Source of the DNA: a bacterium
Lineage (GTDB): Bacteria; Actinomycetota; UBA4738; HRBIN12
Assembly (NCBI GenBank): GCA_046735355.1
Contig: JBKPTC010000031.1
Coordinates: forward strand, 159-64,158
Length of the DNA: 64,000 bases
Reading direction: 5' to 3'
In this document: positions 1 to 64,000 of the stretch, one piece after another
Layout: the number at the start of each line of letters is the position of its first letter
How positions within the stretch are numbered: the stretch's first letter is position 1
Position numbers and translations under genes: made by a program
Notes under the pieces: generated by a model
The model's input: only the letters and a program-made list of their open reading frames with translations
Told to the model about the DNA's origin: nothing
Database searches by the model: none

Positions 1-919
1 TGATCACGACGTCGAGTTCGTAGAGCCCGTGTTTTAGGATCGCGATCCCGCATGCGACGGGGACGGCGATGCCGAACCCCAGGATAAGCACGGCGTTGAA
101 GACGGGCTCTGGAACCGCCGCGCCGAAGACGGCGTAGGCGCCGACGGAGGCAGCCAACCCGACGGCCGTGACGATCCCTGCGAAGGCGAACCACCGGAGT
201 TGCTGGCGGAGTTCTCCCGTCGCCCGGCGCATCCGAACGAAGGGCGCCGCCATCGCGCCGACGAGGACTGCGAGCCCGACCAGCCAGATGAGCCCGGGCG
301 CTCCGTTCTCCATGTCCACGACCGCCGCCGGACCGAGCGGGTTCGGCATCGTCGGGGAGCCCGTCAGCGAGATCGACGTCTGGAAGACGAGGAAGACGAA
401 CCCCACGGCCGCGACGAGGACGGCCGCGCGGGCGAGCCACCGCCATCGAGGCGAGGGCAGATGACCGTCGGGGAACAGCATGAAGAAGAACGACGCGAGT
501 CCGGCCGGGAAGACGAGCCACAGGAGCGGACCGTTCACCCAGCCGACCCACTCGGTGAACGGCAGCGGCCCGAAGTGCGAACTGCGGAAGACGTACTCCG
601 TCGAGACCCCGCCGAGCGTGCCGATGACCGGGATGACGAGGAAGATCCAGCCGATCGGGTTGCGCGGCTGGTTCGACGCGAGGAGCGTACCGATGACGGC
701 GAACCCGATCGGCAGGATCAGGTCGACGGGATCCGCCTGGTCGATGTTTCGGAAGGCGGAGCTGTTGGCGATCACGAGTCCCGCCATGACCAGCCACTCG
801 GCGAGCCAGACACCAGCGACAGTCCAGGCCAAGCGCGAACGTCGGTGCACGTGGGCGTCGGGGTCCGACGCGGCATCGTCCTCACGGAGGCGAGGGCGTC
901 GTCCGTGTGTGGCGTCCAT
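1..919 (-). CDS. Sensor histidine kinase, N-terminal multi-TM sensor domain. The 3' part of the gene lies beyond the left window edge. The plus-strand ORFs 200-1045 and 480-1040 are antisense artefacts.
   Basis: Reverse-strand translation from ATG (complement of 917-919) gives MDATHGRR...LVMAGLVIANSS...PIGFAVIGTLLAS...GIAVPVACGIAILKHGLYELDVVI. It is hydrophobic, with several TM segments, and ends in the KHGLYELDVVI-type motif that I recall preceding the dimerisation domain in HisKA_3-type actinobacterial kinases. The open frame continues off the window. Confidence 0.5.
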   Translation of the reverse strand, partial: MDATHGRRPRLREDDAASDPDAHVHRRSRLAWTVAGVWLAEWLVMAGLVIANSSAFRNIDQADPVDLILPIGFAVIGTLLASNQPRNPIGWIFLVIPVIGTLGGVSTEYVFRSSHFGPLPFTEWVGWVNGPLLWLVFPAGLASFFFMLFPDGHLPSPRWRWLARAAVLVAAVGFVFLVFQTSISLTGSPTMPNPLGPAAVVDMENGAPGLIWLVGLAVLVGAMAAPFVRMRRATGELRQQLRWFAFAGIVTAVGLAASVGAYAVFGAAVPEPVFNAVLILGFGIAVPVACGIAILKHGLYELDVVI

Positions 920-1183
920 ACGCGGGATTCTGCAACCTGGCCGTGCCGTTCGAAAATCGGCGCCTCGAGCGTCGTGCCGATCCCCCCGGGCCCGGGTCCC
1001 CACGACCACAGCGTCCGGGACGCGAAACGCAGCGCCGTAGGTTGATGCCGCGAACGGCCCTAGATGTCCCGACGCGAGGGGTTTAGGAAACCCGCGAGGA
1101 TGGCCTCACGTGTCGATCCGCGCACGTTTCCGCAGGTAGTCGACGTGCACGCCGTCAGTCGACGCCGGCGTCCGCCCGCTTGT

Positions 1184-1203
1184 GGCCCCAAGATGGCCCC
1201 AAG
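1184..1203. repeat. 20-bp motif GGCCCCAAG-at-GGCCCCAAG spanning the ATG of a small ORF. A near-identical copy lies at 9104-9122.
   Basis: ggccccaagatggccccaag at 1184-1203, against ggcccaagatggccccaag at 9104-9122. Both are flanked by cgcgtgg, on opposite sides. Confidence 0.6.
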
Positions 1204-1414
1204 CGCGTGGACCGATGCTCGGCTGGCGATGACGAGCAAGCGCCTGACGCCGGAGCAAGTGCACGCCGTCGGCCTAGCGGCAGTCAAGAAGGCGGTCGCA
1301 CTTGTCGAAGAAGGGGCGATCCTCCTCGACGCCGACCGTCCACAGCGGGCGTACGCTCTCGGCGTCGTCGGTGTCGAGAAGCTGTGCAAGTACTGGTCTG
1401 TCTCGACCACCTGA
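1193..1414 (+). CDS. Small hypothetical protein (73 aa; an alternative start at 1064 gives 116 aa).
   Basis: ORF MAPSAWTDARLAMTSKRLTPEQVHAVGLAAVKKAVALVEEGAILLDADRPQRAYALGVVGVEKLCKYWSVSTT. The ATG is embedded in the 20-bp repeat. The next frame downstream (1415-1800) is also coding-like, so this may be a frameshifted longer gene. Confidence 0.3.
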   Translation: MAPSAWTDARLAMTSKRLTPEQVHAVGLAAVKKAVALVEEGAILLDADRPQRAYALGVVGVEKLCKYWSVSTT

Positions 1415-1868
1415 ACGACTGGACTGGCGAGCTCACAGTGGCCGACCTTCGGAGTACGCTTCGACCCGGTCGTGACGCACACGTCGATCGATACAGCGCA
1501 GCGCTCGTGTACCTCACGGTGTTCGCGAGTCTCGTCGTCGTTCCGCGTGAGGTCGCAATTCAGGATATGCGGGCGCGCGAGGCGCTCTGTACATCGACGT
1601 TCACGACTTCGGCGCCGTGGCAACGGACACGAATGCCGCCGAGGCGCGTATGTGGGTCAACGGCGTCGTGGGGCACTTCGCGCAGCGGGTGGCGATCGAG
1701 GCCGGGCCACCGCCGGCGACTCGTCCGCGTATGGCTGCCGCCCGACTTGGCGGTTGATGTGCGTCGAGGGACCTCCCTGAACGCTGGGAAAATGACGGGG
1801 GTCTCGCCTGACTGTCGGGCCGTGACAAGGTTGTCAAGGCATCGACCGGAGAACGAAGAGGAGCGGGT

Positions 1869-2240
1869 ATGCCGATCGTTCGAGGATCTGAAGCGCCCGA
1901 GTTCCCGCTCCCGGGTGCCGTCGTGGTCGGTCTCGCCGCGCGCAGCCGCGGTTCAGCTGAGATCACGACCTACCGGGTTCGCCTCGATCCTCGCGCGTCC
2001 ATGCCCCCGCATCGTCACGATCACGAGGAGGTGTTTACGCTCCTCGCTGGCGACGCCACGGCGGTCCTGGATGCAACACAGATCCCCACGGAGCCCGGTG
2101 ACACCGTCATAGTGCCCCCAGGAACGCAACACTATGTCGTCGCTGGGGACGCAGCCGTTGACATCGTCGCAGCGGTCCCCACGGGTACCGTCTTCATCAC
2201 GCCCGACGGCGAGGAGCGGATCGCCGACTGGGCGAAGTAA
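1869..2240 (+). CDS. Cupin-domain protein.
   Basis: RBS gaggagcgggt before the ATG. The PPHRHDHEEVFTLLAG...GDTVIVPPGTQHYV pattern is the two-His/Glu...His cupin_2 signature. Confidence 0.7.
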   Translation: MPIVRGSEAPEFPLPGAVVVGLAARSRGSAEITTYRVRLDPRASMPPHRHDHEEVFTLLAGDATAVLDATQIPTEPGDTVIVPPGTQHYVVAGDAAVDIVAAVPTGTVFITPDGEERIADWAK

Positions 2241-2324
2241 TACCGTTCCTGTTCAACGTTCATTCGCCGACGCTCGCGCATCCGAGAGTCGAGTCGCTCG
2301 CGTGCCGACGACTGCAACTAGCCG

Positions 2325-2658
2325 TTGACCTTCCCGACAACCTAGGTGTAGGAGGGACGTCGGCAGAGTCGTTTGCGCCCGCGGGGGTGGTTGCGGGAAG
2401 CGACTCATCGCGCTTGCATCGGTCGTCAGTCTGACCGTGCTCGGTCTCCGGACGGGGCAGAGTCTCGCCCAGCCCGGAGCAGGAGCAGACAGCCAGATCG
2501 CGTTTGCCCAGCGGATTGGCGAGGGTGGTCCGACGTTCGTGATCGCGAACCCCGACGGGTCCGACAGGCACGTCGTCCCGATCCGCGCCGAGCCCGACAC
2601 GTTTACGATCCCTGTGTGGTCGCGGCAGCCTGGCTGCCGTGCCTCACTGCCACCATAG
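2325..2658 (+). pseudogene. Truncated TolB/PD40 beta-propeller-like N-terminal fragment: signal peptide plus the first blade only.
   Basis: The frame gives KRLIALASVVSLTVLGLRTGQSLAQPGAGADSQIAFAQRIGEGGPTFVIANPDGSDRHVVPI, then stops after about 110 aa. The IAF..R.G...I..ANPDGS motif is the PD40 repeat start. The only upstream start is TTG 2325. A full PD40 paralogue exists at 38835-39749. Confidence 0.4.
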
Positions 2659-2698
2659 AGGCAATCGATCGACAGGCCGAGCCGCGTCGTATCGTCGG

Positions 2699-3013
2699 CT
2701 AGATAGGGCCGACGACGAACCGCTTGCCGTACCGGCGCGCCAGTGCATCGAGGCATCGGATCGCGTTCTTCAGGCCGTCCGGTGGTCCGTCCGAGAGGAG
2801 GACCGATCCGTCGAGCCGCACCACCTTGACCTCGGGATGCGTCAGCAACTCTTCAGTGGCGGCGACGATCGCGTCGGTGTCTGCCTCGGTCACGGTCTCG
2901 GCCCGCGTGAGGTCGACCCGGACGGTTCCCTCAACTCTGAGGACGTCCCATTGGAAGGCCCCCTGCATATCGAATTGGTACCCACCTTTGGGCGGCCCAA
3001 TGACAGATGACAT
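2699..3013 (-). CDS. Small cytoplasmic protein, possibly STAS-like (anti-sigma-antagonist fold).
   Basis: Only the C-terminal 105 aa of ORF 2699-3523(-) are protein-like: MSSVIGPPKGGYQFDMQGAFQWDVLRVEGTVRVDLTRAE...VKVVRLDGSVLLSDGPPDGLKNAIRCLDALARRYGKRFVVGPI. The upstream part of the ORF is R-rich junk. Confidence 0.35.
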   Translation of the reverse strand: MSSVIGPPKGGYQFDMQGAFQWDVLRVEGTVRVDLTRAETVTEADTDAIVAATEELLTHPEVKVVRLDGSVLLSDGPPDGLKNAIRCLDALARRYGKRFVVGPI

Positions 3014-3229
3014 CCGCGTTCCGGTTACGACCGTCGGACGCTGTTCGCTAGCTCGGGTCAGTTTCGTGCAGGCAGGCCGCGGAAGGGTTGCACACGGAAA
3101 CTGGGCGCGACCGGGAAGGGAGAGCGTCCTCATGCAGGAGTCACGTAGCGAAGCGCGACCACGCGAACGAACGCGGGCAGCGGTCCGTCGAAGACCGTCG
3201 GACGAGCCGCAGTAGCACAGCGGGCCCCC

Positions 3230-3463
3230 GTGATCCTGATCGGCTCGCTCGGCGTCATCGTCGGATCGTTCCTGAATTGGATCGACAGCCGCGACCAGGC
3301 GGGGTCGCCGGCACAGGGCTTTCAGATCTCCGACGGCCGCGTCGCTCTGGATATCGGCGTCGCGCTGCTCGTCGTCGGCATCCTCATAGCCGCGACAGGC
3401 GGGTCGGCACATGGGTTGATGCCGATCCACTCGCGGTCGCGCTTTCGACCGTCGCGCTCGTGA
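3230..3463 (+). CDS. Small membrane protein. A second TM segment continues in the +2 frame to about 3600, so a frameshift is possible.
   Basis: MILIGSLGVIVGSFLNWIDSRDQ...VALDIGVALLVVGILIAATGGSAHG. The adjacent frame reads WVDADPLAVALSTVALVTVVALWVYLGSDQ. Confidence 0.35.
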   Translation: MILIGSLGVIVGSFLNWIDSRDQAGSPAQGFQISDGRVALDIGVALLVVGILIAATGGSAHGLMPIHSRSRFRPSRS

Positions 3464-3728
3464 CCGTTGTGGCGCTGTGGGTCTACCTCGGATCCGACCA
3501 GCGCCCTCCTGATATATCGGCATCTAGTCACCGTGGCTGGGGCACTCAACGTGGCCATGGGCGGTTCCCTGATGGCTCTCCTGCGAAGCGCTTCGGATAG
3601 GGCCACGTGGGACGACGACGCTGAGGGCGATGTCGGTCGGAATCGGCGACTCGCCTGACGATCAAAGCACCGAACGCCGCTTGCGGACGGTGCTAGATTG
3701 CAGGGCCGCGCTGAAGGAGGGAGATCCG

Positions 3729-4436
3729 ATGCGTGTTCGCCTTGCACTCGTCGCCGCGGTTGTAGCGGCCATCCTCGCACCCGGCCCCGCGATTGCTACG
3801 CCGAAGGCCAGTGGCGCCGATTCGGTGCAGCAGCCGACGTGCACGCTGCCGGAGTCTGATGCCGAAGCCCTCGTGATCCTTAGCAACTACTATCCGGGTT
3901 ACTGGTGGGACCACACGCACCTGACGATCGCTGTTCAGGCCTATCCAGGCATCTCGGACGAGTATCGGGAAGCGATCGACGATGCGATCGCCACGTGGGC
4001 CGGTGTTCTCCAGGAGTGCTTCGATGGCCTGATCACCCTGACCCAGGTGGATACTCGGCAGGAAGCCGACATCGTCGTTCACTACGTGCCGCATGCCGGT
4101 GGCGCGGTCTTCTCTGGGTACGCGATCTGTGGTGACCACGGATGTCCCAACATCCTCGTGAGCTCCGAGGCACCGCCGAGCTGGGGACAGGAGCCATATA
4201 GCCCCGAGCTTCTCGGTTGGATCACGCTGCACGAGGTCGGCCACGCTCTCGGCCTCGGCCACGCGACGAACCTGTTGGAAAGCACCGACCTGATGGGGTA
4301 CGGCTGGCCCGATCTCGGTGATCCGGTCCTATCTGATTGCGATGTCGATGCGCTCGCATTCGTGTTCGCTTGGGCACTTGCCGGTGAGGAACCACACCCA
4401 CCGGCTGAGGGTCCGTACGACTGTTCCATCAGCTAG
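3729..4436 (+). CDS. Secreted zinc metalloprotease, metzincin/matrixin-like.
   Basis: RBS aggaggga before ATG 3729. Signal peptide MRVRLALVAAVVAAILAPGPAIATPKA. HEVGHALGLGH matches the HExxHxxGxxH zinc-binding motif. Confidence 0.75.
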   Translation: MRVRLALVAAVVAAILAPGPAIATPKASGADSVQQPTCTLPESDAEALVILSNYYPGYWWDHTHLTIAVQAYPGISDEYREAIDDAIATWAGVLQECFDGLITLTQVDTRQEADIVVHYVPHAGGAVFSGYAICGDHGCPNILVSSEAPPSWGQEPYSPELLGWITLHEVGHALGLGHATNLLESTDLMGYGWPDLGDPVLSDCDVDALAFVFAWALAGEEPHPPAEGPYDCSIS

Positions 4437-4488
4437 GGGAGCGCCTCTTCGGCAGACGCCGTGAGGGCGTGCGAGATCGAACGGACGC

Positions 4489-4520
4489 GGCGGGGCCCGG
4501 CCGACGCCGGCCCCGCCGTC
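4489..4520. terminator. GC-rich imperfect hairpin between the convergent metalloprotease and mgtC genes; a candidate bidirectional terminator.
   Basis: ggcggggcccgg-ccgacg-ccggccccgcc inverted repeat with one bulge and weak flanking T content. Confidence 0.25.
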
Positions 4521-4671
4521 CGTCTTCCGGTGCTGGCCGGCCCGCAGACTAGAGGAGAGGCCACCGGCCGCGCGGCGGTCCCGGGCGCTCGACGTTCGCC
4601 CGGGAACGTCAGACTTCTGGCTCAGGACCGCTGAACAGGAGGGGTCGCATGCAGCCCCACGGCGGGTCCTC

Positions 4672-5343
4672 TTAACCAGAAGTCCTGACCTCGACAACGC
4701 CGTCCAAAGACTGCAAACGCTCAACTAGCCCCTCGACGGAGCGGGAACCCTCAACGTCGAACCGAAGTCCGACGAGGTTCCGATCCGTATCCGAACGAGT
4801 CACATCGAGGTCTGAAATCACGTAGCCGATTGCGGTCGCTTCCGCCAAGACACGTCGCAGCACGCCCTCACGGTCGCGGTAGGATAGGTCGATGGGCGTG
4901 AGTGAACGCCTCGATTGGGGGAGGGCGCGTCCCAGCGGCGTGTAGACATACGCGACGAACAAGTGCGCCACGGTCGCTCCGATCGCGAGCGCGATCAAGC
5001 CAGCTCCAGCGGCCATCCCGACGGCCGCGGTGAGCCAGATCGCGGCAGCGGTGGTAAGGCCTCGCACACCGGCGCGTTTGACGAAGATTAGACCCGCCCC
5101 GATGAATCCGATGCCCGAGACGACCTGTGCGGCGACCCGTGAGGGGTCGAGGTTGACCGTTCCGGCCGATACCACGTCGCTAAAGCCGTACTTGCTGACG
5201 AGGACGAAGACAGCCGCTCCAACGCCGACGAGCGTGTGCGTGCGCAGTCCTGCGCTCTTCTGCCGCAGCTCCCGCTCTACCCCGATCACCGAGGAAAGCG
5301 CCAAGGCCAGGGCGAGGAGAGCGAGCTGGTGAAGCCAACCCAT
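4672..5343 (-). CDS. mgtC: MgtC/SapB family membrane protein.
   Basis: MGWLHQLALLALALALSSVIGVERELRQKSAGLRTHTLVGVGAAVFVLVS...GIGFIGAGLIF is the typical MgtC N-terminal membrane domain. A C-terminal soluble ACT-like tail follows. Confidence 0.85.
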   Translation of the reverse strand: MGWLHQLALLALALALSSVIGVERELRQKSAGLRTHTLVGVGAAVFVLVSKYGFSDVVSAGTVNLDPSRVAAQVVSGIGFIGAGLIFVKRAGVRGLTTAAAIWLTAAVGMAAGAGLIALAIGATVAHLFVAYVYTPLGRALPQSRRSLTPIDLSYRDREGVLRRVLAEATAIGYVISDLDVTRSDTDRNLVGLRFDVEGSRSVEGLVERLQSLDGVVEVRTSG

Positions 5344-5599
5344 CTGCGAAGCCTATCGTCGCACCAGGTGGCAGCGTCGTCGCGTGCCCGAGGGCCGTTA
5401 CGTCCCTGGGGTTGCCCTCGCCGGCGTCATACACCAGAGCCAAAGGGCGATCGACGGCACGTACAAAAGCCCTGACCGCCGATGAGTGACACGACCGCCG
5501 TAAGGGCGGTCACGGATGCGGCGACCCCCAAGACGGCTCGATGCTCGGGCCGCCACACCGCGAGATTGCCCCGGCGATTGCCGGATCAGGATGACCATG

Positions 5600-6027
5600 A
5601 CCGCTCGGGCTATCGCATTGAGGAGGCGATGGATCCACGACCGTGAGGATACCGAGCTCGAGCGCAGATCCCTCAAGGTACGTCCGGTCGCGCCGGATCG
5701 CAGCTCGACATTCCGCGAGTTCATTGGCCGTCACAAGCTCGGCTCGTACCTCTTCGGAGCGTGCGTGATCTCGTGGACAGGTGTCGTGCTGGCCGCAATC
5801 GCGCAGCCTTCCACTTTCGACGCGATACGAGCACCATTCCGATCCTGCTCGCGATGCTTCCCGGTCGGACCCTGTCCGCCCTCGCGGTGACCGCGATCTC
5901 CGACGGGAAAGCGGGGCTGCGGCAGCTGGCGGTCCGGCCCTTGTACTCCGGGACGGGTGACTCATGCACCCCTTTTGTCGTGCCCCGACGATGCCATCTG
6001 AACTCAGTTCGCGCCGTGCCGTGTTGA
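5600..6027 (+). pseudogene. Disrupted membrane-protein gene: two consecutive coding-like frames.
   Basis: Frame A reads MTARAIALRRRWIHDREDTELERRSLKVRPV...YLFGACVISWTGVVLAAIAQPSTF. Frame B continues IPILLAMLPGRTLSALAVTAISDGKAGLRQLAVRPLY. The frame changes near 5815-5835. Confidence 0.25.
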
Positions 6028-6057
6028 GGCGGCGCCCCCGTAGAAAGGAGAGGCGCC

Positions 6058-6498
6058 ATGGATGCAACGTTGCGACGCAGGCGCTCGTCGGCGCACATCG
6101 TTCGGCCAGTTGCCGTCGCAGCAGCCATCGGGGCGATCGTGGAGGCCGGTTTTCAGGCGGCGCTGGCAGTTGGGGCTCCGTTTGGCCGAGCATCGTGGGG
6201 CGGGCAGCCAACCCATCTTGCGACGGACCTTCGCGTGGCGAGCGGCATCGTAGCGTTCGTCTGGCTGTTCGTCGCGGCCGTAATACTGAAGCGCGGCGGG
6301 TTCGACGTGCGAGGAATGTCAACGACGTTGGCGTATCGCGCGACGTGGGTGATCTTCGCGTTCCTTGCGCTCGGGACCGTCATGAACCTCGCCTCCCAAA
6401 GCGCGCTCGAGCGTGCGATCTGGACGCCGTTCACGCTCGTTCTCGCAATCCTTACGTTCGTAATCGCTCGAAGTGAGCAGACTCGGACGCCACGGTAA
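6058..6498 (+). CDS. Hypothetical integral membrane protein (4 TM).
   Basis: Strong RBS aaaggagagg before ATG 6058. Hydrophobic segments VAVAAAIGAIVEAGF, IVAFVWLFVAAVIL, WVIFAFLALGTVM, FTLVLAILTFVIA. Confidence 0.65.
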   Translation: MDATLRRRRSSAHIVRPVAVAAAIGAIVEAGFQAALAVGAPFGRASWGGQPTHLATDLRVASGIVAFVWLFVAAVILKRGGFDVRGMSTTLAYRATWVIFAFLALGTVMNLASQSALERAIWTPFTLVLAILTFVIARSEQTRTPR

Positions 6499-6909
6499 GC
6501 GGGCCAGAGGAGCGATGCGCCTCCTCGATTTCCCGGAAGCGTCGTCACCTCGGCGACCGTACACGACGTGTGAACGCTGTCCCTAGCTCGCGAGCCGAAA
6601 CGGCGGGTGGTCGTCGACGATCCAACTCGTCGAGAATGCGCTTCGCCTTGGCGTGGGCCACCGGCCGCTCGCGCTTGTTGAACCAAAGGGCCGGGAATCG
6701 GCGAGACCTCCGGTTGGTCCGACGGGGCGCAAAGCTATCGACGCTCTCTTGCCGGCCTCAGTCGTCCGGAGGTCTCGTCTCGACCTGATCCTGGCGTCGT
6801 GTAACGCGTCGCGATCGGGTCTCTAGTCCTGCTCGTCATGGGTCCTTGCACCCGCGCTACGGAACCGGCTCAGCGAGAGGCTGACCCAGTTCTGCACGTG
6901 GAGGGCAAC

Positions 6910-7116
6910 ATGACACTAGGGCACAGCGTCGGCCACATGAACATCGCGATCACGGACTTCTCGCCGGTCGTTCAGGCGCCAGTGCGTCGATGCCCGAGGT
7001 GCGACGCCCATCTGTCCGCCCACAACACGGACAAGGTCTGCTATCCCTGTCAGCGAACGGAGATGCGAACGCGATGGGAGAACGGATCCCTGTCGCGCCG
7101 AGGTGCGATCCACTAG
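6910..7116 (+). CDS. Small zinc-ribbon protein (CxxC...CxxC).
   Basis: RBS ggaggg before ATG 6910. MTLGHSVGHMNIAITDFSPVVQAPVRRCPRCDAHLSAHNTDKVCYPCQRTEMRTRWENG. Confidence 0.35.
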   Translation: MTLGHSVGHMNIAITDFSPVVQAPVRRCPRCDAHLSAHNTDKVCYPCQRTEMRTRWENGSLSRRGAIH

Positions 7117-8295
7117 CGTCGGTGCCGCTTGTCGATCCGCGGCTGGACAACCGCGTCGGGCCGCACACGAGCCGCTACATCTGGTTGGACAATCTGCGCG
7201 TCGCGCTAATCGCAGCGGTCATCGTCGCACGTCGCAAGCACGTACGTCATAGACTCCGATTGGTACTACATGGAACGGACCACGGACCGGGTGACGCAGC
7301 TCGTCGTCGGCGTCGTCGTCCTCGTGGGCGGGCTATTCGGCATGGGGCTTCTGTTCCTCGTCGCGGGGCTTCTGACGCCATCTGCGCTCGACCGGAAAGG
7401 GGCCGCTCGGTTCGTCCGTGACAGGGCCGTGCGGCTCGGGATTCCGCTCGTGATCTTCGTCGCCGTCATCGACCCCCTCACCGATTACGTCGGTCATCGT
7501 GGCATGGGCGAAGCAACAGGCTTCGGACAGTACATGCACCTCTGGCTGGCTCGGGATGCGGACGCAGGACCGGCGTGGTTCATCGCCGACCTGCTCGTGT
7601 TCTCAATCGTGTACGCGCTCATCCGCGGAGTTCGACCAGCCACTCGGAGGTCTCGTGAACCGTTCGAACCCCGCCGCCTCCTCGCCGTCGGCGCCCTCAT
7701 CGCGGGCGGTTCCTTCTTGATTCGCATCGTGTGGCCGTTCATGTCCGACACGTTCTTCGGTCTCAACTTGTGGGAGTTCCCGCAGATGATCGGGATGTTC
7801 GCGCTCGGCGTGCTGGCCGCCGAGGCAGGCTGGAATGCGACATCGCTGCCGGTGAACCGGAAGAAAACCGTGGTGCAGGTGGCGATTGCGTCCCTCGTTG
7901 CGTTGCTCTGTTTTGCTGTTCTCGGAGCGTCCGCGGACGATGCCGGTCCGCTCCTGGGCGGCCTTCACATCCAGGCTCTGCCGTTGCCGATCATCGAAGC
8001 CGCCTGGGCTATCTCGATGTCGCTCGTCACCCTGGAGTACTTCCGACGCCGGGCCACCGTTTCGAGTCAGACCCTCGCCGGCGCTTCTCGAGCGTCATAT
8101 GACGCATATCTGCTGCACCCGCCTCTGATCGTCGTCCTCGCCGTCGCGTTGCGGACGTCGGGATTTTCCATTGGAACGAAGTTCGTCCTTGTCAGCATCG
8201 TCGGTGTTTCCTTGGCGTTCGTGATTGGGTGGATCCTGGCTCACGCCCGGAGCGACCACCTTTGGAGTCGCTCTCGAGTCGCTGGTCCGACGTGA
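7071..8295 (+). pseudogene. Acyltransferase family 3 (OatA/OpgC-like) membrane protein, with an apparent 1-nt frameshift near 7236-7245.
   Basis: Frame 1 (from ATG 7071) gives the family N-terminal motif RYIWLDNLRVALIAAVIVA. The next frame continues with HVASTYVIDSDWYYMERTTDRVTQLVVGVVVLVGG and runs to 8295 with about 9 more TM segments. Confidence 0.5.
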
Positions 8296-8389
8296 TGTCG
8301 TGGCGCGTGGCGTCGGATGGTCGTACCGAGCGAGCCCTTCCGCGCGTGGCTCGATGATCAGTGAAGCGCCGGAACCGCTGTCGCGGAGC

Positions 8390-8911
8390 TCACGTTGACG
8401 CGCTGGGCCGAACGAAGCTCGACGCGAGCTCAAGCGCTCTGCCGAACGACTCCACGAACCGCCGCTGCTGACCCGACCCCGGGAACGGAACCCGCTCGTT
8501 AACGACCGGGAGACGCGCCCGCTTCAGCGGCCAATAGGCCGCGTCGAACACCGTCGCCTTGATGACGATGATCGCGCGAGGATCGAGCTCCTGACACCGG
8601 ATGACGAGATCCGCGGCAAGGGACTCCAGCGACGCGCGACCGACAGGGTTGGGGCTCAAGTCGATCAAGAAAACGCCCCGGTCGCGCAGCTTCCCGAGAA
8701 GCGCGGCCTTGTTCGATCGAGTCGGCTCGTCGTTCAGTACTCCCCGTGCGACGTACCGGAACAGCGAGTCCTGCTCGGTCACGTTGTCGAAGTAGAAGTA
8801 GCGGTCGAGTGCGCTGGGTGGACCCTCGGCAACGAGGAGCAGATCGATCTCGGCCGGGCGGTATCGGGTCGCTGCTTCTTCTCGCCGTCGCCTGGCGTCA
8901 GCTCCGTCCAT
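8390..8911 (-). CDS. Conserved-looking hypothetical protein (173 aa); family not recognised.
   Basis: Non-repetitive, protein-like ORF: EIDLLLVAEGPPSALDRYFYFDNVTEQDSLFRYVARGVL...GVFLIDLSPNPVGRASLESLAADLVIRCQELDPRAIIVIKATVFDAAYWPLKRARLPVVNE. Confidence 0.5.
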   Translation of the reverse strand: MDGADARRRREEAATRYRPAEIDLLLVAEGPPSALDRYFYFDNVTEQDSLFRYVARGVLNDEPTRSNKAALLGKLRDRGVFLIDLSPNPVGRASLESLAADLVIRCQELDPRAIIVIKATVFDAAYWPLKRARLPVVNERVPFPGSGQQRRFVESFGRALELASSFVRPSAST

Positions 8912-9103
8912 CTCGCCCTGCCCTCTGCTCTGTCCTCGGCAACGTCTGGCGACCCCGACGCGGTCGCCTCATCACGGATACGTCTGGCGCCTCGATGAGG
9001 CACACGAATCCATCACGAAGCAGGACGGGCGCGAAGACGCGCTGGACCCCAGGTGCGATCAAGAAGAGGAGACGCCGTGGAGGACATCCTCGGCTGAGCG
9101 CGT

Positions 9104-9122
9104 GGCCCAAGATGGCCCCAAG
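9104..9122. repeat. Second copy of the GGCCC(C)AAG-at-GGCCCCAAG motif, spanning the ATG of the zinc-ribbon gene.
   Basis: ggcccaagatggccccaag preceded by cgcgtgg; compare 1184-1203. Confidence 0.6.
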
Positions 9123-9417
9123 AGCCGCGCTCGCCATTCTCGCCGATGAGTGGACGATCAAGGAACGACCCAGCGACGACCTCGTCGCTGCCCCGCGGGG
9201 GGTAAAGGATTGGCTGCTCCGGCAGCCCGCTGTCCTTCGTTCCAGTGACACGATCGTGATAGCGGCGGCCGGCTTCAAGGCTCAAACGTGGACGACGAGC
9301 CCCGGGACCGACTCGTGCGCATGCGGGGGTCAATGGGTCCGAAGGACACGCAGGAGCGACGGACACGAGTTCTTCGGGTGCTCCCGCCTCCCCGCATGCC
9401 GACGCACAAAAGCCTGA
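9112..9417 (+). CDS. Small protein (101 aa) with a C-terminal topoisomerase-type C4 zinc ribbon.
   Basis: MAPRAALAILADEWTIKERPSDD...DSCACGGQWVRRTRRSDGHEFFGCSRLPACRRTKA. The C-x-C...(F)FGCS..P.C pattern matches the zf-C4_Topoisom ribbon. The start lies inside the 20-bp repeat. Confidence 0.5.
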   Translation: MAPRAALAILADEWTIKERPSDDLVAAPRGVKDWLLRQPAVLRSSDTIVIAAAGFKAQTWTTSPGTDSCACGGQWVRRTRRSDGHEFFGCSRLPACRRTKA

Positions 9418-9718
9418 GCTTCGGATCACGCTTCGGCTGCCAACCATCTTGTACCTGGCCGGAGAGCTGGACATGGCCTCGGCCGACGAGCTCGTGAACG
9501 ACGTACTGGCTCGTGTGGACGGACAGCGCGACGTCGTGCTGGACCTGTCGGATCTGGAATTCGTCGACTCGACCGGCATGCGGGCCTTCTTGACGGTCGC
9601 CAAGTCAGTCGAGCCGCGCCCGGTCGTGCTTCGCGACCCACGACCTCATGTCGAGTATGTGCTCGATATCGTTCGGATCGAGACGTTCGGATTGCGGATA
9701 CAGCGGCCAGACGAGTGA
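9396..9718 (+). CDS. STAS-domain anti-sigma-factor antagonist, with an apparent frameshift near 9420 or an atypical start.
   Basis: C-terminal frame: ELRITLRLPTILYLAGELDMASADELVNDVLARVDGQRDVVLDLSDLEFVDSTGMRAFLTVAKSV, a canonical STAS fold. No ATG, GTG or TTG exists in this frame upstream of TTG 9449, although the conserved beta-1 strand is encoded upstream. ATG 9396 (MPTHKSLSF) is in the -1 frame. Confidence 0.5.
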
Positions 9719-9858
9719 TCGCCGTCGCTATGTGGCACTTCAGCCCCGATCGGCATATCGGGCACGACGAATGGGTGTCGCCCGTCGCGAAACGACTGGA
9801 CCATGGTGCCCCGGCAGGAAACGAACGAGCCGCTGCCGGTCCCGACACCTATGTCTGA

Positions 9859-11055
9859 TCATCTTTCTGAACTCACCGTTTCGACGAGCGGGCGAGCCAT
9901 CCCGCCGATGTTGTCGAACCCGTGGTTGCTTAGCACGACGACGACTGCGTGCGCGTCGGGGACGCACCCTGCCCACGCGACGTAGGCAGAGCCGGTGATG
10001 AACCCACCGGTATGCCCCACTGCCTCTGCGTACGGATCGGCCACGTTGTACAGCCCGAGCCCGTACCCCTCGTGGGTTGCCATCTCGGTCAGCGAAGCTT
10101 GGGAGACGATCTCGCCGGTGCAGAACGCCCGCCACCAGCGCGCCAGCGAAGGCGCGTCCGAGGCCAGGGCACCACCTGCTGCGCCGTCAGCGGATGCAGC
10201 AGCGAGGGATGGCAGGTAGCCTCCACCCTTCCTTAGCGCAGCCGCCGAGCGCCCGCTGGGCATCGCTATGGGCGGGGTCGGCTTCTCATCCGGTTGATAG
10301 ATGAGCCGGTCCGTCCCCTCGACGTCCAGGACGCCGTCGCGCAGGACGTCGCCCACCGGCCGCCCGCGGATGTGTTCGATGACCAGCCCGAGGAGCTGGT
10401 AGTTGGCGTTCGCGTACTCGAACGACTCACCGGCGGGAGCGCGCTCCGCGGGGACGAGCTTCAGCGCGTCGGCGGGGGTCCAGAACCGTCGCGGATGCGC
10501 AGACAGACGGGGGTCTTCGATCTCGAAGTTGGTCTCAGGGATGCCACTGCGCTGGCCGAGCAGCTGACGGATCGTCGCCCCATTCGTGTCGAAGTGGAGG
10601 TCGGCAGGGAGGTGCTCACTCGCCGGGTCGTCGAGGTCGAGTTCACCGGCCTCGACCATCTGCATCACTTGGGCCGCGATCACGGACTTCACGACGCTGT
10701 GGATCGCGAACTGATCGTCGACCCGTACGTCTCGGACGCCGTCGGCCTTGCCGGTCGCTCCGCTCCAGGTTCCGTCGGCGGACATCACCGTGGCCGCCAT
10801 CCCGGTTCCGCGGGCCATCTCGTTCAAGGCCGCCTGGAACTCCGACGCCGCCTTGGGAGAGACCGCGTCCTCGCTGATGTCGGCGAACGCCTCGGTCGGG
10901 AAGCTCTCGACCGCTTCACTCGGGAGGTCCGAGGCAACCGGGGTCGCCGACGGCTCCGCCGGGACTGTCGTGCCGGTGTCGTTCGAGGTCGACGTGCACG
11001 CGCCCAGCGTGACAACGAGGGCCAACCCCAAGACGCTCCCGAGAAGATTCTTCAT
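9859..11055 (-). CDS. Serine hydrolase of the beta-lactamase/transpeptidase superfamily; lipoprotein.
   Basis: RBS ggtggagg before ATG (complement of 11053-11055). Lipobox MKNLLGSVLGLALVVTLGAC. SxxK (HSVVKSV), YxN (YANANY) and HTG motifs are present. Confidence 0.8.
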   Translation of the reverse strand: MKNLLGSVLGLALVVTLGACTSTSNDTGTTVPAEPSATPVASDLPSEAVESFPTEAFADISEDAVSPKAASEFQAALNEMARGTGMAATVMSADGTWSGATGKADGVRDVRVDDQFAIHSVVKSVIAAQVMQMVEAGELDLDDPASEHLPADLHFDTNGATIRQLLGQRSGIPETNFEIEDPRLSAHPRRFWTPADALKLVPAERAPAGESFEYANANYQLLGLVIEHIRGRPVGDVLRDGVLDVEGTDRLIYQPDEKPTPPIAMPSGRSAAALRKGGGYLPSLAAASADGAAGGALASDAPSLARWWRAFCTGEIVSQASLTEMATHEGYGLGLYNVADPYAEAVGHTGGFITGSAYVAWAGCVPDAHAVVVVLSNHGFDNIGGMARPLVETVSSER

Positions 11056-11102
11056 CCCGGCCTCCACCGCGATCCGGTCACCGTTAGTGGTGCTTCGCCC
11101 GC

Positions 11103-11882
11103 CTAGGGAGATCTGGAAGGGTTCGACGCGTCGAGCGCCTCCTCCGGGCGCAGCTCGACCGTCTTGAGGAGCCCCCCGCGGCCCCAAAACCAGTGCGTGT
11201 CGTAGGTTTCGAGGAGACGCCGCTCGTCCGCGACGTGGAGGTAGATGAAGTAGCCGCGTGTCTCCGTCGCGACGGTCAGGACGATCCCGCGCGCACCGCC
11301 TCCCTCACCGCAGTACTCGAACCATGCTTCGTTGCCTTGGAAACCGTTGCCGCTGCCTCCGCCCCCACCCCGCGTACACATACCGGGCGGGAAATCGGGC
11401 AGGTTTGTCCAGTCCATTGGCGACTTGCCGCCGAGGGGCGCGGAGACCAGGGCGATGTAGAGATCATCCCGAAGCTGCGGGTCGAAGATGACGTCGACGT
11501 CGGACGCGTCGAAGGCGAGTTCGCCGTGACCCCAGGGCTCGGTCGCCGCCCGCGTCCGCCAGCCGGACGGGTAGCCGATGGAGAGACCGTTTAGCGGCGA
11601 GTCGAACCGCTCCGTGAACGAAGACGGCTGCGTGACGGGCGACGATGCCACCGGCGACGGAGACGCCGCGGGACCGATCACCGCTCCGCGTTCGGATGCG
11701 AGCAGCCGGACTAGCCCGACCGCCGCGAAGGCGAACACCGCGATGCCGAGGACGCCTGCCGCAACCCGCTGGTTCCGGCGCTTGTGATCGCGGCGGCGAA
11801 GTAGGGCGTCGTAGGGGTGGTCGGGCGCATCGATGCTCATCGCCGCCCGCTTGGCCCTGTCGAGGATCTCCTGGTCATTCAT
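11103..11882 (-). CDS. Putative anti-sigma factor: single-pass membrane protein with an extracytoplasmic domain.
   Basis: Start overlaps the sigma gene stop by 8 bp. Cytoplasmic N-terminus, TM segment VAAGVLGIAVFAFAAVGLV, then a Gly-rich extracellular domain. Confidence 0.5.
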   Translation of the reverse strand: MNDQEILDRAKRAAMSIDAPDHPYDALLRRRDHKRRNQRVAAGVLGIAVFAFAAVGLVRLLASERGAVIGPAASPSPVASSPVTQPSSFTERFDSPLNGLSIGYPSGWRTRAATEPWGHGELAFDASDVDVIFDPQLRDDLYIALVSAPLGGKSPMDWTNLPDFPPGMCTRGGGGGSGNGFQGNEAWFEYCGEGGGARGIVLTVATETRGYFIYLHVADERRLLETYDTHWFWGRGGLLKTVELRPEEALDASNPSRSP

Positions 11883-12399
11883 CGCCGGTCTCCCTTGCGA
11901 AATGCGCTCTCGCCTGAGCCACGAGGGATCGGACGGTAGACTCCTTCACACCGAGCACGGCTCCCGCGTCGTGATAGGCGAATCCCTGGATACCTGTGAG
12001 GACGATCGCTTCGCGTTGACGCATGGTCAGTCCTAGCAGGAGACGCACGGCGCTCTCGCGTTCAGCGAGCTGTTCGAACGGGTCGCTCCCGGCTCGACCT
12101 GGCGCGAGCACGCGCTTGGCGGCGAGCCGTGATCGACGGTAGAGGCTGCGGTAGGCGTTTAGGGCCGTGCGATACAGGTAGCCCTCGAGGTCCGCCACGC
12201 CGTCCAGCTGGTCCCATCGCTCGAGCATCTTGAGGAACGCTGCCTGAGCCACGTCCTCCGCCTCCTCCTTGCTCCCCGAGAGAAGGAGCAGCGACCTGAA
12301 GAGCTGGTCCCATTCGGCGGCGAAGAACGCCTCGAACGAGGTCTCCTCGGCGTCCTCTGCATCGTGGGTCAACGGGATCTGCCTTGGCTGGGTTTCCAT
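11875..12399 (-). CDS. ECF (sigma-70 family) RNA polymerase sigma factor.
   Basis: FEAFFAAEWDQLFRSLLLLSGSKEEAEDVAQAAFLKMLERWDQL matches region 2. TMRQREAIVLTGIQGFAYHDAGAVLGVKESTVRSLVAQAR matches region 4. RBS ggagtg before ATG 12399. Confidence 0.8.
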   Translation of the reverse strand: METQPRQIPLTHDAEDAEETSFEAFFAAEWDQLFRSLLLLSGSKEEAEDVAQAAFLKMLERWDQLDGVADLEGYLYRTALNAYRSLYRRSRLAAKRVLAPGRAGSDPFEQLAERESAVRLLLGLTMRQREAIVLTGIQGFAYHDAGAVLGVKESTVRSLVAQARAHFARETGDE

Positions 12400-12430
12400 C
12401 ACTCCATGGACGCTCGAGCGACACCTCATG

Positions 12431-12460
12431 TGTAGAGCGTCCGGTGGTTTCTTGGTCCTA
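12431..12460 (-). promoter_or_regulatory. Candidate ECF-type promoter (GGACCA-N15-CTCTAC) about 35 bp upstream of the sigma gene start.
   Basis: Minus-strand reading gives aGGACCAagaaaccaccggacgCTCTACacatg. The same CTCTAC hexamer with a GG-rich -35 sits upstream of the second ECF sigma gene at 42311-42340. Confidence 0.3.
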
Positions 12461-13021
12461 TTCGCGCGGATTTGCGTGAGCGTGCGTCAGTACCGGCTCG
12501 CGTTCGGGTGGACTCGGCGGGCCTATTCCTTGTCGTAAACGCCCTGGTGGCCGCTCTGACCACTCCTCCGCCTCGTTGTAAAGCTGTCCGATCAGAACGG
12601 CGATCTCGCTGACCACGGCCCTGCGCCACGGAGAGCGCTGCCGCCACGTCTCTGCCAACGTCACACTCGACGGCGGTGAGCCCGAAGGAACGAGCCGACA
12701 GCGCGGACCCTAGACCGTTCGCCGTCTCGCGGCGATGACCGACGTGGCTGTCGACCGAACCAACGGCCGACGGGCTCGGATCTGGACGGGTCTGACGCGG
12801 TCATGATCGCCGACGCCCCCTACGGCGGGTGTCAGGGAACCAACGTGGACCGATCTACGAGTCGCCGTCGTGGTCGCCGGACGGAAGCGAGGACGAGTAC
12901 TCGTTCGAGTTCGTGAACCAGTCCGACATGACGATCGACGAGGGCGGGCCGGTGATGTGCAACGCGAGAGCGGGCGAGGCGTGGCCCCGTCGAGCCGCCA
13001 CGCCTCGCGTCGAAGGACACC

Positions 13022-13318
13022 TCACCGCTGCCGTGACGCGTCGCGGAGCGCCTTCGAGTAACCGGACAGGTGCTGGCGAACCGGCGGAGCCAGACGGTTC
13101 ATCGCGGGGAACACCTTCGATCCGACGCCCGGGTTGGCTAGACCGCTCACGGACAGCACCCGCGCGTTCGAATGCGCCGGCGCGGTGGCCGTACTCGTCG
13201 CGCGGCCCGCGAAAACCCCGGCGGCGACCGACAGGACGAGCAGCATTACGACCGCGATCAGGTGCGAGCGCCGCACCACCGAACCTCCGACACCAATCGT
13301 CGCGCCCTGTGCGCTCAT
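13022..13318 (-). CDS. Small membrane-anchored or secreted protein (98 aa).
   Basis: Strong RBS ggaagggggg before the ATG. MSAQGATIGVGGSVVRRSHLIAVVMLLVLSVAAGVFAG signal-anchor. The overlapping plus ORF 12829-13359 is coding-like only in its first ~200 nt. Confidence 0.5.
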   Translation of the reverse strand: MSAQGATIGVGGSVVRRSHLIAVVMLLVLSVAAGVFAGRATSTATAPAHSNARVLSVSGLANPGVGSKVFPAMNRLAPPVRQHLSGYSKALRDASRQR

Positions 13319-13447
13319 GGCTCCCCCCTTCCGTCTCGAGCTACCTGCGCGCAGGTTGACGACCGCCCCTCAACCGACACGCAAGGACGGCTCAAGCCCG
13401 GGCTTGAGGCATGGCGTCGAGCGTGAGGCTGGTGCATCCTGTCGACA

Positions 13448-16400
13448 ATGCCCACCGCCGGAACCGCCGCTGACGTGGAGTTTCGCCTCCTCGGGCCGCT
13501 GGAGGCCGCGGCCGACGGCGGCGCCCCGATCGCGCTCGGCAGCGCCAAACCGCGGGCGTTCCTGACGATCCTGCTGCTGCGGGCCGGCGAGCTCGTCTCG
13601 CGCGACCGCCTGATCGAGGACATCTGGGGCGAGGACGCGCCGGCGACGGCGGGACACAGCCTCGAGGTGTACGCGTCGGGGATCCGCAAGGCGCTCGGGC
13701 CCGGCGGTGCGGCACTCGTCGCGCGTTCGGGCGCCTACGTCCTCGACGTCGAGCGCGACGCGATCGACGTCACGCGGTTCGAGCGCCTGGCCGCCGAGGG
13801 GCGGGTCGCGCTCGGCGAGGGCGACGCATCACGCGCGCTCGAGCGCCTGGCGGCAGCACTCGCGCTGTGGCGGGGGCCGGCGCTCGCCGACGTCGCGTAC
13901 GAGTCGTTTGCGCAGGCCGAGATCGCTCGGCTGGATGAGCTGCGGCTCTCCGCGATCGAGGACCGCATCGAGGCCGAGCTCCGGCTCCGACGCCACGCCG
14001 AGCTCGTCGGCGAGCTCCGCGCCCTGGCCGCGGCCAACCCGGTCCGCGAACGACTGACGGGGCAGCTGATGCTCGCGCTATATCGGACGGGCCGCCAGGC
14101 CGAAGCACTCGACGTGTACCGCTCGGCGCGCGATCGGCTCGCGGACGAGCTCGGGATCGACCCCTCGCCCGAGCTCCGTGCGCTCGAGACGGCGATCCTG
14201 CGGCAGGCGGACGAGCTCGACGTCCCGGACGCCGCCGGGGCCGGGGCCGCCGGCGCTCGCGAGGCGCCCGGCGAGGACGACGTTCCACACGCACGCGAGG
14301 TCCGCAAGGTGGTGTCGGCGTTGTCGATCCACCTCGATATGCGCGCGGCGGACGGTGGCGCCCTCGATCCCGAACGCCGGCGGAGCGTCTCGGCGAGCGT
14401 GAGCGAGATCGTTTCCAGGGCGGCCGAGCGCGCAGGCGGCCACACCACGACGAAAGCGGGCGCGTCCGTCCTCGTATTCGGCGTCCCGCGCGTACACGAG
14501 GACGATGCGCGCCGGGCGCTCGTCGCGGCGTTCGCGATCCGGGATGGCGTGCGCGGCGCCGCGGCTGACGCGGCGAGCGTCCTCGCGCTCGATGTCCGGA
14601 TCGGCGTCGACACGGGCGAGGTGATCGCCTCGCCGAACGACCAGGGGATGCTCGACAGCGACGTCGTCGTATCGGCGGGTGATCTGGCGCGCGCCGCGCC
14701 GCCCGACGAGATCGCGATCGGCGACCGGACGCGCCGGATGCTGGCCGACGACGTCGTCGTCGACGAGGCGGCCATGGAGGGTGGTTCCAGGCCCCCGTTT
14801 CTCGTCCGATCGGTTTCGCCGGTGCCGCGACGTCCGACGCCGGGCGGCGCGCGGTCGGACATCGTCGATCGGACCGAGGAGCTCGCGCTCGTCCTCGGCG
14901 TGCTCGAGCGCGCGCGGGCCAACGCGTTGAGCCACCTGTTTACGATCCTCGGGTCCCCTGGGATCGGGAAGAGCCGGCTGATCGACGAGGTCGTTGGGCG
15001 GGCGCGCGACTCGGCGAAGGTCCTGACCGGACATTGCCTGCCGTTCGGCGACGGCATCACGTTCTGGCCGGTCGCCGAGGCCGTTCGCGAGGCGGCCTCG
15101 ATCACCGACGCCGACGACGCCGGGCAGGCGATCGAGAAGATCCGGGCGCTTGTCGCGTCACAGCCGGACGCGCAGATGATCACCGACGCGATCGCGCGGT
15201 TGCTCGGTCTGTCGGCCGAGCCGTCCTCGGCCGGCGAGGCGCAACGCGCCGTCCGCCGGCTGCTCGAGACGCTAGCGCTCGACCGGCCGTTGGTATTCGT
15301 CATCGAGGACCTGCATTGGGCCGAGCCGACACTGCTCGATCTGCTGACGAACGTCGTCGACCGCGCGACGGATTCGGCGTTGCTCGTGCTGTCCACCGCG
15401 CGGCCGGAGTTCCTCGACGCGCATCCGGAGTGGGGCGCTCGCCGGGCGAACGCCGCGAGCGTGCTGCTGGAGCCGCTCTCCGCCGACGACAGTTCGGAGC
15501 TGCTCGGCCGGCTGCTCGAGGGATCCGACCTGCCGTCCGACGTGGCGCAGCAGGTCCTCGCCGCCGCCGACGGCAACCCGCTGTTCATCGAGCAGATCCT
15601 GTCGATGCTGATCGACACCGGCGTGCTCTCACGCACCGACGGCGGCTGGCGAGTGTCCGGCATCGTCGCGCCGATCCCGATCCCGCCGACCCTCCAGTCC
15701 CTGCTCGCGTCGCGGCTGGACCGGCTGACGCCGCATGAGCGCGAGGTGGTGCAGCTGGCCGCCGTGATCGGCAAGGAGTTCCGGGCCGACGACGTTCTGG
15801 CGCTCGCCGAGCGGGGCACCGGAGCCGATCTCGACGACGTCCTCGCCTCGCTCGTCGACAAGGAGTGGCTGCGCCGCGACCGGGTGGCTCGCGCCGACGG
15901 CGCGTACCGCTTCCGCCACGTGCTGATGCAGGTCGCCGCGTACGACGCCATGCCGAAGGCGGAGCGGAGCGAACTGCACGAGCGGCTCGGCTCCTGGCTC
16001 GAGCACACGGCGGGCGAGCGGATCGCCGAGCTCGAGGATCTCGTCGGCCACCACCTTGCGCAGGCGGCGCGCTATCGACTCGAACTCGGCCTCGACGACG
16101 ACGCGACGCGCTCGCTGTCCGATCGCGCGGCCAGACGCCTGCGCGCCGCGGGTGATCGAGCGTTCCTGCGCGGCGACATGCCGGGCGCCGTCGCGCTGCT
16201 GTCGGCGGCCGCCGACCTGTTCGCGCCCGACGACGCCGAGCGGATCACGCTGCTGCCCAGACTCGGGACGGCGCTCGTCGAGATCGCGCGGTTCGACGAC
16301 GCGCTCCGGACGCTCGACGAGGCGTGGGAGCGGTCAACGGCGGCGGGCGACATCGCAACGAGGGCCGACACGCTCTTCTACCGGACGGAGCTCCGCTCGT

Positions 16401-17326
16401 GGTTCGGCACCGTTGACCACGACGAGACCAGGGCGTACGCGCGGTCGATGCTTGCGGAGCTCGACCCGCGGATGGACGGAGCGATCGCCCGCTGCCACAG
16501 GATCCTGGCGATCTTCGCGAGCGACGTGCGGACCTACGGTCGGGAAGCGGAGCTCGCGATGTTCCATGCGCACCGCGCGGGAGACCGGCTTCACGAACTC
16601 GAGATTCTCCAGAACCTCGCCGACGTGGCGTCGGCGCTGAACCATCCGATCGGGACCGCGCTCGAGGCGTGCGACACGCTCCTCGACATCGCCGGACAGG
16701 ACGCCGTCGCCGGCAATGCCGTGCGCGTCATCGCCCTCGGCCCACTGCTAGCCTTCGCCGGGCGTTTCGACGAGGCCCGAGCTGCGATCCGAACGGCGCT
16801 CGACGCGTTCGAGGAGCTGGGGCTCGAGCTTTGGGCGGCGGACAGCGGCGCCGGCGGCGCGGCCGACGTCGAATGGCTCGCCGGGGACCTTCGGGCGGCC
16901 GCCGGTTTCGCGGAGGCCGGTGTGCGAGCACTCGATGCGATGGGCGCGCACGGCTCGACCCGCCGGCACCTGGCTCGAGCCGCCCGCGTGGCGTACGCGG
17001 ATGGACGCCTGCGCGACGCCGAGGAGCACGTGCGCCTCGGACGCGAACGGGAGGCCAGATCCGCGCTCGGCGTGGACGCGATGCTCCGGGCGCGGCGCGG
17101 CGATCCGAGCGGCGAGGCTCCGCTCCGTTTCTGGCTCGACGGGTACGGCCGGATGCCCGAGGGTGAACGCCTCGAGACGATGATGGAGCTCGCCGAGGTC
17201 CTCCACCTCACCGGGAGATATGGCGAGGCGCGTACCATCGTGCGCGACGTCGTCGAACGTGCAGAGAGGCGTGGGGACGTTGCGACCCCGCGCCTCATCG
17301 CGCGCTGGATCGAGCGCTGGCGCTAG
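13448..17326 (+). CDS. Large AfsR/SARP-family regulator: OmpR-type winged helix plus BTAD, a cyclase-homology-like domain, an NB-ARC/AAA P-loop ATPase, and TPR repeats.
   Basis: N-terminus RLLGPLEAAADGG...AFLTILLLRAGELVSRDRLIEDIWGE (DNA-binding) then the BTAD helices. RKVVSALSIHLDMRAA...VLVFGVP...RIGVDTGEVIA matches a class III cyclase fold (second metal Asp absent). ILGSPGIGKSRLIDEV is a Walker A. A long TPR-like helical C-terminus follows. Confidence 0.85.
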   Translation: MPTAGTAADVEFRLLGPLEAAADGGAPIALGSAKPRAFLTILLLRAGELVSRDRLIEDIWGEDAPATAGHSLEVYASGIRKALGPGGAALVARSGAYVLDVERDAIDVTRFERLAAEGRVALGEGDASRALERLAAALALWRGPALADVAYESFAQAEIARLDELRLSAIEDRIEAELRLRRHAELVGELRALAAANPVRERLTGQLMLALYRTGRQAEALDVYRSARDRLADELGIDPSPELRALETAILRQADELDVPDAAGAGAAGAREAPGEDDVPHAREVRKVVSALSIHLDMRAADGGALDPERRRSVSASVSEIVSRAAERAGGHTTTKAGASVLVFGVPRVHEDDARRALVAAFAIRDGVRGAAADAASVLALDVRIGVDTGEVIASPNDQGMLDSDVVVSAGDLARAAPPDEIAIGDRTRRMLADDVVVDEAAMEGGSRPPFLVRSVSPVPRRPTPGGARSDIVDRTEELALVLGVLERARANALSHLFTILGSPGIGKSRLIDEVVGRARDSAKVLTGHCLPFGDGITFWPVAEAVREAASITDADDAGQAIEKIRALVASQPDAQMITDAIARLLGLSAEPSSAGEAQRAVRRLLETLALDRPLVFVIEDLHWAEPTLLDLLTNVVDRATDSALLVLSTARPEFLDAHPEWGARRANAASVLLEPLSADDSSELLGRLLEGSDLPSDVAQQVLAAADGNPLFIEQILSMLIDTGVLSRTDGGWRVSGIVAPIPIPPTLQSLLASRLDRLTPHEREVVQLAAVIGKEFRADDVLALAERGTGADLDDVLASLVDKEWLRRDRVARADGAYRFRHVLMQVAAYDAMPKAERSELHERLGSWLEHTAGERIAELEDLVGHHLAQAARYRLELGLDDDATRSLSDRAARRLRAAGDRAFLRGDMPGAVALLSAAADLFAPDDAERITLLPRLGTALVEIARFDDALRTLDEAWERSTAAGDIATRADTLFYRTELRSWFGTVDHDETRAYARSMLAELDPRMDGAIARCHRILAIFASDVRTYGREAELAMFHAHRAGDRLHELEILQNLADVASALNHPIGTALEACDTLLDIAGQDAVAGNAVRVIALGPLLAFAGRFDEARAAIRTALDAFEELGLELWAADSGAGGAADVEWLAGDLRAAAGFAEAGVRALDAMGAHGSTRRHLARAARVAYADGRLRDAEEHVRLGREREARSALGVDAMLRARRGDPSGEAPLRFWLDGYGRMPEGERLETMMELAEVLHLTGRYGEARTIVRDVVERAERRGDVATPRLIARWIERWR

Positions 17327-17968
17327 TCCGCGTCGGGAACTCGGCCTCGTCCGCCATGATGCCACGGGGCAACCCGGCCGACCGCAACGGTGCGAACGAC
17401 GTCCTGCAATCCCACAGCCCGAGTCGAGCGAGCTACCGGTCTCCGGAGACACGTCCCGACGACGGCGCCCGCTCACGCCAACCAGCCGAACAAGCGTCCG
17501 ATCGAGCAGTCCTCAAGGCGATTGGCGGAGCACCGTCCGGAGCCGATCCTCGAGCGTGCGATCAGGACGGAGGCCGTCACGCCGGTACCGCTCGGCGTCT
17601 TCGACCAACGACGCGCGCTTGGAGCGGATCAGCTCGCGGGCTGTCAGAGCGGCGCGTGTCCGGGCGTAGAAGTCTCCACCGCCGGCGGCGTCGAGCCAGA
17701 CGGGGTGCTTTGCATCGCCTCGGTCGACGCGAACCGGAGACCGCACGGCGCGGCGAGCAGGCGGAGCGGGATTTCCATGGGTGATGCCGATCGCTCACAC
17801 GAACGGCTGCCGCTCTCGATCGAAGAGCAGCTCCATTCGACGCGATCGCCCAAGAACGTCACGCTGAAACGTGATCACCGCGACGTTCGTTCAAAGGAGC
17901 GCAATCAGCGACGGCCAGTCGGCCACTCGTCGTTGTCGAGCGGCACCGGGCGAGCGGTGTCCGGCGTC

Positions 17969-18013
17969 GTGCCCCCGGCAGGAATCGAACCTGCGACACG
18001 CGGTTTAGGAAAC
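17969..18013. repeat. 45-nt near-perfect direct copy of the 3' end (T-arm, acceptor, anticodon arm) of the tRNA-Arg gene at 38596-38667. Putative distal att site of a ~20.5-kb island.
   Basis: gtgcccccggcaggaatcgaacctgcgAcacgcggtttaggaaac matches 38595-38638 at 44/45 with a 1-nt insertion. Same orientation as the tRNA. Confidence 0.7.
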
Positions 18014-18199
18014 GGCATTGCGCCGTGCGCCGCTTGCGCCGCATCAGGCACTGCGCAACCCGAGGGGCGCTTCGAACATACGTTCGGTTTCGCTCTGACT
18101 TGCAAAAAATGCTCCACGCGCGGTGACGCGGTGCTTCCACGCGGTCGACCGACGCATCGACCGTCGCGCGGTGGAGAATGCACCGGCGTGGGCGAGACG

Positions 18200-19204
18200 A
18201 TGCTGGCGGCCCGGTTCCTGGGTGACCGGAAGGTGCGGATCGAGGACGTCGACCGTCCTCGGCCCGGCGACGGGGAGGTGCTCGTGCGCGTCGACACGTG
18301 CGCGCTCTGCGGGACCGACCGCCGGACCTGGCTCGAGGGGTCGGAGCAGATCCCGGGCCACGAGGTGTCGGGAACCGTCGCCGCGGTCGGTCGCGGCGTT
18401 CCCGAGGCGATCGCCGAGGGCGCCCGCGGGGTGGTGTATCTCGTTGCCTCGTGCGGCGGGTGCGCGGCCTGCGCGATCGGCGCGCCCAATACCTGCCTAC
18501 GGAAGCGGGCGACGTACGGGTTCAGCGCGCCTGGCGGGTTCGCGGAGTACGTCGCCGTTCGCGCCGATTGCTTCCTCCCGGTGGACGAGGCGATCCCCCT
18601 CGACGCCGCGACGAGCCTGCTCGACCTCTTCGGAACCACGACGCATGCGTTCGTCCGGGCGGGGCGCTCCGCGATCGGGTCCGTCGCGGTGATCGGATGC
18701 GGACCGATCGGCCTCGGTGCCATCGCCGTCGCCAGGAGGCTGCGCGTGCCCGTGATCCTCGGCGTCGACACGTCCGGGTACCGCCTCGACCTCGCCGCGA
18801 GGCTCGGCGCGGCGCCGCTCGACGTCGGTCTGGCCGATCGGGAGGTCTCGGCCCGTCGCGTCTCACCGGACGGCTTCGACGTGGTGATCGAGGCGGCAGG
18901 AACGACCTCGTCCCAACGAGCCGCCATCGACGCCTGCGGTCCCGGGGGCGTCGTCGTGGCGGTCGCCCACAGCGACCGGCCTCTCGAGCTCTGGACGTCG
19001 TCGGATCTCATCTCGGTCGAGCGAGCGATCGTCGGCTCCGAGTACTTCCCGCCGACCGTGTTCGCGGGGGTGCACGAGGCGCTTCGCACCGGCGCGCTCG
19101 ACCCGGCGCCGATCCTGACGCACCGGTTCCCGCTCGAACGGATCGCCGAGGCGTGCGAGACGTTCTTCGGAGGCGAGAGCGGGAAGGTGTTGGTCCGTCC
19201 GTGA
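18200..19204 (+). CDS. Zn-dependent alcohol dehydrogenase (MDR family).
   Basis: MLAARFLGDRKVRIEDVDRPRPGDGEVLVRVDTCALCGTDRRTWLEG...GHEVSGTV shows the catalytic Zn motif GHE. CGGCAACAIGAPNTC is the structural Zn site. AVIGCGPIGLG is the Rossmann motif. Confidence 0.85.
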   Translation: MLAARFLGDRKVRIEDVDRPRPGDGEVLVRVDTCALCGTDRRTWLEGSEQIPGHEVSGTVAAVGRGVPEAIAEGARGVVYLVASCGGCAACAIGAPNTCLRKRATYGFSAPGGFAEYVAVRADCFLPVDEAIPLDAATSLLDLFGTTTHAFVRAGRSAIGSVAVIGCGPIGLGAIAVARRLRVPVILGVDTSGYRLDLAARLGAAPLDVGLADREVSARRVSPDGFDVVIEAAGTTSSQRAAIDACGPGGVVVAVAHSDRPLELWTSSDLISVERAIVGSEYFPPTVFAGVHEALRTGALDPAPILTHRFPLERIAEACETFFGGESGKVLVRP

Positions 19205-20199
19205 CCGATCGGTCGCTCACGGCAGCCGTCATCGGTGCCGGCCCCGTCGGCGAGATGCACGCCCGCGCGCTCGCCGCCCATCCGTCCGTACGCCTCGTCG
19301 CCGTCTGTGCGCGCTCGAAGGGGCGGGTGAACACGCTCGCCGAGCGGTACGGCGCGCGCACGGCGATCGGGATCGACGAGCTGCTCGCGGACCCGCCGGA
19401 TCTCGTGTGCGTCGCGACGGGGAACTCCGAGCACGTCGAGCCGACGCTCGCCGCGATCGACGCCGGGTGCCACGTCTTCGTCGAGAAGCCCATCGCGTGG
19501 CGCCCGGAGGAGGCGAGGCGGATGGTCGCTGCGGCGGCGTCCCGGAACTCGCGCCTGGGCGTGAACCTCAACCATCGGTTCTCGGAGCCGTACGGGCGCG
19601 CGCTCGCCTACGTTCGCGACGGGCTGCTCGGGACGCCGGCCTATCTCGCGATGCGGTTCACCGGCGACCTCTATCCCGTGCTCGGCGACCCGTACTGCAT
19701 GCTCATCGAGACGCAGGGACACAGCTTCGACACCATGGAGCTGTTCGGGGGCGAGATCGAGGAGATATCGGCGTTCCTCGCGGATCCTCGCGGGCTGGGC
19801 GTGTTCACGAGCGCCGCGGTCGCCGTCCGGTTCGCGAGCGGCGCCGTCGGAACGCTCCTCGGGAGCTGGGACGCGTCGTATGACCAGCCGCAGGCCGTGA
19901 CCCTCGAGGTGGCCGGAATCGACGGACGCGTTCAGGTGGACAACATCGTGGACGCGGTCCGGATCTACCGCGCGGGCCGGGACGGATACGAGGAGTGGCG
20001 GCCCGGCATCTTCCGCACGGATCGCCGCGACTTCTGGTCGACGATCGATCGCCACATCTTCGCCTTCGTCGATGCGCTTCTCGCCGGGGATGAACCGCCC
20101 GTGACGGGCGAGGACGGCCTCCGCGCGCTCGAGCTGACGTACGCGACCATCCGCTCGTTCGAGGAGGGCGCTCCGGTCCGAATGGGGCGCCCCGCATGA
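19201..20199 (+). CDS. Gfo/Idh/MocA family NAD(P)-dependent oxidoreductase.
   Basis: The GTG overlaps the ADH stop (GTGA). AAVIGAGPVGEMHARAL...VRLVAVCARS...DLVCVATGNSEHVEPTLAAIDAGCHVFVEKP is the canonical N-terminal Rossmann region. Confidence 0.85.
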   Translation: MTDRSLTAAVIGAGPVGEMHARALAAHPSVRLVAVCARSKGRVNTLAERYGARTAIGIDELLADPPDLVCVATGNSEHVEPTLAAIDAGCHVFVEKPIAWRPEEARRMVAAAASRNSRLGVNLNHRFSEPYGRALAYVRDGLLGTPAYLAMRFTGDLYPVLGDPYCMLIETQGHSFDTMELFGGEIEEISAFLADPRGLGVFTSAAVAVRFASGAVGTLLGSWDASYDQPQAVTLEVAGIDGRVQVDNIVDAVRIYRAGRDGYEEWRPGIFRTDRRDFWSTIDRHIFAFVDALLAGDEPPVTGEDGLRALELTYATIRSFEEGAPVRMGRPA

Positions 20200-21467
20200 G
20201 CGCGTCGTTCCGGTGGGCCACCGGGATCGAGGACACGTTCATCCCGCAGGAGGGGCCGGGGCGCCGGCGACTCGACGAGTACGAGCTCGTGCAGCACTAC
20301 CGCTGCTGGCGCGAGGACGTAGACATCGCCGCGGACATCGGCCTCGACGCGATGCGGTACGGCATCCCGTGGTACCGGGTCGAGCCCGAGCCGGGACGAT
20401 ACGACTGGTCGTTCACCGACGCGGTCGTTCCCTACCTCGTGGAACGCCGGATCGAGCCCATCGTCGATCTCGTCCACTACGGCACGCCGACATGGCTGGA
20501 GGGCGAGTTCTCGAACGCCGAGTACCCCGAGCGCGTCGCCGCGTACGCGTCCGCGTTCGCCGAGCGTTACCGGGACCTCGTGCGTTGGTACACCCCGCTC
20601 AACGAGCCGTTCGTGAACGCCGAGCTCTGTGGGTACACGGGCCACTGGCCACCGTACCTGCGCGGCGACGTCGGATTCACGAAGCTCGTGCGGCAACTCG
20701 CCCGCGGGATCGTGCTGACGCAGCGGGCGTTGAAGGAAGTGCGGCCCGACGCGATCTGCGTGCACGTCGAGGCGATCGGCTACGGGACGACGGACGATCC
20801 GGCCCTCCGTGAACGACTCGACCTCGACCTGGAGCGGATGTACGCGGCGATCGAGCTCGTGCGGGGTGGCGTCGCACCCGGCTCGACGTTGGACCGGTAC
20901 CTCCGTGCCAACGGGATGGCCGAGCGCGACCTGGCCTGGTTCGCCGACCATGCCGTCGAGATCGACGTCGTCGGCGTGAACTACTACCCGTTCATGAGCG
21001 TGTGGCGTCGGTGGGTAGAGGGCGATGCCGTGCGTCAGGAGGGCGTGTGGGGGGGCGGCGAGGCCCTGGCGCGCGTCGTGCGCGACTACCACGAGCGTTA
21101 CGGCCGTCCGATCTTCATCACCGAGTGCAGCCTCAACGAGGGCGCGCTGCGAGGAAGCGGCTTCGGCGTGCCGCCGTATCCCGTCGACGGTCGGGAGGGA
21201 TCGCGCCGGGCCAGGTGGCTCGACGAGGCGGTGAAGACCGTCGCCGACCTTCGCGCCTGCGGGGTCCCGGTCGTCGGCTTCTGTTGGTGGCCGCTGTACG
21301 ACCTCGTCAACTGGGAGTACCGCGAGGGCACCGGGCCGGTCGAGCGGTACCTCGAGCCGATGGGGCTGTACGCGCTTCGCCCGGGATCCGACGGCCGGCT
21401 GCGCCGGGAGCGCCTTCCGGTCGCCGACCGGATGGCGGAGATCATCGCGACCCGTTCGGAGCCGTGA
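20196..21467 (+). CDS. Glycoside hydrolase family 1-like (beta-glycosidase).
   Basis: ATGA overlap with the upstream stop. FRWATGIEDTFIPQ, YTPLNEPFV (acid/base Glu) and IFITECSLNEG (nucleophile region) fit the GH1 (beta/alpha)8 pattern. Confidence 0.75.
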   Translation: MSASFRWATGIEDTFIPQEGPGRRRLDEYELVQHYRCWREDVDIAADIGLDAMRYGIPWYRVEPEPGRYDWSFTDAVVPYLVERRIEPIVDLVHYGTPTWLEGEFSNAEYPERVAAYASAFAERYRDLVRWYTPLNEPFVNAELCGYTGHWPPYLRGDVGFTKLVRQLARGIVLTQRALKEVRPDAICVHVEAIGYGTTDDPALRERLDLDLERMYAAIELVRGGVAPGSTLDRYLRANGMAERDLAWFADHAVEIDVVGVNYYPFMSVWRRWVEGDAVRQEGVWGGGEALARVVRDYHERYGRPIFITECSLNEGALRGSGFGVPPYPVDGREGSRRARWLDEAVKTVADLRACGVPVVGFCWWPLYDLVNWEYREGTGPVERYLEPMGLYALRPGSDGRLRRERLPVADRMAEIIATRSEP

Positions 21468-22636
21468 TCTCGGACGCGCCCGACGAGCGGCTCCGCGACC
21501 AGATCCGGCGAGCGGCGGCCGTCTTCGAGGACCGGACGGGGCGACGGCCGGACGGCGTGTGGGCGGCGCCCGGCCGCGTCAACCTCGTCGGCGAGCACAC
21601 CGACTACAACGACGGGTTCGTGCTCCCGTTCGCGATCGATCGCCACGCCGTCGTCGCGATCGGGCTTGCGCGCGATCGCCGGCTGCGTCTGTGGTCGGCG
21701 CAGGAAGAGACGACGGTCGACGTCGCGGCGGAGGACGTCAGGCCCGGGATGCCGGGCGGGTGGGGGGCCTATCCGGCGGGCGTGTTCTGGGCGCTCGCCC
21801 GGGCGGGCATCGAGGTTCCGGGCTTCGACCTCGTCGTCGACGGCTCGGTCCCGATCGGGTCGGGCGTGTCCTCGAGCGCCGCGCTCGAATGCGCGGTGGG
21901 CCTCGGCCTCGCCGAGCTCGCGGGATCGGCGCCGGATCGCGTGGAACTGGCGCTCGTGGCGCAGCGCGCCGAGGTCGAGGCGGTCGGGATGCCGTGCGGC
22001 GTCATGGACCAGATGGCGTCGATGCTGTGCCGTGCCGGTCACGGGCTCTTCCTCGACGCGCGCGATCTGTCGTTCGAGCACATCCCGCTCGAGGCTCCAG
22101 GCCTGTCGATGCTCGTCGTCGACACGCGGGTCGCACGACGGTTGACGGATGGCCGCTACGCGGAGCGCCGGGCCGAATGCGAGAGCGCGGCGGAGATCCT
22201 GCGCGTTCCGGCGTTGCGCGACGCCTCGGCCGCCGACGTCGACGGGGCGCGTGAAGCGCTCGGACCGATCCGGTACCGACGCGCTCGCCACGTCGTGAGC
22301 GAGAACGCCCGTGTGCTCGCGGTCGTCGACGCGGCCCGGGCGGGACGGTGGGACGAGATCGGCCCGGTGCTCTCGGCGTCACACGCGTCCCTGCGGGACG
22401 ACTTCGAGGTCTCGAGCCCGGAGCTCGATGCCGTCGTCGACGCGGCACAGGCGGCGGGCGCGCTCGGCGCGCGGATGACCGGCGCTGGATTCGGGGGGTC
22501 CGCGCTCGTCCTGGCGCGGGCCTCGACGGTCGAGGACGTCGTACGCGAGATCGAGACGGGGTTCGGGCGTCGCGGGTTCGAGCGGCCGACCACCGCCGAG
22601 GTGCGGCCGGTGGACGGCGCCCGCCGCGTCCGGTGA
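21464..22636 (+). CDS. galK: Galactokinase (GHMP kinase).
   Basis: The GTG overlaps the GH1 stop. APGRVNLVGEHTDYNDGFVLPFAID is the galactokinase signature. PIGSGVSSSAALECA is the GHMP ATP-binding motif. Confidence 0.85.
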   Translation: MISDAPDERLRDQIRRAAAVFEDRTGRRPDGVWAAPGRVNLVGEHTDYNDGFVLPFAIDRHAVVAIGLARDRRLRLWSAQEETTVDVAAEDVRPGMPGGWGAYPAGVFWALARAGIEVPGFDLVVDGSVPIGSGVSSSAALECAVGLGLAELAGSAPDRVELALVAQRAEVEAVGMPCGVMDQMASMLCRAGHGLFLDARDLSFEHIPLEAPGLSMLVVDTRVARRLTDGRYAERRAECESAAEILRVPALRDASAADVDGAREALGPIRYRRARHVVSENARVLAVVDAARAGRWDEIGPVLSASHASLRDDFEVSSPELDAVVDAAQAAGALGARMTGAGFGGSALVLARASTVEDVVREIETGFGRRGFERPTTAEVRPVDGARRVR

Positions 22637-22734
22637 GCCGGGGGGCGCGTTCCCGGCGGCCACGCGACAACGGTCGGCTCCCGCTCGGAGCAAGGCGGGA
22701 GTATCATCCGAGACCGTCTCGGGAGGGGGTTCCG

Positions 22735-24024
22735 ATGTCGGGTGTTCGAACCGTCGCGGCCGCGATCGCCATCACGATGCTCGTCGCCGTCGGGTGCAGT
22801 GGCGGGGGAACCGAGAACGCGCCGGGAACGATCGTGGTGATGCTGCCGAGCGACAATCCAGGAGACATCCAGCTGCGCCGGGCGCAGGCCGAAGCGTTCA
22901 TGAAGTCGCATCCGAAGATCAAGGTGCAGGTGCAGGTCATCCCGTCGGAGGGGTACAACGAGCGGGTCTTCACCAGCATCGGTGGGGGGAACGCCCCCGA
23001 CATCTTCAACTCCGGCGACGTCGTGATCCCGTCGATCGTGCAGCGACACGTCGCCCTGGACCTCAACCAATTCGTCAAGAGAGACAACTACGACCTGGGG
23101 CAGTTCTACCCGCAGGTGATCCAAGGGCTGACGCTCGACAACCAGCTCGTCGGGCTCACCGACAACTGGGACACACAGGTCATGTACTACAACCGCGATC
23201 TGTTCCAGAAGGCGGGCGTGCCGGAGCCGACGGCGGACTGGACGTGGGACGACGTCGTGTCGGCGGCGCAGAAGATCACGTCGGGGTCCGGGGGCAGCAA
23301 GACATGGGGGCTGCTGTACGAGACGTGGTTCGCACCGCTCGATGATCAGGTCTACTCCTTCGGGGGACAGGTGTTCAGCGACGACGGCAAGCAGTGTCTG
23401 CTCGACGAGCCGCAGAGCGTCGCGGCGCTACAATCGATCGTCGACGTGATGAAGGCCGGGTACGCGCCCCAGCCGCAGGTCTTCGAGCAGGAGGGCCAGG
23501 ACCCGTTCTCGATCTTCGCTGCGGGTCACGCCGGGATGTGGATCGGTTCCGGCCGGTGGTCGGCGTTCGACCTGCAGGGCGTGAAGGACCTGGACTGGGC
23601 GATCGCGCCGCGGCCGAACGGGCCCGATAGCCCGCGGAGCAACTTCTTCCACCTCGCGATGTACGCGATCACCTCGGCCAGCAACGACAAGAACAACGCC
23701 TGGGAGTTCCTGAAGTACATGGTGAGCCCGGAGGGCATCACGCAGGCGTTCGAGAGCATGCAGGGTATCCCGTCGCGGCCGGCTCTCGCCGAGGATCCGA
23801 AGATCACCAACACGGATATCGTTCAGCAGCACGACGCGTTCCAGCCGTTCGTGGAGTCGCTGCCCACCGTGCGGGCGGCCCCGTTCCTCTCGAATTTCTT
23901 CGAGGTCGATGACGCGATCGGAAACGGCCTCGATCCGATGTGGCGGGGCGAGGCCGACGTCCAATCCACGGCCACGAAGGTATGCCAGCGCGTCGACGAG
24001 CTGCTGTCCGAGCAGCAGTCGTAG
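22735..24024 (+). CDS. ABC transporter extracellular solute-binding protein (family 1, carbohydrate); lipoprotein.
   Basis: RBS gggagggggt before ATG 22735. Lipobox MLVAVGCSGGG. Overall family-1 SBP pattern. Confidence 0.8.
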   Translation: MSGVRTVAAAIAITMLVAVGCSGGGTENAPGTIVVMLPSDNPGDIQLRRAQAEAFMKSHPKIKVQVQVIPSEGYNERVFTSIGGGNAPDIFNSGDVVIPSIVQRHVALDLNQFVKRDNYDLGQFYPQVIQGLTLDNQLVGLTDNWDTQVMYYNRDLFQKAGVPEPTADWTWDDVVSAAQKITSGSGGSKTWGLLYETWFAPLDDQVYSFGGQVFSDDGKQCLLDEPQSVAALQSIVDVMKAGYAPQPQVFEQEGQDPFSIFAAGHAGMWIGSGRWSAFDLQGVKDLDWAIAPRPNGPDSPRSNFFHLAMYAITSASNDKNNAWEFLKYMVSPEGITQAFESMQGIPSRPALAEDPKITNTDIVQQHDAFQPFVESLPTVRAAPFLSNFFEVDDAIGNGLDPMWRGEADVQSTATKVCQRVDELLSEQQS

Positions 24025-24051
24025 CACCGTCCAGGCACCGGGGAGTGGTCG

Positions 24052-25038
24052 ATGTCGGACCAGGCACCTGACGCGATCGCGAGGCCGCTCGGCGATCAAA
24101 CCGGCGGGCTCCCGGCCGTCGCGATCCCCGTCCCGCCGCGCCCGAGTCTCCGCGAGCGATGGCTCAGTCGCGACACGCTCGCCGCGTATCTGTTCCTGGC
24201 GCCGGCGCTCGTCCACTTCTTGGTCTTCTTCCTCGGCCTCGTCGTGATCTCGCTCGGCCTGTCGTTCATGAGCTGGGATCTGTTCAGTCCTGCGAAGTTC
24301 GTCGGTCTCGCGAACTACAAGCGCCTGCTGTTCGAGGACCCGGACTTCTGGCCGACGTTCTGGCGGACGACCTACTACGTCGTTCTCGTCATCCCGACGG
24401 CCGTCGCCGCGGAGCTTCTGCTCGCGCTCGCGGTGAACACGCGGCTGCGGGCGATCAAGTTCTTCCGCGCCACCTACTTCATCCCCGTGGTGGCGTCGGC
24501 GGTGGCCGTCGCCCTCGTCTGGGGCTGGATCCTCAACACGCAGAGCGGGATCCTCAACTGGTTCCTGGGCTTCTTCGGGATCGGATCGATCGACTGGTTG
24601 GGCAGTCCGCGGCTCGCGATGCCGTCCGTCGCGCTCGTCCAGGTCTGGCGCGGCCTCGGCGAGGGGATGATCATCTTTCTCGCGGGCCTACAGGCGATCC
24701 CGCAGCACCTGTACGAGGCGGCCGAGCTCGACGGCGCCGGTCGGTGGGCCAAGTTCCGGAGCGTCACCTGGCCGCTGCTCGCGCCGACGACCTTCTTCGT
24801 GACGGTGCTCGAGGTCATCGGGTCGTTCCAGGTGTTCGACATGATCTACCTGCTGACGCGCGGTGGCCCGGCGCAGGCGACCACGGTGTACAACTACGAG
24901 CTTTACCAGCAGGCGTTCCGCGACTTCCGGATGGGGTACGCGGCGGCGATGACGTGGCTCTTGTTCGTCGTCATCGGCGTCCTCACGCTCATCCAGTTCC
25001 GCGTGATCAACCGGCGGGTGCAGTATGAGCTCGGCTAG
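24052..25038 (+). CDS. ABC sugar transporter permease (MalF/UgpA-like).
   Basis: Six TM helices. EAA-loop region IFLAGLQAIPQHLYEAAELDGAGRWAKFRSVTWPLL. Confidence 0.85.
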   Translation: MSDQAPDAIARPLGDQTGGLPAVAIPVPPRPSLRERWLSRDTLAAYLFLAPALVHFLVFFLGLVVISLGLSFMSWDLFSPAKFVGLANYKRLLFEDPDFWPTFWRTTYYVVLVIPTAVAAELLLALAVNTRLRAIKFFRATYFIPVVASAVAVALVWGWILNTQSGILNWFLGFFGIGSIDWLGSPRLAMPSVALVQVWRGLGEGMIIFLAGLQAIPQHLYEAAELDGAGRWAKFRSVTWPLLAPTTFFVTVLEVIGSFQVFDMIYLLTRGGPAQATTVYNYELYQQAFRDFRMGYAAAMTWLLFVVIGVLTLIQFRVINRRVQYELG

Positions 25039-25927
25039 CGCCGTCGAGTCGACGACGCCCCCGCAGGCGCAGCGCGTCGCCCCATCCCCGGACCAGGAGG
25101 AGCGCAGCCCGGCGTCCCGGCGGACGGTCGCCTACCTCGGCCTGGCCGCACTCGCGATCGTGTGCGTCCTCCCGTTCGTCTGGATGCTCGCGACGTCGCT
25201 GAAGACCGTCGACGAGGTGATCCGCGAGCCGCACAAGCTGATCCCGTCGGACCCGCAGGTCTCGAACTACACGACCCTCTGGCGCGACTTCCCGATGTCG
25301 GCGTGGATCTGGAATTCGTTCAAGGTCAGCGCGCTCGTGACGGTCGGCGTGGTCGCGACGTCGGCGCTCGCCGCGTACGCCTTCGCCCGGATCGAGTTCC
25401 CTGGCCGCAACCTCATCTTCCTCGCGTTCCTGGCGACGCTGATGATCCCGGGCATGGTGTACCAGGTCCCGAAGTTCGCGCTGATCCAGAGGATCGGGTG
25501 GCAGAACACGCACACCGCGCTCATCGTGCCGGCGCTGTCGAGCGCGTTCGGTGTCTTCCTGCTTCGCCAGTTCTTCCTCACGTTGCCGCGGGAGCTCGAG
25601 GAGGCGGCGCGGATGGACGGCGCCGGCCACATCCGGATCTTCACGCGCATCATCCTGCCGTTGTCCGGCCCTGCGCTGGCCACCCTCGCGGTCTTCACGT
25701 TCGTCGGGACGTGGAATGACTTTCTGAACCCGTTGCTGTTCATCGACGACTATCAGAAGTACACGCTCCAGATCGGTCTCAGCTTCCTGAACGAGCAGCA
25801 TCGGAGTGTCGTGAACTTCAACCGGCTGATGGCGGGCGACGTGATCGCGCTCGTTCCGATGATCGTCGTCTTCATCGTCGCGCAGCGGTATTACGTCCGC
25901 GGCATCGCGCTCACGGGGATCAAGTGA
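25025..25927 (+). CDS. ABC sugar transporter permease (MalG/UgpE-like).
   Basis: Overlaps the upstream permease. EAA loop LPRELEEAARMDGAGHIRIFTRIILPLSGPAL. Confidence 0.85.
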   Translation: MSSASAVESTTPPQAQRVAPSPDQEERSPASRRTVAYLGLAALAIVCVLPFVWMLATSLKTVDEVIREPHKLIPSDPQVSNYTTLWRDFPMSAWIWNSFKVSALVTVGVVATSALAAYAFARIEFPGRNLIFLAFLATLMIPGMVYQVPKFALIQRIGWQNTHTALIVPALSSAFGVFLLRQFFLTLPRELEEAARMDGAGHIRIFTRIILPLSGPALATLAVFTFVGTWNDFLNPLLFIDDYQKYTLQIGLSFLNEQHRSVVNFNRLMAGDVIALVPMIVVFIVAQRYYVRGIALTGIK

Positions 25928-25961
25928 GGCGCGTCGCGGTCGGGACGCTTGTTCGCTGACG

Positions 25962-27017
25962 ATGGGGTACGCCGTCACGTTCGACGCGCCCGGCGTGGTC
26001 GGCTTCGCCGAGGAGGAGGATCCGGCCCTCGAAGGCGCGCAGGTCAGGCTGCGGACGCTGTTCTCGGGTATCTCGGCCGGGACCGAGCTCACCGGGTACC
26101 GGGGGACGAACCCGTACCTCGACAAGCGGTGGGACCCGGAGCGGCGTCTGTTCGTTCCCGAGACCGGGGCGTCGTTGAGCTACCCCGTGGTCGGCTGGGG
26201 CTACGAGGAGGTCGGCGAGGTCGAGGAGGTGGGCCCCGGGGTGACCTCATTGTCCCCCGGACAGGTGGTGTGGGGGACGTGGGGACACCGTTCGCACGTC
26301 GTCGTCGACGAGGCGTGGGCGGTCGCTCGCGTCCTCGCCGATCCGGCCGACCCGATCGTGGGCGTGTTCTCGCAGATCGGCTCGATCGCGCTCAATGCGG
26401 TCCTCGACGCGAACGTTCACGTCGGCGAGACCGTCGCGGTGTTCGGTCAGGGGGTGCCGGGTCTTCTCGTGATGCAGCTCGTGCGGGCCAACGGGGGGAC
26501 GGTCGTCGCCGTCGACGGCATCGCGTCGCGCCTCCGGCTCTCACGCGAGCTCGGCGCGGACCACGTCGTCGATGTGGGCGCCGATCGCCCCGCCCAGGTG
26601 GTGAAGCGGCTGACCGACGGGCGCGGCGCCGACGTGTCGATCGAGATCAGCGGATCGGCGGCCGCCCTCCACGAGGCGATCCGGTCGACGGCGTACAACT
26701 CCCGCGTCGTCGCCTCAGGCTTCTTTCAGGGGCCGGCCGCATCGCTGTTCCTCGGAGAGGAGTTCCATCACAATCGGGTGCACATCGTGTGCTCGCAGAT
26801 CTCGGGCGTGAGCCCATCGCTCGACCACCGGTGGAACGAACACCGGCTCCAGCGAACGTTCATGAGTCTCGTCGCCGGAGGTCGGATCGAGGTCCGTCCC
26901 CTGATCTCGCACGTCGTCCCGGTCCGTCGCGCGGCCGACGCGTTCCGTCTGCTCGACGAGCGGCCGGAGGACGCGGTCCAGGTCGTGCTCGACTTCACGG
27001 ACGGCGAGGCACCATGA
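25962..27017 (+). CDS. Zn-dependent dehydrogenase/oxidoreductase, MDR superfamily.
   Basis: GxGxxG-like VAVFGQGVPGLLVMQL. MDR catalytic-domain pattern AGTELTGYRG...VVGWGYEEVGEV. Confidence 0.7.
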   Translation: MGYAVTFDAPGVVGFAEEEDPALEGAQVRLRTLFSGISAGTELTGYRGTNPYLDKRWDPERRLFVPETGASLSYPVVGWGYEEVGEVEEVGPGVTSLSPGQVVWGTWGHRSHVVVDEAWAVARVLADPADPIVGVFSQIGSIALNAVLDANVHVGETVAVFGQGVPGLLVMQLVRANGGTVVAVDGIASRLRLSRELGADHVVDVGADRPAQVVKRLTDGRGADVSIEISGSAAALHEAIRSTAYNSRVVASGFFQGPAASLFLGEEFHHNRVHIVCSQISGVSPSLDHRWNEHRLQRTFMSLVAGGRIEVRPLISHVVPVRRAADAFRLLDERPEDAVQVVLDFTDGEAP

Positions 27018-27811
27018 GGCTCGCCTGCCAGGAGCAGCTGATCCCGGGGGATTCGCTCGAGGAGAAGTGGGAACTCGTTGCCACCGCGGGCTTCGACGGC
27101 ATCGAGGTGCTCGGACGCGGGGACGGCGAGTTCGCTCGCCGACGGCTCGAACTGTCTGGCGCGCGCGACCGCGGCGTCGTGATCTCGAGCGTCTGCGTCG
27201 CCATGGACCATTTCATCGGCGATTTCGACGACGCCCTGCGGCGCGATGCCATGGACCAGATGAAGATCCTGCTCTCGGTGATCGCTGAGGCGGGAGGGGT
27301 CGGGGCGGTCACGCCCGCCGCGTTCGGGCTCTGGTCCAACGCGCTCCCACCGTGGCGGCCGCCCGCGCGGACGCCGGAGGAGGACCGGCGGATCCTGGTG
27401 GACGCGCTCGCGGAGCTGGCCGGGCACGCCGAGCGGGAGGGGACGGCCGTGTTCCTCGAGCCGCTCAATCGATACGAGGATCACATGGTGAACACGGTCG
27501 GCGACGCTGCCGACATCGTGCGCCAGATCGGACGGCCGTCGGTCAAGGTCATGGCCGACACGTTCCACATGAGCATCGAGGAGGACGACCTCGCGGCCTC
27601 GATCCGCTCGGTGGGCGAGCTGATCGGACACGTGCAGCTGGGCGACAGCGGTCGCCTGCAGCCGGGCGTTGGTCACCTCGACTGGCCGCCGCTTATGGCG
27701 GCGCTCCGCGATGTCGGCTACGACGGCTGGCTCGCGATGGAGTGCGGGATCCGAGGGGATCCGCGGACCGAGCTGCCGAAGGTCGCGGAGCTGCTCAGGC
27801 CGCTGATGTGA
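27013..27811 (+). CDS. Sugar phosphate isomerase/epimerase (xylose isomerase-like TIM barrel).
   Basis: ATGA overlap with the upstream gene. AGFDGIEVLG...VFLEPLNRYEDHMVNTV...HVQLGDSGRLQPGVGHLDW are conserved barrel metal-site motifs. Confidence 0.8.
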
Positions 27812-27848
27812 GCGTCCCGGCTCGCGCCGCCGATGTGAGGGTTCCCGC

Positions 27849-28817
27849 TCAAGCCCACCACATCTGGCCGACCGGCTCGGCGAACAGGATCGACCGCAGC
27901 AGCTCCACGCCGCGTCGAAGCCCCTCGTCGATCGACATGTAGCCGTCCTCGTGCTCGATCGAGAGCACGTAGTCGTATCCGACCGCGCGAAGCGTGCTGA
28001 TGATGTCGCGCCACACCTTCTCGCCCTGGCCGTATCCGACGGTTCGAAAGACCCACGACCGATCGAGCAACTGCCCGTAGTGCTTGGTGTCGAGCACGCC
28101 GTTGATCGCCGTGTTCCGGCGGTCGATCTGCGTGTCCTTGGCGTGGAGGTGGACGATCGCGTCCTCGGCGGCCAGGGCCTTGATCACCTCGACGGGGTCC
28201 ATCCCCTGCCAGAACAGGTGACTCGGATCGAGGTTCGCGCCGACCGCGGAACCGCACGCGGCGCGCAGCTTCAGAAGCGTCTCGGTGTTGTAGACGACGA
28301 AGCCCGGGTGCATCTCGAAGCCGATCCTCACGCCGTGCGCCTTGGCGAAGGCGGCCTCGGCGCTCCAGTAGGGAACGACCTTCTCGTCCCACTGCCACTC
28401 GAGGATCTCGAGGAAGTCGTCGGGCCAGGGACACGTCACCCAGTTCGGATACCGTGAGCCCTCGCTGTCGCCGGGGCATCCGGAGAACGCGTTCACGACG
28501 GGCACCTCGAGCTGCTCGGCGAGGCGGACGGTCATGCGCCACGTCTCGTGCGCCCGCTCCGCGATCTCGCGCTGGGGATGAAGCGGGTTCCCGTGCTGGC
28601 TGAGCGCGCTGATGATCATCCCCCGGCCGTCGACGGCCTTCCGGAAGGCCTCCGCCGCCTGGCGATCCGATAACAGCGCGTCGGGATCGCAGTGGGCCGA
28701 CCCCGGGTAGTTTCCGGTACCGATCTCGACGGCCTCCACACCGAGTTCTTGCAGCCTGTCGAGCGCCTCCTCGAACGGCGCCTTCTGATACAGAACGCTG
28801 AACACTCCAAGCTTCAT
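27849..28817 (-). CDS. Sugar phosphate isomerase/epimerase (xylose isomerase-like TIM barrel).
   Basis: MKLGVFSVLYQKAPFEEALDRLQELGVEAVEIGTGNYPGSAHCD...RIGFEMHPGFVVYN...YVLSIEHEDGYMS. Confidence 0.85.
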   Translation of the reverse strand: MKLGVFSVLYQKAPFEEALDRLQELGVEAVEIGTGNYPGSAHCDPDALLSDRQAAEAFRKAVDGRGMIISALSQHGNPLHPQREIAERAHETWRMTVRLAEQLEVPVVNAFSGCPGDSEGSRYPNWVTCPWPDDFLEILEWQWDEKVVPYWSAEAAFAKAHGVRIGFEMHPGFVVYNTETLLKLRAACGSAVGANLDPSHLFWQGMDPVEVIKALAAEDAIVHLHAKDTQIDRRNTAINGVLDTKHYGQLLDRSWVFRTVGYGQGEKVWRDIISTLRAVGYDYVLSIEHEDGYMSIDEGLRRGVELLRSILFAEPVGQMWWA

Positions 28818-28913
28818 GCGACGCCCCCTCGGATCGGCCTTCGGCGAGCATAGTGCGTGCCTCCGGCGCAGGCGTTCGCCGCCTTCGGTCCGTCGCTGGA
28901 CCGGGCGCGGCCG

Positions 28914-29723
28914 TCAGGACGTCTTGCGTGCGAGGAACACGACGGTACGCGTCTCGGCGGTGGGCTCCGCACCGGTGTAGTCGGCCGTCAGCCGGACCGA
29001 GAAGCCCTCCCGCTCGATCAGCATCTCGAGCTCGTGTGTGAAGAACACCGTCATGCTGAGCCGATGCTCGTCGCGCTCGACGAGCTCGTCACCGACCCAT
29101 CGGTATCCGCGGATGTCCGCGACGACGCGCTGCTCGAGCGGGTCGACGTCGACTAACCGTCCGCCGAGCGCGTAGTCAGAGCCATCCGATGCTCGACGCC
29201 GCTCGCCCGGTTCGCTCCACGGACCGGGGAGCTCGCGCCGCTCCTCGCTCCTCCAGAAGCGCCACCCGTCGTCGGCGTAGGGGACGTCGTTGTCCAGGAT
29301 CAGCAGGCCGCCGGGCTCCAGGTGCTCGTGAAATCGTCGGAGCGCCGTCTCGGCCTGGCGCCGGTCGCTCCCGAGGCCGAAGCCTCCACAGACGTAGATC
29401 GTCCGATAGGGCCGCCCGATGTCCAGCTCGTGCATCGCTTGCCGGTACAGCCGTGGGGACAGCCCCTCCCGCTCCGCGCGTTCCCGACAGAGCGACAGCA
29501 TGTCTTCCGACACGTCGCAGCCATCCACATCCAGGCCGGACGCGAGGTAGGGGATCAGCAGCCGTCCGGTCCCGCACGCGACGTCGAGCGCGGGCTGGCC
29601 GGCCTCGACGAAGGTCCTCACGTAGTCGATCTCCGGGCCGGAGGTGTTGAACTCGGCCCACCACTTCGCGATGACGCCGTGATGCCAGGTCGGGTGATCC
29701 GGCGGGCCCCCGGTGGACGTCAC
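28914..29723 (-). CDS. Class I SAM-dependent methyltransferase.
   Basis: ALDVACGTGRLLIPYLASGLDVDGCDVSEDML matches motif I. Confidence 0.8.
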   Translation of the reverse strand: MTSTGGPPDHPTWHHGVIAKWWAEFNTSGPEIDYVRTFVEAGQPALDVACGTGRLLIPYLASGLDVDGCDVSEDMLSLCRERAEREGLSPRLYRQAMHELDIGRPYRTIYVCGGFGLGSDRRQAETALRRFHEHLEPGGLLILDNDVPYADDGWRFWRSEERRELPGPWSEPGERRRASDGSDYALGGRLVDVDPLEQRVVADIRGYRWVGDELVERDEHRLSMTVFFTHELEMLIEREGFSVRLTADYTGAEPTAETRTVVFLARKTS

Positions 29724-29732
29724 CGTTCGAGC

Positions 29733-32405
29733 CTAGTCGCGACGGTCGAGGCGTGTGACCGGCGCGAACGCCGCGCCCGCCGCGATCTGGCGCAACCGGT
29801 CCACGAGCGCCTCCGCCAGCGGATCCGCATGAGCGGATCCGAGGAGCGGGAACGTGCACAGGATCCCGGCGCCGCCGCCGTGGGCGAACGCCGCGACGGT
29901 CGCGCGCATCCGATGCAGCCACCCGAGGTAGTGGCCGGCGAGCACGTCGGCGCGCTGCGCCGGCGTGTATCCGTCGATGACGAACCGTGGTGTCAGGCCG
30001 TCGAAGGCGAGGTCGACGGCGGGGCCGACCGCGAGGTTCCGGGTGAGCGCCGGCGAGAGCCATCCCATACCGGCCGCGAGCGCCCAGCCGCTGCCGTAGA
30101 GGGAGCTCGCATCGCCGTTCTCGCACCCGAACGCCTCGAGATGCACGGCACCGTCCGCGGGCAGGGCGTCCTCGTCCATCGCGACGATGACGGCCCGTCC
30201 GCCGCCCCGGAGGTGCGCCTCGACGTCGCCCCACCGGGTGGCGACCGGGATGTCTCCGAGCGGATGCTCGCTCGCCGCGGGGAACAGCCAGATTGGTGCG
30301 TCGTTCGTCGCGACGATCCGATCGCCGTCGACCCACCGGGTGAGGAGGGTCGTCCTCGTCGGATGCTCGACGCCCGGCGCCTCGATCTCGATCCGCTCTC
30401 CGGACGGCGTACTCCCGCCGATGTCGAGCGGTTCCAACCGCCACCGGACCTCGCCCCTCGCGGCGCCGTCGCGCGCCATGGTCATCACACCCACGAGGAT
30501 CCGTTCGCCCGACCGGTACCGGTTGCGTTCGGGGAGCGCGATCACCACGTCCGGCGCGTTCACGCGGCGGAGCCGTTCGAGTCCGGCCTTCGGGCGCCGG
30601 CGCATGTCGAGCAGGCCGTTCGCCTCCCAATGCACGTCGGTGAACTCCGTCACGACGTATCCGGCGATCTGCGGATGGGAGCGCAGGTCCTCGATCTGCA
30701 GGCTCAGCCCGTCCACCTCGTGCCGCTGACTGACATCGACGAACGCCTCGAACGAGCCGAAGACCTCCGCGAGACCCCACTCGTCGAACCGCTCGCGAAC
30801 GCCGGCGGGACGCACGATCCCCGCGCTGGTATCCCCGCCGGTCTCGAACCACCAGGGTTCCCGGCCGTCGGCGTCCTGCAAGCCCTCGGGATCCGGAAGT
30901 CCCCACATCCCGAACTCGGAGAGGATCAGCGGCTCCGATCCGCGCCGGCTCGCGTCGCGGAAAGGGCTGTACGTCGCCGACGGATCGGACACCCAGCCGG
31001 CCGTCCAGTCGCGCCAGGACGCGGTCTGTTCGGGGACCGAGCGGTAGAGGTGGAAGTCGTTGAGATCGGACTCGACATGGAAGCTCGGCGGACAGGCCGA
31101 GTTGTCGACGACGAGCCGCGTCGGATCGAGCGATCGCGCCCAGCGATACGTCTCGCGGAGCCATTCGCGATCGCCCGGGTCGGTCGCGAGGTCCGTTCCC
31201 CAGTCCTCGTTGACGATGCTCCGGATGACCAGCGACGGGTGGTTCGCGTCGCGCCGCACCATCCCCTCGAAGGTCTCGCGGGCGCGCCGCCTCGCGTCCT
31301 CGGTCGAACGGCTCCAGCTCGGCGGCTCCTCCCACACCAGCACGCCGCCCCGATCGGCGGCGTCGAGGTAGCGCGGGTCCGGCGGCTTGATGTGGCAGCG
31401 AAGCAGGTTGAGGCCGAGCTCTCGGGCGCGCCGCATCTGCTCGGCGAGCTCGGTCGTCGTTCCGGGCGTGCAAACGTCCCCCATCCAATAGTCCTGATCC
31501 AACGCGCCCAGCAGGTACACGGGCTCGTCGTTGAGGACGACCCTTCCGTCGCGCACGCCCACCGTCCGGAAGCCGAACGAGTCGGCAGCGCGGTCGACGA
31601 CGCGATCGCCCTCGAGAACCTCGAGGTCGAGCTCGTACAGATGCGGTGCGCCGGGCGACCACGGCTGCGGGTCCGGTACGATCGCCCGCACCGCGAGCTC
31701 CCCGGGCTCGGCGACGCCCGCCGCGCGCTCGTGCCCATCGTCGTCGAGGACAAGCCACCGCAGCCGGCGCTCGGCCGGCGCGCCGCCGAGCTGCACGCGC
31801 GCCGACAGCTCCGCCGACGCGGGGTCCGCCCGGATCTCGATGCGCTCGACGAACGTCTCGCCGCGCCGCTCGAGCCACACGGACTGCCAGATGCCGCCGA
31901 TCGGCCCGTACCAGCTCTGCTTGCCGTGCGGGATCTCGGCGAACGGGAACGGGCCGGCGTCGTCGTCCGGCCCGACGTCGAGTACGCGGACGGTCACCGT
32001 GTTCGCCGCGTTCGGTTGGATCAGCTCGGTGACGTCGAGGACGAACGGGAGATAGCCACCCTCGTGCTCGCCGGCGAGCCGGCCGTTCACCCACACCGAG
32101 GCGAAGTAGTCCACGGCTCCGAAGCCCAGGTGGATCCGGCCGCGGACCGGACCCAGCGGTTCGAGCACGCGCTCGTACCATGCGGTGCCGGCCCAGAGGC
32201 GGAGGTCGTCGAACTGCGCCTGCCACGGCGCCGGGACGCGCACGCGCCTGGGGGCGCCGCACGCTCGGTTGCGTTCCTCGACAGCGACGAAGCGCGCACC
32301 CGGTCCGGTCGGGAGCGCGCCGACGAGGTCGGGCCAGAACGACCAGTCCCCGTCGAGCGATGCACGGAACCGTTCTCGGGCAGAGGGAACGTTCCCGCGA
32401 ATCAC
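29733..32405 (-). CDS. Glycoside hydrolase family 2 (beta-galactosidase/beta-mannosidase-like), about 890 aa.
   Basis: The GTG start overlaps the AKR stop (GTGA at 32402-32405). N-terminal RASLDGDWSFWP...VPAPWQAQF sugar-binding domain. GH2 TIM-barrel region NLLRCHIKPPDPRYLDAADRGGVLVWEEPPSW...IVNEDWG. The ORF upstream of 32405 is R-rich junk. Confidence 0.8.
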   Translation of the reverse strand: MIRGNVPSARERFRASLDGDWSFWPDLVGALPTGPGARFVAVEERNRACGAPRRVRVPAPWQAQFDDLRLWAGTAWYERVLEPLGPVRGRIHLGFGAVDYFASVWVNGRLAGEHEGGYLPFVLDVTELIQPNAANTVTVRVLDVGPDDDAGPFPFAEIPHGKQSWYGPIGGIWQSVWLERRGETFVERIEIRADPASAELSARVQLGGAPAERRLRWLVLDDDGHERAAGVAEPGELAVRAIVPDPQPWSPGAPHLYELDLEVLEGDRVVDRAADSFGFRTVGVRDGRVVLNDEPVYLLGALDQDYWMGDVCTPGTTTELAEQMRRARELGLNLLRCHIKPPDPRYLDAADRGGVLVWEEPPSWSRSTEDARRRARETFEGMVRRDANHPSLVIRSIVNEDWGTDLATDPGDREWLRETYRWARSLDPTRLVVDNSACPPSFHVESDLNDFHLYRSVPEQTASWRDWTAGWVSDPSATYSPFRDASRRGSEPLILSEFGMWGLPDPEGLQDADGREPWWFETGGDTSAGIVRPAGVRERFDEWGLAEVFGSFEAFVDVSQRHEVDGLSLQIEDLRSHPQIAGYVVTEFTDVHWEANGLLDMRRRPKAGLERLRRVNAPDVVIALPERNRYRSGERILVGVMTMARDGAARGEVRWRLEPLDIGGSTPSGERIEIEAPGVEHPTRTTLLTRWVDGDRIVATNDAPIWLFPAASEHPLGDIPVATRWGDVEAHLRGGGRAVIVAMDEDALPADGAVHLEAFGCENGDASSLYGSGWALAAGMGWLSPALTRNLAVGPAVDLAFDGLTPRFVIDGYTPAQRADVLAGHYLGWLHRMRATVAAFAHGGGAGILCTFPLLGSAHADPLAEALVDRLRQIAAGAAFAPVTRLDRRD

Positions 32406-33328
32406 GCCGGGCCCGGCGCGACCTTGTCGATGAGCCGCCGCTCCTCGTCGGAGAGCTGAGTGCCCGCCGCAGCCGCGTTCTGCTCGACCTGTCGGGGATC
32501 CTTCGCACCCGGGATGGTCGTCGACACGGCCGGGTCCGAGAGGACGAACGAGAGCGCGATCTGGGACAGCGGTCGATCGTCGCTCTGGAGCCGTCGCAGC
32601 CGCTCGGTCTGCTCGAGCTGGTCGGCGTACCATGCCTCGCCTAGCCATCCACGCCTGATGTCGCCCTGGGGGAACGTCGTCTCGGGTGTGAACTTGCCGG
32701 TGAGAATCCCCATGCGCAGCGATCCGCGTGCGAGCGTCCCGATCTGGTGCTCGAGGGCGTACGGGAGAAGCTCGGCCTCGGGCGAGCGGTTGAGGATCGA
32801 GTAGTCGAACTGAAGAACCTCGCATGTCCCGTTCCGATCGAAATGCCGGAGGTGATCGATCTCGTTCGTGCTCACGCCGTAGGAGCGGATCTTGCCGTCG
32901 GCCCGCAGCTTGTCGAACGCCTCGACGAACACCTCGGTGTTCTCGTCCCACCAGAGATGACACTGATAGACGTCGATGCGGTCCGTCCGCAACCGACGCA
33001 GCGATCCCTCGCAGCTCTCGATCACCATTGCGGGATCGGTGTATGCGTTCGGCCGCTCGCCACCGCTGTGCCACAGGCCGACCTTCGTCGCGATCACCGC
33101 ATCGTCCCGCCGCCCCTGGAGCGCTCGGCCGACGATCTCCTCGCTCCGGCCGCGCCCGTACACGTCCGCCGTGTCGAACAGGTTGATCCCAAGGTCGACC
33201 GCGCGGCGGATCGCGGCATCGGACGTCCGGTCATCCACCGGGCCCCAGGCATCCCCGCCGATCGCCCAGCACCCCATGCCGACCTCCGACACGCGGATGC
33301 CCGTTCGCCCCAGCCCCCGGTACTGCAT
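32402..33328 (-). CDS. Aldo/keto reductase.
   Basis: RBS aggaagaaagggg before ATG (complement of 33326-33328). MQYRGLGRTGIRVSEVGMGCWAIGG...NLFDTADVYGRGRSEEIVGRAL. Confidence 0.85.
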   Translation of the reverse strand: MQYRGLGRTGIRVSEVGMGCWAIGGDAWGPVDDRTSDAAIRRAVDLGINLFDTADVYGRGRSEEIVGRALQGRRDDAVIATKVGLWHSGGERPNAYTDPAMVIESCEGSLRRLRTDRIDVYQCHLWWDENTEVFVEAFDKLRADGKIRSYGVSTNEIDHLRHFDRNGTCEVLQFDYSILNRSPEAELLPYALEHQIGTLARGSLRMGILTGKFTPETTFPQGDIRRGWLGEAWYADQLEQTERLRRLQSDDRPLSQIALSFVLSDPAVSTTIPGAKDPRQVEQNAAAAGTQLSDEERRLIDKVAPGPA

Positions 33329-33365
33329 CGAATCGACCCCTTTCTTCCTGGTCCCGGCTCGGCTT

Positions 33366-34292
33366 TCAGGTGCTCTCGGGCACGCCCCAGTGCGACAGGC
33401 CGAGGAACGGATAGCGGCTCGCGTCGGCCATTCCGAGCGCGTCGAGGAACTTCGCGAACCCCCACCGCGGCCGATACCCCAACACCCGCTTGGCCTTTTC
33501 GACGGGCCACAGGAAGCGCGCCCAGATGTGCTCTCGCGGGTCGATGCCCCTGCGTTCGAAGACCTCAGTGCATCCGGGCCAGTGGCGCTCGAGGACCGCG
33601 ACCGGATCATCGTGCATGGCGCGCGCGTCGGCCTGCACGAACGGGGTGTCGGCCATGATGTCGAACGCGTCGAAGCCGCCGTCCGGGTCGTGATCGAGGG
33701 CCACGAGCACCGAGTGTGCGACGTCCCGCTCGTCGACGCCGCCGAAGAGCAGGCGAAACCCGTAGTGCTCGAACGAGGCCGGCACGTACATCCCGAACCG
33801 CAAGGCGACGACGCGCATTCGGCCGATCCGACCGTTGTACCGTCCGAGCTCCTCAGCGAGAACCTTCGAGGCGCCGTAGACGTCCGTCGGCAGCGTCGGC
33901 AGGCCCTCGTGCACCCACGCCCACGCGTCGGAGGGTGCCTCGAGACTGCGACCGTAGACGCCCATCGTGCTCGCGAGCACAACGCGGTCGATGCTGGCGC
34001 CGGCGGCCGCCTCGAACACGTTGAACGCACCGTCGACGTTGATCGAGAAGAAATCGCGCGCGGGCCAGTGGGCGAGATGAATGCCGTGCAGGGCCGCCGC
34101 GTGGACTACCGCGTCACAGCCGTCGACCGCCTTCGCGACCGCGTCGGCGTCGCGGACGTCGCCGACGATGGACTCGACCGATTCGTCGATCGGGCGGAAG
34201 TCGAACGCGACGGGCTCGTGACCGGCCTCCCGCAGCGCAGGGATCGTCGCCCGTCCGAGGTTCCCGCCGGCGCCGGTGATCAGGACGCGCAC
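33366..34292 (-). CDS. NAD-dependent epimerase/dehydratase family protein.
   Basis: MRVLITGAGGNLGRATIPALREAGHEPVAFD Rossmann motif. Catalytic-region Y..ASK (VYGASKVLAEE). Confidence 0.85.
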   Translation of the reverse strand: MRVLITGAGGNLGRATIPALREAGHEPVAFDFRPIDESVESIVGDVRDADAVAKAVDGCDAVVHAAALHGIHLAHWPARDFFSINVDGAFNVFEAAAGASIDRVVLASTMGVYGRSLEAPSDAWAWVHEGLPTLPTDVYGASKVLAEELGRYNGRIGRMRVVALRFGMYVPASFEHYGFRLLFGGVDERDVAHSVLVALDHDPDGGFDAFDIMADTPFVQADARAMHDDPVAVLERHWPGCTEVFERRGIDPREHIWARFLWPVEKAKRVLGYRPRWGFAKFLDALGMADASRYPFLGLSHWGVPEST

Positions 34293-34296
34293 GTCG

Positions 34297-35313
34297 TCAT
34301 CCCCCTGTTCCGACCGCCGGCGCCTCGTCGGACTCGACCGAGGGTCCCGACCCGCCGTTGACGACCGGCCACCCGTTCACCCACTCGATCGGATCGATGA
34401 AGAGGTAGCGGTAATTCGTGAAGTCTCCTCGAATCATCGCGTGGTACACGATCCAGTCGCGGCCGTCGCCGTCCCGGATCGTCGAGTTATGGCCCGGGGC
34501 GTTCACGCTCGCGTTCGCGGCGAGGATCGGGTTGTTGGGGTCGCGCTCGAATGGTCCCGTCGGGGACGAGGAGCGGGCCACCATCACCGCGTAGTGCGCC
34601 TCGGTCCCACAGCACGCGTCTCCCGAGTACATCAGGTAGAAGAAGCCGCCGTGCCGCAGCACCCAGGCACCCTCGACGAGACCCTCGTACGGCCGGTCCG
34701 ACGGCTCGAGGACGTCCGTCCGCTCGCCCTCGAGCGCGAGGCCGTCGTCCGAGAGCCGCTGGACGTGGATCGGCACACCGTCGGAGCCCCAGTAGATGTA
34801 CTTCGTCCCGTCGGCCTGCATGACGAACGGATCGATCGCGTCGAATCCCTTCTCGCCGACGATGAGTGGCTTTCCGATCGCGTCCTCGAACGGACCGGAG
34901 GGGCTCGCGGAGGTCGCGACCCCGATCGCCATCCGCGCCGTCTCGAGGTAGCGCGCGGAGAAGTAGAGGTAGTAGGTCGCCCCGAACCGGACGATGTGCG
35001 GCGCCCAGATGTCGCCGTTGTCCGTGCCCGGCGGCGTCCAGTCAGGGCGCTCGCTGAACGCGTCGCCGACGAGCCTCCAATGGACGAGGTCGGTCGAGTG
35101 CAGCACCGGGACGTTGTAGAAGACCGCGTCGTGATACGACTGCGTCGTGTACGCGTAGTAGGACCCGTCGTCGGCCCGGATGATCGACGGGTCGGGAGCA
35201 TCGTTGTGCAGGACGGGGTTCCGGTACGCGGGGTCTCGTGATTGCACGAACCAGACGGCCACGGCGCCGACCAAGGCGACGACGGCGACCGCGACGAGGA
35301 GCCGGCGCGTCAC
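34297..35313 (-). CDS. Glycoside hydrolase family 43, membrane-anchored or secreted.
   Basis: N-terminal TM/signal MTRRLLVAVAVVALVGAVAVWF. NPVLHNDAPDPSIIRADDGSYYAYTTQS...STDLVHWRLVGDAF...WAPHIVRFGATYYLYFSA are the GH43 blade motifs. Confidence 0.85.
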   Translation of the reverse strand: MTRRLLVAVAVVALVGAVAVWFVQSRDPAYRNPVLHNDAPDPSIIRADDGSYYAYTTQSYHDAVFYNVPVLHSTDLVHWRLVGDAFSERPDWTPPGTDNGDIWAPHIVRFGATYYLYFSARYLETARMAIGVATSASPSGPFEDAIGKPLIVGEKGFDAIDPFVMQADGTKYIYWGSDGVPIHVQRLSDDGLALEGERTDVLEPSDRPYEGLVEGAWVLRHGGFFYLMYSGDACCGTEAHYAVMVARSSSPTGPFERDPNNPILAANASVNAPGHNSTIRDGDGRDWIVYHAMIRGDFTNYRYLFIDPIEWVNGWPVVNGGSGPSVESDEAPAVGTGG

Positions 35314-35368
35314 GTCGGTCCGCCGCCTCGCGTGGCGTTTCGCATGCGGGCGAGTCTAGCGATGGCCT

Positions 35369-35427
35369 GCCGGCCGTTCCGGCCGGCTCGCTCCGGCTCT
35401 GCCGGCCGTTCCGGCCGGCTCGCTCCG
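35369..35427. repeat. Two direct repeats (32-bp period), each holding the GC-rich palindrome gccggccg-ttc-cggccggc, in the divergent promoter between GH43 (-) and the ABC ATPase (+). Candidate operator sites.
   Basis: gccggccgttccggccggctcgctccg at 35369-35395 and again at 35401-35427. Stem gccggccg / cggccggc. Confidence 0.55.
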
Positions 35428-35480
35428 CTCGGGCGGCCATCGTAGAGTCCGGTTACCCAACGTTGGTGGCCGGAGGTGCG

Positions 35481-36743
<1,263 letters not shown>

Positions 36744-37196
36744 GCAGCGCGTTCGGCGTCGGACGCGACGTCCGGCTCTGGCGATCTGACGGTCACGGCG
36801 ATCCGACGACCCCGGTCGCGACCCGTACTCCTGTCCGTCGCGTCTGGCGCGACCCGGGGAACCTTGACCCGCACGCCGAGCGGGCGGATAGTTCGAGGGT
36901 CGCCGTTTCGCGGGGGCGCAATTGGTTGCGTCGAAGCCTCGACCCCTTCCGAACCTTCCGCGAAACGTGTGGGTGCTCGGCCGTGCGTCCTGGGAGTTAG
37001 CCCCGTGTTTCGGTTCCCTACGCCTGCCGGGAGGCGCTCAGCAATCTCGGCGGTTTAACGATGGGCGCGGAGGACAAGCCGTTGGCGCTCCGATCGTTCA
37101 CGGATCGATCGGTCTAACGGACGCGCACTCGAGCGTGAGGAAATCTTCGGACCAACGTCTGGTTGGAAGCTGAGACATGACCCTGGCCGGAAGGTC

Positions 37197-38378
37197 CTAG
37201 GGCGTATAGCCCACGGCGGTGGCCCAGGCGAGGTCCACGTGGAGGGTGCCCGAGGCATCGGACGTATCCACCGTCACCGTGGACGGCACGCGGTTGCCGG
37301 TCGGCGACAGGATCGTGGCCGACCCGGTCCAGCCGATGAAGTTCTTGGTGGAGTAAAGCACTCTCGCGAGCGGCACCTGCTGGAAGTTGTGGGCCTTGAT
37401 CGCGCTCTGCACAAGGAGGTTGACCGAGTCGAAGGTGTAGGGACTCCACAGGCCGGGTGCCGAGTGGAATTTGGCCTCGAAGGCGGACAGGAAGGGGGCC
37501 GAGCCCGCGAAGTCGGACGGGGCGGGCACGCCGAGCACGGGGCAGTTTTGGACGGCAGGGATCCCGGCGTCGGTCACGTAGCCAACCGAGGCCGAGGCGT
37601 AGTCAGACAGGCAGTTCGTGCCCGCGCCGACCTCAAGCATCTGGTCGGCCACCAGCGCGCCCTCGGGGTAGTACAGGTCGGCGTAGACCCCGGTCGGATG
37701 GGTTGCCAGGGCCTGGGCCACGGCTGCCTGGATCACGGCGGGATCGTTGGTGGCGCTGGGGATGATCGGGATGTTGGCGGATACGGTGACTCCAGCGGCC
37801 TGGAGCCCGGCCACGAGCGAGGCGTCTGCCCCCTGGGTATAAGCGGTGGAGTTGTCATAGACGACGGCCACCGAGGTGTTCTTCTGCCAGGTAGTCAAGG
37901 CCTGCACGGCGATCGGCGAGATCTGGTCGTTCATGGGCTGGAGCGTGACACCGTAGCCTTCGGTCGAGGTCGACGAGGTGAGGCGGATCGGGACCAGCTT
38001 GTCCTTGATGAACAGCGGCAATGTCTGCAGGCCTACCCCCGAGTTGTACGGACCCACCACCCCGTCGAGTCCGGCCCGGATGGCAGCCTTGGCTGCAGCC
38101 ACGCCGACGGTAGGATCGGCCGCATCGTCGATCGGGACGATCTGGACCTGACGTCCGAGCACCCCACCGGCCGCGTTGATCTGGTCGGCGGCTAGTTGAG
38201 CACCCTCGAGCATGCCGATGCCGACATCGGACTGGCTTCCGGTGAGCGGTCCCTCGAGGCCGATCTTCCAGACCTTGGGCTGGGATGCTCGGACCGTGCC
38301 CTGGGCTGCCGCATCAAAAGAGGTGATGAACAAGGCCACGCCCAGGGTGAAGGCGAGCTTCTTGGCGAGATGACGCAT
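37197..38378 (-). CDS. ABC transporter substrate-binding protein, Leu/Ile/Val-binding (LivJ-like) family.
   Basis: Signal peptide MRHLAKKLAFTLGVALFITSFDAAAQG, then a periplasmic-binding-protein type I pattern (IGLEGPLTGSQSDVGIGMLEGAQLAADQINAAGGVLGRQV). Confidence 0.8.
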   Translation of the reverse strand: MRHLAKKLAFTLGVALFITSFDAAAQGTVRASQPKVWKIGLEGPLTGSQSDVGIGMLEGAQLAADQINAAGGVLGRQVQIVPIDDAADPTVGVAAAKAAIRAGLDGVVGPYNSGVGLQTLPLFIKDKLVPIRLTSSTSTEGYGVTLQPMNDQISPIAVQALTTWQKNTSVAVVYDNSTAYTQGADASLVAGLQAAGVTVSANIPIIPSATNDPAVIQAAVAQALATHPTGVYADLYYPEGALVADQMLEVGAGTNCLSDYASASVGYVTDAGIPAVQNCPVLGVPAPSDFAGSAPFLSAFEAKFHSAPGLWSPYTFDSVNLLVQSAIKAHNFQQVPLARVLYSTKNFIGWTGSATILSPTGNRVPSTVTVDTSDASGTLHVDLAWATAVGYTP

Positions 38379-38444
38379 TGAAGCTCCATTTTAGGTCGAG
38401 GTGGGGCCGGAGTGTCCAGGATGACCCCGAACACGACAGTGGAT

Positions 38445-38488
38445 GGTCGCCGGGCAGGAATCGATCCTGCGACACGCGGTCAGGAACC
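38445..38488. repeat. Degenerate second copy of the tRNA-Arg 3' end (about 80% identity), 107 bp from the intact tRNA. Likely an older att remnant or a tRNA pseudogene fragment.
   Basis: ggtcgccgggcaggaatcgatcctgcgAcacgcggtcaggaacc shares the same 1-nt insertion as the copy at 17969-18013. It lacks a D-arm and 5' acceptor, so it is not a functional tRNA. Confidence 0.5.
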
Positions 38489-38595
38489 TGATGGCCACCG
38501 CTGTCCGCTTACCTTGTACGCCAGCGGTTATGTGCTGGGTCCGTCGAGTCTGGACGAGACCGGTCCGATCAGCGACGCAAAGCCGCTGGTGGAGG

Positions 38596-38667
38596 TGCCC
38601 CCGGCAGGAATCGAACCTGCGCACGCGGTTTAGGAAACCGCTGCTCTATCCACTGAGCTACGAGGGC
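38596..38667 (-). tRNA. tRNA-Arg (anticodon CCT).
   Basis: Reverse complement GCCCTCG-TA-GCTC-AGTGGATA-GAGC-A-GCGGT-TTCCTAA-ACCGC-GTGC-GCAGG-TTCGATT-CCTGC-CGGGGGC-A folds into a canonical cloverleaf. The 7-bp acceptor has one G-U pair. T-loop TTCGATT. Anticodon loop T-T-CCT-A-A. Confidence 0.85.
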
Positions 38668-38738
38668 CACCGTCGCAGGATAACGAGCGGCGCGCAGAGG
38701 ATCGCGCAGGGCTCTAGTCCTCCGCGTCCGAAGCGTTA

Positions 38739-38780
38739 CACAAAGAGATCGGTGCGGCCGCTTGGGGAAACAGCCGCACC
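38739..38780 (-). terminator. Rho-independent terminator candidate downstream of the PD40 gene.
   Basis: Hairpin ggtgcggc-N14-gccgcacc (38751-38780), followed on the minus strand by the T-rich tract gatcTcTTTgTgT. Confidence 0.45.
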
Positions 38781-38834
38781 CATCTCGTCACCTATGGCCG
38801 GTCGAGTTGACTGGCCCAGGTAGTCAGCGTCCTC

Positions 38835-39749
38835 CTACGACGTCGTGTCGGCGTCCGCGATCTTGTAGATGCCTCCCGAGGCGTCGGGACAGTGGTTCCG
38901 GATGAGGTACGCGGTCGTCGACCCGCCCGGCTCGTCGAACGCGAACGTCACGAACGCGTCGAACCCGCGGCGAATCCTCGCGATGACGGTGCCCGGACCG
39001 CCGACCGGGTAGCGGACGATGCGCGCCCGCAGCCCGCAACGCCAGACGTCATGACCGCCCGCCCGAGTCATGTAGACGGTTCCGTCGACGTCGATGCCGC
39101 CCGCGTACTGTTGCAGGTCCGGATTCTCGATCTTCTCGAGGCCCTCCGTCGAGATCTGATACCGGAATAGGTTGCATCTCCGAAGCGCACCGCGCCGCAC
39201 CGCACATGTCTCGAAGGTGGCCCAGTCGCCGTTCACCTGGTCCGACACGACGTATCCCCGCCCCTTGTGCAGGATCCGCTGCTCGTCGGTCGTGAGGTTG
39301 TACAGGATCACCTTCGTGCGACGGCCGAGCCTCGTGAAGAGCAGCCAGTCACCGGAAAGGGACGGCCGGTTCTCGAACTTGTCCGAGTTAACCGCCGCTG
39401 GAAGCGCAGAACCAGTGTCCGTCGCAGCGTCGTACAGCGCGAGGTTTCCGTGGCCGTGCCGTGACACCTGATACACGACGGTCGAGCCGTCGATCCCGAC
39501 GCTGTAGCTTCGCGTACCGCGCGGATTGACGCGTACGGGGTCGCCGCCGCCGACCGGGCGAACGAAGCTGTTGTAGTGGCTCGGATGCGCGATCGAGTTC
39601 TGCGACCACGCGAAGTAGGTGCCGGAAACGGCAACCGACCCCTCGTCGACGTCCCGGTCGTCCGTCACCTTCGTGAGGGTGGCGGCTTCGGCGGTCGGCA
39701 TGACGCCGAGCGTCAGAACGCCGATCAGCACGAGCGCGATGCGCTTCAT
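38835..39749 (-). CDS. Secreted PD40/WD40-like beta-propeller protein.
   Basis: Signal peptide MKRIALVLIGVLTLGVMPTAEA. Repeated beta-propeller blade motifs (GSVAVSGTYFAW, DGSTVVYQVS, SGDWLLFTR, NGDWATFE). Confidence 0.7.
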   Translation of the reverse strand: MKRIALVLIGVLTLGVMPTAEAATLTKVTDDRDVDEGSVAVSGTYFAWSQNSIAHPSHYNSFVRPVGGGDPVRVNPRGTRSYSVGIDGSTVVYQVSRHGHGNLALYDAATDTGSALPAAVNSDKFENRPSLSGDWLLFTRLGRRTKVILYNLTTDEQRILHKGRGYVVSDQVNGDWATFETCAVRRGALRRCNLFRYQISTEGLEKIENPDLQQYAGGIDVDGTVYMTRAGGHDVWRCGLRARIVRYPVGGPGTVIARIRRGFDAFVTFAFDEPGGSTTAYLIRNHCPDASGGIYKIADADTTS

Positions 39750-39836
39750 GAGGGCCTCCCTTCCCCGCGGGCACCGTAGTTCGGCTTTCTTTCGGGCGCA
39801 ACTCGATGGTCGTTTGGTCGTTCGAGAGAACGCCGG

Positions 39837-41018
39837 CTAGCCGCGCGCCCGCGCGAACTCGCGCAGACGGTCGCCGGCGGCCTCGAGCGTCTCGAGCCTC
39901 TTCGGGAACGCGAACCGGAGGAGCCGGTGGCCGTCCGCCGGGTTCGAGAAGAAGGACGAGCCCGGAACCGTCGCCACGCCGGCGTGCTCGACGAGGTGCA
40001 GGGCGGCCTCCGTGTCGTCCTCGAACCCGAGATGCCCGATCTCTGCCATCACGTAGTACGCGCCCTCGGGTGCACGGGCGTCGAAGCCGACGTCACCGAG
40101 GATCCGAAGCATCGTCTCGCGCCGCCTGGCGTAGTCGATCTTCATGCGGTCGTAATACGTCTGCGGCATCTTCAGGGCGGCGATACCCGCGTGCTGCAAC
40201 GGCGCCGCGGCGGCGACGGTGAGGAAGTCGTGGACCACGCGGATGCCCTGCGTGAGACGAGCGTCCGCGACCGTCCATCCGACGCGCCATCCGGTGACGG
40301 CGTACGTCTTCGAGAGCGCGCTGATCGTGACGGTTCGATCGTGCATGCCGGCGATCGTGGCGATCGGGATGTGCTCGCGATCGTCGAACGTGATGTGTTC
40401 GTAGATCTCGTCGGTGATCGCGATCGCGTCCCACTTGATGCAGAGCCTCGCGATGGCCTCGAGCTCCCCGCGCGTGAACACCTTGCCGGTCGGGTTGTTG
40501 GGCGAGTTGAGGACGATCGCGCGCGTTCGGTCGTTGAACGCCGCCTCCAGCTCGCCCTCGTCGAGGCTCCAGTCGGGCGCGTGGAGTTGCACGATCCTCG
40601 GTGTCGCACCGGTCAGGATCACGTCGGGGCCGTAGTTCTCGTAGAACGGCTCGAGGATCACGATCTCGTCGCCCGGGTCCACGAGGCCGAGCATGGCGGC
40701 GATCATCGCCTCGGTCGAACCGCACGTGACGCAGATGTCCGTCTCGGGATCGACGTCCATCCCGTACCGACGGCGATACGTCTGGGCGAGCGCCTCGCGG
40801 AGCTCCGGCACGCCGAACGTGACGGGGTACTGGTTGTGGTCCTCGTTGATCGCGCGGGCCGCCGCCTCCTTGAGCTCGAACGGCGCCGGGAAGTCGGGAT
40901 AGCCCTGTCCGAGGTTGATGGCGCCGTGCGCGTCGGCCAGACGCGTCATCTCGCGGATCACCGACTCGGTGAAGGAGGCCGCCTTGACGGAGGTCGCACG
41001 CCGGCTCTCGGTGCTCAC
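39837..41018 (-). CDS. PLP-dependent aminotransferase, class I/II. The GTG start is uncertain.
   Basis: INLGQGYPDFPAP...ICVTCGSTEAM...LNSPNNPTGKVF...TISALSKTYAVTGWRVGW. The SxxK lysine is present. Confidence 0.8.
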   Translation of the reverse strand: MSTESRRATSVKAASFTESVIREMTRLADAHGAINLGQGYPDFPAPFELKEAAARAINEDHNQYPVTFGVPELREALAQTYRRRYGMDVDPETDICVTCGSTEAMIAAMLGLVDPGDEIVILEPFYENYGPDVILTGATPRIVQLHAPDWSLDEGELEAAFNDRTRAIVLNSPNNPTGKVFTRGELEAIARLCIKWDAIAITDEIYEHITFDDREHIPIATIAGMHDRTVTISALSKTYAVTGWRVGWTVADARLTQGIRVVHDFLTVAAAAPLQHAGIAALKMPQTYYDRMKIDYARRRETMLRILGDVGFDARAPEGAYYVMAEIGHLGFEDDTEAALHLVEHAGVATVPGSSFFSNPADGHRLLRFAFPKRLETLEAAGDRLREFARARG

Positions 41019-41113
41019 GCCCGAAGGATAGTCGGGGTTCGCGTCCGTATCCCCAGACGCGCTATCGGCCGTCGACCGTGGAAGCGCCCGAACGTCGCAA
41101 CGAGCGTACGAAG

Positions 41114-41767
41114 TCAGCCCGCGCTGACGAACGGGGCCGGATCGAAGATCGCCGTCTGCGCGACGAGATCGCCCGGGCCGCATTCCGCGCTCGAGCCGGT
41201 TTCGCCTATCACGTGGAGGTACAACGTTCGACCCGAGACCGAGAACGAATACGTGATCGTGCAGCCGTAGCCCTTCGCCTGAACGGTATGCGGTCCCGTT
41301 ACGGTGAAGCTCCCGCTCCAGCCCGCCTCCCGCTTGCCCGTGTCGCTCTCCGCCGTCTGGAACCAGAATCCGTCCTGCACCACGAGGCCCTGCCGGATCC
41401 AGCGGTCGAACCTCAGGCCCGGACCGAAGTAGTAGCGAGCCGCCTGCCGACGCGAGAAGCCGGCCTCGCGCAACGTCGACTCGATCGTCGAGCGCGTGAT
41501 CGGATGTGTCCAGTAGACGCCGTCCGGGATCGTCGCGACGGCCTCGCGCGACGGCGTTGGTCCCGTCGCCGCGGCCGACCGCCCGCGAGGCAGCGCGGAC
41601 AACCCGGCGGCTAGGCCGCCGATGCCGACGGCGAGCGCGACGACCGCCGTTCCGATCCGGCGGCGCGCGCGACGGCGCGTCCCCCGGTCGAGCGTCCGTT
41701 GGAGCGCGTCGGGCGGAAGCTCGAAGTGCTCGGAGCGCCGTTCGAGCCGCTCGCGCAGATCACTCAT
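41114..41767 (-). CDS. Putative anti-sigma factor (single TM, extracytoplasmic C-terminal domain).
   Basis: ATG 41767 is coupled to the sigma gene stop (atgagtga). MSDLRERLERRSEHFELPPDALQR, then TM segment IGTAVVALAVGIGGLAAGL. Confidence 0.5.
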   Translation of the reverse strand: MSDLRERLERRSEHFELPPDALQRTLDRGTRRRARRRIGTAVVALAVGIGGLAAGLSALPRGRSAAATGPTPSREAVATIPDGVYWTHPITRSTIESTLREAGFSRRQAARYYFGPGLRFDRWIRQGLVVQDGFWFQTAESDTGKREAGWSGSFTVTGPHTVQAKGYGCTITYSFSVSGRTLYLHVIGETGSSAECGPGDLVAQTAIFDPAPFVSAG

Positions 41768-42246
41768 CGATCGATCCGATCGTCTCGCGCATCGCCGCGC
41801 GCGCCTGCGACGCAAGCACGCGAACGGTGACGTCCCGGATGCCCATCATCGAAGCGGCCTCGCCCGACGTGCAGCCGAGGACGTCGAGGAGGACGAGCGC
41901 GGCTCGTTGCCGAGGCGTCAGATCGGCCAGCGCGCGGTCGATCGAATATCGGTCATCGACGACACCGAACGCGTCGGGCGAGAACTCGCTCGACGTCGAT
42001 GCGAGGCCCGCGACGGCACGGAAGTGGCGTGCGAGCTTCCGCGTCCTCTTCTTCCACCGGTTGAACGCCGCTCGATACAGATAGCCGACGGGATCGTCCA
42101 TCACGGAGACGCGGTCCCAGCGCTCTAGGAGCGCGAGGAACGCGTCCTGGACCATCTCCTCGGCCTCCTGCCGGTTGCCCGTGATGACGCACATGCGACG
42201 GTACAGGGTGGGCGCGTGGTCCTCGAAGAACGTCTCGAACGCCATC
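41760..42246 (-). CDS. ECF sigma-70 family sigma factor, paralogous to 11875-12399.
   Basis: FETFFEDHAPTLYRRMCVITGNRQEAEEMVQDAFLALLERW matches region 2. LTPRQRAALVLLDVLGCTSGEAASMMGIRDVTVRVLASQAR matches region 4. Confidence 0.75.
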
Positions 42247-42310
42247 ACAGACGCGCCGTCGGTCGCGCGGTCGCGCGTCGCGGCGACGAGCCTCAGGCGG
42301 GCCGACATCC

Positions 42311-42340
42311 AGTAGAGAACCCCCCTCGAGGTGGAACCGT
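42311..42340 (-). promoter_or_regulatory. Candidate ECF-type promoter (GGTTCC-N15-CTCTAC) upstream of the second ECF sigma gene.
   Basis: Minus-strand reading cGGTTCCacctcgaggggggttCTCTACtgg. The same -10-like hexamer and spacing occur at 12431-12460. Confidence 0.3.
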
Positions 42341-42455
42341 TTAGCCGGCGGCCCGAAGATCCAGAACATCGCGCCAACCCCGCGGATCGCTAAACGGATG
42401 AGCCACGGCGAGCCTTCTCCTCCCATCGGCATTCGAATCGAAGGAGGCGCTCATC

Positions 42456-42956
42456 ATGACACATCGGATCCGGATCGCGTTGACCGTCCGTCTCGCCGCC
42501 GGGGCCGCGATCGTGGGGGTGCTCGCATCGATCTTCGTCGCGCAGCCGGCGTTCGCGTCCACCGTCGTGCCGGTGCAGATGACGTTCACGGAGCAGGAGT
42601 TCTCGCCGAACTGCTCGCTTCCGGATGGCTTCTGCGGAACGGGCGTCGTGCTGCCGTACGGGAAGGTGACGGAGACGATCCGCTTCGAGGCAGGGTGCGG
42701 CGGTGGATGTGATCTTCGAACGATCTATCTCCCCGGCGGCTCGATTGTCGTCAACGAGCCGTTCAACACGGCGGTGTGCCCGGGAACGTGCGCTCCGGCG
42801 GGTCGTGGAGAGCCCGTCTACGCGGCTCTGTCCGACACGATCATCGCCGGGACTGGCGTCTTCGGGGGCGCGAGCGGGCATCTCGACGGTTCGGTGCGCG
42901 CGTCCGGCGACGCAAGTCTGATCCAGCTATCGGGATCGATCGTGCTGACCGGCTGA
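42456..42956 (+). CDS. Secreted cysteine-rich hypothetical protein.
   Basis: Strong RBS gaaggagg before ATG 42456. Signal peptide MTHRIRIALTVRLAAGAAIVGVLASIFVAQPAFAS. Eight Cys in the mature part. Divergent from the ECF sigma gene. Confidence 0.65.
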   Translation: MTHRIRIALTVRLAAGAAIVGVLASIFVAQPAFASTVVPVQMTFTEQEFSPNCSLPDGFCGTGVVLPYGKVTETIRFEAGCGGGCDLRTIYLPGGSIVVNEPFNTAVCPGTCAPAGRGEPVYAALSDTIIAGTGVFGGASGHLDGSVRASGDASLIQLSGSIVLTG

Positions 42957-43167
42957 GGGATCAGGCGTCGGAAGCGCCGCTTCTTTGAACCCTCGACGAC
43001 CTCGATCAGCTCGACGATGCTGTCGTTGAACGCGTCGAGCTCCTCGGCCGGGATCCAGTACTCGACGGTGCTCGGACGAGCCGACCTGATGCGTCCGTAG
43101 CGGCGAAGGTGGGCGTCGAGCACATCGAACCTCGTGACATAGCCGTCGAAATCGGACGCGTCGCGCG

Positions 43168-43680
43168 TTGCAGTCTCTGGCGATCCTCGCCGCGTACGCC
43201 TGGGGAACCCGATTGGCCGCGATCTTCGACTGGGAGAGCGTGAAGCGCGCGATCTTCGACTGGGAGAGCGTGAAGCGGTGCCCCGAGGCGGCGCTCGTCG
43301 GCATGGCGGCCGCGGTTTTCTCGGCCGTTTGGAGCGGTCACGACCCGTATCCAACGCCCGAGGAGTCGCGTTCGTTCGTCGAGGACTACGCGAATGCACG
43401 AGGCGTTCCCATGGGCGCCGACGAACGATCCCTCGTCGATGCCGCGTACTCGTACGCCGTCGCGTACGGCGCGCGCTGCGAGTACTCGGACGAAGCGCTC
43501 GGGATCTTCGGCGACGCAGCGGCACCGAGCGGTCGGCAGACTCTTCTGCGCCGTCGGCTCCTTACCAGTTTCGATGTGGCTGGTAGAACCGGAGCCCGAC
43601 TCAACCAGGTCTGCGACGTCCAGTTAACGGCCCGACGCTCCAGCCGACGCCGGCGCCGCATAGGTGCGGTCCAGCGATGA
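43168..43680 (+). CDS. Hypothetical protein containing an in-frame 10-aa tandem duplication (AIFDWESVKR x2). Coding status uncertain.
   Basis: High GC3 in the first two thirds. ERSLVDAAYSYAVAYGARCEYSDEALGIFGDAA is protein-like. The opposite strand at 42960-43175 is also coding-like, so the call is ambiguous. Confidence 0.3.
   Translation: MQSLAILAAYAWGTRLAAIFDWESVKRAIFDWESVKRCPEAALVGMAAAVFSAVWSGHDPYPTPEESRSFVEDYANARGVPMGADERSLVDAAYSYAVAYGARCEYSDEALGIFGDAAAPSGRQTLLRRRLLTSFDVAGRTGARLNQVCDVQLTARRSSRRRRRIGAVQR
43219..43278. repeat. Tandem duplication of a 30-bp unit (59/60 identical).
   Basis: gcgatcttcgactgggagagcgtgaagcgc at 43219-43248, then gcgatcttcgactgggagagcgtgaagcgg at 43249-43278. Confidence 0.9.
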
Positions 43681-43710
43681 GTCGGGGCGGACGTTCGGCG
43701 CCGCGGTTGG

Positions 43711-44556
43711 TTAACTGCGGTCGAGCGGCCGGGTGAGGCAGGTCGGGCCCCCGTCGCCCTTGCGTGAGATCTCGTCGCCCTCATACGTCCGGACGTCGAC
43801 GCCCGCGGCTTCCATCCGGCGGCGCGTCTCGTCGTTGCCCTCGAGCGCGAGGGCGACGCGCGGACCGAGCGCGAGCACGTTCGGCCCCATCGTCTCGAAC
43901 TCGTCCGTCGGCACCTCGACGATCCCGATGCTGCGCACGCGGAGGAGCTCGACGAGATGGCTCGGCATCAGCGGGGGATAGCCGACGACGAGGTCGACGT
44001 CGAGCGGGCTCAGCAGCGACAGGAGATGGAGGCATTCGCCGGGCCCGTTCAGATGCGGAAGGTCGAACGCGACAACGTCCGTGTCGGGAAGGAGCGATCG
44101 GAGACCTGCGATCCCCGCGTCGTTCGTTCGATACGAGCGGCCGACGACGAGCGTTCGCTCGTCGAGCCAGAACATGTCGCCGCCCTCGGCGGTAGCCGGC
44201 TCCTCGAGCCGCCCGACCACCGCAACGCCCGCGTCGGACAGGTCCTCGGCGAGGGCGGCGGGCTCCTCGCGGCGGCCGGGCTTGCCGGGGCGGAGCAGGA
44301 TCGCGCCGCGATCCGTCATCAGGACCGGGTCGTACGCGTAGATCGCGTCGGGATCACCCTCGACCGGCGTGGTGCCGACGACGACCTCGGCGCCCGCGAC
44401 CTCGAGCTCGGCTCGGAACGCCTCGTGTTCTGCCGCGGCGCGCATCGGATCGGGCTCGGCTCGCCATCCGTAGTCGCGCCACGCGAGGTGGTCGTTTGGT
44501 TGCGGCGCGCGGACGAGCACGCGCTTGAGCGTCCCGGTCTGATCTTGTGCGGCCAC
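43711..44556 (-). CDS. Amidinotransferase-superfamily enzyme (DDAH / arginine deiminase-like).
   Basis: C-terminal catalytic motif GGPTCLTRPL (Cys nucleophile), preceded by the family His/Asp positions (FDLPHLNGPGECLHLLSLLSPLD). Confidence 0.75.
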   Translation of the reverse strand: MAAQDQTGTLKRVLVRAPQPNDHLAWRDYGWRAEPDPMRAAAEHEAFRAELEVAGAEVVVGTTPVEGDPDAIYAYDPVLMTDRGAILLRPGKPGRREEPAALAEDLSDAGVAVVGRLEEPATAEGGDMFWLDERTLVVGRSYRTNDAGIAGLRSLLPDTDVVAFDLPHLNGPGECLHLLSLLSPLDVDLVVGYPPLMPSHLVELLRVRSIGIVEVPTDEFETMGPNVLALGPRVALALEGNDETRRRMEAAGVDVRTYEGDEISRKGDGGPTCLTRPLDRS

Positions 44557-44581
44557 GCGCGCAGGCTACCGGACGACGTCG

Positions 44582-44965
44582 CTACCGGTTCCGGAGCGCC
44601 GGCGCCGCCATCGCGAAGTACTCGAGGAGCTCGCCCTTGTACGGCTCCGGCGGATCGAGCTCGTCGACCGCCTCGCGCATCTGCGCGAGCCATCGGCCGG
44701 CGACGTCCTCGTTGATCCCGAACGGCGCGTGTCGCATCCGGAGCGCGGGATGCCCGCGTTCCTCGTGGTACGTGCTCCGGCCGCCCCAATACTGAGCGAG
44801 GAACAACGTGAGCTTTCGGCGCGCGTCGGACAGGTCGTTCGGATCGGGATACGTGGCGAGCAGGACGTCGTCCCGCTCGACGCCGGCGTAGAAGCGTTCG
44901 ACGAGCCGTTCGAAGAACGGCATGCCGCCGACGGCGTCGTACAGCGTTTCCGGAGCGTCGCGCAC
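44582..44965 (-). CDS. Truncated (2/2) haemoglobin, group II-like.
   Basis: TLYDAVGGMPFFERLVERFYAGVERDDVLLATYP...RKLTLFLAQYWGGRSTYHEERGHPALRMRHAPFGI shows the trHb signature with the proximal His. Confidence 0.85.
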   Translation of the reverse strand: MRDAPETLYDAVGGMPFFERLVERFYAGVERDDVLLATYPDPNDLSDARRKLTLFLAQYWGGRSTYHEERGHPALRMRHAPFGINEDVAGRWLAQMREAVDELDPPEPYKGELLEYFAMAAPALRNR

Positions 44966-45004
44966 GGATCGAGTGTAGAAGCCGAGGGCAGCGTGTCGGC
45001 CGAC

Positions 45005-45945
45005 TCACCTCGAGACGACGGGAGCCTCCCGCGGTTCCGAGGACGGGCGTCCGATGCGCGGCCATCCGTCCCGCCACTCGACCGGATCGAGCAGCATGAC
45101 GCGCGGGCCGAGCCGCCTCGAGCGCATCGCGTGGTAAAGCATCCAGTCGGTGCCCGCGTCGTCGCGGACGATCGCGCAGTGGCCGGGCGCGATCCACCGA
45201 CCGTCCGTCGATTCGAGGATCGGGTTTCCGGCGAACCGTTCGAAGTCCTCGAGCGGCGACGCGGCGCGGGACACCGCGACGGCGTAGTGCGGGTCGGCGT
45301 ACATGCAACACACGTCGCCGGAGGTGAACAGGTAGATCCGGCCGTCGCGCTCGAGCATCCAGGGGCCCTCGACCACGCTGTCGTAGCCCGTGCCCTCCTC
45401 GCCGATCGGGAGCAGCACCGCGCGACCGTCGCCGGCGGGGCGCACCCCGTCTCGATCGATCGGCGCGACCTTGACCTGGTTCTCCTCGCTCCAGACGAAG
45501 AACCGCTCGCCGCGCGCACGCGTGAGCACGTTGGCGTCGATGCGTTCGTGCTCGCCGTCGATCAGGTGAGCCGGCTCGGGCTCGAACGGTCCCTCCGGTC
45601 GATCGGCGACGGCGAGGCCGAGCTGCATCTTTTGCGTGGCTCGATCCTCGATCGACAGATACAGCACGTATCGGCCGCGGACGAGCTCGATGTGCGGCGC
45701 CCACGACGCTCGTCTGCCCCACGGCGGCAGTCGCGGAAGTGCGTCGCCGACGAACGTCCACTCGACGAGGTTCTCGGAGCGAAGGACGGGCACCCAGACG
45801 CGGCGCCGGCGGTAGTACGTCATCGTCGTGTAGCACCAGAACACGCCGTTCGGATCGCGGACCACGGACGGGTCGGGTGCTACGTGGTCGAAGACCGGGT
45901 TCGTGTACGTTCGCCCGCCTCGCGCCGAAGCCGCGACTACTGGTT
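45005..45945 (-). CDS. Glycoside hydrolase family 43. No canonical start codon sits upstream of the conserved N-terminus.
   Basis: TYTNPVFDHVAPDPSVVRDPNGVFWCYTT...SENLVEWTFVGDAL...WAPHIELVRGRYVLYLS...SVVEGPWMLERDGRIYLFTS. The in-frame region upstream of NPVF has no ATG, GTG or TTG before the upstream gene's stop. Confidence 0.65.
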
Positions 45946-47079
45946 CGAGCTCCAGCGGAGCAGTGCGCCGACGCCGTCCGTGAGACCGGTCCCGGCGGGC
46001 ACCAGCCGGATGCCGGCCGCCGTGCCGATCGCCGCGCGGATCACCGCGTCGATGCGACGGACCTCGATCGGCCGCTCGACGCCGAGCGCCTCGAGGTCCT
46101 CGCGCCGAGCCGCGACGGGTACGGCCTCGGACCCGACCCACACGGTCGCGCCGTCCTCGAGGTCCTCGTGCAGCAGGAGCACCGCGACCTGCGACGACGA
46201 CAGCGCGGTCAGCATCGCGTCCGCGCCCTCGGTCGCCAGGTCGCGCTGCCCGCTCTCCTCGCGGAACCGCTCGACGATCGCGCGCGTCTCGCCCTCGACG
46301 AACCGGTCGAGGACCTCCTGGGCCTCGGCCGGCATCATCGGCCCCGAGCCCTCCCACGGGCGCTCGCCGGGAACGATCTCGACCGGCAGATCGAACTCGG
46401 ACGGCCACGAGTCCTGGATCAGCGTCACGGCGCGGACGTCGCCGGCGAGCATCACGAGACGCGCCTCGATCCGACCGGCGAGCCGCGCGATCGCCTGCGC
46501 AACGTCCTGCGCGTTCTCCTGCCACGTGTTCTCGGCGCGTTCCTGGTACCGGCGCTGCGACCAGCCGCCCGGCCCGACCTTGCTGATCGTCGAGTCGTCG
46601 CCCTTCACCTCGCGCTCGACGTCAGGCGTGTCCTCTCCCGCGCGCTCGAAGCCGTACAGGGTCGCTCCGGTTCGATCGGCGAGCGCGACGACGAACGGGA
46701 CCGACGTCTGCCGCCATCGCAACACCTGCTCCAGACGAGGGAGCGGCTCCCAGAACGCCTCATCGGTCGGTCCGGGGAGCGAGCCGTGCTCGACGTGCCG
46801 GACCCCCGAGGCGTCGGCGATCACCACGAGGCCGTCGCCGGACAGATGGGCATCCGGGATGACCGGGTCGACCGCGGCGAGCACGTCCTCGGGGACGTCG
46901 CAGTTGTCGGCGAGGTCCGAGCGCAGCGTGCGCCATCGCTGGTCGCTCCGCTGTTGGGCGTTCTCGATGCCGCTCTCGGTCGTCATCACGACGGTGAGGA
47001 ACGGACCCTCGCCCGAGGCGAGGTCCGACAGATCGGCCGGCGCGACGGCGCCGGCGGGCAGAGCTTCGGAGGTCTCCAT
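45937..47079 (-). CDS. Bacterial eRF1/Pelota-like (release-factor-like) domain protein, with GGW in place of the GGQ motif.
   Basis: N-terminal GPFLTVVMTTESGIENAQQR. Central SKVGPGGWSQRRYQERAEN aligns with eRF1 domain-2 HGRGGQSALRFARLR. Divergent from the MFS gene. Confidence 0.6.
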   Translation of the reverse strand: METSEALPAGAVAPADLSDLASGEGPFLTVVMTTESGIENAQQRSDQRWRTLRSDLADNCDVPEDVLAAVDPVIPDAHLSGDGLVVIADASGVRHVEHGSLPGPTDEAFWEPLPRLEQVLRWRQTSVPFVVALADRTGATLYGFERAGEDTPDVEREVKGDDSTISKVGPGGWSQRRYQERAENTWQENAQDVAQAIARLAGRIEARLVMLAGDVRAVTLIQDSWPSEFDLPVEIVPGERPWEGSGPMMPAEAQEVLDRFVEGETRAIVERFREESGQRDLATEGADAMLTALSSSQVAVLLLHEDLEDGATVWVGSEAVPVAARREDLEALGVERPIEVRRIDAVIRAAIGTAAGIRLVPAGTGLTDGVGALLRWSSNQ

Positions 47080-47192
47080 GCGGCACCCGTTCCCGAAGAG
47101 GGCCGCGGCGAACCGCGCCTCGCGTGCGACGGGCCACGATCGCATGGGTCGTCCGACCGCGCGCAGCGCGACGCGGCTGCGATGCTGTCGCT

Positions 47193-48407
47193 ATGGCGAC
47201 GACCGGCGAGCCCGCGCGACACGCCGGCGATCCCGCCGCCGGGCTGGCGGGCGATCCTGCGCTCCGGTGGCTGTATGTCCTCCAGGGCCTCGAGGGCGCG
47301 GCGTTCATCCCGTTCTACGTGCTCTTACTCCGCGATCGAGGGCTCCCGGCCGACCGCATCGGCCTCGTGCTCGCGGTGACGTCGCTCGCCGGCGTCGCGG
47401 CGACGCCGTTCTGGAGCCACGCGGCCGACATGCGCCTCGGCAGCGTGCACACGCTCCAGCTCGCCTGCACGATCGCGTGCGTCGGCGGGCTGGCGCTCAT
47501 GACGACCGGCTCGAGCCCGCTCGCGATCGGGGCGGTCGCCGTCGTGCTCGGCGCTGCGCAGGGACCGCAGACAGCCATCACCGACGCGCTGGCGCTCACC
47601 GAGCTCGGTCCGGCGCGTCTGATCGAGTACGGGACGTTCCGCGTCTGGGCGAGCGTCGGCTGGGGGATCGGCGCGGTCGGCTTCGGTGCCCTGTTCGCGG
47701 CGGCCGGGCTCGGCGTCCTGCTCCCGGTGTACGCGGTCGCGCTCGGGGTGTTCGCGCTGTTCGTCGCCCGCTTCCCGAGCCGTCACGCCGCCGGGGCGGC
47801 TTCGAGCGGCCGCTTCGGCGCGGTCGGCGACGCGTTCGGCTCGGCGCGCGTCCCGGTGTTCCTCCTCGGCGTGCTGGTGCTCGCGACGTCGACGCACGCG
47901 GCGTGGGACTTCGTGCCGCTCCGGATCGTCTCGGGCGGCGGCGGTCCGTTCCTCGTCGGCGTCTCGAGCGGCGTGAGCGCGTTCGTCGAGATCCCGTTCA
48001 TGCGGTCGACGCCGAGCCTGGTGGAGCGGTTCGGGCTCGAGCGGGTGTTCCTCGCCGGCGCGATCGTGTACGCCGCCGCCTCGGTCGCGTGGTCGCTCAC
48101 GGCCAACGCGGTCGTCGTGACGGTGATCCGCATCGCGATCGGCGTCGGGTTCGGGCTGGTGTATCCGTCGCTCGTGGTGATCACCGGGCGCCTCGTCCCG
48201 GCGCGCGTCCGCAACAGCGGTCAGGCGTTGCTGGCGATCTGCTCGTTCGGGCTGGCGCCCGTGATCGGCGGCGCGGTCGGGGGGTTCGTGTACCAACACG
48301 TCGGACCGGCGCAGCTGTTCGCCGGCTCGGCGGTCGGCATCGCGGCCGGCGCCGCCGTCGTGTGGAGCGTCGCCCGAGGACCCGAGGTGCGTTCGGATTC
48401 CGACTGA
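47193..48407 (+). CDS. MFS transporter.
   Basis: 12 predicted TM segments, two 6-TM halves. The exact start is uncertain (47124 or 47193). Confidence 0.8.
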   Translation: MATTGEPARHAGDPAAGLAGDPALRWLYVLQGLEGAAFIPFYVLLLRDRGLPADRIGLVLAVTSLAGVAATPFWSHAADMRLGSVHTLQLACTIACVGGLALMTTGSSPLAIGAVAVVLGAAQGPQTAITDALALTELGPARLIEYGTFRVWASVGWGIGAVGFGALFAAAGLGVLLPVYAVALGVFALFVARFPSRHAAGAASSGRFGAVGDAFGSARVPVFLLGVLVLATSTHAAWDFVPLRIVSGGGGPFLVGVSSGVSAFVEIPFMRSTPSLVERFGLERVFLAGAIVYAAASVAWSLTANAVVVTVIRIAIGVGFGLVYPSLVVITGRLVPARVRNSGQALLAICSFGLAPVIGGAVGGFVYQHVGPAQLFAGSAVGIAAGAAVVWSVARGPEVRSDSD

Positions 48408-48422
48408 TCGCGGCCGGGTGGA

Positions 48423-50534
48423 CTAGTCGAGCCTGTACACCCGCTCCTCGTACTCACGCATCATGCGCGTCGCGCCGAACCGAGGGCCGACGGTGCGCAT
48501 CGACGCCCGCACCTTCTCGAGCCAGGCGCGAGGAACGCCGTCGTCGTCTCGGTCGCAGAACAACGGAACGACCTCTCGCTCGATGAGGTCGAACAGCGTC
48601 GCGCAGTCCCGCTCGTCCTGCTCCCACCACGGAAGCGACGAGTCGCTGTCGATCCCCCAGCCGTTCTGCCCGTCGAACGCCTCGGCCCACCATCCGTCGA
48701 GCACGGAGAGGTTGATGCCGCCGTTCATGGACGACTTCATGCCGCTTGTGCCGCTCGCCTCCATCGGCGGTCGGGGCATGTTGACCCAGACGTCGCATCC
48801 GGCGACGAGTCGTCGGGCCATCGCCATGTCGTAGTCCTCGAGGAACACGAGCCGCGCGCCGACCTCCGCCGGCCAGCCCTCGCGGAACAGCCGGGCCAGG
48901 GTGCCCTTCGCCTCCGCGTCCTTCGGGTGCGCCTTGCCGGCGATCACGAACTGCACGGTGTCCGGTTTGGCGAGCAGCGCCGAGACGCGGTCGACGTCGG
49001 AGAACAGCAGAAAGAGGCGCTTGTACGTCGCGACGCGCCGCGCGAACCCGAGCGTGAGGCGTTCCTCCTCGAGCCCGGACAACACCGTGTCGAGGCTGTC
49101 GCGCGACTCGTACCGCGACAGCCGCGCCGAGAGGTCCTGGTCGCGCGCGTATCGGACCAGTTGCCGCCGGAGCTCCTGCCGCACCGCCCACAGTTCGACG
49201 TCCGGCACGTCGTCGATCGGGGTCCACGCGGCCGGATCGTCCGGACGCGAACGCCAGTCGGCCGGGAGGTACGCGTCGAGCAGGGCGCGCATCTCCGGCG
49301 ACATCCAGGTGGGCACGTGCACGCCGTTCGTGACGTGTCCGATCGGAACGTCGTCGACCGCCCGGTCCGGCCACACGCGCTGCCACATCGATCTCGCGAC
49401 CTGTCCGTGGAGCCGGCTGACCGCGACGGACGATCTCGACATCCGAAGCGCCAGCGACGTCATCCCGATCTCGTCCGTCGAATCGACGCGTCCGAGCTCG
49501 GATATCCGCCCACGCCAGCCGGAGAACGACTCACCGAGCACGTCGACCACCTCATCCGTCGCGTACGCCTCGTTGCCGGCCGGCACGGGTGTGTGCGTGG
49601 TGAAGACGGTCGCGCGTCTCGCGCGGTCGATCGCGTCCTCCACCGAGCTTCCGGCGACGACGTGCTCACGCGCGAGCTCCAGCGGCGCGAACGCTCCGTG
49701 GCCCTCGTTCACGTGGATCACGTCCGGCGAGACGCCGAGCGCCCGCAGCGCGCGCATGCCGCCCACGCCGAGCATCGCGTACTGCTCGAGCCGGATGGCC
49801 GGATCGCCGACGTAGAGCCGGCCGGTGATCCAGCGCTCGAGCGTCCCGTTCTCCGCAACCTGCGCGTCGAGCAGATACAGCGGCACGCGCCCGATCCTCG
49901 CGCACCAGATCTGCGCCACGACGTCCCGATCGCGGATCGGGACCGAGATCCGCAGCGGCGACCCGCCCCGTGTGACGAGCGCCAACGGAAGGGCGTTCGC
50001 GTCGACGTCCGTCCAGAACTCCTGCTGCCACCCGTTCGGGTCGATCCGCTGACGGAACACGCCCTTGCCGTACAGGATCCCGACGCCGACGACCGGAAGG
50101 CCTCGGTCCGACGACTCCTTCAGGATGTCTCCCGCCAGGACGCCGAGGCCGCCCGAGTAGATCGGGAGCGACCTGTGGACGCCGAACTCCGCGCAGACGA
50201 ACGCGACGGCGGGCACGTCCGCATCGGACCGTTCGCGATTGGCGCGGACACGCTCGGCGAGCGCCCGCGCCCGTGCGAGGAACTCGTCATCCGAGGCGAG
50301 CTCGCGAAGTCGCGCACCGGGCGTTTGCTCCAGCACCTGGACGGGGTTGCCGCTGTAGAACCAGTAGCGCCCCGGGTCGATCGACTGGAACACCTCGCGA
50401 CCGTCGGGCATCCACGACCACGCGAAGTCGTACGCGGCGTGCGCGAGCGGCGCCAACTCGGCCGGGATCTTGGCGGCGAGCGACTCCGCGGCGCGCTCGA
50501 GGTCGTCGTCGCCCGGGTACGGCATGCGACGCAT
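48423..50534 (-). CDS. glgP: Alpha-glucan phosphorylase (GT35, GlgP/MalP-like).
   Basis: PLP-lysine motif EASGTSGMKSSMNGG. HVNEGHGAFAPLELAREH. About 700 aa. Confidence 0.9.
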   Translation of the reverse strand: MRRMPYPGDDDLERAAESLAAKIPAELAPLAHAAYDFAWSWMPDGREVFQSIDPGRYWFYSGNPVQVLEQTPGARLRELASDDEFLARARALAERVRANRERSDADVPAVAFVCAEFGVHRSLPIYSGGLGVLAGDILKESSDRGLPVVGVGILYGKGVFRQRIDPNGWQQEFWTDVDANALPLALVTRGGSPLRISVPIRDRDVVAQIWCARIGRVPLYLLDAQVAENGTLERWITGRLYVGDPAIRLEQYAMLGVGGMRALRALGVSPDVIHVNEGHGAFAPLELAREHVVAGSSVEDAIDRARRATVFTTHTPVPAGNEAYATDEVVDVLGESFSGWRGRISELGRVDSTDEIGMTSLALRMSRSSVAVSRLHGQVARSMWQRVWPDRAVDDVPIGHVTNGVHVPTWMSPEMRALLDAYLPADWRSRPDDPAAWTPIDDVPDVELWAVRQELRRQLVRYARDQDLSARLSRYESRDSLDTVLSGLEEERLTLGFARRVATYKRLFLLFSDVDRVSALLAKPDTVQFVIAGKAHPKDAEAKGTLARLFREGWPAEVGARLVFLEDYDMAMARRLVAGCDVWVNMPRPPMEASGTSGMKSSMNGGINLSVLDGWWAEAFDGQNGWGIDSDSSLPWWEQDERDCATLFDLIEREVVPLFCDRDDDGVPRAWLEKVRASMRTVGPRFGATRMMREYEERVYRLD

Positions 50535-50535
50535 C

Positions 50536-51471
50536 CTACGAAGCTCGGATCGGCGCGCCCGACCGGGCTCCGGGCAACCGCTGCTCGAGCGTCAGGACGT
50601 CCGCGAACCGATCGCCATCGCGCTCGATCCGCGCGAGCGCCTCGTCCGGGCCGGGCAGCAGCTGTGCCACCTCGCCGGCGGCCGCTCGTTCGACGTCCTC
50701 CCACGCGACCGGCATCGAGACCGTCGGCACCGGCGTGGCGCGCAGCGAGTACGGCGCGACGGTCGACCGGAACGCGTCGTTCTGGAGCCAGTCGAGCAGG
50801 ATCTTGCCGTGCCGGATCGACCGGCTCTGCCGGTCCACGACGTCGTCGCGGGCGCGCACGAGGAACGAGGCGAACGTTCGCGCGAAGGCCTTCGTCTCCT
50901 CGAACGTGTGCGGCGTGTTCAACGGAACGACGACGTGGAGGCCCTTCGACCCGGAGCTCTTCGCGAACGCGCGCAGCCCCGCCGCCTCGAGGAGCTCGCG
51001 CACCTGGCTTCCGACGGCGCAGGCATCGGCCAGCGTGGCCGGCTCGCCCGGATCCAGATCGAACACGACCACCGGCGCGAGCGCCGGCTCCTCGGCGCGG
51101 AACAGGAACGGATGGAGCTCGATCGTTCCCTGGTTGCCCACCCACAGCAACGTCGCGGCGTCGTCGACGACGCAGTGCCGATGGTGGCGTCCGTCCGCGC
51201 CGTCGTACTCGTACAGCGGCATCCAGTCCGGTGCGCCGCGGCACTCGTTCTGCCACCAGCCCTTCGCCTCGACGCCCTCCGGATACCGCCACATCGTGAG
51301 CGGCCGGCGGCGAAGATGGGGCAGGAGCACGGGGGCAACGCGGGCGTAGTACTCGAGCATCGCGCCCTTCGTGAACCCGGTCGACGGCCACAGGACGCGG
51401 TCCAGATGCGTCAGCCGGACGACACGTCCGTCGACCTCGACATGCCGGGCTGCCTCGGCTCCCGCGCTCAT
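50536..51471 (-). CDS. LigD-type primase-polymerase (NHEJ polymerase domain) as a stand-alone ORF.
   Basis: VDGRVVRLTHLDRVLWPSTGFTKGAMLEYY...LLWVGNQGTIELHPF...VVFDLDPGEP...SSGSKGLHVVVPL shows the LigD Pol catalytic motifs. Confidence 0.85.
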   Translation of the reverse strand: MSAGAEAARHVEVDGRVVRLTHLDRVLWPSTGFTKGAMLEYYARVAPVLLPHLRRRPLTMWRYPEGVEAKGWWQNECRGAPDWMPLYEYDGADGRHHRHCVVDDAATLLWVGNQGTIELHPFLFRAEEPALAPVVVFDLDPGEPATLADACAVGSQVRELLEAAGLRAFAKSSGSKGLHVVVPLNTPHTFEETKAFARTFASFLVRARDDVVDRQSRSIRHGKILLDWLQNDAFRSTVAPYSLRATPVPTVSMPVAWEDVERAAAGEVAQLLPGPDEALARIERDGDRFADVLTLEQRLPGARSGAPIRAS

Positions 51472-52571
51472 CCGTTCGCGGCCGCGACTTCGACCGCGAC
51501 CGTGGCCGCCGAACCCGCCTCACCGGAGGCGAGCTGGTCGAGCGTGCATGATCGCGCGTCCCGGTCGGGGCGCCAGCGGACCAGGCGAGCCGGATGGCGG
51601 AACCGCGCCCCGTCGACCTGATCGAACGCGACCTCGACGACGCGCTCGGGCCGGAGCGGCACCCAGTCGTGCTCCATCTCGGGGGTCCACCTCGCGGCCG
51701 ATCCCTTCAGGCGCCCCGTCGGACTTCTGCCGATGAGGAAGCCGTTCGCCCACGGATGGCCCCGGAGCGGCACACGGAGCGGCGCGAGGTCCTCGACGAG
51801 GTCGACCCGTTCACGGTCGGAGAACGCCTGCACGACACCGACGTGGTGCAACGCACCGCGGTCGTCGTACAACGCGAGCAGCAGCGAGCTGAGCGCCGGT
51901 GTATCGACGTACGGCCGGTAGCCCGCGACGACGCAGTCGATCGTGTGCAGCGTCTTGACCTTCATCATCGCGCGCTTGCCGGGCCGATACGTGAGCCCGA
52001 CCTCCTTGGCGATGACGCCGTCGATGCCCTCGCCGGGCGGCCGCTCGAGCCAGCCGCGAGCCACTGCGGGATCGGTCGTCGCGGGCGTCAGGGCGACCCT
52101 CGGCGGCGCCGACCGCAGCAGCGCCTCGAGGCGGGCGCGCCGTTCCGCGAAGCCTCGCTCCCGGAGGTCCTCGCCGCCGACGGCGAGCACGTCGAACGCG
52201 ACGAACGTGGCCGGCGTCTCGTCGGCGAGGCGACGCACACGCGACGCCGCGGGATGCAGTCGAGCCATCAAGGCGTCGAAGTCGAAGCCTCCGTCGCGCC
52301 GCACCACGATCTCGCCGTCGAGCACGACCGACGAGGGATCCATCGAGCGGAGCGCCTCGACCAGCTCCGGGAAGTACCGCGAGAGCGGCCGGTCGTGCCT
52401 GCTCCGGAGATCGACGTCGTCGCGCTCGCAGAAGGCGAGGCACCGGAAGCCGTCCCACTTCGGCTCGAACAGATGCTCGCCCTCGGCCGGGAGCTCGCGC
52501 GTCAGGCGGGCGAGCATCGGCCGAACGGGAGGACGCACGACGGAGGCGGCGGCGGTTCCGACCGAGCGCAT
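51468..52571 (-). CDS. ATP-dependent DNA ligase (LigD ligase domain) as a separate ORF, 4-bp overlap with the Pol ORF.
   Basis: ATG at the complement of 52569-52571. FEPKWDGFRCLAF is the KxDG adenylation motif. LDGEIVV, FVAFDVL and GIDGVIAKE are motifs III to V. The long ORF 51468-54956 is artefactual beyond 52571. Confidence 0.85.
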   Translation of the reverse strand: MRSVGTAAASVVRPPVRPMLARLTRELPAEGEHLFEPKWDGFRCLAFCERDDVDLRSRHDRPLSRYFPELVEALRSMDPSSVVLDGEIVVRRDGGFDFDALMARLHPAASRVRRLADETPATFVAFDVLAVGGEDLRERGFAERRARLEALLRSAPPRVALTPATTDPAVARGWLERPPGEGIDGVIAKEVGLTYRPGKRAMMKVKTLHTIDCVVAGYRPYVDTPALSSLLLALYDDRGALHHVGVVQAFSDRERVDLVEDLAPLRVPLRGHPWANGFLIGRSPTGRLKGSAARWTPEMEHDWVPLRPERVVEVAFDQVDGARFRHPARLVRWRPDRDARSCTLDQLASGEAGSAATVAVEVAAANG

Positions 52572-52610
52572 CAGCACTGTGTACCCGATGTCCTCCGATA
52601 CCCTCGACCC

Positions 52611-53663
52611 ATGACGGTCTTCGACCTCTCGTTCGACGCACTCTCCGAGCGACTCGCCTCGTGGGGCGAGCCGCCGTTCCGAGCGAGGCAGGTGCACGAC
52701 GGCATCTGGAAGCGCGGCAAGAGGTTCGAGGAGATGAGCGACGTTCCGGGTCCGCTCCGTGCGCGTCTGGCCGAGGAGCTCCCGCTCGGCCTCGAGGTGG
52801 TCGAGGAGCGGACCGCCGACGACGGCTCGACACGCAAGGCGCTCCTTCGTCTCGGCGGCCGTCACCTCGTCGAGGTGGTGCTGATGGGCTATCCGGACCG
52901 AGTGACCGCGTGCGTCTCGTCGCAGTCGGGCTGCGCGATGGGATGCGGCTTCTGCGCGACCGGACAGATGGGGCTTCGAAACAACCTGACGGCCGGCGAG
53001 ATCGCCGTCCAGGCTTGGTGGGCACGACGCGAGGCCAACGCGCTTCCGGCGTCGACGCCGAGACGTCTCACAAACGTCGTGTTCATGGGGATGGGCGAGC
53101 CGCTCGCCAACGAGCGGAACACCTTCGCGTCGCTCGAGCGACTGACGCAGCCCGACGGGTTCGGCCTCGGCGACCGCCACATCACGGTGTCGACCGTCGG
53201 CGTCGCACCCGCGATCCACCGGCTCGGCGAGCGATTCCCGCAGATCGGCCTCGCCGTGAGCCTGCACGCGGCCGACGACGACCTGCGGAACCGGCTCGTG
53301 CCGGTCAATCGGTTGTGGCCCCTCGCCGAGCTCGAGGCCGCCGTCCTTGCCTGGCGCCGAGCGACGCGCCGGCGGCCATCGATCGAGTGGGCGATGATCG
53401 GCCGGACGAACGACGGTGACGACCAGGCGCGCAAGCTGTCCGCGATCGCGCACCACCTCGGCGCGCACGTCAACCTCATCCCGCTCAACCCGACGCCCGG
53501 CTGGCCGACCCGGCCGAGCCCTCGCGAGCGCATCGAGCGGTTCGCGGCCGTGCTCCGGCGCTCCGGCGTCAACGTGACGGTCCGCGACACGCGCGGCCGC
53601 GAGATCGAGGCCGCCTGCGGTCAGCTGCGGTCCGAGCACGACCGCGCCTCGGCCATCGTCTGA
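52611..53663 (+). CDS. rlmN: 23S rRNA/tRNA adenine C2-methyltransferase RlmN (radical SAM).
   Basis: CVSSQSGCAMGCGFCATG radical-SAM cluster. MGMGEPLAN. C-terminal ACGQL catalytic Cys. Confidence 0.9.
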   Translation: MTVFDLSFDALSERLASWGEPPFRARQVHDGIWKRGKRFEEMSDVPGPLRARLAEELPLGLEVVEERTADDGSTRKALLRLGGRHLVEVVLMGYPDRVTACVSSQSGCAMGCGFCATGQMGLRNNLTAGEIAVQAWWARREANALPASTPRRLTNVVFMGMGEPLANERNTFASLERLTQPDGFGLGDRHITVSTVGVAPAIHRLGERFPQIGLAVSLHAADDDLRNRLVPVNRLWPLAELEAAVLAWRRATRRRPSIEWAMIGRTNDGDDQARKLSAIAHHLGAHVNLIPLNPTPGWPTRPSPRERIERFAAVLRRSGVNVTVRDTRGREIEAACGQLRSEHDRASAIV

Positions 53664-53738
53664 CGCCGGGCGCCCGCGGTGCCCATCTGAGCGCCGGTTC
53701 GTTTCCGCAGGTCGTGGCTCGGGAACCGTTGGGCGGAG

Positions 53739-55004
53739 GTGGGAGATCTGGCATCGCTGCGCCCCGAACCACGCCCCGGCGGGCCGCAGCCGGATCCCGT
53801 CGAGCACCCGACGGGTCCGGCCGCCGTACCGCGAGCGACCCCGGCCGCCGCCGGCACCGTGCCGGCCGCCGCGGCGCGTCCAACGGTGACCACCCGTGCC
53901 CCCGTGAGCTACTGGATGCGGGTCGCCGCGGGCGTCGTGGTCGTCGTCGCGTCGGCGATGCTCGTCGTCGCACTGCGCCACATCCTGATCTTGGTGCTCG
54001 CCTCGCTCGTGTTGGCGATCGGCCTGCAACCGGCGGTGCGATGGCTCGCGGCCCGCGGCGTCCGTCGAGGGCTGGCCGTCGCGATCTTGTTCGGCGTCGG
54101 CCTGTTGGTCGTCGGCGCGTTCCTGTCGGTCGTCATCCCGATCGTCGCGCGCCAGGTCACGGAGCTCGTCCAGACCGCCCCGCAGTACCTCGAGCGGGCG
54201 CAGGCGCGAAGCTCGCTCATCGGCAGGCTCGACCGGCAGTTCAACCTGATCGACCGGGTGCGCCATCTCGGCACGCAGGTTCCCTCGTTCGCGCTGACGT
54301 TCGCGAGGGGGCTCACCGTCTTCGTCTTCGACGTCGTGACGGTCGCGATCCTGACCGCGTACTTCGCGACTGGGCTTCCGTCGATGCAGCGCTCGGTCGC
54401 GCGTCTGCTGCGGCGCGAACACCGCGAGGAGCTCGAGGTCATCCTCGAGCGCGCGACGCAGCGGATCGGCGGCTACGTGACCGGCAACGCGATCGTCAGC
54501 CTGATCGCGGGCGTCGCGACGTTCGTCGCGCTGGTGTCGATCGGCGTTCCGTACACGCTCGCGCTCGCCGTCTGGGTCGCGCTCACCGATCTGATCCCGA
54601 CCGTCGGTGCACTGCTCGGCGCGGCCGTGGTCTGCCTCGTCGCCGCGTTCGTGAGCGTGCCGGTGCTGCTCATGACGATCGCGTTCTTCGTCGTCTACCA
54701 GCAGATCGAGAACTACGTGATCGCCCCGCGCGTGATGCGCCGGACGATCGCCATCGCCCCGGCCGCGGTGATCGTCGCCGTTCTGATCGGCGGAAAGCTC
54801 GCCGGCTTCTTCGGCGCCCTGCTGGCGCTGCCGATCGCCGCGACGATCCAGATCGTGATCGAGGAGCTGTACGTCAAGGACCGGATCGAGGAGGTTCGCG
54901 CGGTCGATGCGGAGGACGCGCGTCTGCGGTGGTGGCACGCACGCCGGCGAGCGCACGCCGCCGCGGCGGGCGCCGATCCGGCCGAGCGCTCGCGGGTAGG
55001 CTGA
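53739..55004 (+). CDS. AI-2E family transporter (PerM/YhhT-like). The N-terminal approximately 60 aa are low-complexity; the true start may be later.
   Basis: 8-TM pattern with conserved C-terminal ...GGKLAGFFGALLALPIAATIQIVIEE. Confidence 0.8.
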   Translation: MGDLASLRPEPRPGGPQPDPVEHPTGPAAVPRATPAAAGTVPAAAARPTVTTRAPVSYWMRVAAGVVVVVASAMLVVALRHILILVLASLVLAIGLQPAVRWLAARGVRRGLAVAILFGVGLLVVGAFLSVVIPIVARQVTELVQTAPQYLERAQARSSLIGRLDRQFNLIDRVRHLGTQVPSFALTFARGLTVFVFDVVTVAILTAYFATGLPSMQRSVARLLRREHREELEVILERATQRIGGYVTGNAIVSLIAGVATFVALVSIGVPYTLALAVWVALTDLIPTVGALLGAAVVCLVAAFVSVPVLLMTIAFFVVYQQIENYVIAPRVMRRTIAIAPAAVIVAVLIGGKLAGFFGALLALPIAATIQIVIEELYVKDRIEEVRAVDAEDARLRWWHARRRAHAAAAGADPAERSRVG

Positions 55005-55064
55005 ACGCGTGCCGCCGTGCGCCGGAGGCGCAACCGCGGAACGTAGGAGCCAAGGAGGATCTCC

Positions 55065-55271
55065 GTGAACGTGACCGAGATGGGCAAGGTCGGCCTCGGC
55101 GGCTGGCGTGGCCGCGCCGCGGACGTCGTGGCGCGTCCGATCGCCGAGCGGTCGGGATTCAACGAGGACGAGATCAAGGCGATCATCGGCGCGATCTTCC
55201 TCGCGTACACGATCTACCGGCTCGTTCGCGCGCTGTATCGCGCGGCGAAGACCGAGAAGATCATCGACTGA
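55065..55271 (+). CDS. Small hypothetical protein (68 aa) with a C-terminal TM or amphipathic helix.
   Basis: RBS aaggagga before GTG 55065. MNVTEMGKVGLGGWRGRAADVVARPIAERSGFNEDEIKAIIGAIFLAYTIYRLVRALYRAAK. Confidence 0.5.
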   Translation: MNVTEMGKVGLGGWRGRAADVVARPIAERSGFNEDEIKAIIGAIFLAYTIYRLVRALYRAAKTEKIID

Positions 55272-55286
55272 GGAGCCGCCGCCGCG

Positions 55287-56882
55287 TCATCCCGCCGTCG
55301 ACCCGCTCGGCGTCGGCGTCGCGGACGCCAGGGTCGTCGTCGTTCCGCCCGAGCCGGTCGTTGCGCTCGGCGTCGCCGACGTCGGAACCGGGCTCGGCGT
55401 CAGCGCCCCGAACTCCGATGCGATCGTGTGTCGGGTGACGGTCAGCGAGCCCGTCTTGATCGACTGCTCGATGACGTCGTAGGCGATCAGCGTCGGCGGC
55501 GATCCCGGCGCGAAGTAGAGCACCTCGGCCGTCAGCGGGATGTGCACGTCCGGCTCGAACGTCGTCAGCGCCGACCCACCGGTCGTTCCGACCCGCACGA
55601 ACAGCGTGCCGTCGACGACGCGCGCCGCTTCCTGGTGGAAATGCCCCGACAGCACGAGCGGCACGCGGCCGGCGGCCGCCTCCGCCATCCGGTCGTCGTG
55701 CACTGCGACGGTGTCGACGGGTGGAAGTCGTTCGATGTCGGACAGCACCCGCTCGCCCTGCGCCCGCACGCGCGCCTCGAACTCCTCGTCCGGGATGTCG
55801 CGGGTGATCGAGGGCGGGATCGGATCGCCGAGGCCGTAGATACGAAGCCCGTCGAGGAGCACGGACGTGCCGTCGAGCACGCGGACGTTCGGCAGGCGCG
55901 ACAGCTCGCGTTGCAGCTGCTCCGAGTCGTGGTTGCCGCGCACCCAGACGTAGGGCCGGCCGAAGGCCTTGATGTCCTGCACGACGAAGTTCTCCGGCTC
56001 CGTTCCGTAGGACGTCGTGTCGCCGGTGTCGATGACGAGGTCGACGTCGAATCCGTCCGCGATCTGTTCGGCGAAGTCGAATCCGAACGGCGAGAGGTGG
56101 ATGTCCGAGATGTGCAGGACCCGGATCTCGCCGCTCGTTCCGAGCTGGTTCGTCTGGATCGTTGTGTAGGCGCCGACCGCTCCGTCGATGACGCGAGCGA
56201 GCTGTTCCTTGTAGGCGTCGATGCGCTCGACGGTTCGAACGGGTGGGATCACGCGAGCTGCGAGCGCGAGCGACCCGGAGAAGCGCGGCGAGCCGAACGC
56301 GTCGCGATCGAACGTCGCGACCGTCCCGATCTCGATCGCCCCGATCGCCACGACGGCCGCCAGCACCGCGATGCCGATCGATCGCCGGTCGGTCCGGAAC
56401 GCGATGACGGCGAGCACGAACGCGGCGACCACGCCGACCAGCAGGATGCGGATCGCGAGGTACCGGACCTCTCGCTCGGCCTGCGCACCGACGTCGTCGA
56501 CGAGCCGTGAGACGGATCCGGACGTGACGGCGTCGCTCAACTGCTGGATGCGGACGTTCAGGAGTGTCGCCTGCAGCGTCAGCGGGGCGACGTGCGTGTC
56601 CGCCGTGAGCGTGCCGAGCGGCGGCAGCGCGATCTCCGTCTCGCCCGGCCCGATCCGGGTCTGCAGCTCGACGTCGAACGGTCCCATCGACGACGTCGTG
56701 GAGCCCCACACGGCGACCCCGACCCACGCCCCGGACAGGCCGAGCACGATCGCGACCACCACGCGGGCGACCGGGTGCGCCGCGGGCGACCACGTTCGGC
56801 CATCGGGCGCGCGGGCGGCGGCGCCGCCCGAGGCATCGGGCGACGAGGCGGCGGGCGGGCCAGACGTCGAGCGATCCGTCAC
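55287..56882 (-). CDS. Membrane-anchored metallophosphoesterase (calcineurin-like).
   Basis: GTG start at the complement of 56880-56882. Two N-terminal TM segments. IRVLHISDIHLSP...VIDTGDTTSYG...VWVRGNHDS...VLSGHFHQ matches the MPE metal-binding motifs. Thr/Ser/Pro-rich C-terminal tail. Confidence 0.75.
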   Translation of the reverse strand: MTDRSTSGPPAASSPDASGGAAARAPDGRTWSPAAHPVARVVVAIVLGLSGAWVGVAVWGSTTSSMGPFDVELQTRIGPGETEIALPPLGTLTADTHVAPLTLQATLLNVRIQQLSDAVTSGSVSRLVDDVGAQAEREVRYLAIRILLVGVVAAFVLAVIAFRTDRRSIGIAVLAAVVAIGAIEIGTVATFDRDAFGSPRFSGSLALAARVIPPVRTVERIDAYKEQLARVIDGAVGAYTTIQTNQLGTSGEIRVLHISDIHLSPFGFDFAEQIADGFDVDLVIDTGDTTSYGTEPENFVVQDIKAFGRPYVWVRGNHDSEQLQRELSRLPNVRVLDGTSVLLDGLRIYGLGDPIPPSITRDIPDEEFEARVRAQGERVLSDIERLPPVDTVAVHDDRMAEAAAGRVPLVLSGHFHQEAARVVDGTLFVRVGTTGGSALTTFEPDVHIPLTAEVLYFAPGSPPTLIAYDVIEQSIKTGSLTVTRHTIASEFGALTPSPVPTSATPSATTGSGGTTTTLASATPTPSGSTAG

Positions 56883-56899
56883 GGCGCGTCGAGCGTACC

Positions 56900-58448
56900 G
56901 GTGATACCGTCGGCTGCCGTGCAGCCGGCCGTTCTGCGACGCCTCGCGCCGGCGGCGTCCGTCGTCTCGATCTCGCTCCTGGCGCTCGTCGCCGCGACGC
57001 CCGGTTCGCCGTTCCAGCCGCTCCTTCCCGACGGCGCCGGGCCCTCGGGACCGCTTCGCGAGCTGGCCGGCCTCGTCGGGCTCGACGCGATCGGTCAGAC
57101 GTCGCTCGCGATCGTCGGCGTCGTCTCGGTCGTCCTGGCGGCCGCGGGGTTCGTGCTGCTCGCGTGGGCGGCGTGGCGGAACCTCGTCAGCCTTCGAACG
57201 GTCCTCGCCATCGCGATCGGCGGGCACGTCCTCGTCGCGATGCTGCCGCTGCTCTTCTCGCGCGACGTGTACTCGTACGCGTATTACGGCCGGATCGCCG
57301 CCGTGTACCACGCCAATCCGTACGTCGCGACGCCGGCGGACTTCCCGAACGACGTCCTCGCGCCGCTCGTCGGGCCGAAGTGGGTCGACACGCCGGCCGT
57401 CTACGGCCCCCTGTGGGTCCTGATCTGCGCGGCCGTCGTCCGCGTGGCGACGACGGTCCCGGCGATGATCGCGGCCTTCCGGTGGATCGCGATCGCCGCG
57501 AGCCTCGCGACGCTCGGCACGATCGTGTGGACCGTCCGCGAGCGCCGACCGGCTCGAACGGCCTTCGCGGCGGCCGCGTTCGGAGCGAACCCGGTGATCC
57601 TGTTCCACTCGGTCGCGAGCGGGCACAACGACGTGCTGGTCGCTGTCTCGATCGCGGGGGCGTTCGCGCTCGTCGTCCGCGAACGCGCGCGCCTGGCGCT
57701 CGTGGTGTTGGCGCTCGGCGCGCTGATCAAGGTCACCGCCGGACTTCCGCTGCTGTTGCTGGTGATCGCGCTCGTCGTCCGCCGTCCGCCGGGCGCGCGA
57801 CTCCGAGAGGCGATCGCCGACGTAGCGATCCCCGCCGCGATCGTCGTCGCGTTCTCGAGCCCGTTCCTACAGGCGAGCGATCCGACGCTCGGGATGGTCG
57901 AGCTCGCCGGCCACGAGGGGTGGCTCGCGCCGTCGAGGTTCTTCCACCGGCTGTTCGACCTGGTGTCGCTCGGATGGCTCGCTCGCGGGGTGTTCGCCGT
58001 CGCGCTCGTCGCCGTCGTCGTCGCGATCGCACGCGATCTCGTTCGCCGGCGAGGGCGTCCCGACGAGGAGGTCGGCGCGGCGTGGGGCTGGGGCCTGTTT
58101 TTCCTCGTGCTCCTCGGGCCGGTGCTGCTGCCGTGGTACGTCGCGTGGGTGCTGCCCCTCGTCTGGCTGCTCCCGCGCGTGCCGCGGATCGTGTCGATCG
58201 GTCTGTCCGCCGCGCTGATCGTGTCGCAGCTCCGAACGGAGCCGTCGGACCTACCGCAGCTCTATCGAACGAGCCTCATCATCGGGCACTACGTGATCAC
58301 GCCGTTCGTCATCGCGATGCTCGGGTGGCTCGGCTGGGACCTATGGCGTCGCGTCCGAACGTCGACGGCGCTCGAACAGGAGTCCGTATCCGGCGATCGC
58401 GGCGAGCCCGAGCACGAGCCATCCCGCGCCGGGCCGCGACAGGCGTAG
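56900..58448 (+). CDS. GT-C-type polyprenyl-phosphate-sugar-dependent glycosyltransferase-like membrane protein (DUF2029 / mannosyltransferase-like).
   Basis: Multi-TM. The SRDVYSYAYYGRI motif in the first extracytoplasmic loop is, as I recall it, the signature of DUF2029 / GT87-like mannosyltransferases. The start (GTG 56900 or 56918) is uncertain. Confidence 0.6.
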
Positions 58449-60194
58449 CCCGAGCCGGTCGGCCGCGATCGCGAACAGCTCGATTGCCGCCGCTCCAAAG
58501 GCCGGCGCGAGGACGACCGCGATCACGGCGTCTTCGACCGACGCGAGCCCCCATCCGAGCCCGGCGACGAACAGCACCGCGAGCACGAGCGGCGCGGCGA
58601 CGAGCACCCGACCGGTCGACGAGTCGAGCGTCGTGTCCGGCGCAGTCGATCCGCCCGCCGACGCGACGACGGCGGCGGAGACGGCCACGCCGTCCCCGAC
58701 GCGCGTCGTCGGCGCGGCCAGCGCGTTGCACAGCGGGGCGACGCACACCGGTGTTCGGTCCGCACCCCGGGGCCGGAACGCGTCGATGTCGATCACGACC
58801 GCCGCTCCGTTCGACCGCGAGACGGCCGCGTCGGCGTCGGAGGCGTACAGCCGCGCGAGCGCGGACCACTCGCGGCGGTGCGCGACGTCCAGGCCGCCCG
58901 GCGGCGGCGGAACGACGACGTAGACGTCCTCGATCCGGTCGGGGGGCACGGACGCGCGGATCACGTTCGCCAGTCGCGTCGCGAGGAACGAGACCGTGTC
59001 GGACGGTGAGTCGACCGGAAAGATCCACGGCGTTCCCGCGTCGGACGCGGAGGCCCACCGCGCGGCGAGCGTCACGTCGTCGACGGCGGGCGTCCCGAGG
59101 TACGGCTTCTCGCGCAGCCACGCCATGCCGGAGCCCGCGAGCATCGCGACGGTCAGCGCGCCGGCGACGCCGAGCACCATCGCGTGCGGCGCGCGCCATC
59201 GCTCGACGAGGACGACGAGCCCGAACGCGGCGAGGATCGGGATCGCGTAGCAGAACGTGATGAACCGATCCGGCGGAAACCATCCCGTCGCCGCGCCGCC
59301 CGCGACGCCGAGCACCGTGACCGCGACCCAGGCCCACAGCGCGCGTCGCGGCCATCCGGTCGGCCGCCCCGCGCCGGCCATCGCGAGCGGGAGCGAGACG
59401 AACTCCACGTACCGCGTCCACCGGTGGATCAGCCGGTCCCGATACGCGTGCGCGAGCGAGCCGGTCAGGCCGGCGCGACGCAGGAACGCGTCCTGCGACG
59501 TGTCGACGCGCAGCACCGGTGGCCCGCCGAGCAGCGTGAGGAGCCCGATCCCGAGCACCGCGCCGCCGCCGCCGCACGCGAGCACGGCGCGCGTCGCCTC
59601 GGCGCGATCGGATCCGTAGGCCAGCGCGCCGGCGAGCACCAGCACGCCGACGCCCACGGCGAAGAACGGCGGATGCGCGAGCGCGCCCGCCCCGAGCAGC
59701 AGCGCGGCCGCCACGACCGAACGACGATCGGCGCCGCCGAGCGCGACGATCGCGCCGAGGAACACGACCGCGAACGCGAGGTTCGACACGTAGCCGGAGG
59801 CGAGATGGGTTGCGAACGTCCCAGCGAGCGCGCCTGCGACGAGCCATCCGGAGCGCGACGCGCCGGCCGCGCGCGCGAGCGCCGCCGATCCGAGCCCGAC
59901 GGCCACGCCGAGCGCGCATTCGGCCCCGGCCACGGCGGCGGGCAAGCCGACGCCGGTCCACCGCAGCACCTCGAGCAGCGCGATCGCTCCGGGGCGCTCG
60001 ACGCGCGACAGTCCGTCGAGCCCGGCGAGCCGTGTCCACCACAGATACACCGGCGCGTCCGGGCCGACCGGGAACCGGTAGCCGCGGAGCGCGAACAGGC
60101 CGCCGAACCACACGAGCAGGCCGAGCGCGAGGCCGAGCATCGCCCACGCGTCCGCGCCGAGGCGCGACCCGCCGGCGGGTGCCCGGGACGACAT
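58341..60194 (-). CDS. Large polytopic membrane protein (617 aa), possibly an envelope glycosyltransferase.
   Basis: ATG at the complement of 60192-60194 (MSSRAPAGGSRLGADAWAMLGLALGLLVWFGG). More than 12 hydrophobic segments. Convergent 108-bp overlap with the upstream gene. Confidence 0.55.
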   Translation of the reverse strand: MSSRAPAGGSRLGADAWAMLGLALGLLVWFGGLFALRGYRFPVGPDAPVYLWWTRLAGLDGLSRVERPGAIALLEVLRWTGVGLPAAVAGAECALGVAVGLGSAALARAAGASRSGWLVAGALAGTFATHLASGYVSNLAFAVVFLGAIVALGGADRRSVVAAALLLGAGALAHPPFFAVGVGVLVLAGALAYGSDRAEATRAVLACGGGGAVLGIGLLTLLGGPPVLRVDTSQDAFLRRAGLTGSLAHAYRDRLIHRWTRYVEFVSLPLAMAGAGRPTGWPRRALWAWVAVTVLGVAGGAATGWFPPDRFITFCYAIPILAAFGLVVLVERWRAPHAMVLGVAGALTVAMLAGSGMAWLREKPYLGTPAVDDVTLAARWASASDAGTPWIFPVDSPSDTVSFLATRLANVIRASVPPDRIEDVYVVVPPPPGGLDVAHRREWSALARLYASDADAAVSRSNGAAVVIDIDAFRPRGADRTPVCVAPLCNALAAPTTRVGDGVAVSAAVVASAGGSTAPDTTLDSSTGRVLVAAPLVLAVLFVAGLGWGLASVEDAVIAVVLAPAFGAAAIELFAIAADRLGLRLSRPGAGWLVLGLAAIAGYGLLFERRRRSDATP

Positions 60195-60270
60195 CAGCGA
60201 CGACCCTCCACCGGACGGCTCGGGCGACACGATCGGACGTTCACAGGGTCGTTGATAGCATCGCGCACCG

Positions 60271-61656
60271 GTGCTCGATCGAGATCTGGCCTCCGAAGTC
60301 CTCCGCGCCGCGCGCACGCGCGGCGGTTCCTTCGCCGAACTGTTCGTCGAGGAGCGGACCTCGGTCTCGATCCGGCTGGACGACGGCAAGGTCGAGGAGC
60401 TCACGACCGGGCTCGACCGGGGGGCCGGCGTCCGCGTCGCGCGCGGCACCTCGTACGGCTACGCGTTCTCGAACCGCCTCGACCGTGAGGCGCTGCTCCA
60501 GGCCGCCGATGCCGCGGCCGCCGCGCTCCAGGGCGACGCGCCCGGCGACGTCGTCGACCTGCGCGAGCAGACGCCGTCGGTCGTGCATCGGGCCCGCGAG
60601 GCGGCCGACTCCGTGCCGGCCGCCGAGAAGGTCGCCTGGCTGCGGGAGGCGGACGACACCGCGCGCGCGTTCGGCGACGAGGTCCGGCAGGTCACCGCGA
60701 GCTACGGCGACTCCCTGCAGCGCGTCCTGATCGCGACGAGCGACGGACGCTTCGTGCAGGAGGAGCGGCCGAGGATCCGCCTCGTCGTGCAGGTCGTCGC
60801 CGCGCGGGGCGACGTCATCCAGACCGGCTTCCACGGTCCGGCCGCGCTCGCCGGCGTGGAGTTCGTCCGCGCGAACCCGCCGTCCGAGGTCGCCACCGTG
60901 GCCGCGCGGCGAGCCGTGACGATGCTCGACTCCGGACCGGCGCCCGCCGGCGAGATGCCGGTCGTCCTGGCTCCGGGCATGGGCGGCGTGCTGTTCCACG
61001 AGGCGGTCGGCCATCCGCTCGAGGCCGACATCGTCGACAAGGAGGCGAGCGTGTATCGGGGCAAGATCGGCGAGACGGTCGCCTCGACGCTCGTGAACGG
61101 GGTCGACGACGCGACGGTGCCGAACGGATGGGGCTCGTTCTCGTTCGACGACGAGGGAGCGCCGGCGCAGCGAACGGTGCTGTTCGAGGACGGCGTCCTC
61201 CGCGGGCTGCTCTACGACCGGCTCCGAGCCGACAAGGACGGCGTTCCGTCGACGGGCAACGGCCGCCGGCAGTCGTACGCGAGCCCGCCGATCGCGCGCA
61301 TGACGAACACGTACATCCTGAACGGCGGTGCCAAGCCCGACGACATCCTGTCGTCGACCGAGCGCGGCGTGTTCGTCACGGCCCTCGGCGGCGGGCAGAC
61401 TAACCCCGCGAGCGGCGACTTCGTGTTCGGCGTGTCCGAGGGCTATCTGATCGACAACGGGAAGGTCGGCAAGCCGGTCCGCGGCGCGAACCTCATCGGC
61501 AGGGCGATGGAGGTCATGTCGAGCATCGACGCGGTGGCCGACGACTTCGAGTCGTGGCAGGGGGTCTGCGGCAAGGACGGCCAGAGCGTCCCGGTCGACA
61601 GCGGTTCGCCGACGCTTCGGATCGCGCGGATGACGGTGGGCGGGACCGGTGCCTGA
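60271..61656 (+). CDS. tldD: TldD/PmbA family metallopeptidase (TldD-like).
   Basis: N-terminal LRAARTRGGSFAELFVEERTSVSIRLDDGKVEEL. C-terminal HExxxH-like region FHEAVGHPLEADI. GGGQTNPASGDFVF. Confidence 0.85.
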   Translation: MLDRDLASEVLRAARTRGGSFAELFVEERTSVSIRLDDGKVEELTTGLDRGAGVRVARGTSYGYAFSNRLDREALLQAADAAAAALQGDAPGDVVDLREQTPSVVHRAREAADSVPAAEKVAWLREADDTARAFGDEVRQVTASYGDSLQRVLIATSDGRFVQEERPRIRLVVQVVAARGDVIQTGFHGPAALAGVEFVRANPPSEVATVAARRAVTMLDSGPAPAGEMPVVLAPGMGGVLFHEAVGHPLEADIVDKEASVYRGKIGETVASTLVNGVDDATVPNGWGSFSFDDEGAPAQRTVLFEDGVLRGLLYDRLRADKDGVPSTGNGRRQSYASPPIARMTNTYILNGGAKPDDILSSTERGVFVTALGGGQTNPASGDFVFGVSEGYLIDNGKVGKPVRGANLIGRAMEVMSSIDAVADDFESWQGVCGKDGQSVPVDSGSPTLRIARMTVGGTGA

Positions 61657-62986
61657 TCTCGGCGAGTTGGTGCGTGCGGCCGTCGAGGGGGCCCAGGGCG
61701 ACGAGGCGGTCGAGGCGTACGCCGAGGAATCGCGCCACACCGAGGTGCGTGCGCATCGCGCCGAGGTCGAGGGGCTCGAGTTCTCCGAGGCGCGCGGGGT
61801 CGGCGTCCGGCTGATCGCGGGCGGACGCCTCGGGTATGCGTACGCGGCCGACCCGTCCGTCGACGAGGTCAGGCGAACCGTCGCACGCGCGAGGGAGAAC
61901 GCGGGGTTCGCGACCGAGGACGAGCACAACGTCCTCGCGACCGGCGAGCGCGCCGAGCCGTTGCCGTCGCTGTTCCGCGAATCGCTCGCGTCGACGGCGA
62001 CCGACCGGAAGGTCGAGATCGCGCTGGAGCTCGAGCGGCTCGCGACCTCGTCAGACGAGCGCGTCCGCAAGGTCGACCACACCGAGGTTGGCGACGCGGT
62101 GTCGCGCGTGGCGATCGCCTCGACGTCGGGCGTCGACGCCGAGTACGCGCGGACCGATTGCTGGGCCGTCGTGGAGGCGCTCGCCGAGGACGGCGAGGAG
62201 ACGCAGGCGGGCTGGTCGTTCCGCGTCGGCCGGGACCTCGACGAGCTCGGCTGGCGCGACGTCGCCGCCGAGGCGGTCGAGCGCGCCGCCCGGATGCTCG
62301 GCGCCACGAAGCCGAACTCCGAGAAGGTCCCCGTCGTCCTCGATCCGTTCGCGGCCTCCAGCTTCCTCGGCGTGCTGGCGGGCGCGTTGTCGGCCGAGGC
62401 GGTCCAGAAGGGACGATCGCTGTTCGCGCAGCTCGTCGGCGAGCGCGTCGGGTCCGAGCTTTTCACGCTCGTCGACGACGGCCGCCTGCTCGACGGTCCC
62501 GCGGCGGCACCGTTCGACGACGAGGGCGTGCCGACCGGACGGACGGAGCTGTTCTCGGGGGGAGTCCTGCGAGGGTTCCTGCACAACAGCTACACAGCGC
62601 ATCGTGGCGGAACGCGCTCGACCGGCAACGCTCGGCGTGCCGGCTACAAGAGCGCGCCCGGCGTCGGGACGTCGAACTTCTATCTGCAGGCCGGCGAGAC
62701 GGCCGTCGAGGAGCTGTTCGAGCGGGCGGACGGCGGCGTCCTCATCCAGGACGTGTCGGGGGTCCACTCGGGCGCGAACCCCATCAGCGGCGAGTTCAGC
62801 GTAGGCGCGACCGGCCTTCGGATCCGCGACGGGTCGCCCGGGGAGCCGCTGCGCGAGATGACGGTCGCGAGCACGCTGCCCGAGATGCTCGCCGGCATCG
62901 CCGCCGTCGGGAACGACCTTCGCTTCTTCACCTCTGTCGGCGTTCCGACCGTCCTCGTCGCCGAGATGACGGTCGCCGGCGTCTGA
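61649..62986 (+). CDS. pmbA: TldD/PmbA family protein (PmbA-like partner).
   Basis: Overlaps tldD by 8 bp. EARGVGVRLIAGGRLGYAYAADPS...GGVLIQDVSGVHSGANPISGEFSVGATG. Confidence 0.85.
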   Translation: MPDLGELVRAAVEGAQGDEAVEAYAEESRHTEVRAHRAEVEGLEFSEARGVGVRLIAGGRLGYAYAADPSVDEVRRTVARARENAGFATEDEHNVLATGERAEPLPSLFRESLASTATDRKVEIALELERLATSSDERVRKVDHTEVGDAVSRVAIASTSGVDAEYARTDCWAVVEALAEDGEETQAGWSFRVGRDLDELGWRDVAAEAVERAARMLGATKPNSEKVPVVLDPFAASSFLGVLAGALSAEAVQKGRSLFAQLVGERVGSELFTLVDDGRLLDGPAAAPFDDEGVPTGRTELFSGGVLRGFLHNSYTAHRGGTRSTGNARRAGYKSAPGVGTSNFYLQAGETAVEELFERADGGVLIQDVSGVHSGANPISGEFSVGATGLRIRDGSPGEPLREMTVASTLPEMLAGIAAVGNDLRFFTSVGVPTVLVAEMTVAGV

Positions 62987-63083
62987 CGCTCTCGCGTCCC
63001 CCGAACGGACCCACCGGTTCGGCCGATTGCCGCGGCCGGTTCGTCGGCGCACCCTTGCCGCACTTCCTCGTCGCGAGGCTTCG

Positions 63084-63707
63084 ATGTCCGTTCACAGCAT
63101 GCCCGACACCGTTCGGGAGGCGATCGAGCCCGGCGAGCCGCTGCTCGTATACCGGCCGCGAGCCTCGGTCGTCGTGTCCGCCTCGGCGCTGTCCATCCTG
63201 CTGGGGATCCTCGCCGGAGCCGGGATCGCGGTCGCCGTCGGTTCGGCCGACGAGACCGTGGTCACCGCCGCGCTCCTGGAGGTGCTCCTCGTCGTTCCGT
63301 TCGCCGTCCTGCTGTGGCGACAGTCGCGCGTGCGGCTGGACGTCGGCGCGTCGTCGATCCGCGCGGTGAACTATTTCTCGTCGTTCGTCCTGGACTGGCG
63401 CGAGATCGCCCGGTTCGAGCCGGGGCGCTCGTCGATCGGCATCGTCGCCGAGCTTCGCGACGGTTCGAGCGTTCGGCTGAGCGCCGTCCAGCGGCCGAGG
63501 TTCGCATCGTGGCTCGGGTCGCCCACCGAGGCGGACGCCGCCGTCCACGAGCTCAACCGGTGGCTGTACCGCCTGCGGTGGGAGACGACGTCCCGTCGCG
63601 CCTCACAGGCCGCCCGCCGGACGGATCCCGAGCGCGATGACCGCGAAGACCAACGCCGCGATCGCGAGCCGGTACCACATGAAGATCGCGAAGTCTCGCC
63701 GTCGTAG
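63084..63707 (+). CDS. Membrane protein with a bacterial PH-like domain. The C-terminus overlaps uppP antisense; the end is uncertain.
   Basis: MSVHSMPDTVREAIEPGEPLLVYRP, then two TM segments (ALSILLGILAGAGIAVAV; LLEVLLVVPFAVLLW), then a soluble ...SVRLSAVQRP region. Confidence 0.45.
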   Translation: MSVHSMPDTVREAIEPGEPLLVYRPRASVVVSASALSILLGILAGAGIAVAVGSADETVVTAALLEVLLVVPFAVLLWRQSRVRLDVGASSIRAVNYFSSFVLDWREIARFEPGRSSIGIVAELRDGSSVRLSAVQRPRFASWLGSPTEADAAVHELNRWLYRLRWETTSRRASQAARRTDPERDDREDQRRDREPVPHEDREVSPS

Positions 63708-64000
63708 GTAGCCGAGCAGGAACCAGATCACCAGGAACCCGCTGACCGCGCTCGCGACCATCCCCCACAGGAACGGCGCCGCCATCCCCGTCGGCATCCC
63801 GTTCCGCACGAGATCGAGCCCCTTGAACACACCCGCGCCGGCGATGATCGGGATCGAGAGCAGGAACGAGAACCGTGCGGCGCCCGTCCGGTCGAACCCC
63901 ATGCCGCGTGCCGCGGTGATCGTCACGCCCGAGCGCGACACGCCGGGCTGCAGCGCGACCGCCTGGGCGACGCCGAGCACGAGTCCGTCGCGAACGGTGA
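63603..64000 (-). CDS. uppP: Undecaprenyl-diphosphate phosphatase (UppP/BacA), C-terminal part. The gene continues past the window end.
   Basis: ...VSRSGVTITAARGMGFDRTGAARFSFLLSIPIIAGAG...FLWGMVASAVSGFLVIWFLLGYL matches the conserved UppP C-terminal motifs. Confidence 0.8.
   Translation of the reverse strand, partial: TVRDGLVLGVAQAVALQPGVSRSGVTITAARGMGFDRTGAARFSFLLSIPIIAGAGVFKGLDLVRNGMPTGMAAPFLWGMVASAVSGFLVIWFLLGYLRRRDFAIFMWYRLAIAALVFAVIALGIRPAGGL

Follow-up and report, generated by a model that had tools for sequence, protein, structure and literature searches.

The segment from position 18014 to 38593 of the 64,000-nucleotide stretch analyzed here (the window) is probably a genomic island lacking a recombinase, with att-type repeats of a tRNA-Arg(CCT) 3' half at its ends, and lies within a tandem, composite array at a hot spot of integration. 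We hold this reading with moderate confidence. In kind, such a block is nothing unusual: a CIME-like genomic island that carries cargo alone or has decayed. The preliminary description of this DNA had proposed an island bracketed by two repeats, and the bracketing repeats stand. The island is not a simple one, since the array is composite and also holds a decayed att copy inside it and the remnant of an IS end. Three features had been missed: the decayed tRNA fragment that we call copy 2, the 42-nt IS481-like end remnant, and a possible fourth tRNA remnant at ~9.8 kb (Table 1).

Table 1. Features of the window that bear on the bracketed block, in order of position
Feature	Position	Strand	Basis
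Possible fourth, heavily decayed tRNA 3'-end remnant (TTCGTTTCCTGCCGGGGCACCA)	9806-9831	-	16-mer match
Small gene paired with BTAD regulator	13034-13318	-	Pair conserved in relatives
BTAD/SARP-AAA regulator, left flank outside island	13448-17326	+	Pfam
Non-coding spacer, copy 1 to BTAD stop codon, 640 nt	17327-17968	.	ORFs without Pfam matches
Copy 1, intact displaced tRNA-Arg 3' fragment, distal repeat (putative attR side)	17969-18013	-	Sequence comparison
Zn-ADH	18200-19204	+	Pfam
Gfo/Idh/MocA	19213-20199	+	Pfam
GH1-like	20196-21467	+	Pfam
Galactokinase	21500-22636	+	Pfam; NCBIfam
SBP_bac_1	22699-24024	+	Pfam
Two permeases	24052-25927	+	Pfam
MDR dehydrogenase	25962-27017	+	Pfam
TIM barrel a	27014-27811	+	Pfam
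Xylose-isomerase-like TIM barrel b	27849-28817	-	Pfam
SAM methyltransferase	28914-29723	-	Pfam
GH2	29733-32459	-	Pfam; NCBIfam
Aldo-keto reductase	32402-33313	-	Pfam; NCBIfam
NAD epimerase/dehydratase	33366-34292	-	Pfam; NCBIfam
GH43	34297-35313	-	Pfam; NCBIfam
MalK/UgpC-type ABC ATPase	35238-36743	+	Pfam ABC_tran, OB_MalK, TOBE_2
Peripla_BP_6 (LivJ-like) solute-binding protein, tRNA-proximal cargo gene	37197-38378	-	Pfam
Remnant of IS481-family element left terminus	38398-38439	-	Similarity to L071, L062
Copy 2, decayed tRNA 3' fragment (anticodon loop to acceptor)	38446-38488	-	Sequence comparison
Non-coding spacer, tRNA 3' end to copy 2, about 103 nt	38489-38593	.	Sequence
Intact tRNA-Arg(CCT) gene	38594-38667	-	ARAGORN; Rfam tRNA 69.4 bits
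Proximal repeat (putative attL side), 3' part of intact tRNA-Arg(CCT)	38595-38638	-	Sequence match to copy 1

The tRNA-Arg(CCT) gene and fragments of its 3' end

The single tRNA that ARAGORN finds in the window is a minus-strand tRNA-Arg(CCT), and the identity first assigned to it is borne out by this result and by an Rfam tRNA score of 69.4 bits. Copy 1, which runs from the anticodon stem/loop to the discriminator+1 position and lies 3' of the intact gene in direct orientation, is likewise real: its 45 nt match the 44 nt of the proximal repeat at 44 identical positions with one indel, and a 25-mer over the T-arm and acceptor occurs exactly twice in the 64 kb where none is expected (100 shuffles). 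The sole difference from the gene is one extra variable-loop base, GTGTC in copy 1 against GTGC in the gene. Both repeats are intact across the 43-nt core seen in other genomes. This layout fits an attL/attR pair, and it shows the arrangement of the Islander signature, with an intact tDNA at one end and, on its 3' side, a cognate 3' end-fragment in the same orientation that reaches the tRNA 3' end.

The variable loop also suggests how the gene may have been rebuilt. In the window the acceptor GCCCTCG is combined with the 4-nt loop GTGC, a combination present in none of the intact tRNA genes from the 57 other genomes carrying the same tRNA-Arg(CCT) that make up our comparison set. Elsewhere the acceptor GCCCTCG is paired with the loop GTGTC (21/22 genomes) and never with GTGC, which is paired with the acceptors GCCCCCG or GGCCCCG. 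Copy 1 keeps the native 5-nt loop GTGTC and has 0/43 changes from the native type common to 21 genomes, as expected from its sequence if it is the displaced original 3' half. The one-base difference in the tRNA gene could instead be a simple deletion rather than the mark of a chimera.

The same tRNA serves other genomes as an integration target. Ten exact-core 3' fragments without the tRNA 5' half are present in 7 of the 57 genomes, with a further degenerate one in locus L062, and these counts are minima. The fragments have the same limits (anticodon loop to 3' end), are found beside the tRNA or downstream of it, and enclose small islands, among them an islet of 5.1 kb in CAVYTE010000015.1 and one of 3.2 kb in L062. 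JBKPDU010000125.1 has two fragments separated by 11.4 kb, and between them lie a fructose PTS operon, a large serine recombinase in truncated form and an ORF with a RibD_C domain. Recombinase genes adjoin the same tRNA in L072/L073 and L050. Since the fragments bracket small islands elsewhere, some with large serine recombinases, the comparison identifies tRNA-Arg(CCT) as a used att site and integration hot spot. The repeat in the window is accordingly an att-type scar, as first proposed, rather than a dispersed repeat, there being at least 10 equally bounded fragments beside or downstream of the tRNA among the 57 other genomes.

Copy 2 lies 103 nt from the tRNA and is identical to copy 1 at 36/43 positions (7 differences), with the 5-nt variable loop common to both. 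It does not fold as a tRNA and gives no Rfam tRNA match at E<10. One observation counts against the island reading: if integrations all took place at the intact tRNA gene, copy 1 should be older than the inner copy, but the decayed one of the two is copy 2. The spacer separating copy 2 from the tRNA may be the sole residue, or the P' arm, of whichever element recombined last with the tRNA. It has no similarity to any fetched locus and no motifs in common with the distal end of the island, so that the two island ends are without shared arm-type motifs.

Beyond copy 2 lies the 42-nt remnant, which is 86% identical to L071 and 80% identical to L062, in both cases directly 3' of the tRNA-Arg. The IS481-like element of these relatives begins 5-8 nt past the tRNA 3' end, and in both loci the segment homologous to the remnant runs into four subterminal repeats. 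In L062 these are followed by an IS481-type transposase (HTH_32, LZ_Tnp_IS481, rve), with subterminal repeats at both ends of the element; in L071 the transposase is reduced to a truncated, sequence-similar N-terminal fragment. The window itself contains just the left-terminus homologue and no rve transposase, and IS481-family membership is not assigned to it. The possible fourth remnant matches a tRNA 16-mer on the same strand with 1 mismatch, extending to a 26-mer with 7 mismatches. At ≤2 mismatches this 16-mer has 4 matches in the window, all on the minus strand, where 0.04 are expected. The remnant coincides with a shift to lower-GC DNA at 1-9.8 kb.

Gene content and composition of the block

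Pfam and NCBIfam bear out the sugar-catabolism content ascribed to the block. Its genes form an operon-like plus-strand run from Zn-ADH to TIM barrel a, within which galactokinase alone passes the curated NCBIfam cut-off, and a minus-strand run of GH43, epimerase/dehydratase, aldo-keto reductase and GH2. The coordinates of the MalK/UgpC-type ATPase are those of the ORF as listed, the ABC domain beginning near 35541. In other metagenomes this ATPase comes after homologues of the central TIM-barrel gene. On these domain assignments the bracketed genes plausibly constitute a sugar-utilization set that includes the otherwise missing MalK-type ATPase of its ABC transporter. The best relative of TIM barrel b, on a 3.3-kb contig, is 86% identical and keeps the MDR-TIMa-TIMb order.

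The absence of an integrase from the block, noted at the outset, holds up. Pfam searches of every long ORF between 1 and 13 kb and between 17.3 and 41 kb detected no Phage_integrase, Resolvase, Recombinase or rve domain; 1-41 kb yielded no gene for an integrase, an excisionase, a relaxase or transfer; and tblastn with the large serine recombinases of the related loci found no remnant in the window. The block thus differs from the Islander definition, in which the island encloses an integrase, and agrees with that of a CIME, attL and attR being retained and integration and transfer genes absent. We rejected assignment as an ICE, AICE or IME because there is no Pfam domain for an integrase, relaxase or FtsK-like transfer protein, and as a prophage because Pfam detects no phage structural or lysis domains. 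Megablast against 50,697 phage records likewise gave no match, and the att core was not found in viral contigs.

The proposed check of composition gave no sign of foreign origin. The block has a GC content of 0.69, its tetranucleotide usage correlates with that of the right flank at r = 0.984, and its RSCU correlates with that of core genes at r = 0.985, making it indistinguishable from core genes in composition and codon usage. Anomalous composition, which is supportive of an island rather than defining, is therefore not seen.

Origin of the block

Relatives in which the syntenic phosphorylase gene is 76-82% identical have the tRNA-Arg in the same neighborhood and orientation. The DNA that follows it differs: one relative has a large serine recombinase element there and the other has an IS481-like element. 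The genes of the block are absent from the 0.4-1.1 kb of sequence that can be read 3' of the tRNA. On the other side, three orthologues of the BTAD regulator (78, 73 and 67% identity) are each followed by different genes, and no tRNA lies next to any of them. The empty site that had been predicted, with the tRNA flank adjoining BTAD, was thus not found. The spacer between BTAD and copy 1 has no Pfam matches in its ORFs and no similarity to the genes that follow BTAD in the relatives. Because the DNA past the tRNA and the genes past the BTAD orthologues both differ in relatives, both junctions of the block are lineage-specific. No exact empty attB and no second occupied site were recovered from relatives readable only 0.4-1.1 kb downstream of the tRNA.

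Under the island reading, a circular element with an attP carrying the tRNA 3' part would have entered the tRNA gene by recombination in the anticodon loop or close to it. The tRNA gene would have been rebuilt from the chromosomal 5' half and the element's 3' half bearing the 4-nt variable loop, and the original 3' half with its native 5-nt loop would have been pushed 20.6 kb away to become copy 1. The putative cargo is a set for sugar uptake and catabolism: an ABC transporter, galactokinase, GH1-like, GH2 and GH43 enzymes, and Iol-like dehydrogenases and isomerases. Without an integrase such an island would be CIME-like and could move only if another element supplied a recombinase. Copy 2 and the IS481-end remnant would be an older scar, either inside the island or at its tRNA-proximal edge. 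We suggest that the whole composite arrived fairly recently from a closely related actinobacterium, since this best reconciles host-like composition with an intact distal repeat.

The main alternative, which we consider rather unlikely, is that the sugar genes are native and vertically inherited in a plastic region, that the tRNA fragments are scars of other, since deleted elements (large serine recombinase elements, IS481-like elements, small islets), and that the bracketing is an outcome of history. Core-like composition and codon usage, the lack of mobility genes and the IS-end remnant between tRNA and block all agree with it. To either side of the tRNA, too, the region is demonstrably a mosaic: compared with L071/L072, the window carries insertions at 41183-43711 and 44965-48423, and the stretch from the aminotransferase to the tRNA is variable. 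The 86% identity of the central gene to its best relative, moreover, equals the divergence of core genes, which leaves room for vertical presence in the clade. Against native DNA, whatever entered at the tRNA should have an attR-type fragment at its far end, so that extra rearrangements would be needed to place native DNA before an intact one; relatives with a syntenic tRNA lack these genes within the 0.4-1.1 kb 3' of it; and metabolic operons are similarly bracketed in other genomes.

Very unlikely, in our judgment, is the old, fixed island of the preliminary description, taken as an ancient and fully ameliorated integration whose integrase was lost by slow decay. The host-like composition and lack of any recombinase remnant would suit it, but neutral decay that had lasted until an integrase gene was gone and 20 kb had taken on host composition would be expected to leave its marks on copy 1 too, which has 0/43 changes against 7/43 in copy 2; "old" and "fixed" fit this pattern poorly, and we find no support for the "recombinase-independent acquisition" offered beside them. 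Highly improbable is an assembly artefact, a MAG contig chimera joined in the 44-nt repeat with its BTAD and island sides from different strains or loci. The source is indeed a metagenome-assembled contig (71 kb at NCBI), and in no relative does a BTAD orthologue lie close to this tRNA. However, common assemblers finish with k-mers longer than a 44-nt repeat, composition does not change over the junction, and the 5' flank of copy 1 is non-tRNA, a property that it shares with genuine attR sites of other genomes.

If the island reading is true, sugar-utilization capacity is being swapped as att-bounded cassettes at one tRNA gene in a poorly sampled soil/sediment actinobacterial lineage. Standard island finders that need an integrase drop recombinase-less islands of this kind. 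Beyond this, the locus represents routine tRNA-associated genome plasticity. A more ambitious extension, which we regard as decidedly speculative and unlikely, is a family of cargo-only metabolic cassettes moving among uncultured Actinomycetota via the shared anticodon-loop att site of tRNA-Arg(CCT), with co-resident elements, large serine recombinases among them, providing the recombinase in trans or in cis, and with the chimeric tRNA and intact attR marking a recent accretion-type transfer. The 2014 Islander paper states that large serine recombinases were not known to target tRNA genes. The most useful by-product of the analysis is the set of related loci in which such recombinases adjoin this same tRNA.

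Comparison with known systems

The combination of an intact tDNA and a displaced fragment is the published signature of genomic islands (PMC4383910). Like Islander-type islands of the anticodon-loop 'A' sublocation, the block has an intact tRNA at one end and a direct 3' fragment, from anticodon loop to 3' end, on its 3' side; it is also similar in its 20 kb size and in the reuse of the site in other genomes. It is unlike them in having no integrase gene, so that the Islander algorithm would reject it, in its unremarkable composition and in its extra internal decayed fragment. CIMEs are defined by attL and attR being kept and integration and transfer genes being lost or never there, and they take part in accretion (PMC5704250); in tandem arrays a second element can enter either att copy (PMC7192596). 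The block resembles the ICESt1-related CIMEs of Streptococcus thermophilus and the accreted pathogenicity islands of Streptomyces in its retained attL/attR, its absent recombination and transfer modules and its tandem or accretion context at a tRNA 3' end. It differs in that no cognate ICE or recombinase was found in the 64 kb, and descent from an ICE or IME, like mobilization, is here putative, being pointed to indirectly by the older internal att scar with its IS-end remnant and by the recombinase-bearing elements that other genomes have at the same site.

The block is similar to the system of PMC2440964 in actinobacterial host, tRNA 3'-end target and 10-20 kb size range, and unlike it in that the block has no int, xis, rep or tra (FtsK-like) genes and the cargo is purely metabolic. 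A further comparison is with the elements of related MAGs that have a large serine recombinase and occupy this same tRNA-Arg(CCT), in L072/L073 and in JBKPDU (L012 and L019). These lack neither a recombinase nor the conserved P' arm (ATACGGTGGTCC...) and tRNA-like P arm that are absent from the window, but they share with it the att core TTCCTAAACC...GGGGGCAC, and in one of them, too, a pair of tRNA fragments encloses a sugar operon (fructose PTS).

The tRNA-Arg(CCT) gene, its displaced 3' end and the sugar genes between them

The window contains a single tRNA gene, tRNA-Arg(CCT) (Rfam tRNA, 69.4 bits), and a fragment of it, copy 1, at the other end of the sugar-catabolism block. Read in the tRNA sense, this fragment runs from the last 5' anticodon-stem base to discriminator+1, and includes the anticodon loop, variable loop, T-arm and 3' acceptor strand. 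Its sole difference from the gene is one added variable-loop base (GTGTC instead of the gene's GTGC), and the 64 kb contain exactly two occurrences of the 25-nt T-arm/acceptor piece, against an expectation of 0. The direct repeat of the tRNA-Arg 3' end reported in the preliminary description is therefore real: the 45-nt copy differs by one indel, consists of 3' sequence, has the same orientation as the intact gene and lies on the correct side, 3' of that gene. An intact tRNA with a displaced 3' fragment is the outcome of an element integrating into a tRNA gene and rebuilding it (PMC4383910).

Of the 22 genomes whose recovered genes have the acceptor GCCCTCG, 21 show the variable loop GTGTC and none GTGC; GTGC pairs with GCCCCCG or GGCCCCG acceptors, and several of the genomes with this loop are labelled Gaiellales, Gaiellaceae or Thermoleophilia. 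The window gene combines GCCCTCG with GTGC, a pairing absent from all other recovered genes, and copy 1 has the expected native GTGTC. This arrangement is what one would expect from a crossover on the 5' side of the variable loop, which would leave a chimeric gene with a chromosomal 5' half and an element-derived 3' half, and displace the native 3' half. Since a one-base deletion in the gene gives an identical picture, the evidence for a chimera is supportive but not proof.

The list of sugar genes compiled earlier is borne out by Pfam and NCBIfam. A plus-strand run encodes a Zn-ADH, a Gfo/Idh/MocA protein, a divergent GH1-like protein, galactokinase (alone among the block's proteins in passing a curated threshold in NCBIfam), an SBP_bac_1 binding protein, two permeases, an MDR dehydrogenase and a xylose-isomerase-like TIM barrel. 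The minus-strand run comprises a second TIM barrel, a small-molecule methyltransferase, GH2, an aldo-keto reductase, an epimerase and GH43, and is followed by a MalK-type ATPase and then a LivJ-like binding protein. A MalK-type ATPase often directly follows the central TIM-barrel gene in other metagenomes, so that the ATPase in the block plausibly serves the block's transporter. No integrase had been recognised from the sequence, and a domain search of all long ORFs over 1-41 kb likewise gave no integrase, resolvase, transposase, relaxase or phage domain. An imperfect palindrome, CGAACATACGTTCG, symmetric at 12 of 14 positions, lies within the island close to its end, ~110 nt ahead of the ADH operon; it may be an operator, in a block without any regulator gene.

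Features in the window and in loci from other genomes (L numbers)
Feature	Position	Strand	Remarks
tRNA-Arg(CCT) gene	38594-38667	minus	
Copy 1	17969-18013		distal 3' fragment
Copy 2	38446-38488	minus	103 nt past tRNA 3' end; anticodon loop to acceptor
Sequence after copy 2	38398-38439		42 nt
Weaker remnant TTCGTTTCCTGCCGGGGCACCA	9806-9831	minus	directly after stop of beta-lactamase-like gene
Palindrome	18073-18086		
BTAD regulator gene	13448-17326	plus	left flank
Gene at tRNA 5' side	38835-39749		
ECF sigma factor and unknown ORFs	41183-43711		between DDAH-like gene and aminotransferase
baeRF family-2 release-factor-like gene and MFS transporter	44965-48423		between phosphorylase and globin
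Alpha-glucan phosphorylase	48423-50534		
IS481-family element	L062:1637-3200, L071:21667-22109		5-8 nt past tRNA-Arg 3' end in both genomes
Large serine recombinase genes	L072:21016-22100, L073:14694-15778, L012:498-1364, L050:1387-2481		Resolvase/Recombinase/Zn_ribbon_recom
Segment of JBKPDU010000125.1 (L012+L019)	295-11731		between two tRNA-Arg 3' fragments
Flanks like a tRNA 5' half	L064:6845-6890, L012:240-294, L019:3650-3699, L070:2210-2282		element side of fragment

The same tRNA 3' end in other genomes

We scanned 185,579 species-representative genomes for the att core with its optional variable-loop base, TTCCTAAACCGCGTG(T)CGCAGGTTCGATTCCTGCCGGGGGCAC. The 67 matches, in 57 genomes, are mostly intact tRNA-Arg(CCT) genes; 10 exact-core matches in 7 genomes, plus a degenerate one in L062, have no tRNA 5' half. 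All of these fragments begin within the anticodon stem/loop and finish at ...GGGGGCAC. In CAVYTE010000015.1 and L062 the tRNA and a fragment bracket an islet, standing 5.1 kb and 3.2 kb apart, respectively. The repeat is thus not the dispersed family that would have spoken against its initial interpretation as an att scar: its fragments bracket islets near the tRNA. Viral contigs gave 0 matches to the att core.

On contig JBKPDU010000125.1, the 11.4-kb segment between two tRNA-Arg 3' fragments carries a RibD_C-domain ORF and a truncated large serine recombinase, along with an operon for a fructose PTS (EI, PfkB, EIIC, DeoR). It gives this att site a second cassette for sugar utilisation. The intact large serine recombinase that runs into the tRNA 3' end in L072 and L073 is 82% identical to this truncated copy over 253 aligned amino acids, and the sequence after the tRNA in these loci is the conserved one also found with that copy. 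A 33%-identical ORF in a Dormibacterota MAG, with Recombinase and Zn_ribbon_recom domains, also runs into the tRNA 3' end. The four recombinase genes in the table, from four MAGs of two phyla, are convergent into the tRNA-Arg(CCT) 3' end or lie just past a 3' fragment, and a conserved arm, ATACGGTGGTCCAAAAA..CGCGGAAGACCGG, follows the att core in L072, L012, L044 and L066. All-against-all clustering of 60 loci gave no common integrase family downstream of the tRNA, the large serine recombinase being the only recurrent recombinase there; in the 2014 Islander paper, tRNA targeting was known for tyrosine integrases only. The recurrent fragments and the recombinases at the tRNA show that its 3' part is a real, repeatedly used attachment site. 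Copy 1 is well supported as an att scar.

At four loci the element-side flank of the fragment looks like a tRNA 5' half that has diverged (GTCCTCGCAGGTCAGCGCATAGGAGCGAATCGAA is one example), and the L070 copy is called a tRNA by ARAGORN. The attP of such elements may contain a nearly full-length tRNA-like sequence.

Further tRNA remnants and an inner scar

A search of the window with a T-loop-region 16-mer (<=2 mismatches) gave four matches, all on the minus strand, against 0.04 expected. Copy 2 has the same 5-nt variable loop as copy 1 and shows 7 differences over 43 positions; these include a change at T54 and three acceptor mismatches, so copy 2 is non-functional. A full-length pseudo-tRNA was ruled out here, with no Rfam tRNA match at E<10. 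The weaker remnant, possibly a fourth tRNA piece, coincides with the boundary to the lower-GC DNA of 1-9.8 kb, which is the deviant region of the window (GC 0.65 versus ~0.70, GC3 0.75) and has its most deviant tetranucleotide and codon usage. Genes in this region include a matrixin-like peptidase, MgtC and acyltransferase_3.

The sequence after copy 2 is 86% identical in L071, and 80% in L062, to that immediately after the tRNA; in both loci the matching segment forms the outer terminus of an element that has four CTCCGGCTGATGNTTGAC repeats in subterminal position. The element in L062, the more distant locus, is complete, with an IS481-type transposase and inverted CTCCGGCTGATGNTTGAC copies after it at the other end; L071 keeps only a truncated, sequence-similar N-terminal transposase fragment. 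Its position by the tRNA may reflect either site-specific insertion or an old inherited insertion. Copy 2 therefore marks the place of an earlier 'tRNA 3' end / IS' junction, now reduced to a stump.

In the tRNA sense the array reads tRNA, 103 nt, copy 2, IS stump, 20.3 kb of cargo, copy 1, 640 nt, BTAD gene. Had every event taken place at the intact tRNA, copy 1 would have to be the older of the two fragments; this expectation is contradicted, copy 2 being decayed and copy 1 untouched. In tandem elements a second entry is possible at either att copy (PMC7192596), and whole accreted composites can transfer together (PMC5704250). We infer as the simplest reconciliation that the whole stretch, including the old scar, would have come in as one unit and not long ago, with copy 1 as the native 3' half that it displaced.

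Flanks, composition and classification of the block

The window belongs to an uncultured Actinomycetota MAG. With the phosphorylase as anchor for right-side synteny (relatives at 76-82% identity), L071, L072 and L073 conserve the order PmbA/TldD ... phosphorylase-globin-DDAH-aminotransferase, followed by a variable 6-7 kb, different in each relative, and then tRNA-Arg(CCT) in the orientation of the window. Relative to these loci the window has two insertions, one with the ECF sigma factor and one with the baeRF-like gene. After the tRNA, L072 and L073 have a large serine recombinase element and L071 the IS481-like fragment; no LivJ-like or other island gene is present in the readable 0.4-1.1 kb. 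On the left, BTAD orthologues at 78%, 73% and 67% identity retain the small upstream gene and are followed by PAP2/BBE-oxidase/DAGK, by AlkZ-like/AhpC/ECF sigma, or by a 482-aa ORF whose N-terminus is FAD/BBE-type oxidase-like in appearance. No tRNA, tRNA fragment or sugar gene lies beside these three orthologues, and the 640-nt spacer between copy 1 and the BTAD gene holds no remnant of their AlkZ-like or BBE-like neighbours. The empty site predicted in the preliminary description was not found, and both block junctions appear to be lineage-specific.

A fragment abutting a BTAD gene in L024 was rejected as a conserved attR-BTAD junction: the two genes share only the common N-terminal BTAD domain (45% over 250 aa), and the adjacency there is therefore a coincidence. 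The protein encoded next to the tRNA 5' side is one of a large family (~310 aa) with no Pfam match of its own; one homologue is named BamB-like in one source, the best non-self match is only 66% identical, and in other genomes homologues are encoded close to ECF sigma factors and beta-propeller proteins of PD40/Tricorn type (L002, L003). Homologues of this tRNA-adjacent PD40-like protein (L001-L003) were discarded as a synteny guide, being a paralogous ECF-sigma-associated family without synteny.

The comparison of GC and tetranucleotides that had been proposed as a check does not set the block apart from the core: the tetranucleotide correlation with the right flank is 0.984, GC gives likewise no separation, and codon usage correlates at 0.985 with genes syntenic with relatives. 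A metagenome scan with the central island gene, picked because flanks of 10 kb around it would take in both island ends, gave no syntenic island, with >70% identity on short contigs only. The closest relative of this gene is 86% identical, a distance like that between core genes and their own best relatives, and lies on a 3.3-kb contig in which the MDR-TIMa-TIMb order is preserved. In megablast searches with the whole block there was no phage match, and among plasmids the ABC ATPase gene alone matched (3% coverage).

Host-like composition and core-like divergence imply either that the donor was a close relative or that the genes are native. The second possibility is the main rival reading, in which native DNA in a plastic tRNA neighbourhood is flanked by scars of other elements; the variable segment before the tRNA in relatives would fit it too. 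We consider it rather unlikely, set beside the near-perfect copy 1 and the sugar cassette at the same att site in JBKPDU010000125.1, and regard it as likely that the 20 kb between the repeats are integrated cargo. Compared with Islander-type tRNA islands, the block is of that type but has no integrase. It fits the description of a cis-mobilizable element (CIME), in which att sites are kept and recombination and transfer genes are absent. The block is a further example of an already known kind of island.

Follow-up and report, generated by a model that had tools for sequence, protein, structure and literature searches.

A degenerate 3' half of tRNA-Arg(CCT) as a probable internal junction relic in an integrase-less island array of an uncultured actinomycetotal genome

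A 45-base fragment (B), co-oriented with the intact tRNA-Arg(CCT) gene and located downstream of it, is a non-functional remnant of a tRNA-Arg(CCT) 3' half, of the kind left at integration junctions, that is, an ordinary genomic scar. It comes from a 64-kb stretch of DNA of an uncultured actinomycetotal genome, all of which was analysed and is called the window below; tRNA-Arg(CCT) is the sole tRNA of the window according to both ARAGORN and Rfam. We consider it probable, at roughly 60%, that B is the relic of an internal junction in an accreted or composite island array that is now immobile. Reading downstream from the tRNA, the locus consists of the tRNA gene, a spacer of 105 nt (module N), fragment B with its trailer, about 20 kb of sugar-utilisation cargo, a second fragment (A), about 8 kb of further DNA, and a third, short fragment (C). 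The coordinates are collected in Table 1. The locus is a small case of something well known: integrating elements accumulate at tRNA genes, and partial copies of the tRNA keep a record of these events.

Table 1. Features of the tRNA-Arg(CCT) locus, listed downstream from the tRNA gene (positions are those of the window).
Feature	Position	Strand	Basis or content
Intact tRNA-Arg(CCT) gene	38594..38667	-	ARAGORN; Rfam RF00005, 69.4 bits
Module N, 105-nt spacer between the tRNA 3' end and B	38489..38593	-	Read from the sequence
Conserved motif CGCTTACnnnGTACGCCAGCGG (in the tRNA sense, CCGCTGGCGTACnnnGTAAGCG)	38506..38527	-	66 nt from the tRNA 3' end
Fragment B, degenerate tRNA-Arg(CCT) 3' half, anticodon loop to ACCA end	38444..38488	-	Probe match, BLASTN, repeat family D7
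Trailer of B	38382..38439	-	Homologous to the sequence directly 3' of intact tRNA-Arg(CCT) genes in other genomes
A–B interval	18017..38381		Pfam: cargo for carbohydrate uptake and catabolism
Fragment A, near-perfect tRNA-Arg(CCT) 3' half, anticodon stem/loop to discriminator	17969..18016	-	Probe, BLASTN
C–A interval	9827..17968		Pfam: beta-lactamase-family protein, ECF sigma factor, 1292-aa BTAD/AAA/TPR regulator
Fragment C, acceptor 3' strand and T arm of the same tRNA	9806..9826	-	BLASTN, family D7, 0/100 shuffles

BLASTN aligns B with the intact gene at 78.6% identity over 56 nt (38439–38493). An earlier note on this DNA had proposed a second, degenerate tRNA-Arg 3' fragment of about 80% identity near the intact tRNA, and that fragment is real (no match in 100 shuffles); it does lie close to the tRNA, with a gap of 105 nt instead of the 107 bp given there. 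A 27-nt probe taken from the copy at 17969 is found exactly at 17977–18003 and with a single mismatch at 38453–38479, while none of the 100 shuffled sequences matched it, and within repeat family D7 the central 31 nt of B and A are 94% identical. Compared to the consensus half, B has nine differences including indels, and these cluster in its arms: eight fall in the outer 19 positions and one in the central 27 (p = 0.002, for a core/arm partition chosen after seeing the data). The B-specific core is GGCAGGAATCGATCCTGCGACACGCGGTCAGGAACC.

Fragment A is much better preserved. It matches the intact gene at 95.8% over 48 nt with one gap (BLASTN), has a variable loop of 5 nt and not a single substitution relative to the consensus, and forms the distal boundary of a 20.6-kb interval. 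Fragment C, with the sequence GTGCCCC-GGCAGGAAaCGAAC, is shorter than both A and B and was overlooked in the earlier note, which counted two partial copies and one intact gene, all co-oriented; the co-orientation holds for A, B, C and the intact gene together, with a chance expectation of 0. C extends the accessory region to about 29 kb, and its extent suggests either an older event or an event at the T-arm sublocation. A and B both start at the anticodon stem/loop, the sublocation of about half of the mapped tDNA islands (PMC4383910). The similarity among the copies ends at the edges of the tRNA-derived segment, as is expected of att repeats, and no homology is seen between their flanks. Segmental duplication as the source of the copies was rejected, since it would not be expected to stop at these edges.

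Comparison with other loci agrees well with an attachment-site origin of such fragments. In three viral contigs (L003, L004, L005) the same core, ending in the anticodon loop, lies 80–110 nt from a tyrosine integrase gene, in two loci from metagenome-assembled genomes, or MAGs (L042, L054), a fragment is located about 140 nt from an integrase of another family, and in L043 an intact tRNA is followed by an integrase. As fragments of the same extent are found 80–150 nt from tyrosine integrase genes both in viral contigs and in other Actinomycetota genomes, tRNA-Arg(CCT) is a real integration hotspot, and the idea that the window holds att remnants at such a hotspot, put forward in the earlier note, is supported by these loci and by the co-oriented array of 3'-half relics. 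The search for the variant sequence next to an integrase, also proposed there, was successful in part: A-type cores lie beside integrases in the viral contigs, and they are the only ones there, while the 27-mer with the B-specific T is absent from these contigs. In one MAG (JBOGVI01) three tRNA-Arg(CCT) 3'-half fragments (L042, L054, L063) were recovered and the intact gene was not; two of the three adjoin the same integrase family, which suggests multiple or strain-variable islands at tRNA-Arg(CCT).

B itself is not recognisable as a tRNA gene or pseudogene, as neither an RF00005 cloverleaf nor a recognisable 5' half is present. No match to tRNA or to any other Rfam family is observed even at E ≤ 10, and the DNA upstream of B does not significantly resemble the 5' half of the tRNA (empirical p = 0.26), so that B is a 3'-half-only piece starting at the anticodon loop. 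We consider it extremely unlikely that a functional structured RNA includes B (as a non-canonical tRNA-like gene at 38445–38527), or that B is a tandemly duplicated tRNA pseudogene. An 83-nt cloverleaf can be drawn for 38445–38527, and CCGCTGG of the conserved motif in the spacer is able to pair with CCGGCG of B; still, ARAGORN calls this cloverleaf only with thresholds lowered to 50–70%, a setting that yields calls just as spurious at other places in these segments, the fold z-score reaches only –1.5, the motif is present in three other genomes having no B-like partner, and no viral contig carries the B-specific 27-mer. The candidate of a full-length tandem tRNA pseudogene or tRNA-like gene was rejected on the p-value, the z-score and the sub-threshold status of the ARAGORN calls. 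The same tests address the suggestion of the earlier note that a structured RNA or a tRNA with a non-canonical fold be looked for at this place, and its interpretation of B as a tRNA fragment survives them.

Both A and B contain an extra A in the variable loop (ctgcgAcacgcgg) that is missing from the intact gene. The alignment of the three copies reproduces this observation of the earlier note, in which common derivation of the two fragments from the same incoming att sequence had been suggested. The suggestion is not supported. One genome per species was scanned for the tRNA 3' half with either loop length allowed, yielding 62 loci, and among the tRNA-Arg(CCT) genes and fragments of these loci a variable loop of 5 nt is what is commonly found, in several phyla, while the 4-nt loop was seen in 11 tRNAs, most of them from MAGs of Gaiellales or Thermoleophilia type and from unclassified Actinomycetota MAGs. 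As the 5-nt loop is common and the 4-nt loop is the odd state, the base shared by A and B is, by this comparison, a retained ancestral character, uninformative with respect to common origin. A shared indel in att copies can mislead if its ancestral state is not checked against other genomes.

The same set of loci is instructive about the intact gene, which has a 4-nt variable loop (GTGC) and the 5' acceptor strand GCCCTCG. The acceptor stem of all 11 tRNAs with the 4-nt loop is GCCCCCG or GGCCCCG, never GCCCTCG; the GCCCTCG acceptor goes together with the 5-nt loop in 21 genomes, and the combination observed in the window occurs in none of the 59 comparison tRNAs. Moreover, the sequence of A recurs unchanged as the 3' half of tRNAs having exactly the 5' half of the window's tRNA (for example, L019, L021, L047, L055, and L064). 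Judging from the sequences, A is best read as the displaced half of the resident gene and not as incoming att sequence. The working gene could be chimeric, or it could have arisen by a lineage-specific 1-nt deletion or reflect an assembly indel. Since A is the 3' half of tRNAs sharing the window's exact 5' half, and the 4-nt loop is found elsewhere only with a different acceptor stem, the working gene fits construction from a resident 5' part and an incoming 3' part; its 3' half with the 4-nt loop would be either that incoming part or the product of a later 1-nt deletion.

Fragment B appears to have a different history. Its anticodon loop, CCTGA, is of the G37 type and is shared with the displaced fragment of L060, and it has an encoded ACCA end, as in L062, which is absent from the intact tRNA and from A. 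The trailer of B is 74% identical over 58 nt (E = 3e-5) to positions 1637–1693 of L060, a stretch that abuts the tRNA 3' end there, and L062 aligns to it too. Together, the G37-type loop, the encoded CCA end and the trailer homologous to tRNA-adjacent sequence in L060 and L062 point to a third source for B, other than that of A. B with its trailer is thus the second unit in which a tRNA 3' half is joined to an adjacent arm. L060 is an occupied site, where the tRNA is followed by a frameshifted IS481-family transposase and then by a degenerate displaced fragment (4841–4880), 3.2 kb away. Directly after the tRNA of L060, at 1632–1760, a unit of roughly 24 nt (GATCAGCCGGAGC type) is tandemly repeated about four times; these repeats may be integrase arm sites.

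Two successive units of a 3' half plus trailer downstream of the tRNA are the product expected from accretion, and the earlier note had proposed its simplest form, serial accretion in situ with the proximal island almost wholly deleted. In such a scenario, the tRNA would have used the att copy of the first island, that is B, as its working 3' half, up to the integration of a second island that displaced B and of which a later deletion left only 105 bp. Tandem arrays at tDNAs have precedents (Islander lists 125 arrays of two or more islands; PMC4383910), and the scenario is possible, although we regard it as rather unlikely. Having been displaced after A, B should show at most the decay of A, but there are zero substitutions in A and nine differences in B. 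Moreover, as read from its sequence, B as it stands can not pair with the 5' acceptor strand and has an A at T-loop position 54. Finally, the 105 nt between the tRNA and B have a defined, conserved content and are not an arbitrary residue.

Outside its motif, module N shows no similarity to what flanks A or B, and it matches tRNA-adjacent sequence in L069, L071 and L027. The motif holds an imperfect palindrome, GCGTAC-nnn-GTAaGC, and occurs once in the window, with 0 occurrences expected by chance. It is located next to an intact tRNA-Arg(CCT) gene in the same orientation, at a distance of 66–68 nt, in L027 (3286–3308), a GTDB MAG in which the intact tRNA is followed by AIPR and RAMA defence genes, and in L071 (233–254), a metagenome contig; at the same offset and orientation it lies beside a partial 3' half in L069 (3981–4002). 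The BLAST E-value of the motif is 0.03, with the positional constraint not yet counted, and two of six metagenome-wide matches are linked to tRNA-Arg; a match this strong at the same offset is very unlikely to arise by chance. In the four unrelated contigs the stretch between the tRNA end and the motif is not conserved, and homology stops about 20 nt past the motif. Phage and plasmid collections and the viral contigs contain no relevant matches to the motif or to N. Protein-coding origin of the motif ("TPLAYxVS") was considered and rejected, as the downstream frames are not conserved between genomes and the apparent open reading frame in L069 arises by fusion to the final 30 codons of a lipoprotein gene. 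By these comparisons, N is a conserved tRNA-linked module and not a random residue, and it would be either an element arm or the native trailer of the tRNA. The motif could be an integrase arm-type site, a trailer/terminator element or a second hotspot.

In L069 (3868–4115), the partial tRNA-Arg 3' half together with N borders on the final 30 codons of the gene for a 296-aa lipoprotein. In relatives (L074–L079), the same gene is intact and in a syntenic context (lipoprotein, cupredoxin, DEAD-box helicase, HlyIII), with no tRNA there. Insertion at a secondary site, deletion or a chimeric assembly could account for the junction in L069. A rearrangement junction about 20 nt past the motif is found in two genomes, that of the window and L069. 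One might imagine, then, that the tRNA 3' half plus N is a portable unit with a sharp distal edge, either a minimal att cassette restoring the tRNA or an undescribed recombination hotspot downstream of tRNA-Arg(CCT) in Actinomycetota; we hold this to be doubtful. If it were true, B would mark the point at which such a unit was spliced in, and not the edge of a deleted island.

The presence of the motif at the 66–68-nt offset by tRNA-Arg(CCT) in L027 and L071, with no integrase nearby, also lends itself to a reading in which N is the native trailer, the tRNA and N together represent an unoccupied site, and B and everything beyond it came through a second recombination-prone junction past the motif or through a rearrangement. 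The conserved chromosomal genes beside the motif in L069 and the end of homology about 20 nt past it in all four genomes are consistent with that, and the possibility that N is native likewise weighs against the internal junction, although in L069 N abuts a truncated gene. We nevertheless find this reading quite unlikely. A is a pristine, co-oriented displaced half, and by the logic of tDNA islands all DNA between A and the tRNA, N included, would have been inserted; moreover, the end of N is not repeated elsewhere in the window. No known mechanism accounts for the arrival of an att-type tRNA half at a junction of this kind.

We therefore return to the internal junction as the preferred interpretation of B. 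Recombination by a tyrosine integrase at the anticodon loop would have inserted DNA between the resident tRNA gene and its displaced half A, with B inside the inserted DNA. B would be a dead attachment-site junction, a tRNA 3' half still joined to its former trailer. At a junction of the type element arm, core, element arm within a tandem or composite island, there would be no selection and only the core would need to resemble the tRNA, which would explain the conserved core of B and its diverged ends. The most parsimonious order of events would be as follows. An island already composite through accretion, with N and the old junction B on it, may have integrated once, so that A would be fresh and B old or heterologous; alternatively, a second element with a heterologous attP could have integrated into the distal fragment left by a first one, and B would never have been functional here. 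The integrase gene or genes would then have been lost, leaving an immobile scar. Support for this interpretation comes from the co-oriented copies with their att-like edges, the sublocation at which A and B start, the similar fragments beside integrases, the resident type of A, set against a loop of the intact gene that occurs elsewhere only with a different acceptor, and the concentration of differences in the arms of B, whose trailer is of tRNA-adjacent type.

Several observations weigh against the internal junction. No integrase or other mobility gene is found in the whole 64 kb by Pfam annotation of the coding ORFs, by a tblastn search with five integrases associated with tRNA-Arg, or by a custom profile made from five integrases and run against all six-frame ORFs, the best match to the profile in the window having E = 0.45. 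The GC content, GC3 and codon bias of the A–B interval are not distinct from those of its flanks, the GC content of the window being roughly 70%. No close relative, and so no empty site, was found in the searched collections: the best homologue of a flanking (anchor) protein, with the source contig excluded, is 66% identical, exact-protein look-ups of both flanking genes returned nothing, and the contigs of two relatives, with 56% identical homologues, have no tRNA and no synteny. The core/arm partition of B, as said, is post hoc.

The 25 kb scanned with Pfam on the 5' side of the tRNA contain genes of chromosomal type, encoding a globin, a glucan phosphorylase, a LigD PrimPol, an RlmN-like protein, and transporters, and no relic of a tRNA 5' half was found on that side. 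This bears on a further possibility, tRNA-replacement integration, as in tRNA-dependent lysogeny, where an element would bring its own tRNA-Arg(CCT), the host gene would not be rebuilt, and B would be the 3' part of the dead host gene. The mechanism is known in Actinobacteria (PMC10865867), and an intact tRNA 105 nt upstream of a broken 3' half that has only a limited core in common with the working gene resembles its outcome. We think it very unlikely in view of the chromosomal character of the 5' side, the lack of a 5'-half relic there and of any integrase in the window, and the trailer of B, which resembles element-side or tRNA-adjacent sequence of L060, itself an occupied site.

Some features of the 5' side were noted in passing. 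A strong terminator-like hairpin (38751–38780, minus strand; 13 pairs followed by a T-rich tail) is located between the gene of a 304-aa secreted hypothetical protein and the tRNA gene, which suggests that the tRNA is transcribed on its own. The gene at 45937–47145 has bacterial eRF1-like release-factor domains (baeRF family 2, acVLRF1) and adjoins an MFS transporter. The neighbouring genes at 60271–61656 and 61649–62986 are paralogous and have a 77-nt segment in common, with 73% identity (repeat family D15).

The cargo between A and B comprises genes for a Zn-dependent alcohol dehydrogenase (Zn-ADH), a GFO/IDH/MocA protein, GH1, galactokinase, a sugar ABC transporter, and a xylose-isomerase-like TIM barrel, as well as a methyltransferase, GH2, an epimerase, GH43, a MalK-type ATPase, and a periplasmic binding protein of the Leu/Ile/Val type. 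Just upstream of the coding region of the MalK-type ABC ATPase, at 35369–35442, lies a GC-rich repeat (GCCGGCCGTTCCGGCCGGCTCGCTCCG...) with two overlapping copies 32 nt apart. Positions 1–13000 of the window have a GC content of about 65% compared to about 70%, and many ORFs without a Pfam match, with MgtC, an M10-type peptidase, and an acyltransferase also present; this segment may be further accessory DNA past fragment C.

The array delimits an accessory region of roughly 20–29 kb with sugar-utilisation and regulatory genes in the genome of an uncultured actinomycetotal bacterium, and island finders based on composition and those based on integrases would both miss it. The motif, with its constant spacing from tRNA-Arg(CCT), offers a modest lead; it may represent an integrase arm site or a conserved trailer feature. 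As for the serial accretion with loss of the proximal island proposed in the earlier note, the two units of a 3' half plus trailer keep it possible, while the conserved 105-nt module and the stronger decay of B compared to A speak against it.

Sublocation classes of tDNA were reportedly described by Williams in 2002. The crossover sublocations recognised in tDNA include the anticodon loop and the T-stem region, and about half of the tDNA islands mapped in Islander are at the anticodon sublocation, with 125 tandem arrays (PMC4383910). The locus is like these islands in that an intact tRNA is followed by co-oriented 3' fragments on the same replicon, extending from the anticodon loop (A, B) or the T-arm region (C) to the tRNA 3' end, with accessory cargo between the repeats and several fragments at one tRNA. 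Unlike Islander islands, it has no tyrosine integrase (PF00589) in any interval, so that the Islander filter would reject it. Each member of a tandem array in Islander has its own fragment and integrase; here, the fragments are present and the integrases absent, the proximal "island" is only 105 nt long, and the proximal fragment has decayed further than the distal one.

The literature on ICESt1 and ICESt3 of Streptococcus is said to describe integrase-less, att-flanked elements of the CIME type, which undergo accretion-mobilisation with ICEs. Similarly, in the window the intact tRNA with B on one side and A on the other flank 20.6 kb of cargo, bounded by att-type repeats and having no recombination module or mobility genes, and an internal att junction is kept in a composite unit. 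The differences are that no partner ICE or phage has been identified here and that the host belongs to an uncultured actinomycetotal lineage. A further comparison for accretion is provided by phage-ICE tandems (PMC13651849).

Among actinobacteriophages, heterologous attP copies with several mismatches are tolerated, that of Boilgate matching at 38 of 43 positions (PMC10865867). The locus resembles integration of actinobacteriophages and AICEs in that att cores of tyrosine integrases overlap the tRNA 3' half in Actinobacteria, and tRNA-dependent lysogeny in that a short core with non-tRNA arms leaves a non-functional part of a tRNA (PMC10865867). It differs in the absence of phage and AICE genes and in the tRNA, which has chromosomal genes on its 5' side and does not look element-borne; compared to tRNA-dependent lysogeny, the conserved core of B is 27–31 nt long, not 8–17 nt, and neither a 5'-half relic nor an integrase is present (PMC10865867). 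Overall, in its workings the locus resembles a tandem or composite tDNA island, or else a relic of the CIME type. As a feature it is of a familiar kind and of low general interest, and only two points are mildly unusual, the motif at a fixed offset from the tRNA and the reversed order of decay of the two fragments A and B.

Follow-up and report, generated by a model that had tools for sequence, protein, structure and literature searches.

A 30-bp tandem duplication, probably recent, beside the head-to-head junction of two 5′-truncated gene remnants in a high-GC contig

At 43218-43277 of the window (the whole 64-kb stretch of DNA analysed here), a perfect 30-bp tandem duplication lies beside a junction at which two unrelated genes, each truncated at its 5′ end, meet head-to-head. 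On the plus strand, the duplication falls within the last third of a divergent APH-type phosphotransferase; on the minus strand, the remnant is the C-terminal ~60% of a ~117-aa protein. Taken together, we consider it likely that the interval 42992-43554 is debris of these two genes and that the duplication within it is a recent, neutral change with no switching role. The finding is real but ordinary, small tandem duplications being commonplace in decaying genes.

Results

A perfect, in-frame tandem duplication

The duplicated block consists of two copies of one unit:

43218..43247, plus strand: copy 1 of the 30-bp unit CGCGATCTTCGACTGGGAGAGCGTGAAGCG, encoding AIFDWESVKR (ORF residues 18-27)
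43248..43277, plus strand: copy 2 of the 30-bp unit CGCGATCTTCGACTGGGAGAGCGTGAAGCG, same as copy 1 (ORF residues 28-37)

Tandem Repeats Finder (TRF) assigned the interval 43218-43277 a period of 30, 2.0 copies, 100% matches and a score of 120, and direct string comparison confirmed that 43218-43247 matches 43248-43277 letter for letter, the two 30-mers being directly adjacent. The edges of the repeat are sharp (C at 43217 vs G at 43247; G at 43278 vs C at 43248), the block measures exactly 60 bp, and microhomology at its borders is absent. A pattern search tolerating up to 3 mismatches recovered no further copy of the unit on either strand of the 64-kb window, and none of 100 dinucleotide-preserving shuffles produced a match to it. 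A prior reading of this DNA, made from the sequence only (hereafter the sequence-only reading), had reported a 30-bp in-frame tandem duplication at this site, and TRF, string identity and the pattern search agree that it is real. The same reading described the two units as differing at their final base, which is true in the codon register 43219-43278 (cgc vs cgg, both Arg); shifted by one base from that register, the two 30-bp units are identical.

The peptide AIFDWESVKR thus occurs twice, in frame, within ORF 43168..43680, and the strand that it duplicates carries the Mg-binding Asp motif (IFDWES). When the retrieved homologues of the plus fragment were aligned with hmmalign, the duplicated block was single in every one of them (149/149), and no 6-mer was found repeated within 40 residues in any of these 149 sequences. 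Because all homologues are single-copy, the duplication is the derived state, as had been proposed, and because the two copies are still identical, it is probably evolutionarily recent and the youngest event at the locus.

The plus-strand ORF contains the C-terminal part of an APH-type phosphotransferase

Two plus-strand features host the duplication:

43168..43680, plus strand: ORF of 170 aa with a TTG start, identical to database protein P0001, a singleton
43204..43554, plus strand: C-terminal remnant of a divergent APH-type phosphotransferase (PF01636-related, ~345 aa), assigned by phmmer and a family profile

The sequence-only reading had proposed homology searches of the candidate proteins on both strands, and both were informative. 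For the plus strand, a word-indexed search with the ORF returned only its self match P0001, and comparison to Pfam gave no match for 43168-43680 at E <= 1; a phmmer search against 1.84 billion representatives recovered 492 relatives at E <= 1e-3, the best non-self match being P0124 (50% identity, E 6.6e-22). In full-length relatives (~330-370 aa), the match covers about residues 215-345, and on the query side most homologue alignments open with the second repeat copy, at residue 27/28. Only residues ~13-129 of the 170-aa ORF are homologous to anything, and they represent the last third of ~345-aa APH-family proteins. A subfamily profile of 342 positions, built from 60 full-length members, matched 43246-43554 at positions 234-334 (E 2.4e-34), its sole match in the 64-kb window. 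The left limit of homology at 43204 was set by eye, from the resemblance of GTRLAAIFDWES to the consensus GDRVVAVYDWDS through the first repeat copy, and the remnant 43204-43554 accordingly spans profile positions ~228-334 of 342 (~105 residues). Three relatives (P0124, P0131 and P0151) score 36.6-42.6 bits against Pfam PF01636 (APH), above its gathering threshold of 23.2 bits, with the match ending at the DWD strand. Neither Pfam, NCBIfam nor PADLOC gave matches for the plus or minus fragments of the window, and a PDB sequence search with the APH-like family gave nothing useful.

Like members of PF01636, the plus remnant has the metal-binding Asp strand, xDW(D/E)S, kept here as IFDWES and present twice, followed by ~95 aligned residues of the C-terminal helical region. 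It shows 40-53% identity to the subfamily over the C-terminal ~105 residues and retains the subfamily motifs PE..LVG, F(V/I).DYE.ARG and AYGARC.HSD. Unlike those proteins, it falls below the Pfam threshold and lacks both the N-lobe and the H.D....N loop, and its 10-residue tandem duplication is absent in the 149 relatives. The catalytic loop, GH.DWR.(E/Q)N, is present in all full-length relatives shown, 18 residues upstream of the aligned part; at this locus the HxDWRxxN loop is missing upstream of 43204 in all plus frames and is absent from the whole window, and profile positions 1-233 (N-lobe) found no match in six frames of the 64-kb window. With the N-lobe and catalytic loop absent, a product of the plus ORF could not act as a kinase.

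The sequence-only reading had treated the ORF as a 170-aa protein with good GC3, a description that has to be revised, since 43168..43680 is a composite of a TTG with ~10 antisense codons, the APH remnant with its duplication, and a ~42-codon tail. LAILAAYA, at its N-terminus, comes from the reverse complement of minus-strand YAARIARD, and the TTG start is fortuitous; in the tail (43555-43680), the codon-position signal is absent and GC3 is 0.66. The remnant itself is open over ~117 codons, with no stop and no frameshift, and keeps 22/27 positions that are near-invariant in the APH subfamily, a proportion within the range of intact homologues. Such good preservation implies either a recent truncation or some remaining constraint on the fragment.

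The second of these options would correspond to an expressed, stand-alone C-terminal helical APH subdomain, made from the 170-aa ORF or in a shorter form from an internal ATG/GTG, with the duplication as a recent change in a working protein. Consistent with this reading, the frame is open throughout 43168-43680, the 22 retained positions are accompanied by a native codon-position profile (GC3 0.82), a TTG-start ORF exists, gene callers called both this ORF and the one on the minus strand, and many phmmer matches are themselves short (93-170 aa), though most of these probably derive from truncated metagenomic contigs. Against it, the product would lack the ATP-binding lobe and catalytic loop and so be no kinase, the only start is a TTG lying in the antisense of another gene, where neither a ribosome-binding motif nor a promoter motif could be recognised, P0001 is a singleton for which no orthologue of the same architecture was found, and the duplicated strand would normally pack against the missing N-lobe. 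We therefore regard a stand-alone protein as unlikely, and a newly born, expressed mini-protein encoded by the 170-aa ORF would be less likely than the single-scar origin considered below. Judged by its lack of N-lobe, catalytic loop, native start and promoter, the plus ORF is probably not expressed.

Elsewhere, on one metagenomic contig (L084:17-2559), the APH-like protein P0125 is encoded directly downstream of a 498-aa GNAT + APH protein, with a 4-bp overlap, which suggests that the APH-like subfamily can sit in tandem with another small-molecule-modifying enzyme.

The minus strand carries a frameshifted remnant of a small-protein family

The minus-strand remnant comprises two homologous pieces, the lesion between them and an extension:

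43164..43196, minus strand: piece 1, YAARIARDCNA, family positions 48-58 (consensus YAVKIARDWNV), recognised by an 8-mer of P0003
43160..43164, minus strand: frameshift, from codon comparison; the family has one base and one codon fewer here
42992..43162, minus strand: piece 2, DASDFDGYVTRFDVLDAHLRRYGRIRSARPSTVEYWIPAEELDAFNDSIVELIEVVE, family positions ~59-114 of 117, from homologues and profile
42818..42991, minus strand: read-through extension past the usual family end, without family homology

The fragment DFDGYVTRFDVL...EVVEG at 42960-43175 has no start, and its frame stays open to 42818. The sequence-only reading had noted this startless fragment and its antisense course into the secreted-protein gene, an observation that we could confirm and extend: the read-through frame runs in antisense across the last ~139 bp of the convergent gene 42456..42956. 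The homology search with this candidate identified P0003, a 117-aa protein from a Cellulomonadaceae MAG (52% identity, E 3.6e-8), and P0004 (60% identity, E 1e-6). A 121-member family profile matched 43147-42992 at positions 63-114 of 117 (E 1e-13 to 6e-16), and a weak profile match (hmm 35-59) was found in the frame of piece 1, which shares the exact 8-mer YAARIARD with P0003. The last codon of piece 1 is 43166-43164 and the first codon of piece 2 (DASDFDGYV...) is 43162-43160, in the other frame, where the consensus continues as ...NVKASGSGFVTRF. The location of the two pieces in different minus frames places a frameshift near 43163.

The remnant represents the C-terminal ~60% of a ~117-aa protein and shares with that family its C-terminal blocks (YA..IARD.N, G(F/Y)VTRF, EYWIPAEELDAFN and I..IEVV). 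Unlike intact members, it is split over two frames, has no start, has lost its stop and covers positions 48-114 only; the invariant N-terminal blocks LWRP.GP.EL and PPRLP.QPIFYP are lacking, and a profile search for family positions 1-47 gave no match anywhere in the 64-kb window. Even after correction of the frameshift, the remnant has lost 11/41 positions that are near-invariant among the 121 members (30/41 kept), compared to about 5 differences at near-invariant positions over the same span in the intact actinobacterial P0003. The changes at near-invariant sites include W56C, G62D, G85A, G86R and G108E, and V58 is also lost. Members of the family normally end 3-4 residues after IEVV (...IEVVREFR), a point past which the minus frame continues for 58 codons to the stop at 42818. 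The database protein P0002 (101 aa, a singleton) is a gene call on this minus-strand debris. We recommend annotating the hypothetical proteins of 170 aa and 101 aa at this locus as pseudogene fragments, the former derived from an APH-type phosphotransferase and the latter from a small ADP-ribosyltransferase-like protein.

The predicted fold of the ~117-aa family resembles ADP-ribosyltransferases

A search with P0004 revealed a very widespread, strongly conserved family of 115-120-aa proteins comprising at least 8000 clusters, among whose intact members is P0104 from Bradyrhizobium. The family has the invariant N-terminal blocks LWRP.GP.EL and PPRLP.QPIFYP and the C-terminal blocks YA..IARDWN, G.VTRF and EYWIPAE..FN..I.G.IEVV. 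No matches to the family were found in Pfam, NCBIfam, PADLOC or PDB sequences, and some of its NCBI records are titled "ADP-ribosylation/crystallin J1". An AlphaFold (AF2) model of P0003 has a pLDDT of 91, and its best Foldseek matches in the PDB are Tpt1/KptA (E 5e-3) and the RhsP2 toxin (TM 0.62), with further structural matches to TreTu, diphtheria toxin, PARP14 and CC0527; all of the best matches have the ADP-ribosyltransferase fold. On this fold resemblance only, the family is predicted to be ADP-ribosyltransferase-like, and it appears to be uncharacterised. We consider the family more interesting than the locus and deserving of separate study.

Two abutting coding signals meet at the junction

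The boundary between the two remnants and the codon-position composition on either side of it are as follows:

43197..43203, no strand: head-to-head junction of the two 5′-truncated remnants, from frame translations compared with the family consensus
42992-43147, minus strand: GC1/2/3 of 0.65/0.39/0.88
43204-43554, plus strand: GC1/2/3 of 0.68/0.54/0.82
43555-43680, plus strand: ORF tail, GC1/2/3 of 0.69/0.61/0.66

The outermost codon still homologous to the minus-strand family is the Tyr codon at 43196-43194, and APH homology starts at ~43204; the repeat starts 14-20 bp to the right of this junction. In a window with an overall G+C of 69.4%, codon-phase G+C gives a minus signal over ~42960-43130 and a plus signal over ~43140-43500 that fades after ~43540. 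The two coding signals abut without overlap and belong to two different truncated genes. Third codon positions of the plus ORF coincide with those of the minus ORF 42927..43304, and this sharing of the third position between the plus frame and one minus frame accounts for the double coding look over 43168-43304. The suggestion of the sequence-only reading that both strands are coding here therefore stands insofar as both hold sequence with homologues, and fails insofar as these sequences are adjacent and share third positions rather than overlap. Its further suspicion that the locus had been rearranged was well founded, two 5′-truncated remnants meeting at 43197-43203. The locus shows how a "both strands coding" appearance can originate in high-GC genomes, from abutting remnants together with antisense frames that share the third position.

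A sigma-70 consensus scan of 42300-43800, a weak test in a high-GC lineage, revealed no promoter-like site, and the scan of this interval showed one weak terminator-like hairpin directly after the secreted-protein gene. Comparison to Rfam returned a sub-threshold chance match only. No switch in GC skew is visible at the junction, on a profile too noisy to tell a deletion from an inversion, and base composition and codon-position GC are alike on both sides.

Proposed origin of the junction and of the duplication

We propose that the junction at 43197-43203, at which both promoters, both starts and the phosphotransferase catalytic core were removed, arose either by a deletion between two divergently transcribed genes or as one breakpoint of an inversion. 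In the second case, the opposite breakpoint would be found beyond the window and would join the N-terminal halves of the two genes; profile searches located neither of these missing halves within the window. Following the truncation, the minus remnant would have had time to gather its frameshift and substitutions, while the APH remnant is still clean. The duplication would then be a separate or accompanying mutation inside the APH remnant, and we infer that it is neutral, as this remnant no longer encodes a working enzyme.

Replication slippage, a template switch or fill-in synthesis at end joining may have produced such a duplication. Slippage usually relies on short direct repeats, and in its classical form it fits poorly here given the lack of microhomology at the borders; a search for inverted or direct repeats nearby that might mediate such events found short imperfect matches only. 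The block resembles the slippage or end-joining duplications of bacterial pseudogenes in having adjacent, identical short copies that are single in relatives, in DNA that is apparently unselected. It differs from them in the missing border microhomology and in its position 14-20 bp from a junction, which is perhaps a coincidence. If this proximity is instead meaningful, the junction and the 30-bp duplication could together be a single scar of error-prone double-strand break (DSB) repair or template switching, for example by Ku/LigD-type end joining with fill-in, a possibility that we rate as rather unlikely. Were the two shown to be one event, the locus would be a minor, naturally occurring case of a complex repair scar in a little-studied lineage, although of modest interest only.

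A target-site duplication left by an excised insertion sequence was also considered and was rejected, as no element or footprint is present; a length of 30 bp is, to our knowledge, far above that of known target duplications.

Genomic neighbourhood and comparison with relatives

The genes flanking the two remnants are the following:

41114..41815, minus strand: probable anti-sigma gene
41760..42377, minus strand: ECF sigma factor (Sigma70_r2, r4_2), followed by the anti-sigma gene
42456..42956, plus strand: 166-aa Cys-rich protein with a signal-peptide-like N-terminus, divergent from the ECF sigma gene
43711..44556, minus strand: DDAH-like gene (Pfam ADI/DDAH_eukar)

The Cys-rich protein has no family match, and a metagenome scan found one relative, at 31% identity. 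Proximity to this ECF-sigma, anti-sigma and secreted-protein cluster, combined with a perfect tandem repeat inside an ORF, is what speaks for a contingency locus, as the sequence-only reading had ventured, in which the 30-bp copy number would change often and modulate a phase- or antigen-variable gene product. Known contingency loci share the perfect tandem repeat inside an ORF and differ in having many short units that shift frame or promoter spacing. Here there are two copies only, of a unit whose length is a multiple of three, so that changes in copy number cannot switch the frame; the host is a dead, 5′-truncated fragment with no catalytic core and no detectable promoter, and the repeat occurs at this site in 0/149 homologues. 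A contingency role is thus highly improbable, and debris carrying a recent neutral duplication remains our preferred explanation.

Comparative context was sought through the DDAH-like neighbour, whose orthologues were collected from 80 loci (62-77% identity) in MAGs labelled Solirubrobacterales, Gaiellaceae, Thermoleophilia or Actinomycetota. Judged by this gene alone, the DNA probably comes from an uncultured, Thermoleophilia-like actinobacterium. An APH-like or ~117-aa family gene was found within 8 kb of the DDAH-like gene at none of these 80 loci, nor did the two families occur as neighbours in any of four contexts inspected. The DDAH-like loci show little conservation of gene order, with one of them (L004) alone sharing the right-hand neighbours; the L004 contig ends 190 bp past its DDAH gene and shows no similarity to the window beyond the stop. 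The gene order found left of the junction occurs beside the DDAH-like gene in no relative, and since gene order is poorly conserved in this group, such lack of synteny says little. Close relatives were also sought via the plus ORF, and none was present in the genome or metagenome contigs searched; an exact-protein index gave no match for P0001 or the neighbouring secreted protein.

These comparisons bear on whether the structure might be an assembly artefact, that is, a chimeric join in a metagenome-assembled contig and/or a duplication introduced by assembler or consensus error. The DNA apparently comes from a single 71-kb contig, its closest relatives are without exception metagenome-assembled genomes, two truncated genes abut abruptly with an odd repeat 14-20 bp from the join, and the arrangement left of the junction lacks a counterpart beside the DDAH-like gene in any relative. 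On the other hand, a normal read, like the large k-mers of final assembly, is longer than the perfect 60-bp block, which must therefore occur in reads; base composition and codon-position GC are equal across the junction; the minus remnant has lesions of its own, a frameshift and missing invariant residues, which no join would create; and gene order is poorly conserved in the group generally. We accordingly judge an artefact quite improbable.

To the right of the DDAH-like gene, two minus-strand ORFs overlap (45005..46525 and 45937..47145), and synteny with L004 supports the 402-aa ORF 45937..47145. Given this support, the true start of the gene downstream of 45937..47145 is probably well inside its 506-aa ORF.

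Two further tandem repeats were observed elsewhere in the window. The repeat at 35367-35438 has the highest TRF score of the window (121; period 32, 2.3 copies, 92% matches), and its unit holds a perfect hairpin with an 8-bp stem (GCCGGCCG-TTC-CGGCCGGC), so that it may be a repeated terminator or REP-like element. The repeat at 27793-27855 has a 27-bp unit in 2.3 copies with 77% matches and a TRF score of 77.

Follow-up and report, generated by a model that had tools for sequence, protein, structure and literature searches.

A bacterial Balon/Rv2629-like protein with a conserved tryptophan in place of the catalytic glutamine of aRF1: a putative ribosome hibernation factor

The bacterial aeRF-1 (baeRF-1) clade was defined by Burroughs and Aravind (2019), who found the catalytic Gln to be absent from most of its families and regarded GGxSQ as the catalytic motif of the VLRF1 families (PMC6514570). 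Balon was later discovered on hibernating Psychrobacter ribosomes (Helena-Bueno et al. 2024; PMC10901736). Balon proteins have neither NIKS nor GGQ, which is listed among their characteristics, and they are associated with EF-Tu(GDP) on the ribosome; the peptidyl-transferase centre (PTC) is left inert, so that the nascent chain stays unreleased (PMC10901736). Two mycobacterial members, Rv2629 and MSMEG_1130, were shown to occupy the A site of M. smegmatis ribosomes and to lower translation in vitro ~15-fold, and the characterised proteins keep ribosomes stable rather than splitting them (PMC10901736). Balon genes occur in stress-operon contexts, and one mycobacterial copy adjoins a multidrug transporter (PMC10901736). 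A 2024 preprint holds that ribosome rescue by Balon remains possible.

Here we describe a 380-aa protein encoded in a 64-kb stretch of bacterial DNA (the window, by which we mean the whole stretch that was analysed). It is homologous to both aRF1 and Balon, has a three-domain, Balon-like fold, has lost the stop-codon motifs and carries, in a flexible loop, a conserved Trp in place of the catalytic Gln. The system itself is not new in kind: that bacterial aeRF1-like proteins have lost the catalytic Gln was already described in 2019 (PMC6514570), its absence is normal for the Balon/Rv2629 family, and the role of that family in hibernation at the A site was demonstrated in 2024 (PMC10901736). What the locus adds is a large clade, represented here for the most part by metagenome-assembled genomes (MAGs) of uncultured Actinomycetota/Acidimicrobiia, in which the aRF1 loop is almost unaltered except for the exchange of Gln for Trp.

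Gene, family and predicted structure

In its longest form, the minus-strand open reading frame spans 45937..47145 and encodes 402 aa. We chose instead the ATG at 47079, which yields 380 aa, as the better-supported start, because Met1-Glu2 is kept in at least 95% of the homologues in an alignment of relatives. The frame closes with a TAG codon (45939..45937), and its GC3 of 0.92 is of coding type for a window of ~70% GC. The peptide GPFLTVVMTTES corresponds to residues 25-36 of the 380-aa protein and SKVGPGGWSQRRYQERAEN to residues 166-184. A search for a second paralogue within the 64-kb window returned none. The features of the locus are collected in Table 1.

Table 1. Features of the baeRF2 locus, in window coordinates
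Feature	Position	Strand	Basis
baeRF family 2 / Balon-Rv2629-like protein, complete CDS	45937..47079	minus	380 aa + TAG stop
N-terminal domain, ~residues 1-125	46705..47079	minus	predicted secondary structure; aligned to Rv2629 residues 5-110
Central RNase-H-fold domain, residues 128-278	46246..46698	minus	Pfam baeRF_family2 match; aligned to aRF1/eRF1 domain 2; AlphaFold model
GGWSQ loop, residues 171-175	46555..46569	minus	translation; alignment to aRF1/eRF1
C-terminal domain, residues 279-380, Pelota / eRF1 domain 3 type	45940..46245	minus	
Divergent intergenic region between baeRF2 and MFS genes, 113 bp	47080..47192		
MFS_1_like transporter, divergent	47193..48407	plus	Pfam; starts ATG 47193
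Bacterial globin	44582..44965	minus	Pfam
DDAH/arginine-deiminase-like gene	43711..44556	minus	Pfam

The protein matches the Pfam model PF18844 (baeRF_family2) from end to end (profile positions 1-149 of 149), with 118.9 bits against a cut-off of 26.9 (E=2.6e-34). Two weaker models overlap this match, acVLRF1 (PF18859; 52.3 bits, cut-off 27.1) and baeRF_family10 (42.2 bits). Among the NCBIfam models the best match is to NF052289, "Rv2629 family ribosome hibernation factor", aligned over model positions 3-357 of 357 with E=1.5e-54; the score of 185.6 bits lies below the equivalog cut-off of 320. As judged from sequence scores, the protein is a distant member of the Balon/Rv2629 family and not an equivalog. 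The aRF1/eRF1 model TIGR03676 reaches 15.1 bits against a cut-off of 234.7, and the NCBIfam acVLRF1 model NF041024 22.1 bits against 125, with a match confined to residues 189-244 of the 402-aa form.

A family profile was built from 115 homologues and searched against all PDB sequences. The sole clear relative by sequence is chain z of 8V9K, "Ribosome hibernation factor Balon (Rv2629)", from Mycobacterium tuberculosis, which is found with E=8.4e-13 from the single sequence and with E=3.6e-48 from the family profile, over residues 5-364; identity between the two proteins is 24-28%. Neither MSMEG_1130 (8V9J/8V9L) nor the Balon of Psychrobacter urativorans (8RD8/8RDV/8RDW), both at 12-17% identity, is reached by the profile search of PDB sequences, and only fold comparison reaches both. 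The relatives, MAG proteins from Actinomycetota and Acidimicrobiales, have mixed public annotations, with "hypothetical protein" at one end and, at the other, "Vms1/Ankzf1 family peptidyl-tRNA hydrolase", a name given by PGAP to several of them; for the close relatives these annotations are unreliable. The first-pass annotation had likened the N-terminus to a host-attachment/Rv2629-like family. The N-terminal domain aligns to Rv2629; the host-attachment protein family gave no Pfam match at E<=0.01.

The AlphaFold2 model (pLDDT 91.3, pTM 0.87) has the three-domain architecture of the aeRF1 superfamily. It matches Balon and aRF1/eRF1 structures over the full length, and its nearest structural neighbours are the solved Balon proteins, clearly apart from aRF1 and Pelota. 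The N-terminal domain is the counterpart of the domain that faces the decoding centre in aeRF1 and Balon, and the central domain that of the part reaching the PTC. Within the central domain, strands at residues 129-135, 138-144 and 154-159 are followed by a loop (160-174) and a long helix (175-203). The GGW motif thus sits between the third strand and the long helix, the place of GGQ in aeRF1, and this succession of strand, loop and long helix is how the aeRF1 superfamily's catalytic loop has been described (PMC6514570). The GGWSQ residues have pLDDT values of 60-73, which suggests that the loop is flexible in the predicted structure.

The C-terminal domain carries a two-strand insertion (~residues 312-323) and ends in an invariant GxGALLRW. 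Around the insertion, residues ~310-325 align to Rv2629 without gaps, with strands predicted at 312-315 and 322-323 and with Trp314 and Gly316 conserved; this segment is a candidate for the C-domain beta-hairpin through which Balon touches EF-Tu. A motif search found no NIKS, [NT]I[KR]S, YxCxxxF, GTS or GGQ. The literal dipeptide "HP" is also absent; a near-invariant His98, followed by G-S-L-P-G-P, aligns with EH-LIGPPP of Rv2629, and this His together with the Pro-rich stretch may be the "HP motif", by which the N domain of Balon contacts A1492 and A1913.

The GGWSQ loop

The central and C-terminal domains are homologous to those of aRF1/eRF1 (profile E=1e-5, for example with A. pernix aRF1, PDB 3AGK), and the two groups have in common an ungapped loop, K-x-x-x-G-G-[Q/W]-S-Q-R-R-Y. 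The stretch K-V-G-P-G-G-W-S-Q-R-R-Y matches the GGQ loop of aRF1 and eRF1 column for column. The family profile (...rkvkaGGWsqrRyqeRaE...) aligns without gaps to KHKMGGQSQRRYERIIE of A. pernix aRF1 with E=9.9e-6 and to KKHGRGGQSALRFARLRME of human eRF1 with E ~3e-4, and therefore Trp173 occupies the column of the catalytic Gln. Gln175 follows two residues later, which gives the pattern GGxSQ. Compared with aRF1/eRF1, the protein thus has Trp for Gln and retains the GG, and NIKS, YxCxxxF and GTS are missing.

The first-pass annotation had proposed this homology on inspection, and asked whether the exchange is kept in orthologues. It is kept. In a word-indexed search, GGW is present in 120 of 120 homologues among the matches listed, at 46-100% identity. 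To complement this search, 1.84 billion cluster representatives were searched exhaustively with HMMER; 3,619 of them match at E<=1e-3, and 950 reach E<=1e-30. Conservation was counted on the query plus the best 150 of the 3,619 representatives (n=151 aligned); loci that had been retrieved with a pattern containing GWSQRRYQ were left out of the motif counts, for which the unbiased HMMER set was used. Trp173 is found in 143 of the 151 sequences (95%), flanked by G171 in 142, G172 in 146, S174 in 138 and Q175 in 124 (82%); in the helix that follows, R177 and E183 are each present in 135 and W186 in 147. Close homologues are nearly invariant at G171, G172, W173, R177, R181 and E183. An alignment in which the loop is not homologous to GGQ and orthologues that retain GGQ were both looked for; neither was found, and Gln stands at position 173 in 0 of the 151 aligned sequences.

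The size of the family and the conservation of GGW (143/151, with no GGQ) also refute the reading of the gene as a release factor decaying into a pseudogene, or of the likeness as mere chance, with GGW a private mutation of GGQ: nothing beyond the view of a single window speaks for it, the open reading frame is intact, the GC3 is of coding type and the fold is confidently predicted, and we give this reading practically no credence.

The full GGWSQ is present in 117 of the 151 sequences, and the loop is degenerate in eight. His occupies the Q175 column in 11 representatives, and overall ~13% of those that bear GGW have H, A, K, T, N, S or M in place of Gln175, the Trp being retained. With the Trp more strongly conserved (143/151) than Gln175 (124/151), and with loops that have degenerated in 8/151, the alignment speaks more for a role in binding than for one in catalysis. 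A search of plasmid collections added two unannotated, distant family-2 homologues: the one from Nonomuraea has GGWSQKRYERA, and the one from Streptomyces chartreusis has lost the loop. Because of these two homologues, family 2 seems to have had GGWSQ ancestrally and to have kept it under selection.

The loop of Rv2629 is different. It reads AGWNGYGDFQ, a derived form without S-Q-R-R-Y, whereas the window protein retains the aRF1-like GGWSQRRYQERAEN, which is almost invariant in its clade. Trp is found in the same column of both proteins (AGW in Rv2629, GGW here), and the SQ is absent from Rv2629. The loop GGWSQRRY is much closer to the GGQSQRRY of aRF1 than the Rv2629 loop is, and it is also much more constrained.

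Proposed function and its alternatives

That the protein has a release-factor fold and yet is not a terminator, as the first-pass annotation had argued, agrees with its homology to aRF1, its predicted structure and its lack of GGQ, NIKS, YxCxxxF and GTS. The bacterial host, like other bacteria, is expected to terminate translation with RF1/RF2. We propose that the gene product is probably a Balon-type ribosome hibernation factor, that is, a non-hydrolytic blocker of the A site, a reading that we hold with appreciable room for doubt. It is favoured because the best models and structures are baeRF_family2, NF052289 (over the full length) and Rv2629. Rv2629 binds the A site, inhibits translation and has AGW; therefore, a Trp loop is compatible with a function in hibernation. 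Binding to the A site, inhibition of translation, contact with EF-Tu and lack of hydrolysis are properties that we infer for the window protein from Rv2629, MSMEG_1130 and the Psychrobacter Balon.

By analogy with these characterised relatives, the protein, with its three domains, would descend from archaeal aRF1 and would, under stress, settle in the A site of ribosomes that are idle or stalled. It would enter the site independently of mRNA, with the N domain touching the decoding centre and reading no stop codon. The central Trp loop would come to lie at the entrance of the PTC, where it would trigger no hydrolysis and would bar the access of tRNA and release factors, so that the peptide would not be released. 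The C domain would probably contact EF-Tu-GDP, and the ribosome would be kept inactive and protected until conditions improve. We can also speculate that the Trp is stacked on a base of rRNA or tRNA, such as A2602 or A76. Against this proposal weigh the NF052289 score below the equivalog cut-off, the low identity to Rv2629 and the aRF1-like GGxSQ loop, with which a catalytic or another role of the loop is possible. Sequence comparison also gave no certain assignment of the HP motif or the bL27 trap of Balon, and the gene context, with variable stress neighbours and no HPF/RaiA gene among those scanned, weighs on the same side.

The alternative that survives best makes the protein a VLRF1/Vms1-type hydrolase of peptidyl-tRNA, or a rescue factor of that type, that is active without need of a stop codon; Gln175, or the backbone at the position of the Trp, would then place the hydrolytic water. 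The main-chain amide at the site of the Gln is an important contributor to catalysis in bacterial release factors, and therefore the substitution of this Gln is no proof of inactivity. The acVLRF1/Vms1-ANKZF1-like hydrolases share with the window protein a GGxSQ-type loop and an overlapping Pfam match in the central domain, which for acVLRF1 exceeds its cut-off (52.3 vs 27.1 bits), and GGxSQ is treated as catalytic in VLRF1 families (PMC6514570). The loop and the next helix are moreover near-invariant and nearer to aRF1 than to Rv2629, the Nonomuraea member of family 2 has GGWSQ as well, and several relatives bear the PGAP hydrolase name, although we found no experiment behind that label.

Other evidence makes this alternative unlikely. 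The baeRF_family2 model fits far better (118.9 vs 52.3 bits), the NCBIfam acVLRF1 model remains well under its cut-off (22 bits vs 125), and both the N and the C domain are complete and Balon-like. Were Gln175 catalytic, one would expect it to be near-invariant; its conservation is 82%, however, and it is replaced in ~13% of the representatives that bear GGW. The SQ may be an inherited helix cap, as A. pernix aRF1 itself has GGQSQ. Finally, the nearest structures are all non-hydrolytic Balons, and Rv2629, a proven inhibitor, retains the Trp and lacks the SQ.

Pelota/Dom34 belongs to the same superfamily, likewise lacks the catalytic Gln and has a similar C domain, and the first-pass annotation had favoured a rescue role of this kind. 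As such a non-catalytic rescue factor, the protein would act on ribosomes that have stalled on damaged mRNA, entering their A site and favouring the splitting or recycling of subunits, with no storage of ribosomes. To our knowledge, the splitting partner ABCE1 is absent from bacteria. The structural alignment to Pelota extends over ~148-215 residues, against 352 for Balon, and the profile match is marginal (E=0.077) and limited to the C domain. No Sm-like N domain of the Pelota type was detected by Pfam or structural comparison, and the Balon relatives that have been characterised leave ribosomes unsplit and stabilise them (PMC10901736). We consider this alternative distinctly unlikely, and hibernation is better supported; termination is not the role of the protein, and splitting in the manner of Pelota is improbable.

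A more speculative and rather unlikely proposal starts from the loop itself: the GGWSQ clade may preserve an ancestral, aRF1-like loop at the PTC that is not a passive plug, acting either as a peptidyl-tRNA hydrolase, independently of stop codons, through the Gln of GGxSQ or as a "bolt" through specific base stacking of the Trp. If the former were true, this would be a bacterial rescue enzyme of the aeRF1 type; if the latter, a Trp "bolt" in the PTC would be a mechanism distinct from both the lasso loop and the bL27 trap of the Psychrobacter Balon. Trp173, a residue in common with Rv2629, and Gln175 of GGxSQ are the mutational targets for PTC engagement and for residual hydrolysis.

Gene neighbourhood

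Two further points of the first-pass annotation, that the gene diverges from an MFS transporter and lies upstream of a GH43 gene with no canonical start codon, are confirmed: the MFS gene begins with the ATG at 47193 on the plus strand, and no ATG, GTG or TTG is present at the expected N-terminus of GH43, where an ACG (45908-45910) may serve as the start. In the window, the genes that follow baeRF2 on the same strand are GH43, the bacterial globin and the DDAH/ADI-like gene. The three closest relatives with context (L002, L006 and the P0007 contig; 66-69% identity) have the divergent MFS gene, baeRF2, a globin, which in these relatives is a truncated globin, and a DDAH-like gene. The globin comes directly after baeRF2 in two of the three, and L002 has a DUF6311 gene at the place of GH43. 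The GH43 gene was therefore inserted into the cluster in a lineage-specific manner.

Within the divergent intergenic region, the 12-mer GGCTGCGATGCT (plus strand, 47175..47186) is invariant in two relatives, and conserved GCGGTT and GGGAAC blocks lie upstream of the baeRF2 ATG. A promoter scan of this region returned no sigma-70-like match, and a terminator scan and a search for inverted repeats in it gave nothing convincing.

The MFS gene is a conserved partner of baeRF2 only in the closest relatives. In those at 48-50% identity, baeRF2 is followed, sometimes after an SDR gene, by CsbD, an M20 peptidase and ThyX, and a glyoxalase-like gene often precedes it. Across 84 loci the neighbours vary and no partner is dominant; those that recur include CsbD (7 loci), an unannotated hydrophilic protein of 65 aa (8 loci), a BON/YtxH protein and an SRPBCC protein. 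No HPF/RaiA gene was found, either in the scan of the window genes or in the 14 neighbour clusters that recur most often over the 84 loci. The CsbD, BON/YtxH and SRPBCC neighbours, which are general-stress genes, are suggestive, in that they would be compatible with the stress-operon pattern of Balon genes, although they are inconsistent over the 84 loci. Other genes of the window encode an alpha-glucan phosphorylase-like protein, a LigD primase-polymerase, an RlmN-like radical-SAM protein, an AI-2E transporter and an ECF sigma factor.

The GH43 gene and its start codon

In the closest relatives (loci L002 and L006), a bacterial globin gene and then a DDAH/ADI-like gene directly follow the gene for the eRF1-related baeRF2 protein. 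In the corresponding part of the window (43711..47079) a GH43 gene stands in between, in a slot that L002 fills with a DUF6311 gene, and it thus appears to be a lineage-specific insertion. The reading frame of this GH43 gene holds no in-frame ATG, GTG or TTG from 46141 to 45865. The next candidate start is the GTG at 45865, the use of which would cost the conserved N-terminal TYTNPVFDHVAPDPS segment. Because residue 4 of the closest solved GH43 structure (4qqs_A) pairs with TYTNPV in the alignment, we place the natural N-terminus there. An ACG codon (45910..45908) lies at this expected N-terminus, and a spacer of 7 nt separates it from an upstream GAGG. This arrangement suggests a rare ACG start, an ATG-to-ACG mutation of the start codon, or an assembly error.

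Features of the window and of a relative's locus
Feature	Coordinates	Strand	Remarks
GH43 gene	45005..45940	-	just downstream of baeRF2 gene
12-mer GGCTGCGATGCT	47175..47186	+	inside intergenic region 47080..47192
Alpha-glucan phosphorylase-like gene (Phosphorylase + DUF3417) and stand-alone LigD primase-polymerase gene	48423..51519	-	
RlmN-like radical-SAM ORF	51552..53663	+	703 aa
Small Pro/Glu/Lys-rich protein	L019 6168..6365		also at 7 other loci

The baeRF2-MFS intergenic region and genes beyond it

The region separating the baeRF2 gene from the divergent MFS transporter gene contains an additional stretch of ~31 bp in the window, and a search of the region yielded neither a sigma-70-like promoter nor a clear operator palindrome. 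It also holds a 12-mer, identical in the window, L002 and L006, that sits 6-9 nt before the MFS start codon. Since its frame relative to the ATG is not preserved, this element is probably regulatory rather than coding.

Just past the MFS gene sit the alpha-glucan phosphorylase-like and LigD primase-polymerase genes; in actinobacteria, the functions of both are connected with starvation or dormancy. In the RlmN-like ORF, the RlmN_N and radical-SAM matches are confined to residue 357 onwards, reflecting either an over-extended start or a long unannotated N-terminal region.

Relatives of baeRF2 and a recurrent neighbor

NCBI/PGAP names for relatives (P0030, P0058 and P0100 among them) differ: some at 47-51% identity are called 'Vms1/Ankzf1 family peptidyl-tRNA hydrolase', while the label is 'baeRF2 domain-containing protein' or 'hypothetical protein' for others. 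Model scores and fold make the hydrolase name a probable over-annotation. A homolog of the Actinomycetota-type window gene, with 42% identity (L044), lies on a contig, CAZJSY010000043.1, binned as 'uncultured Burkholderiales bacterium', a placement that could be due to a binning error or to horizontal transfer. Immediately 3' of the baeRF2 genes in eight loci, we observed a small (~65 aa), hydrophilic, Pro/Glu/Lys-rich protein; it has no match in Pfam and could represent a partner or a stress protein that has so far gone unannotated.
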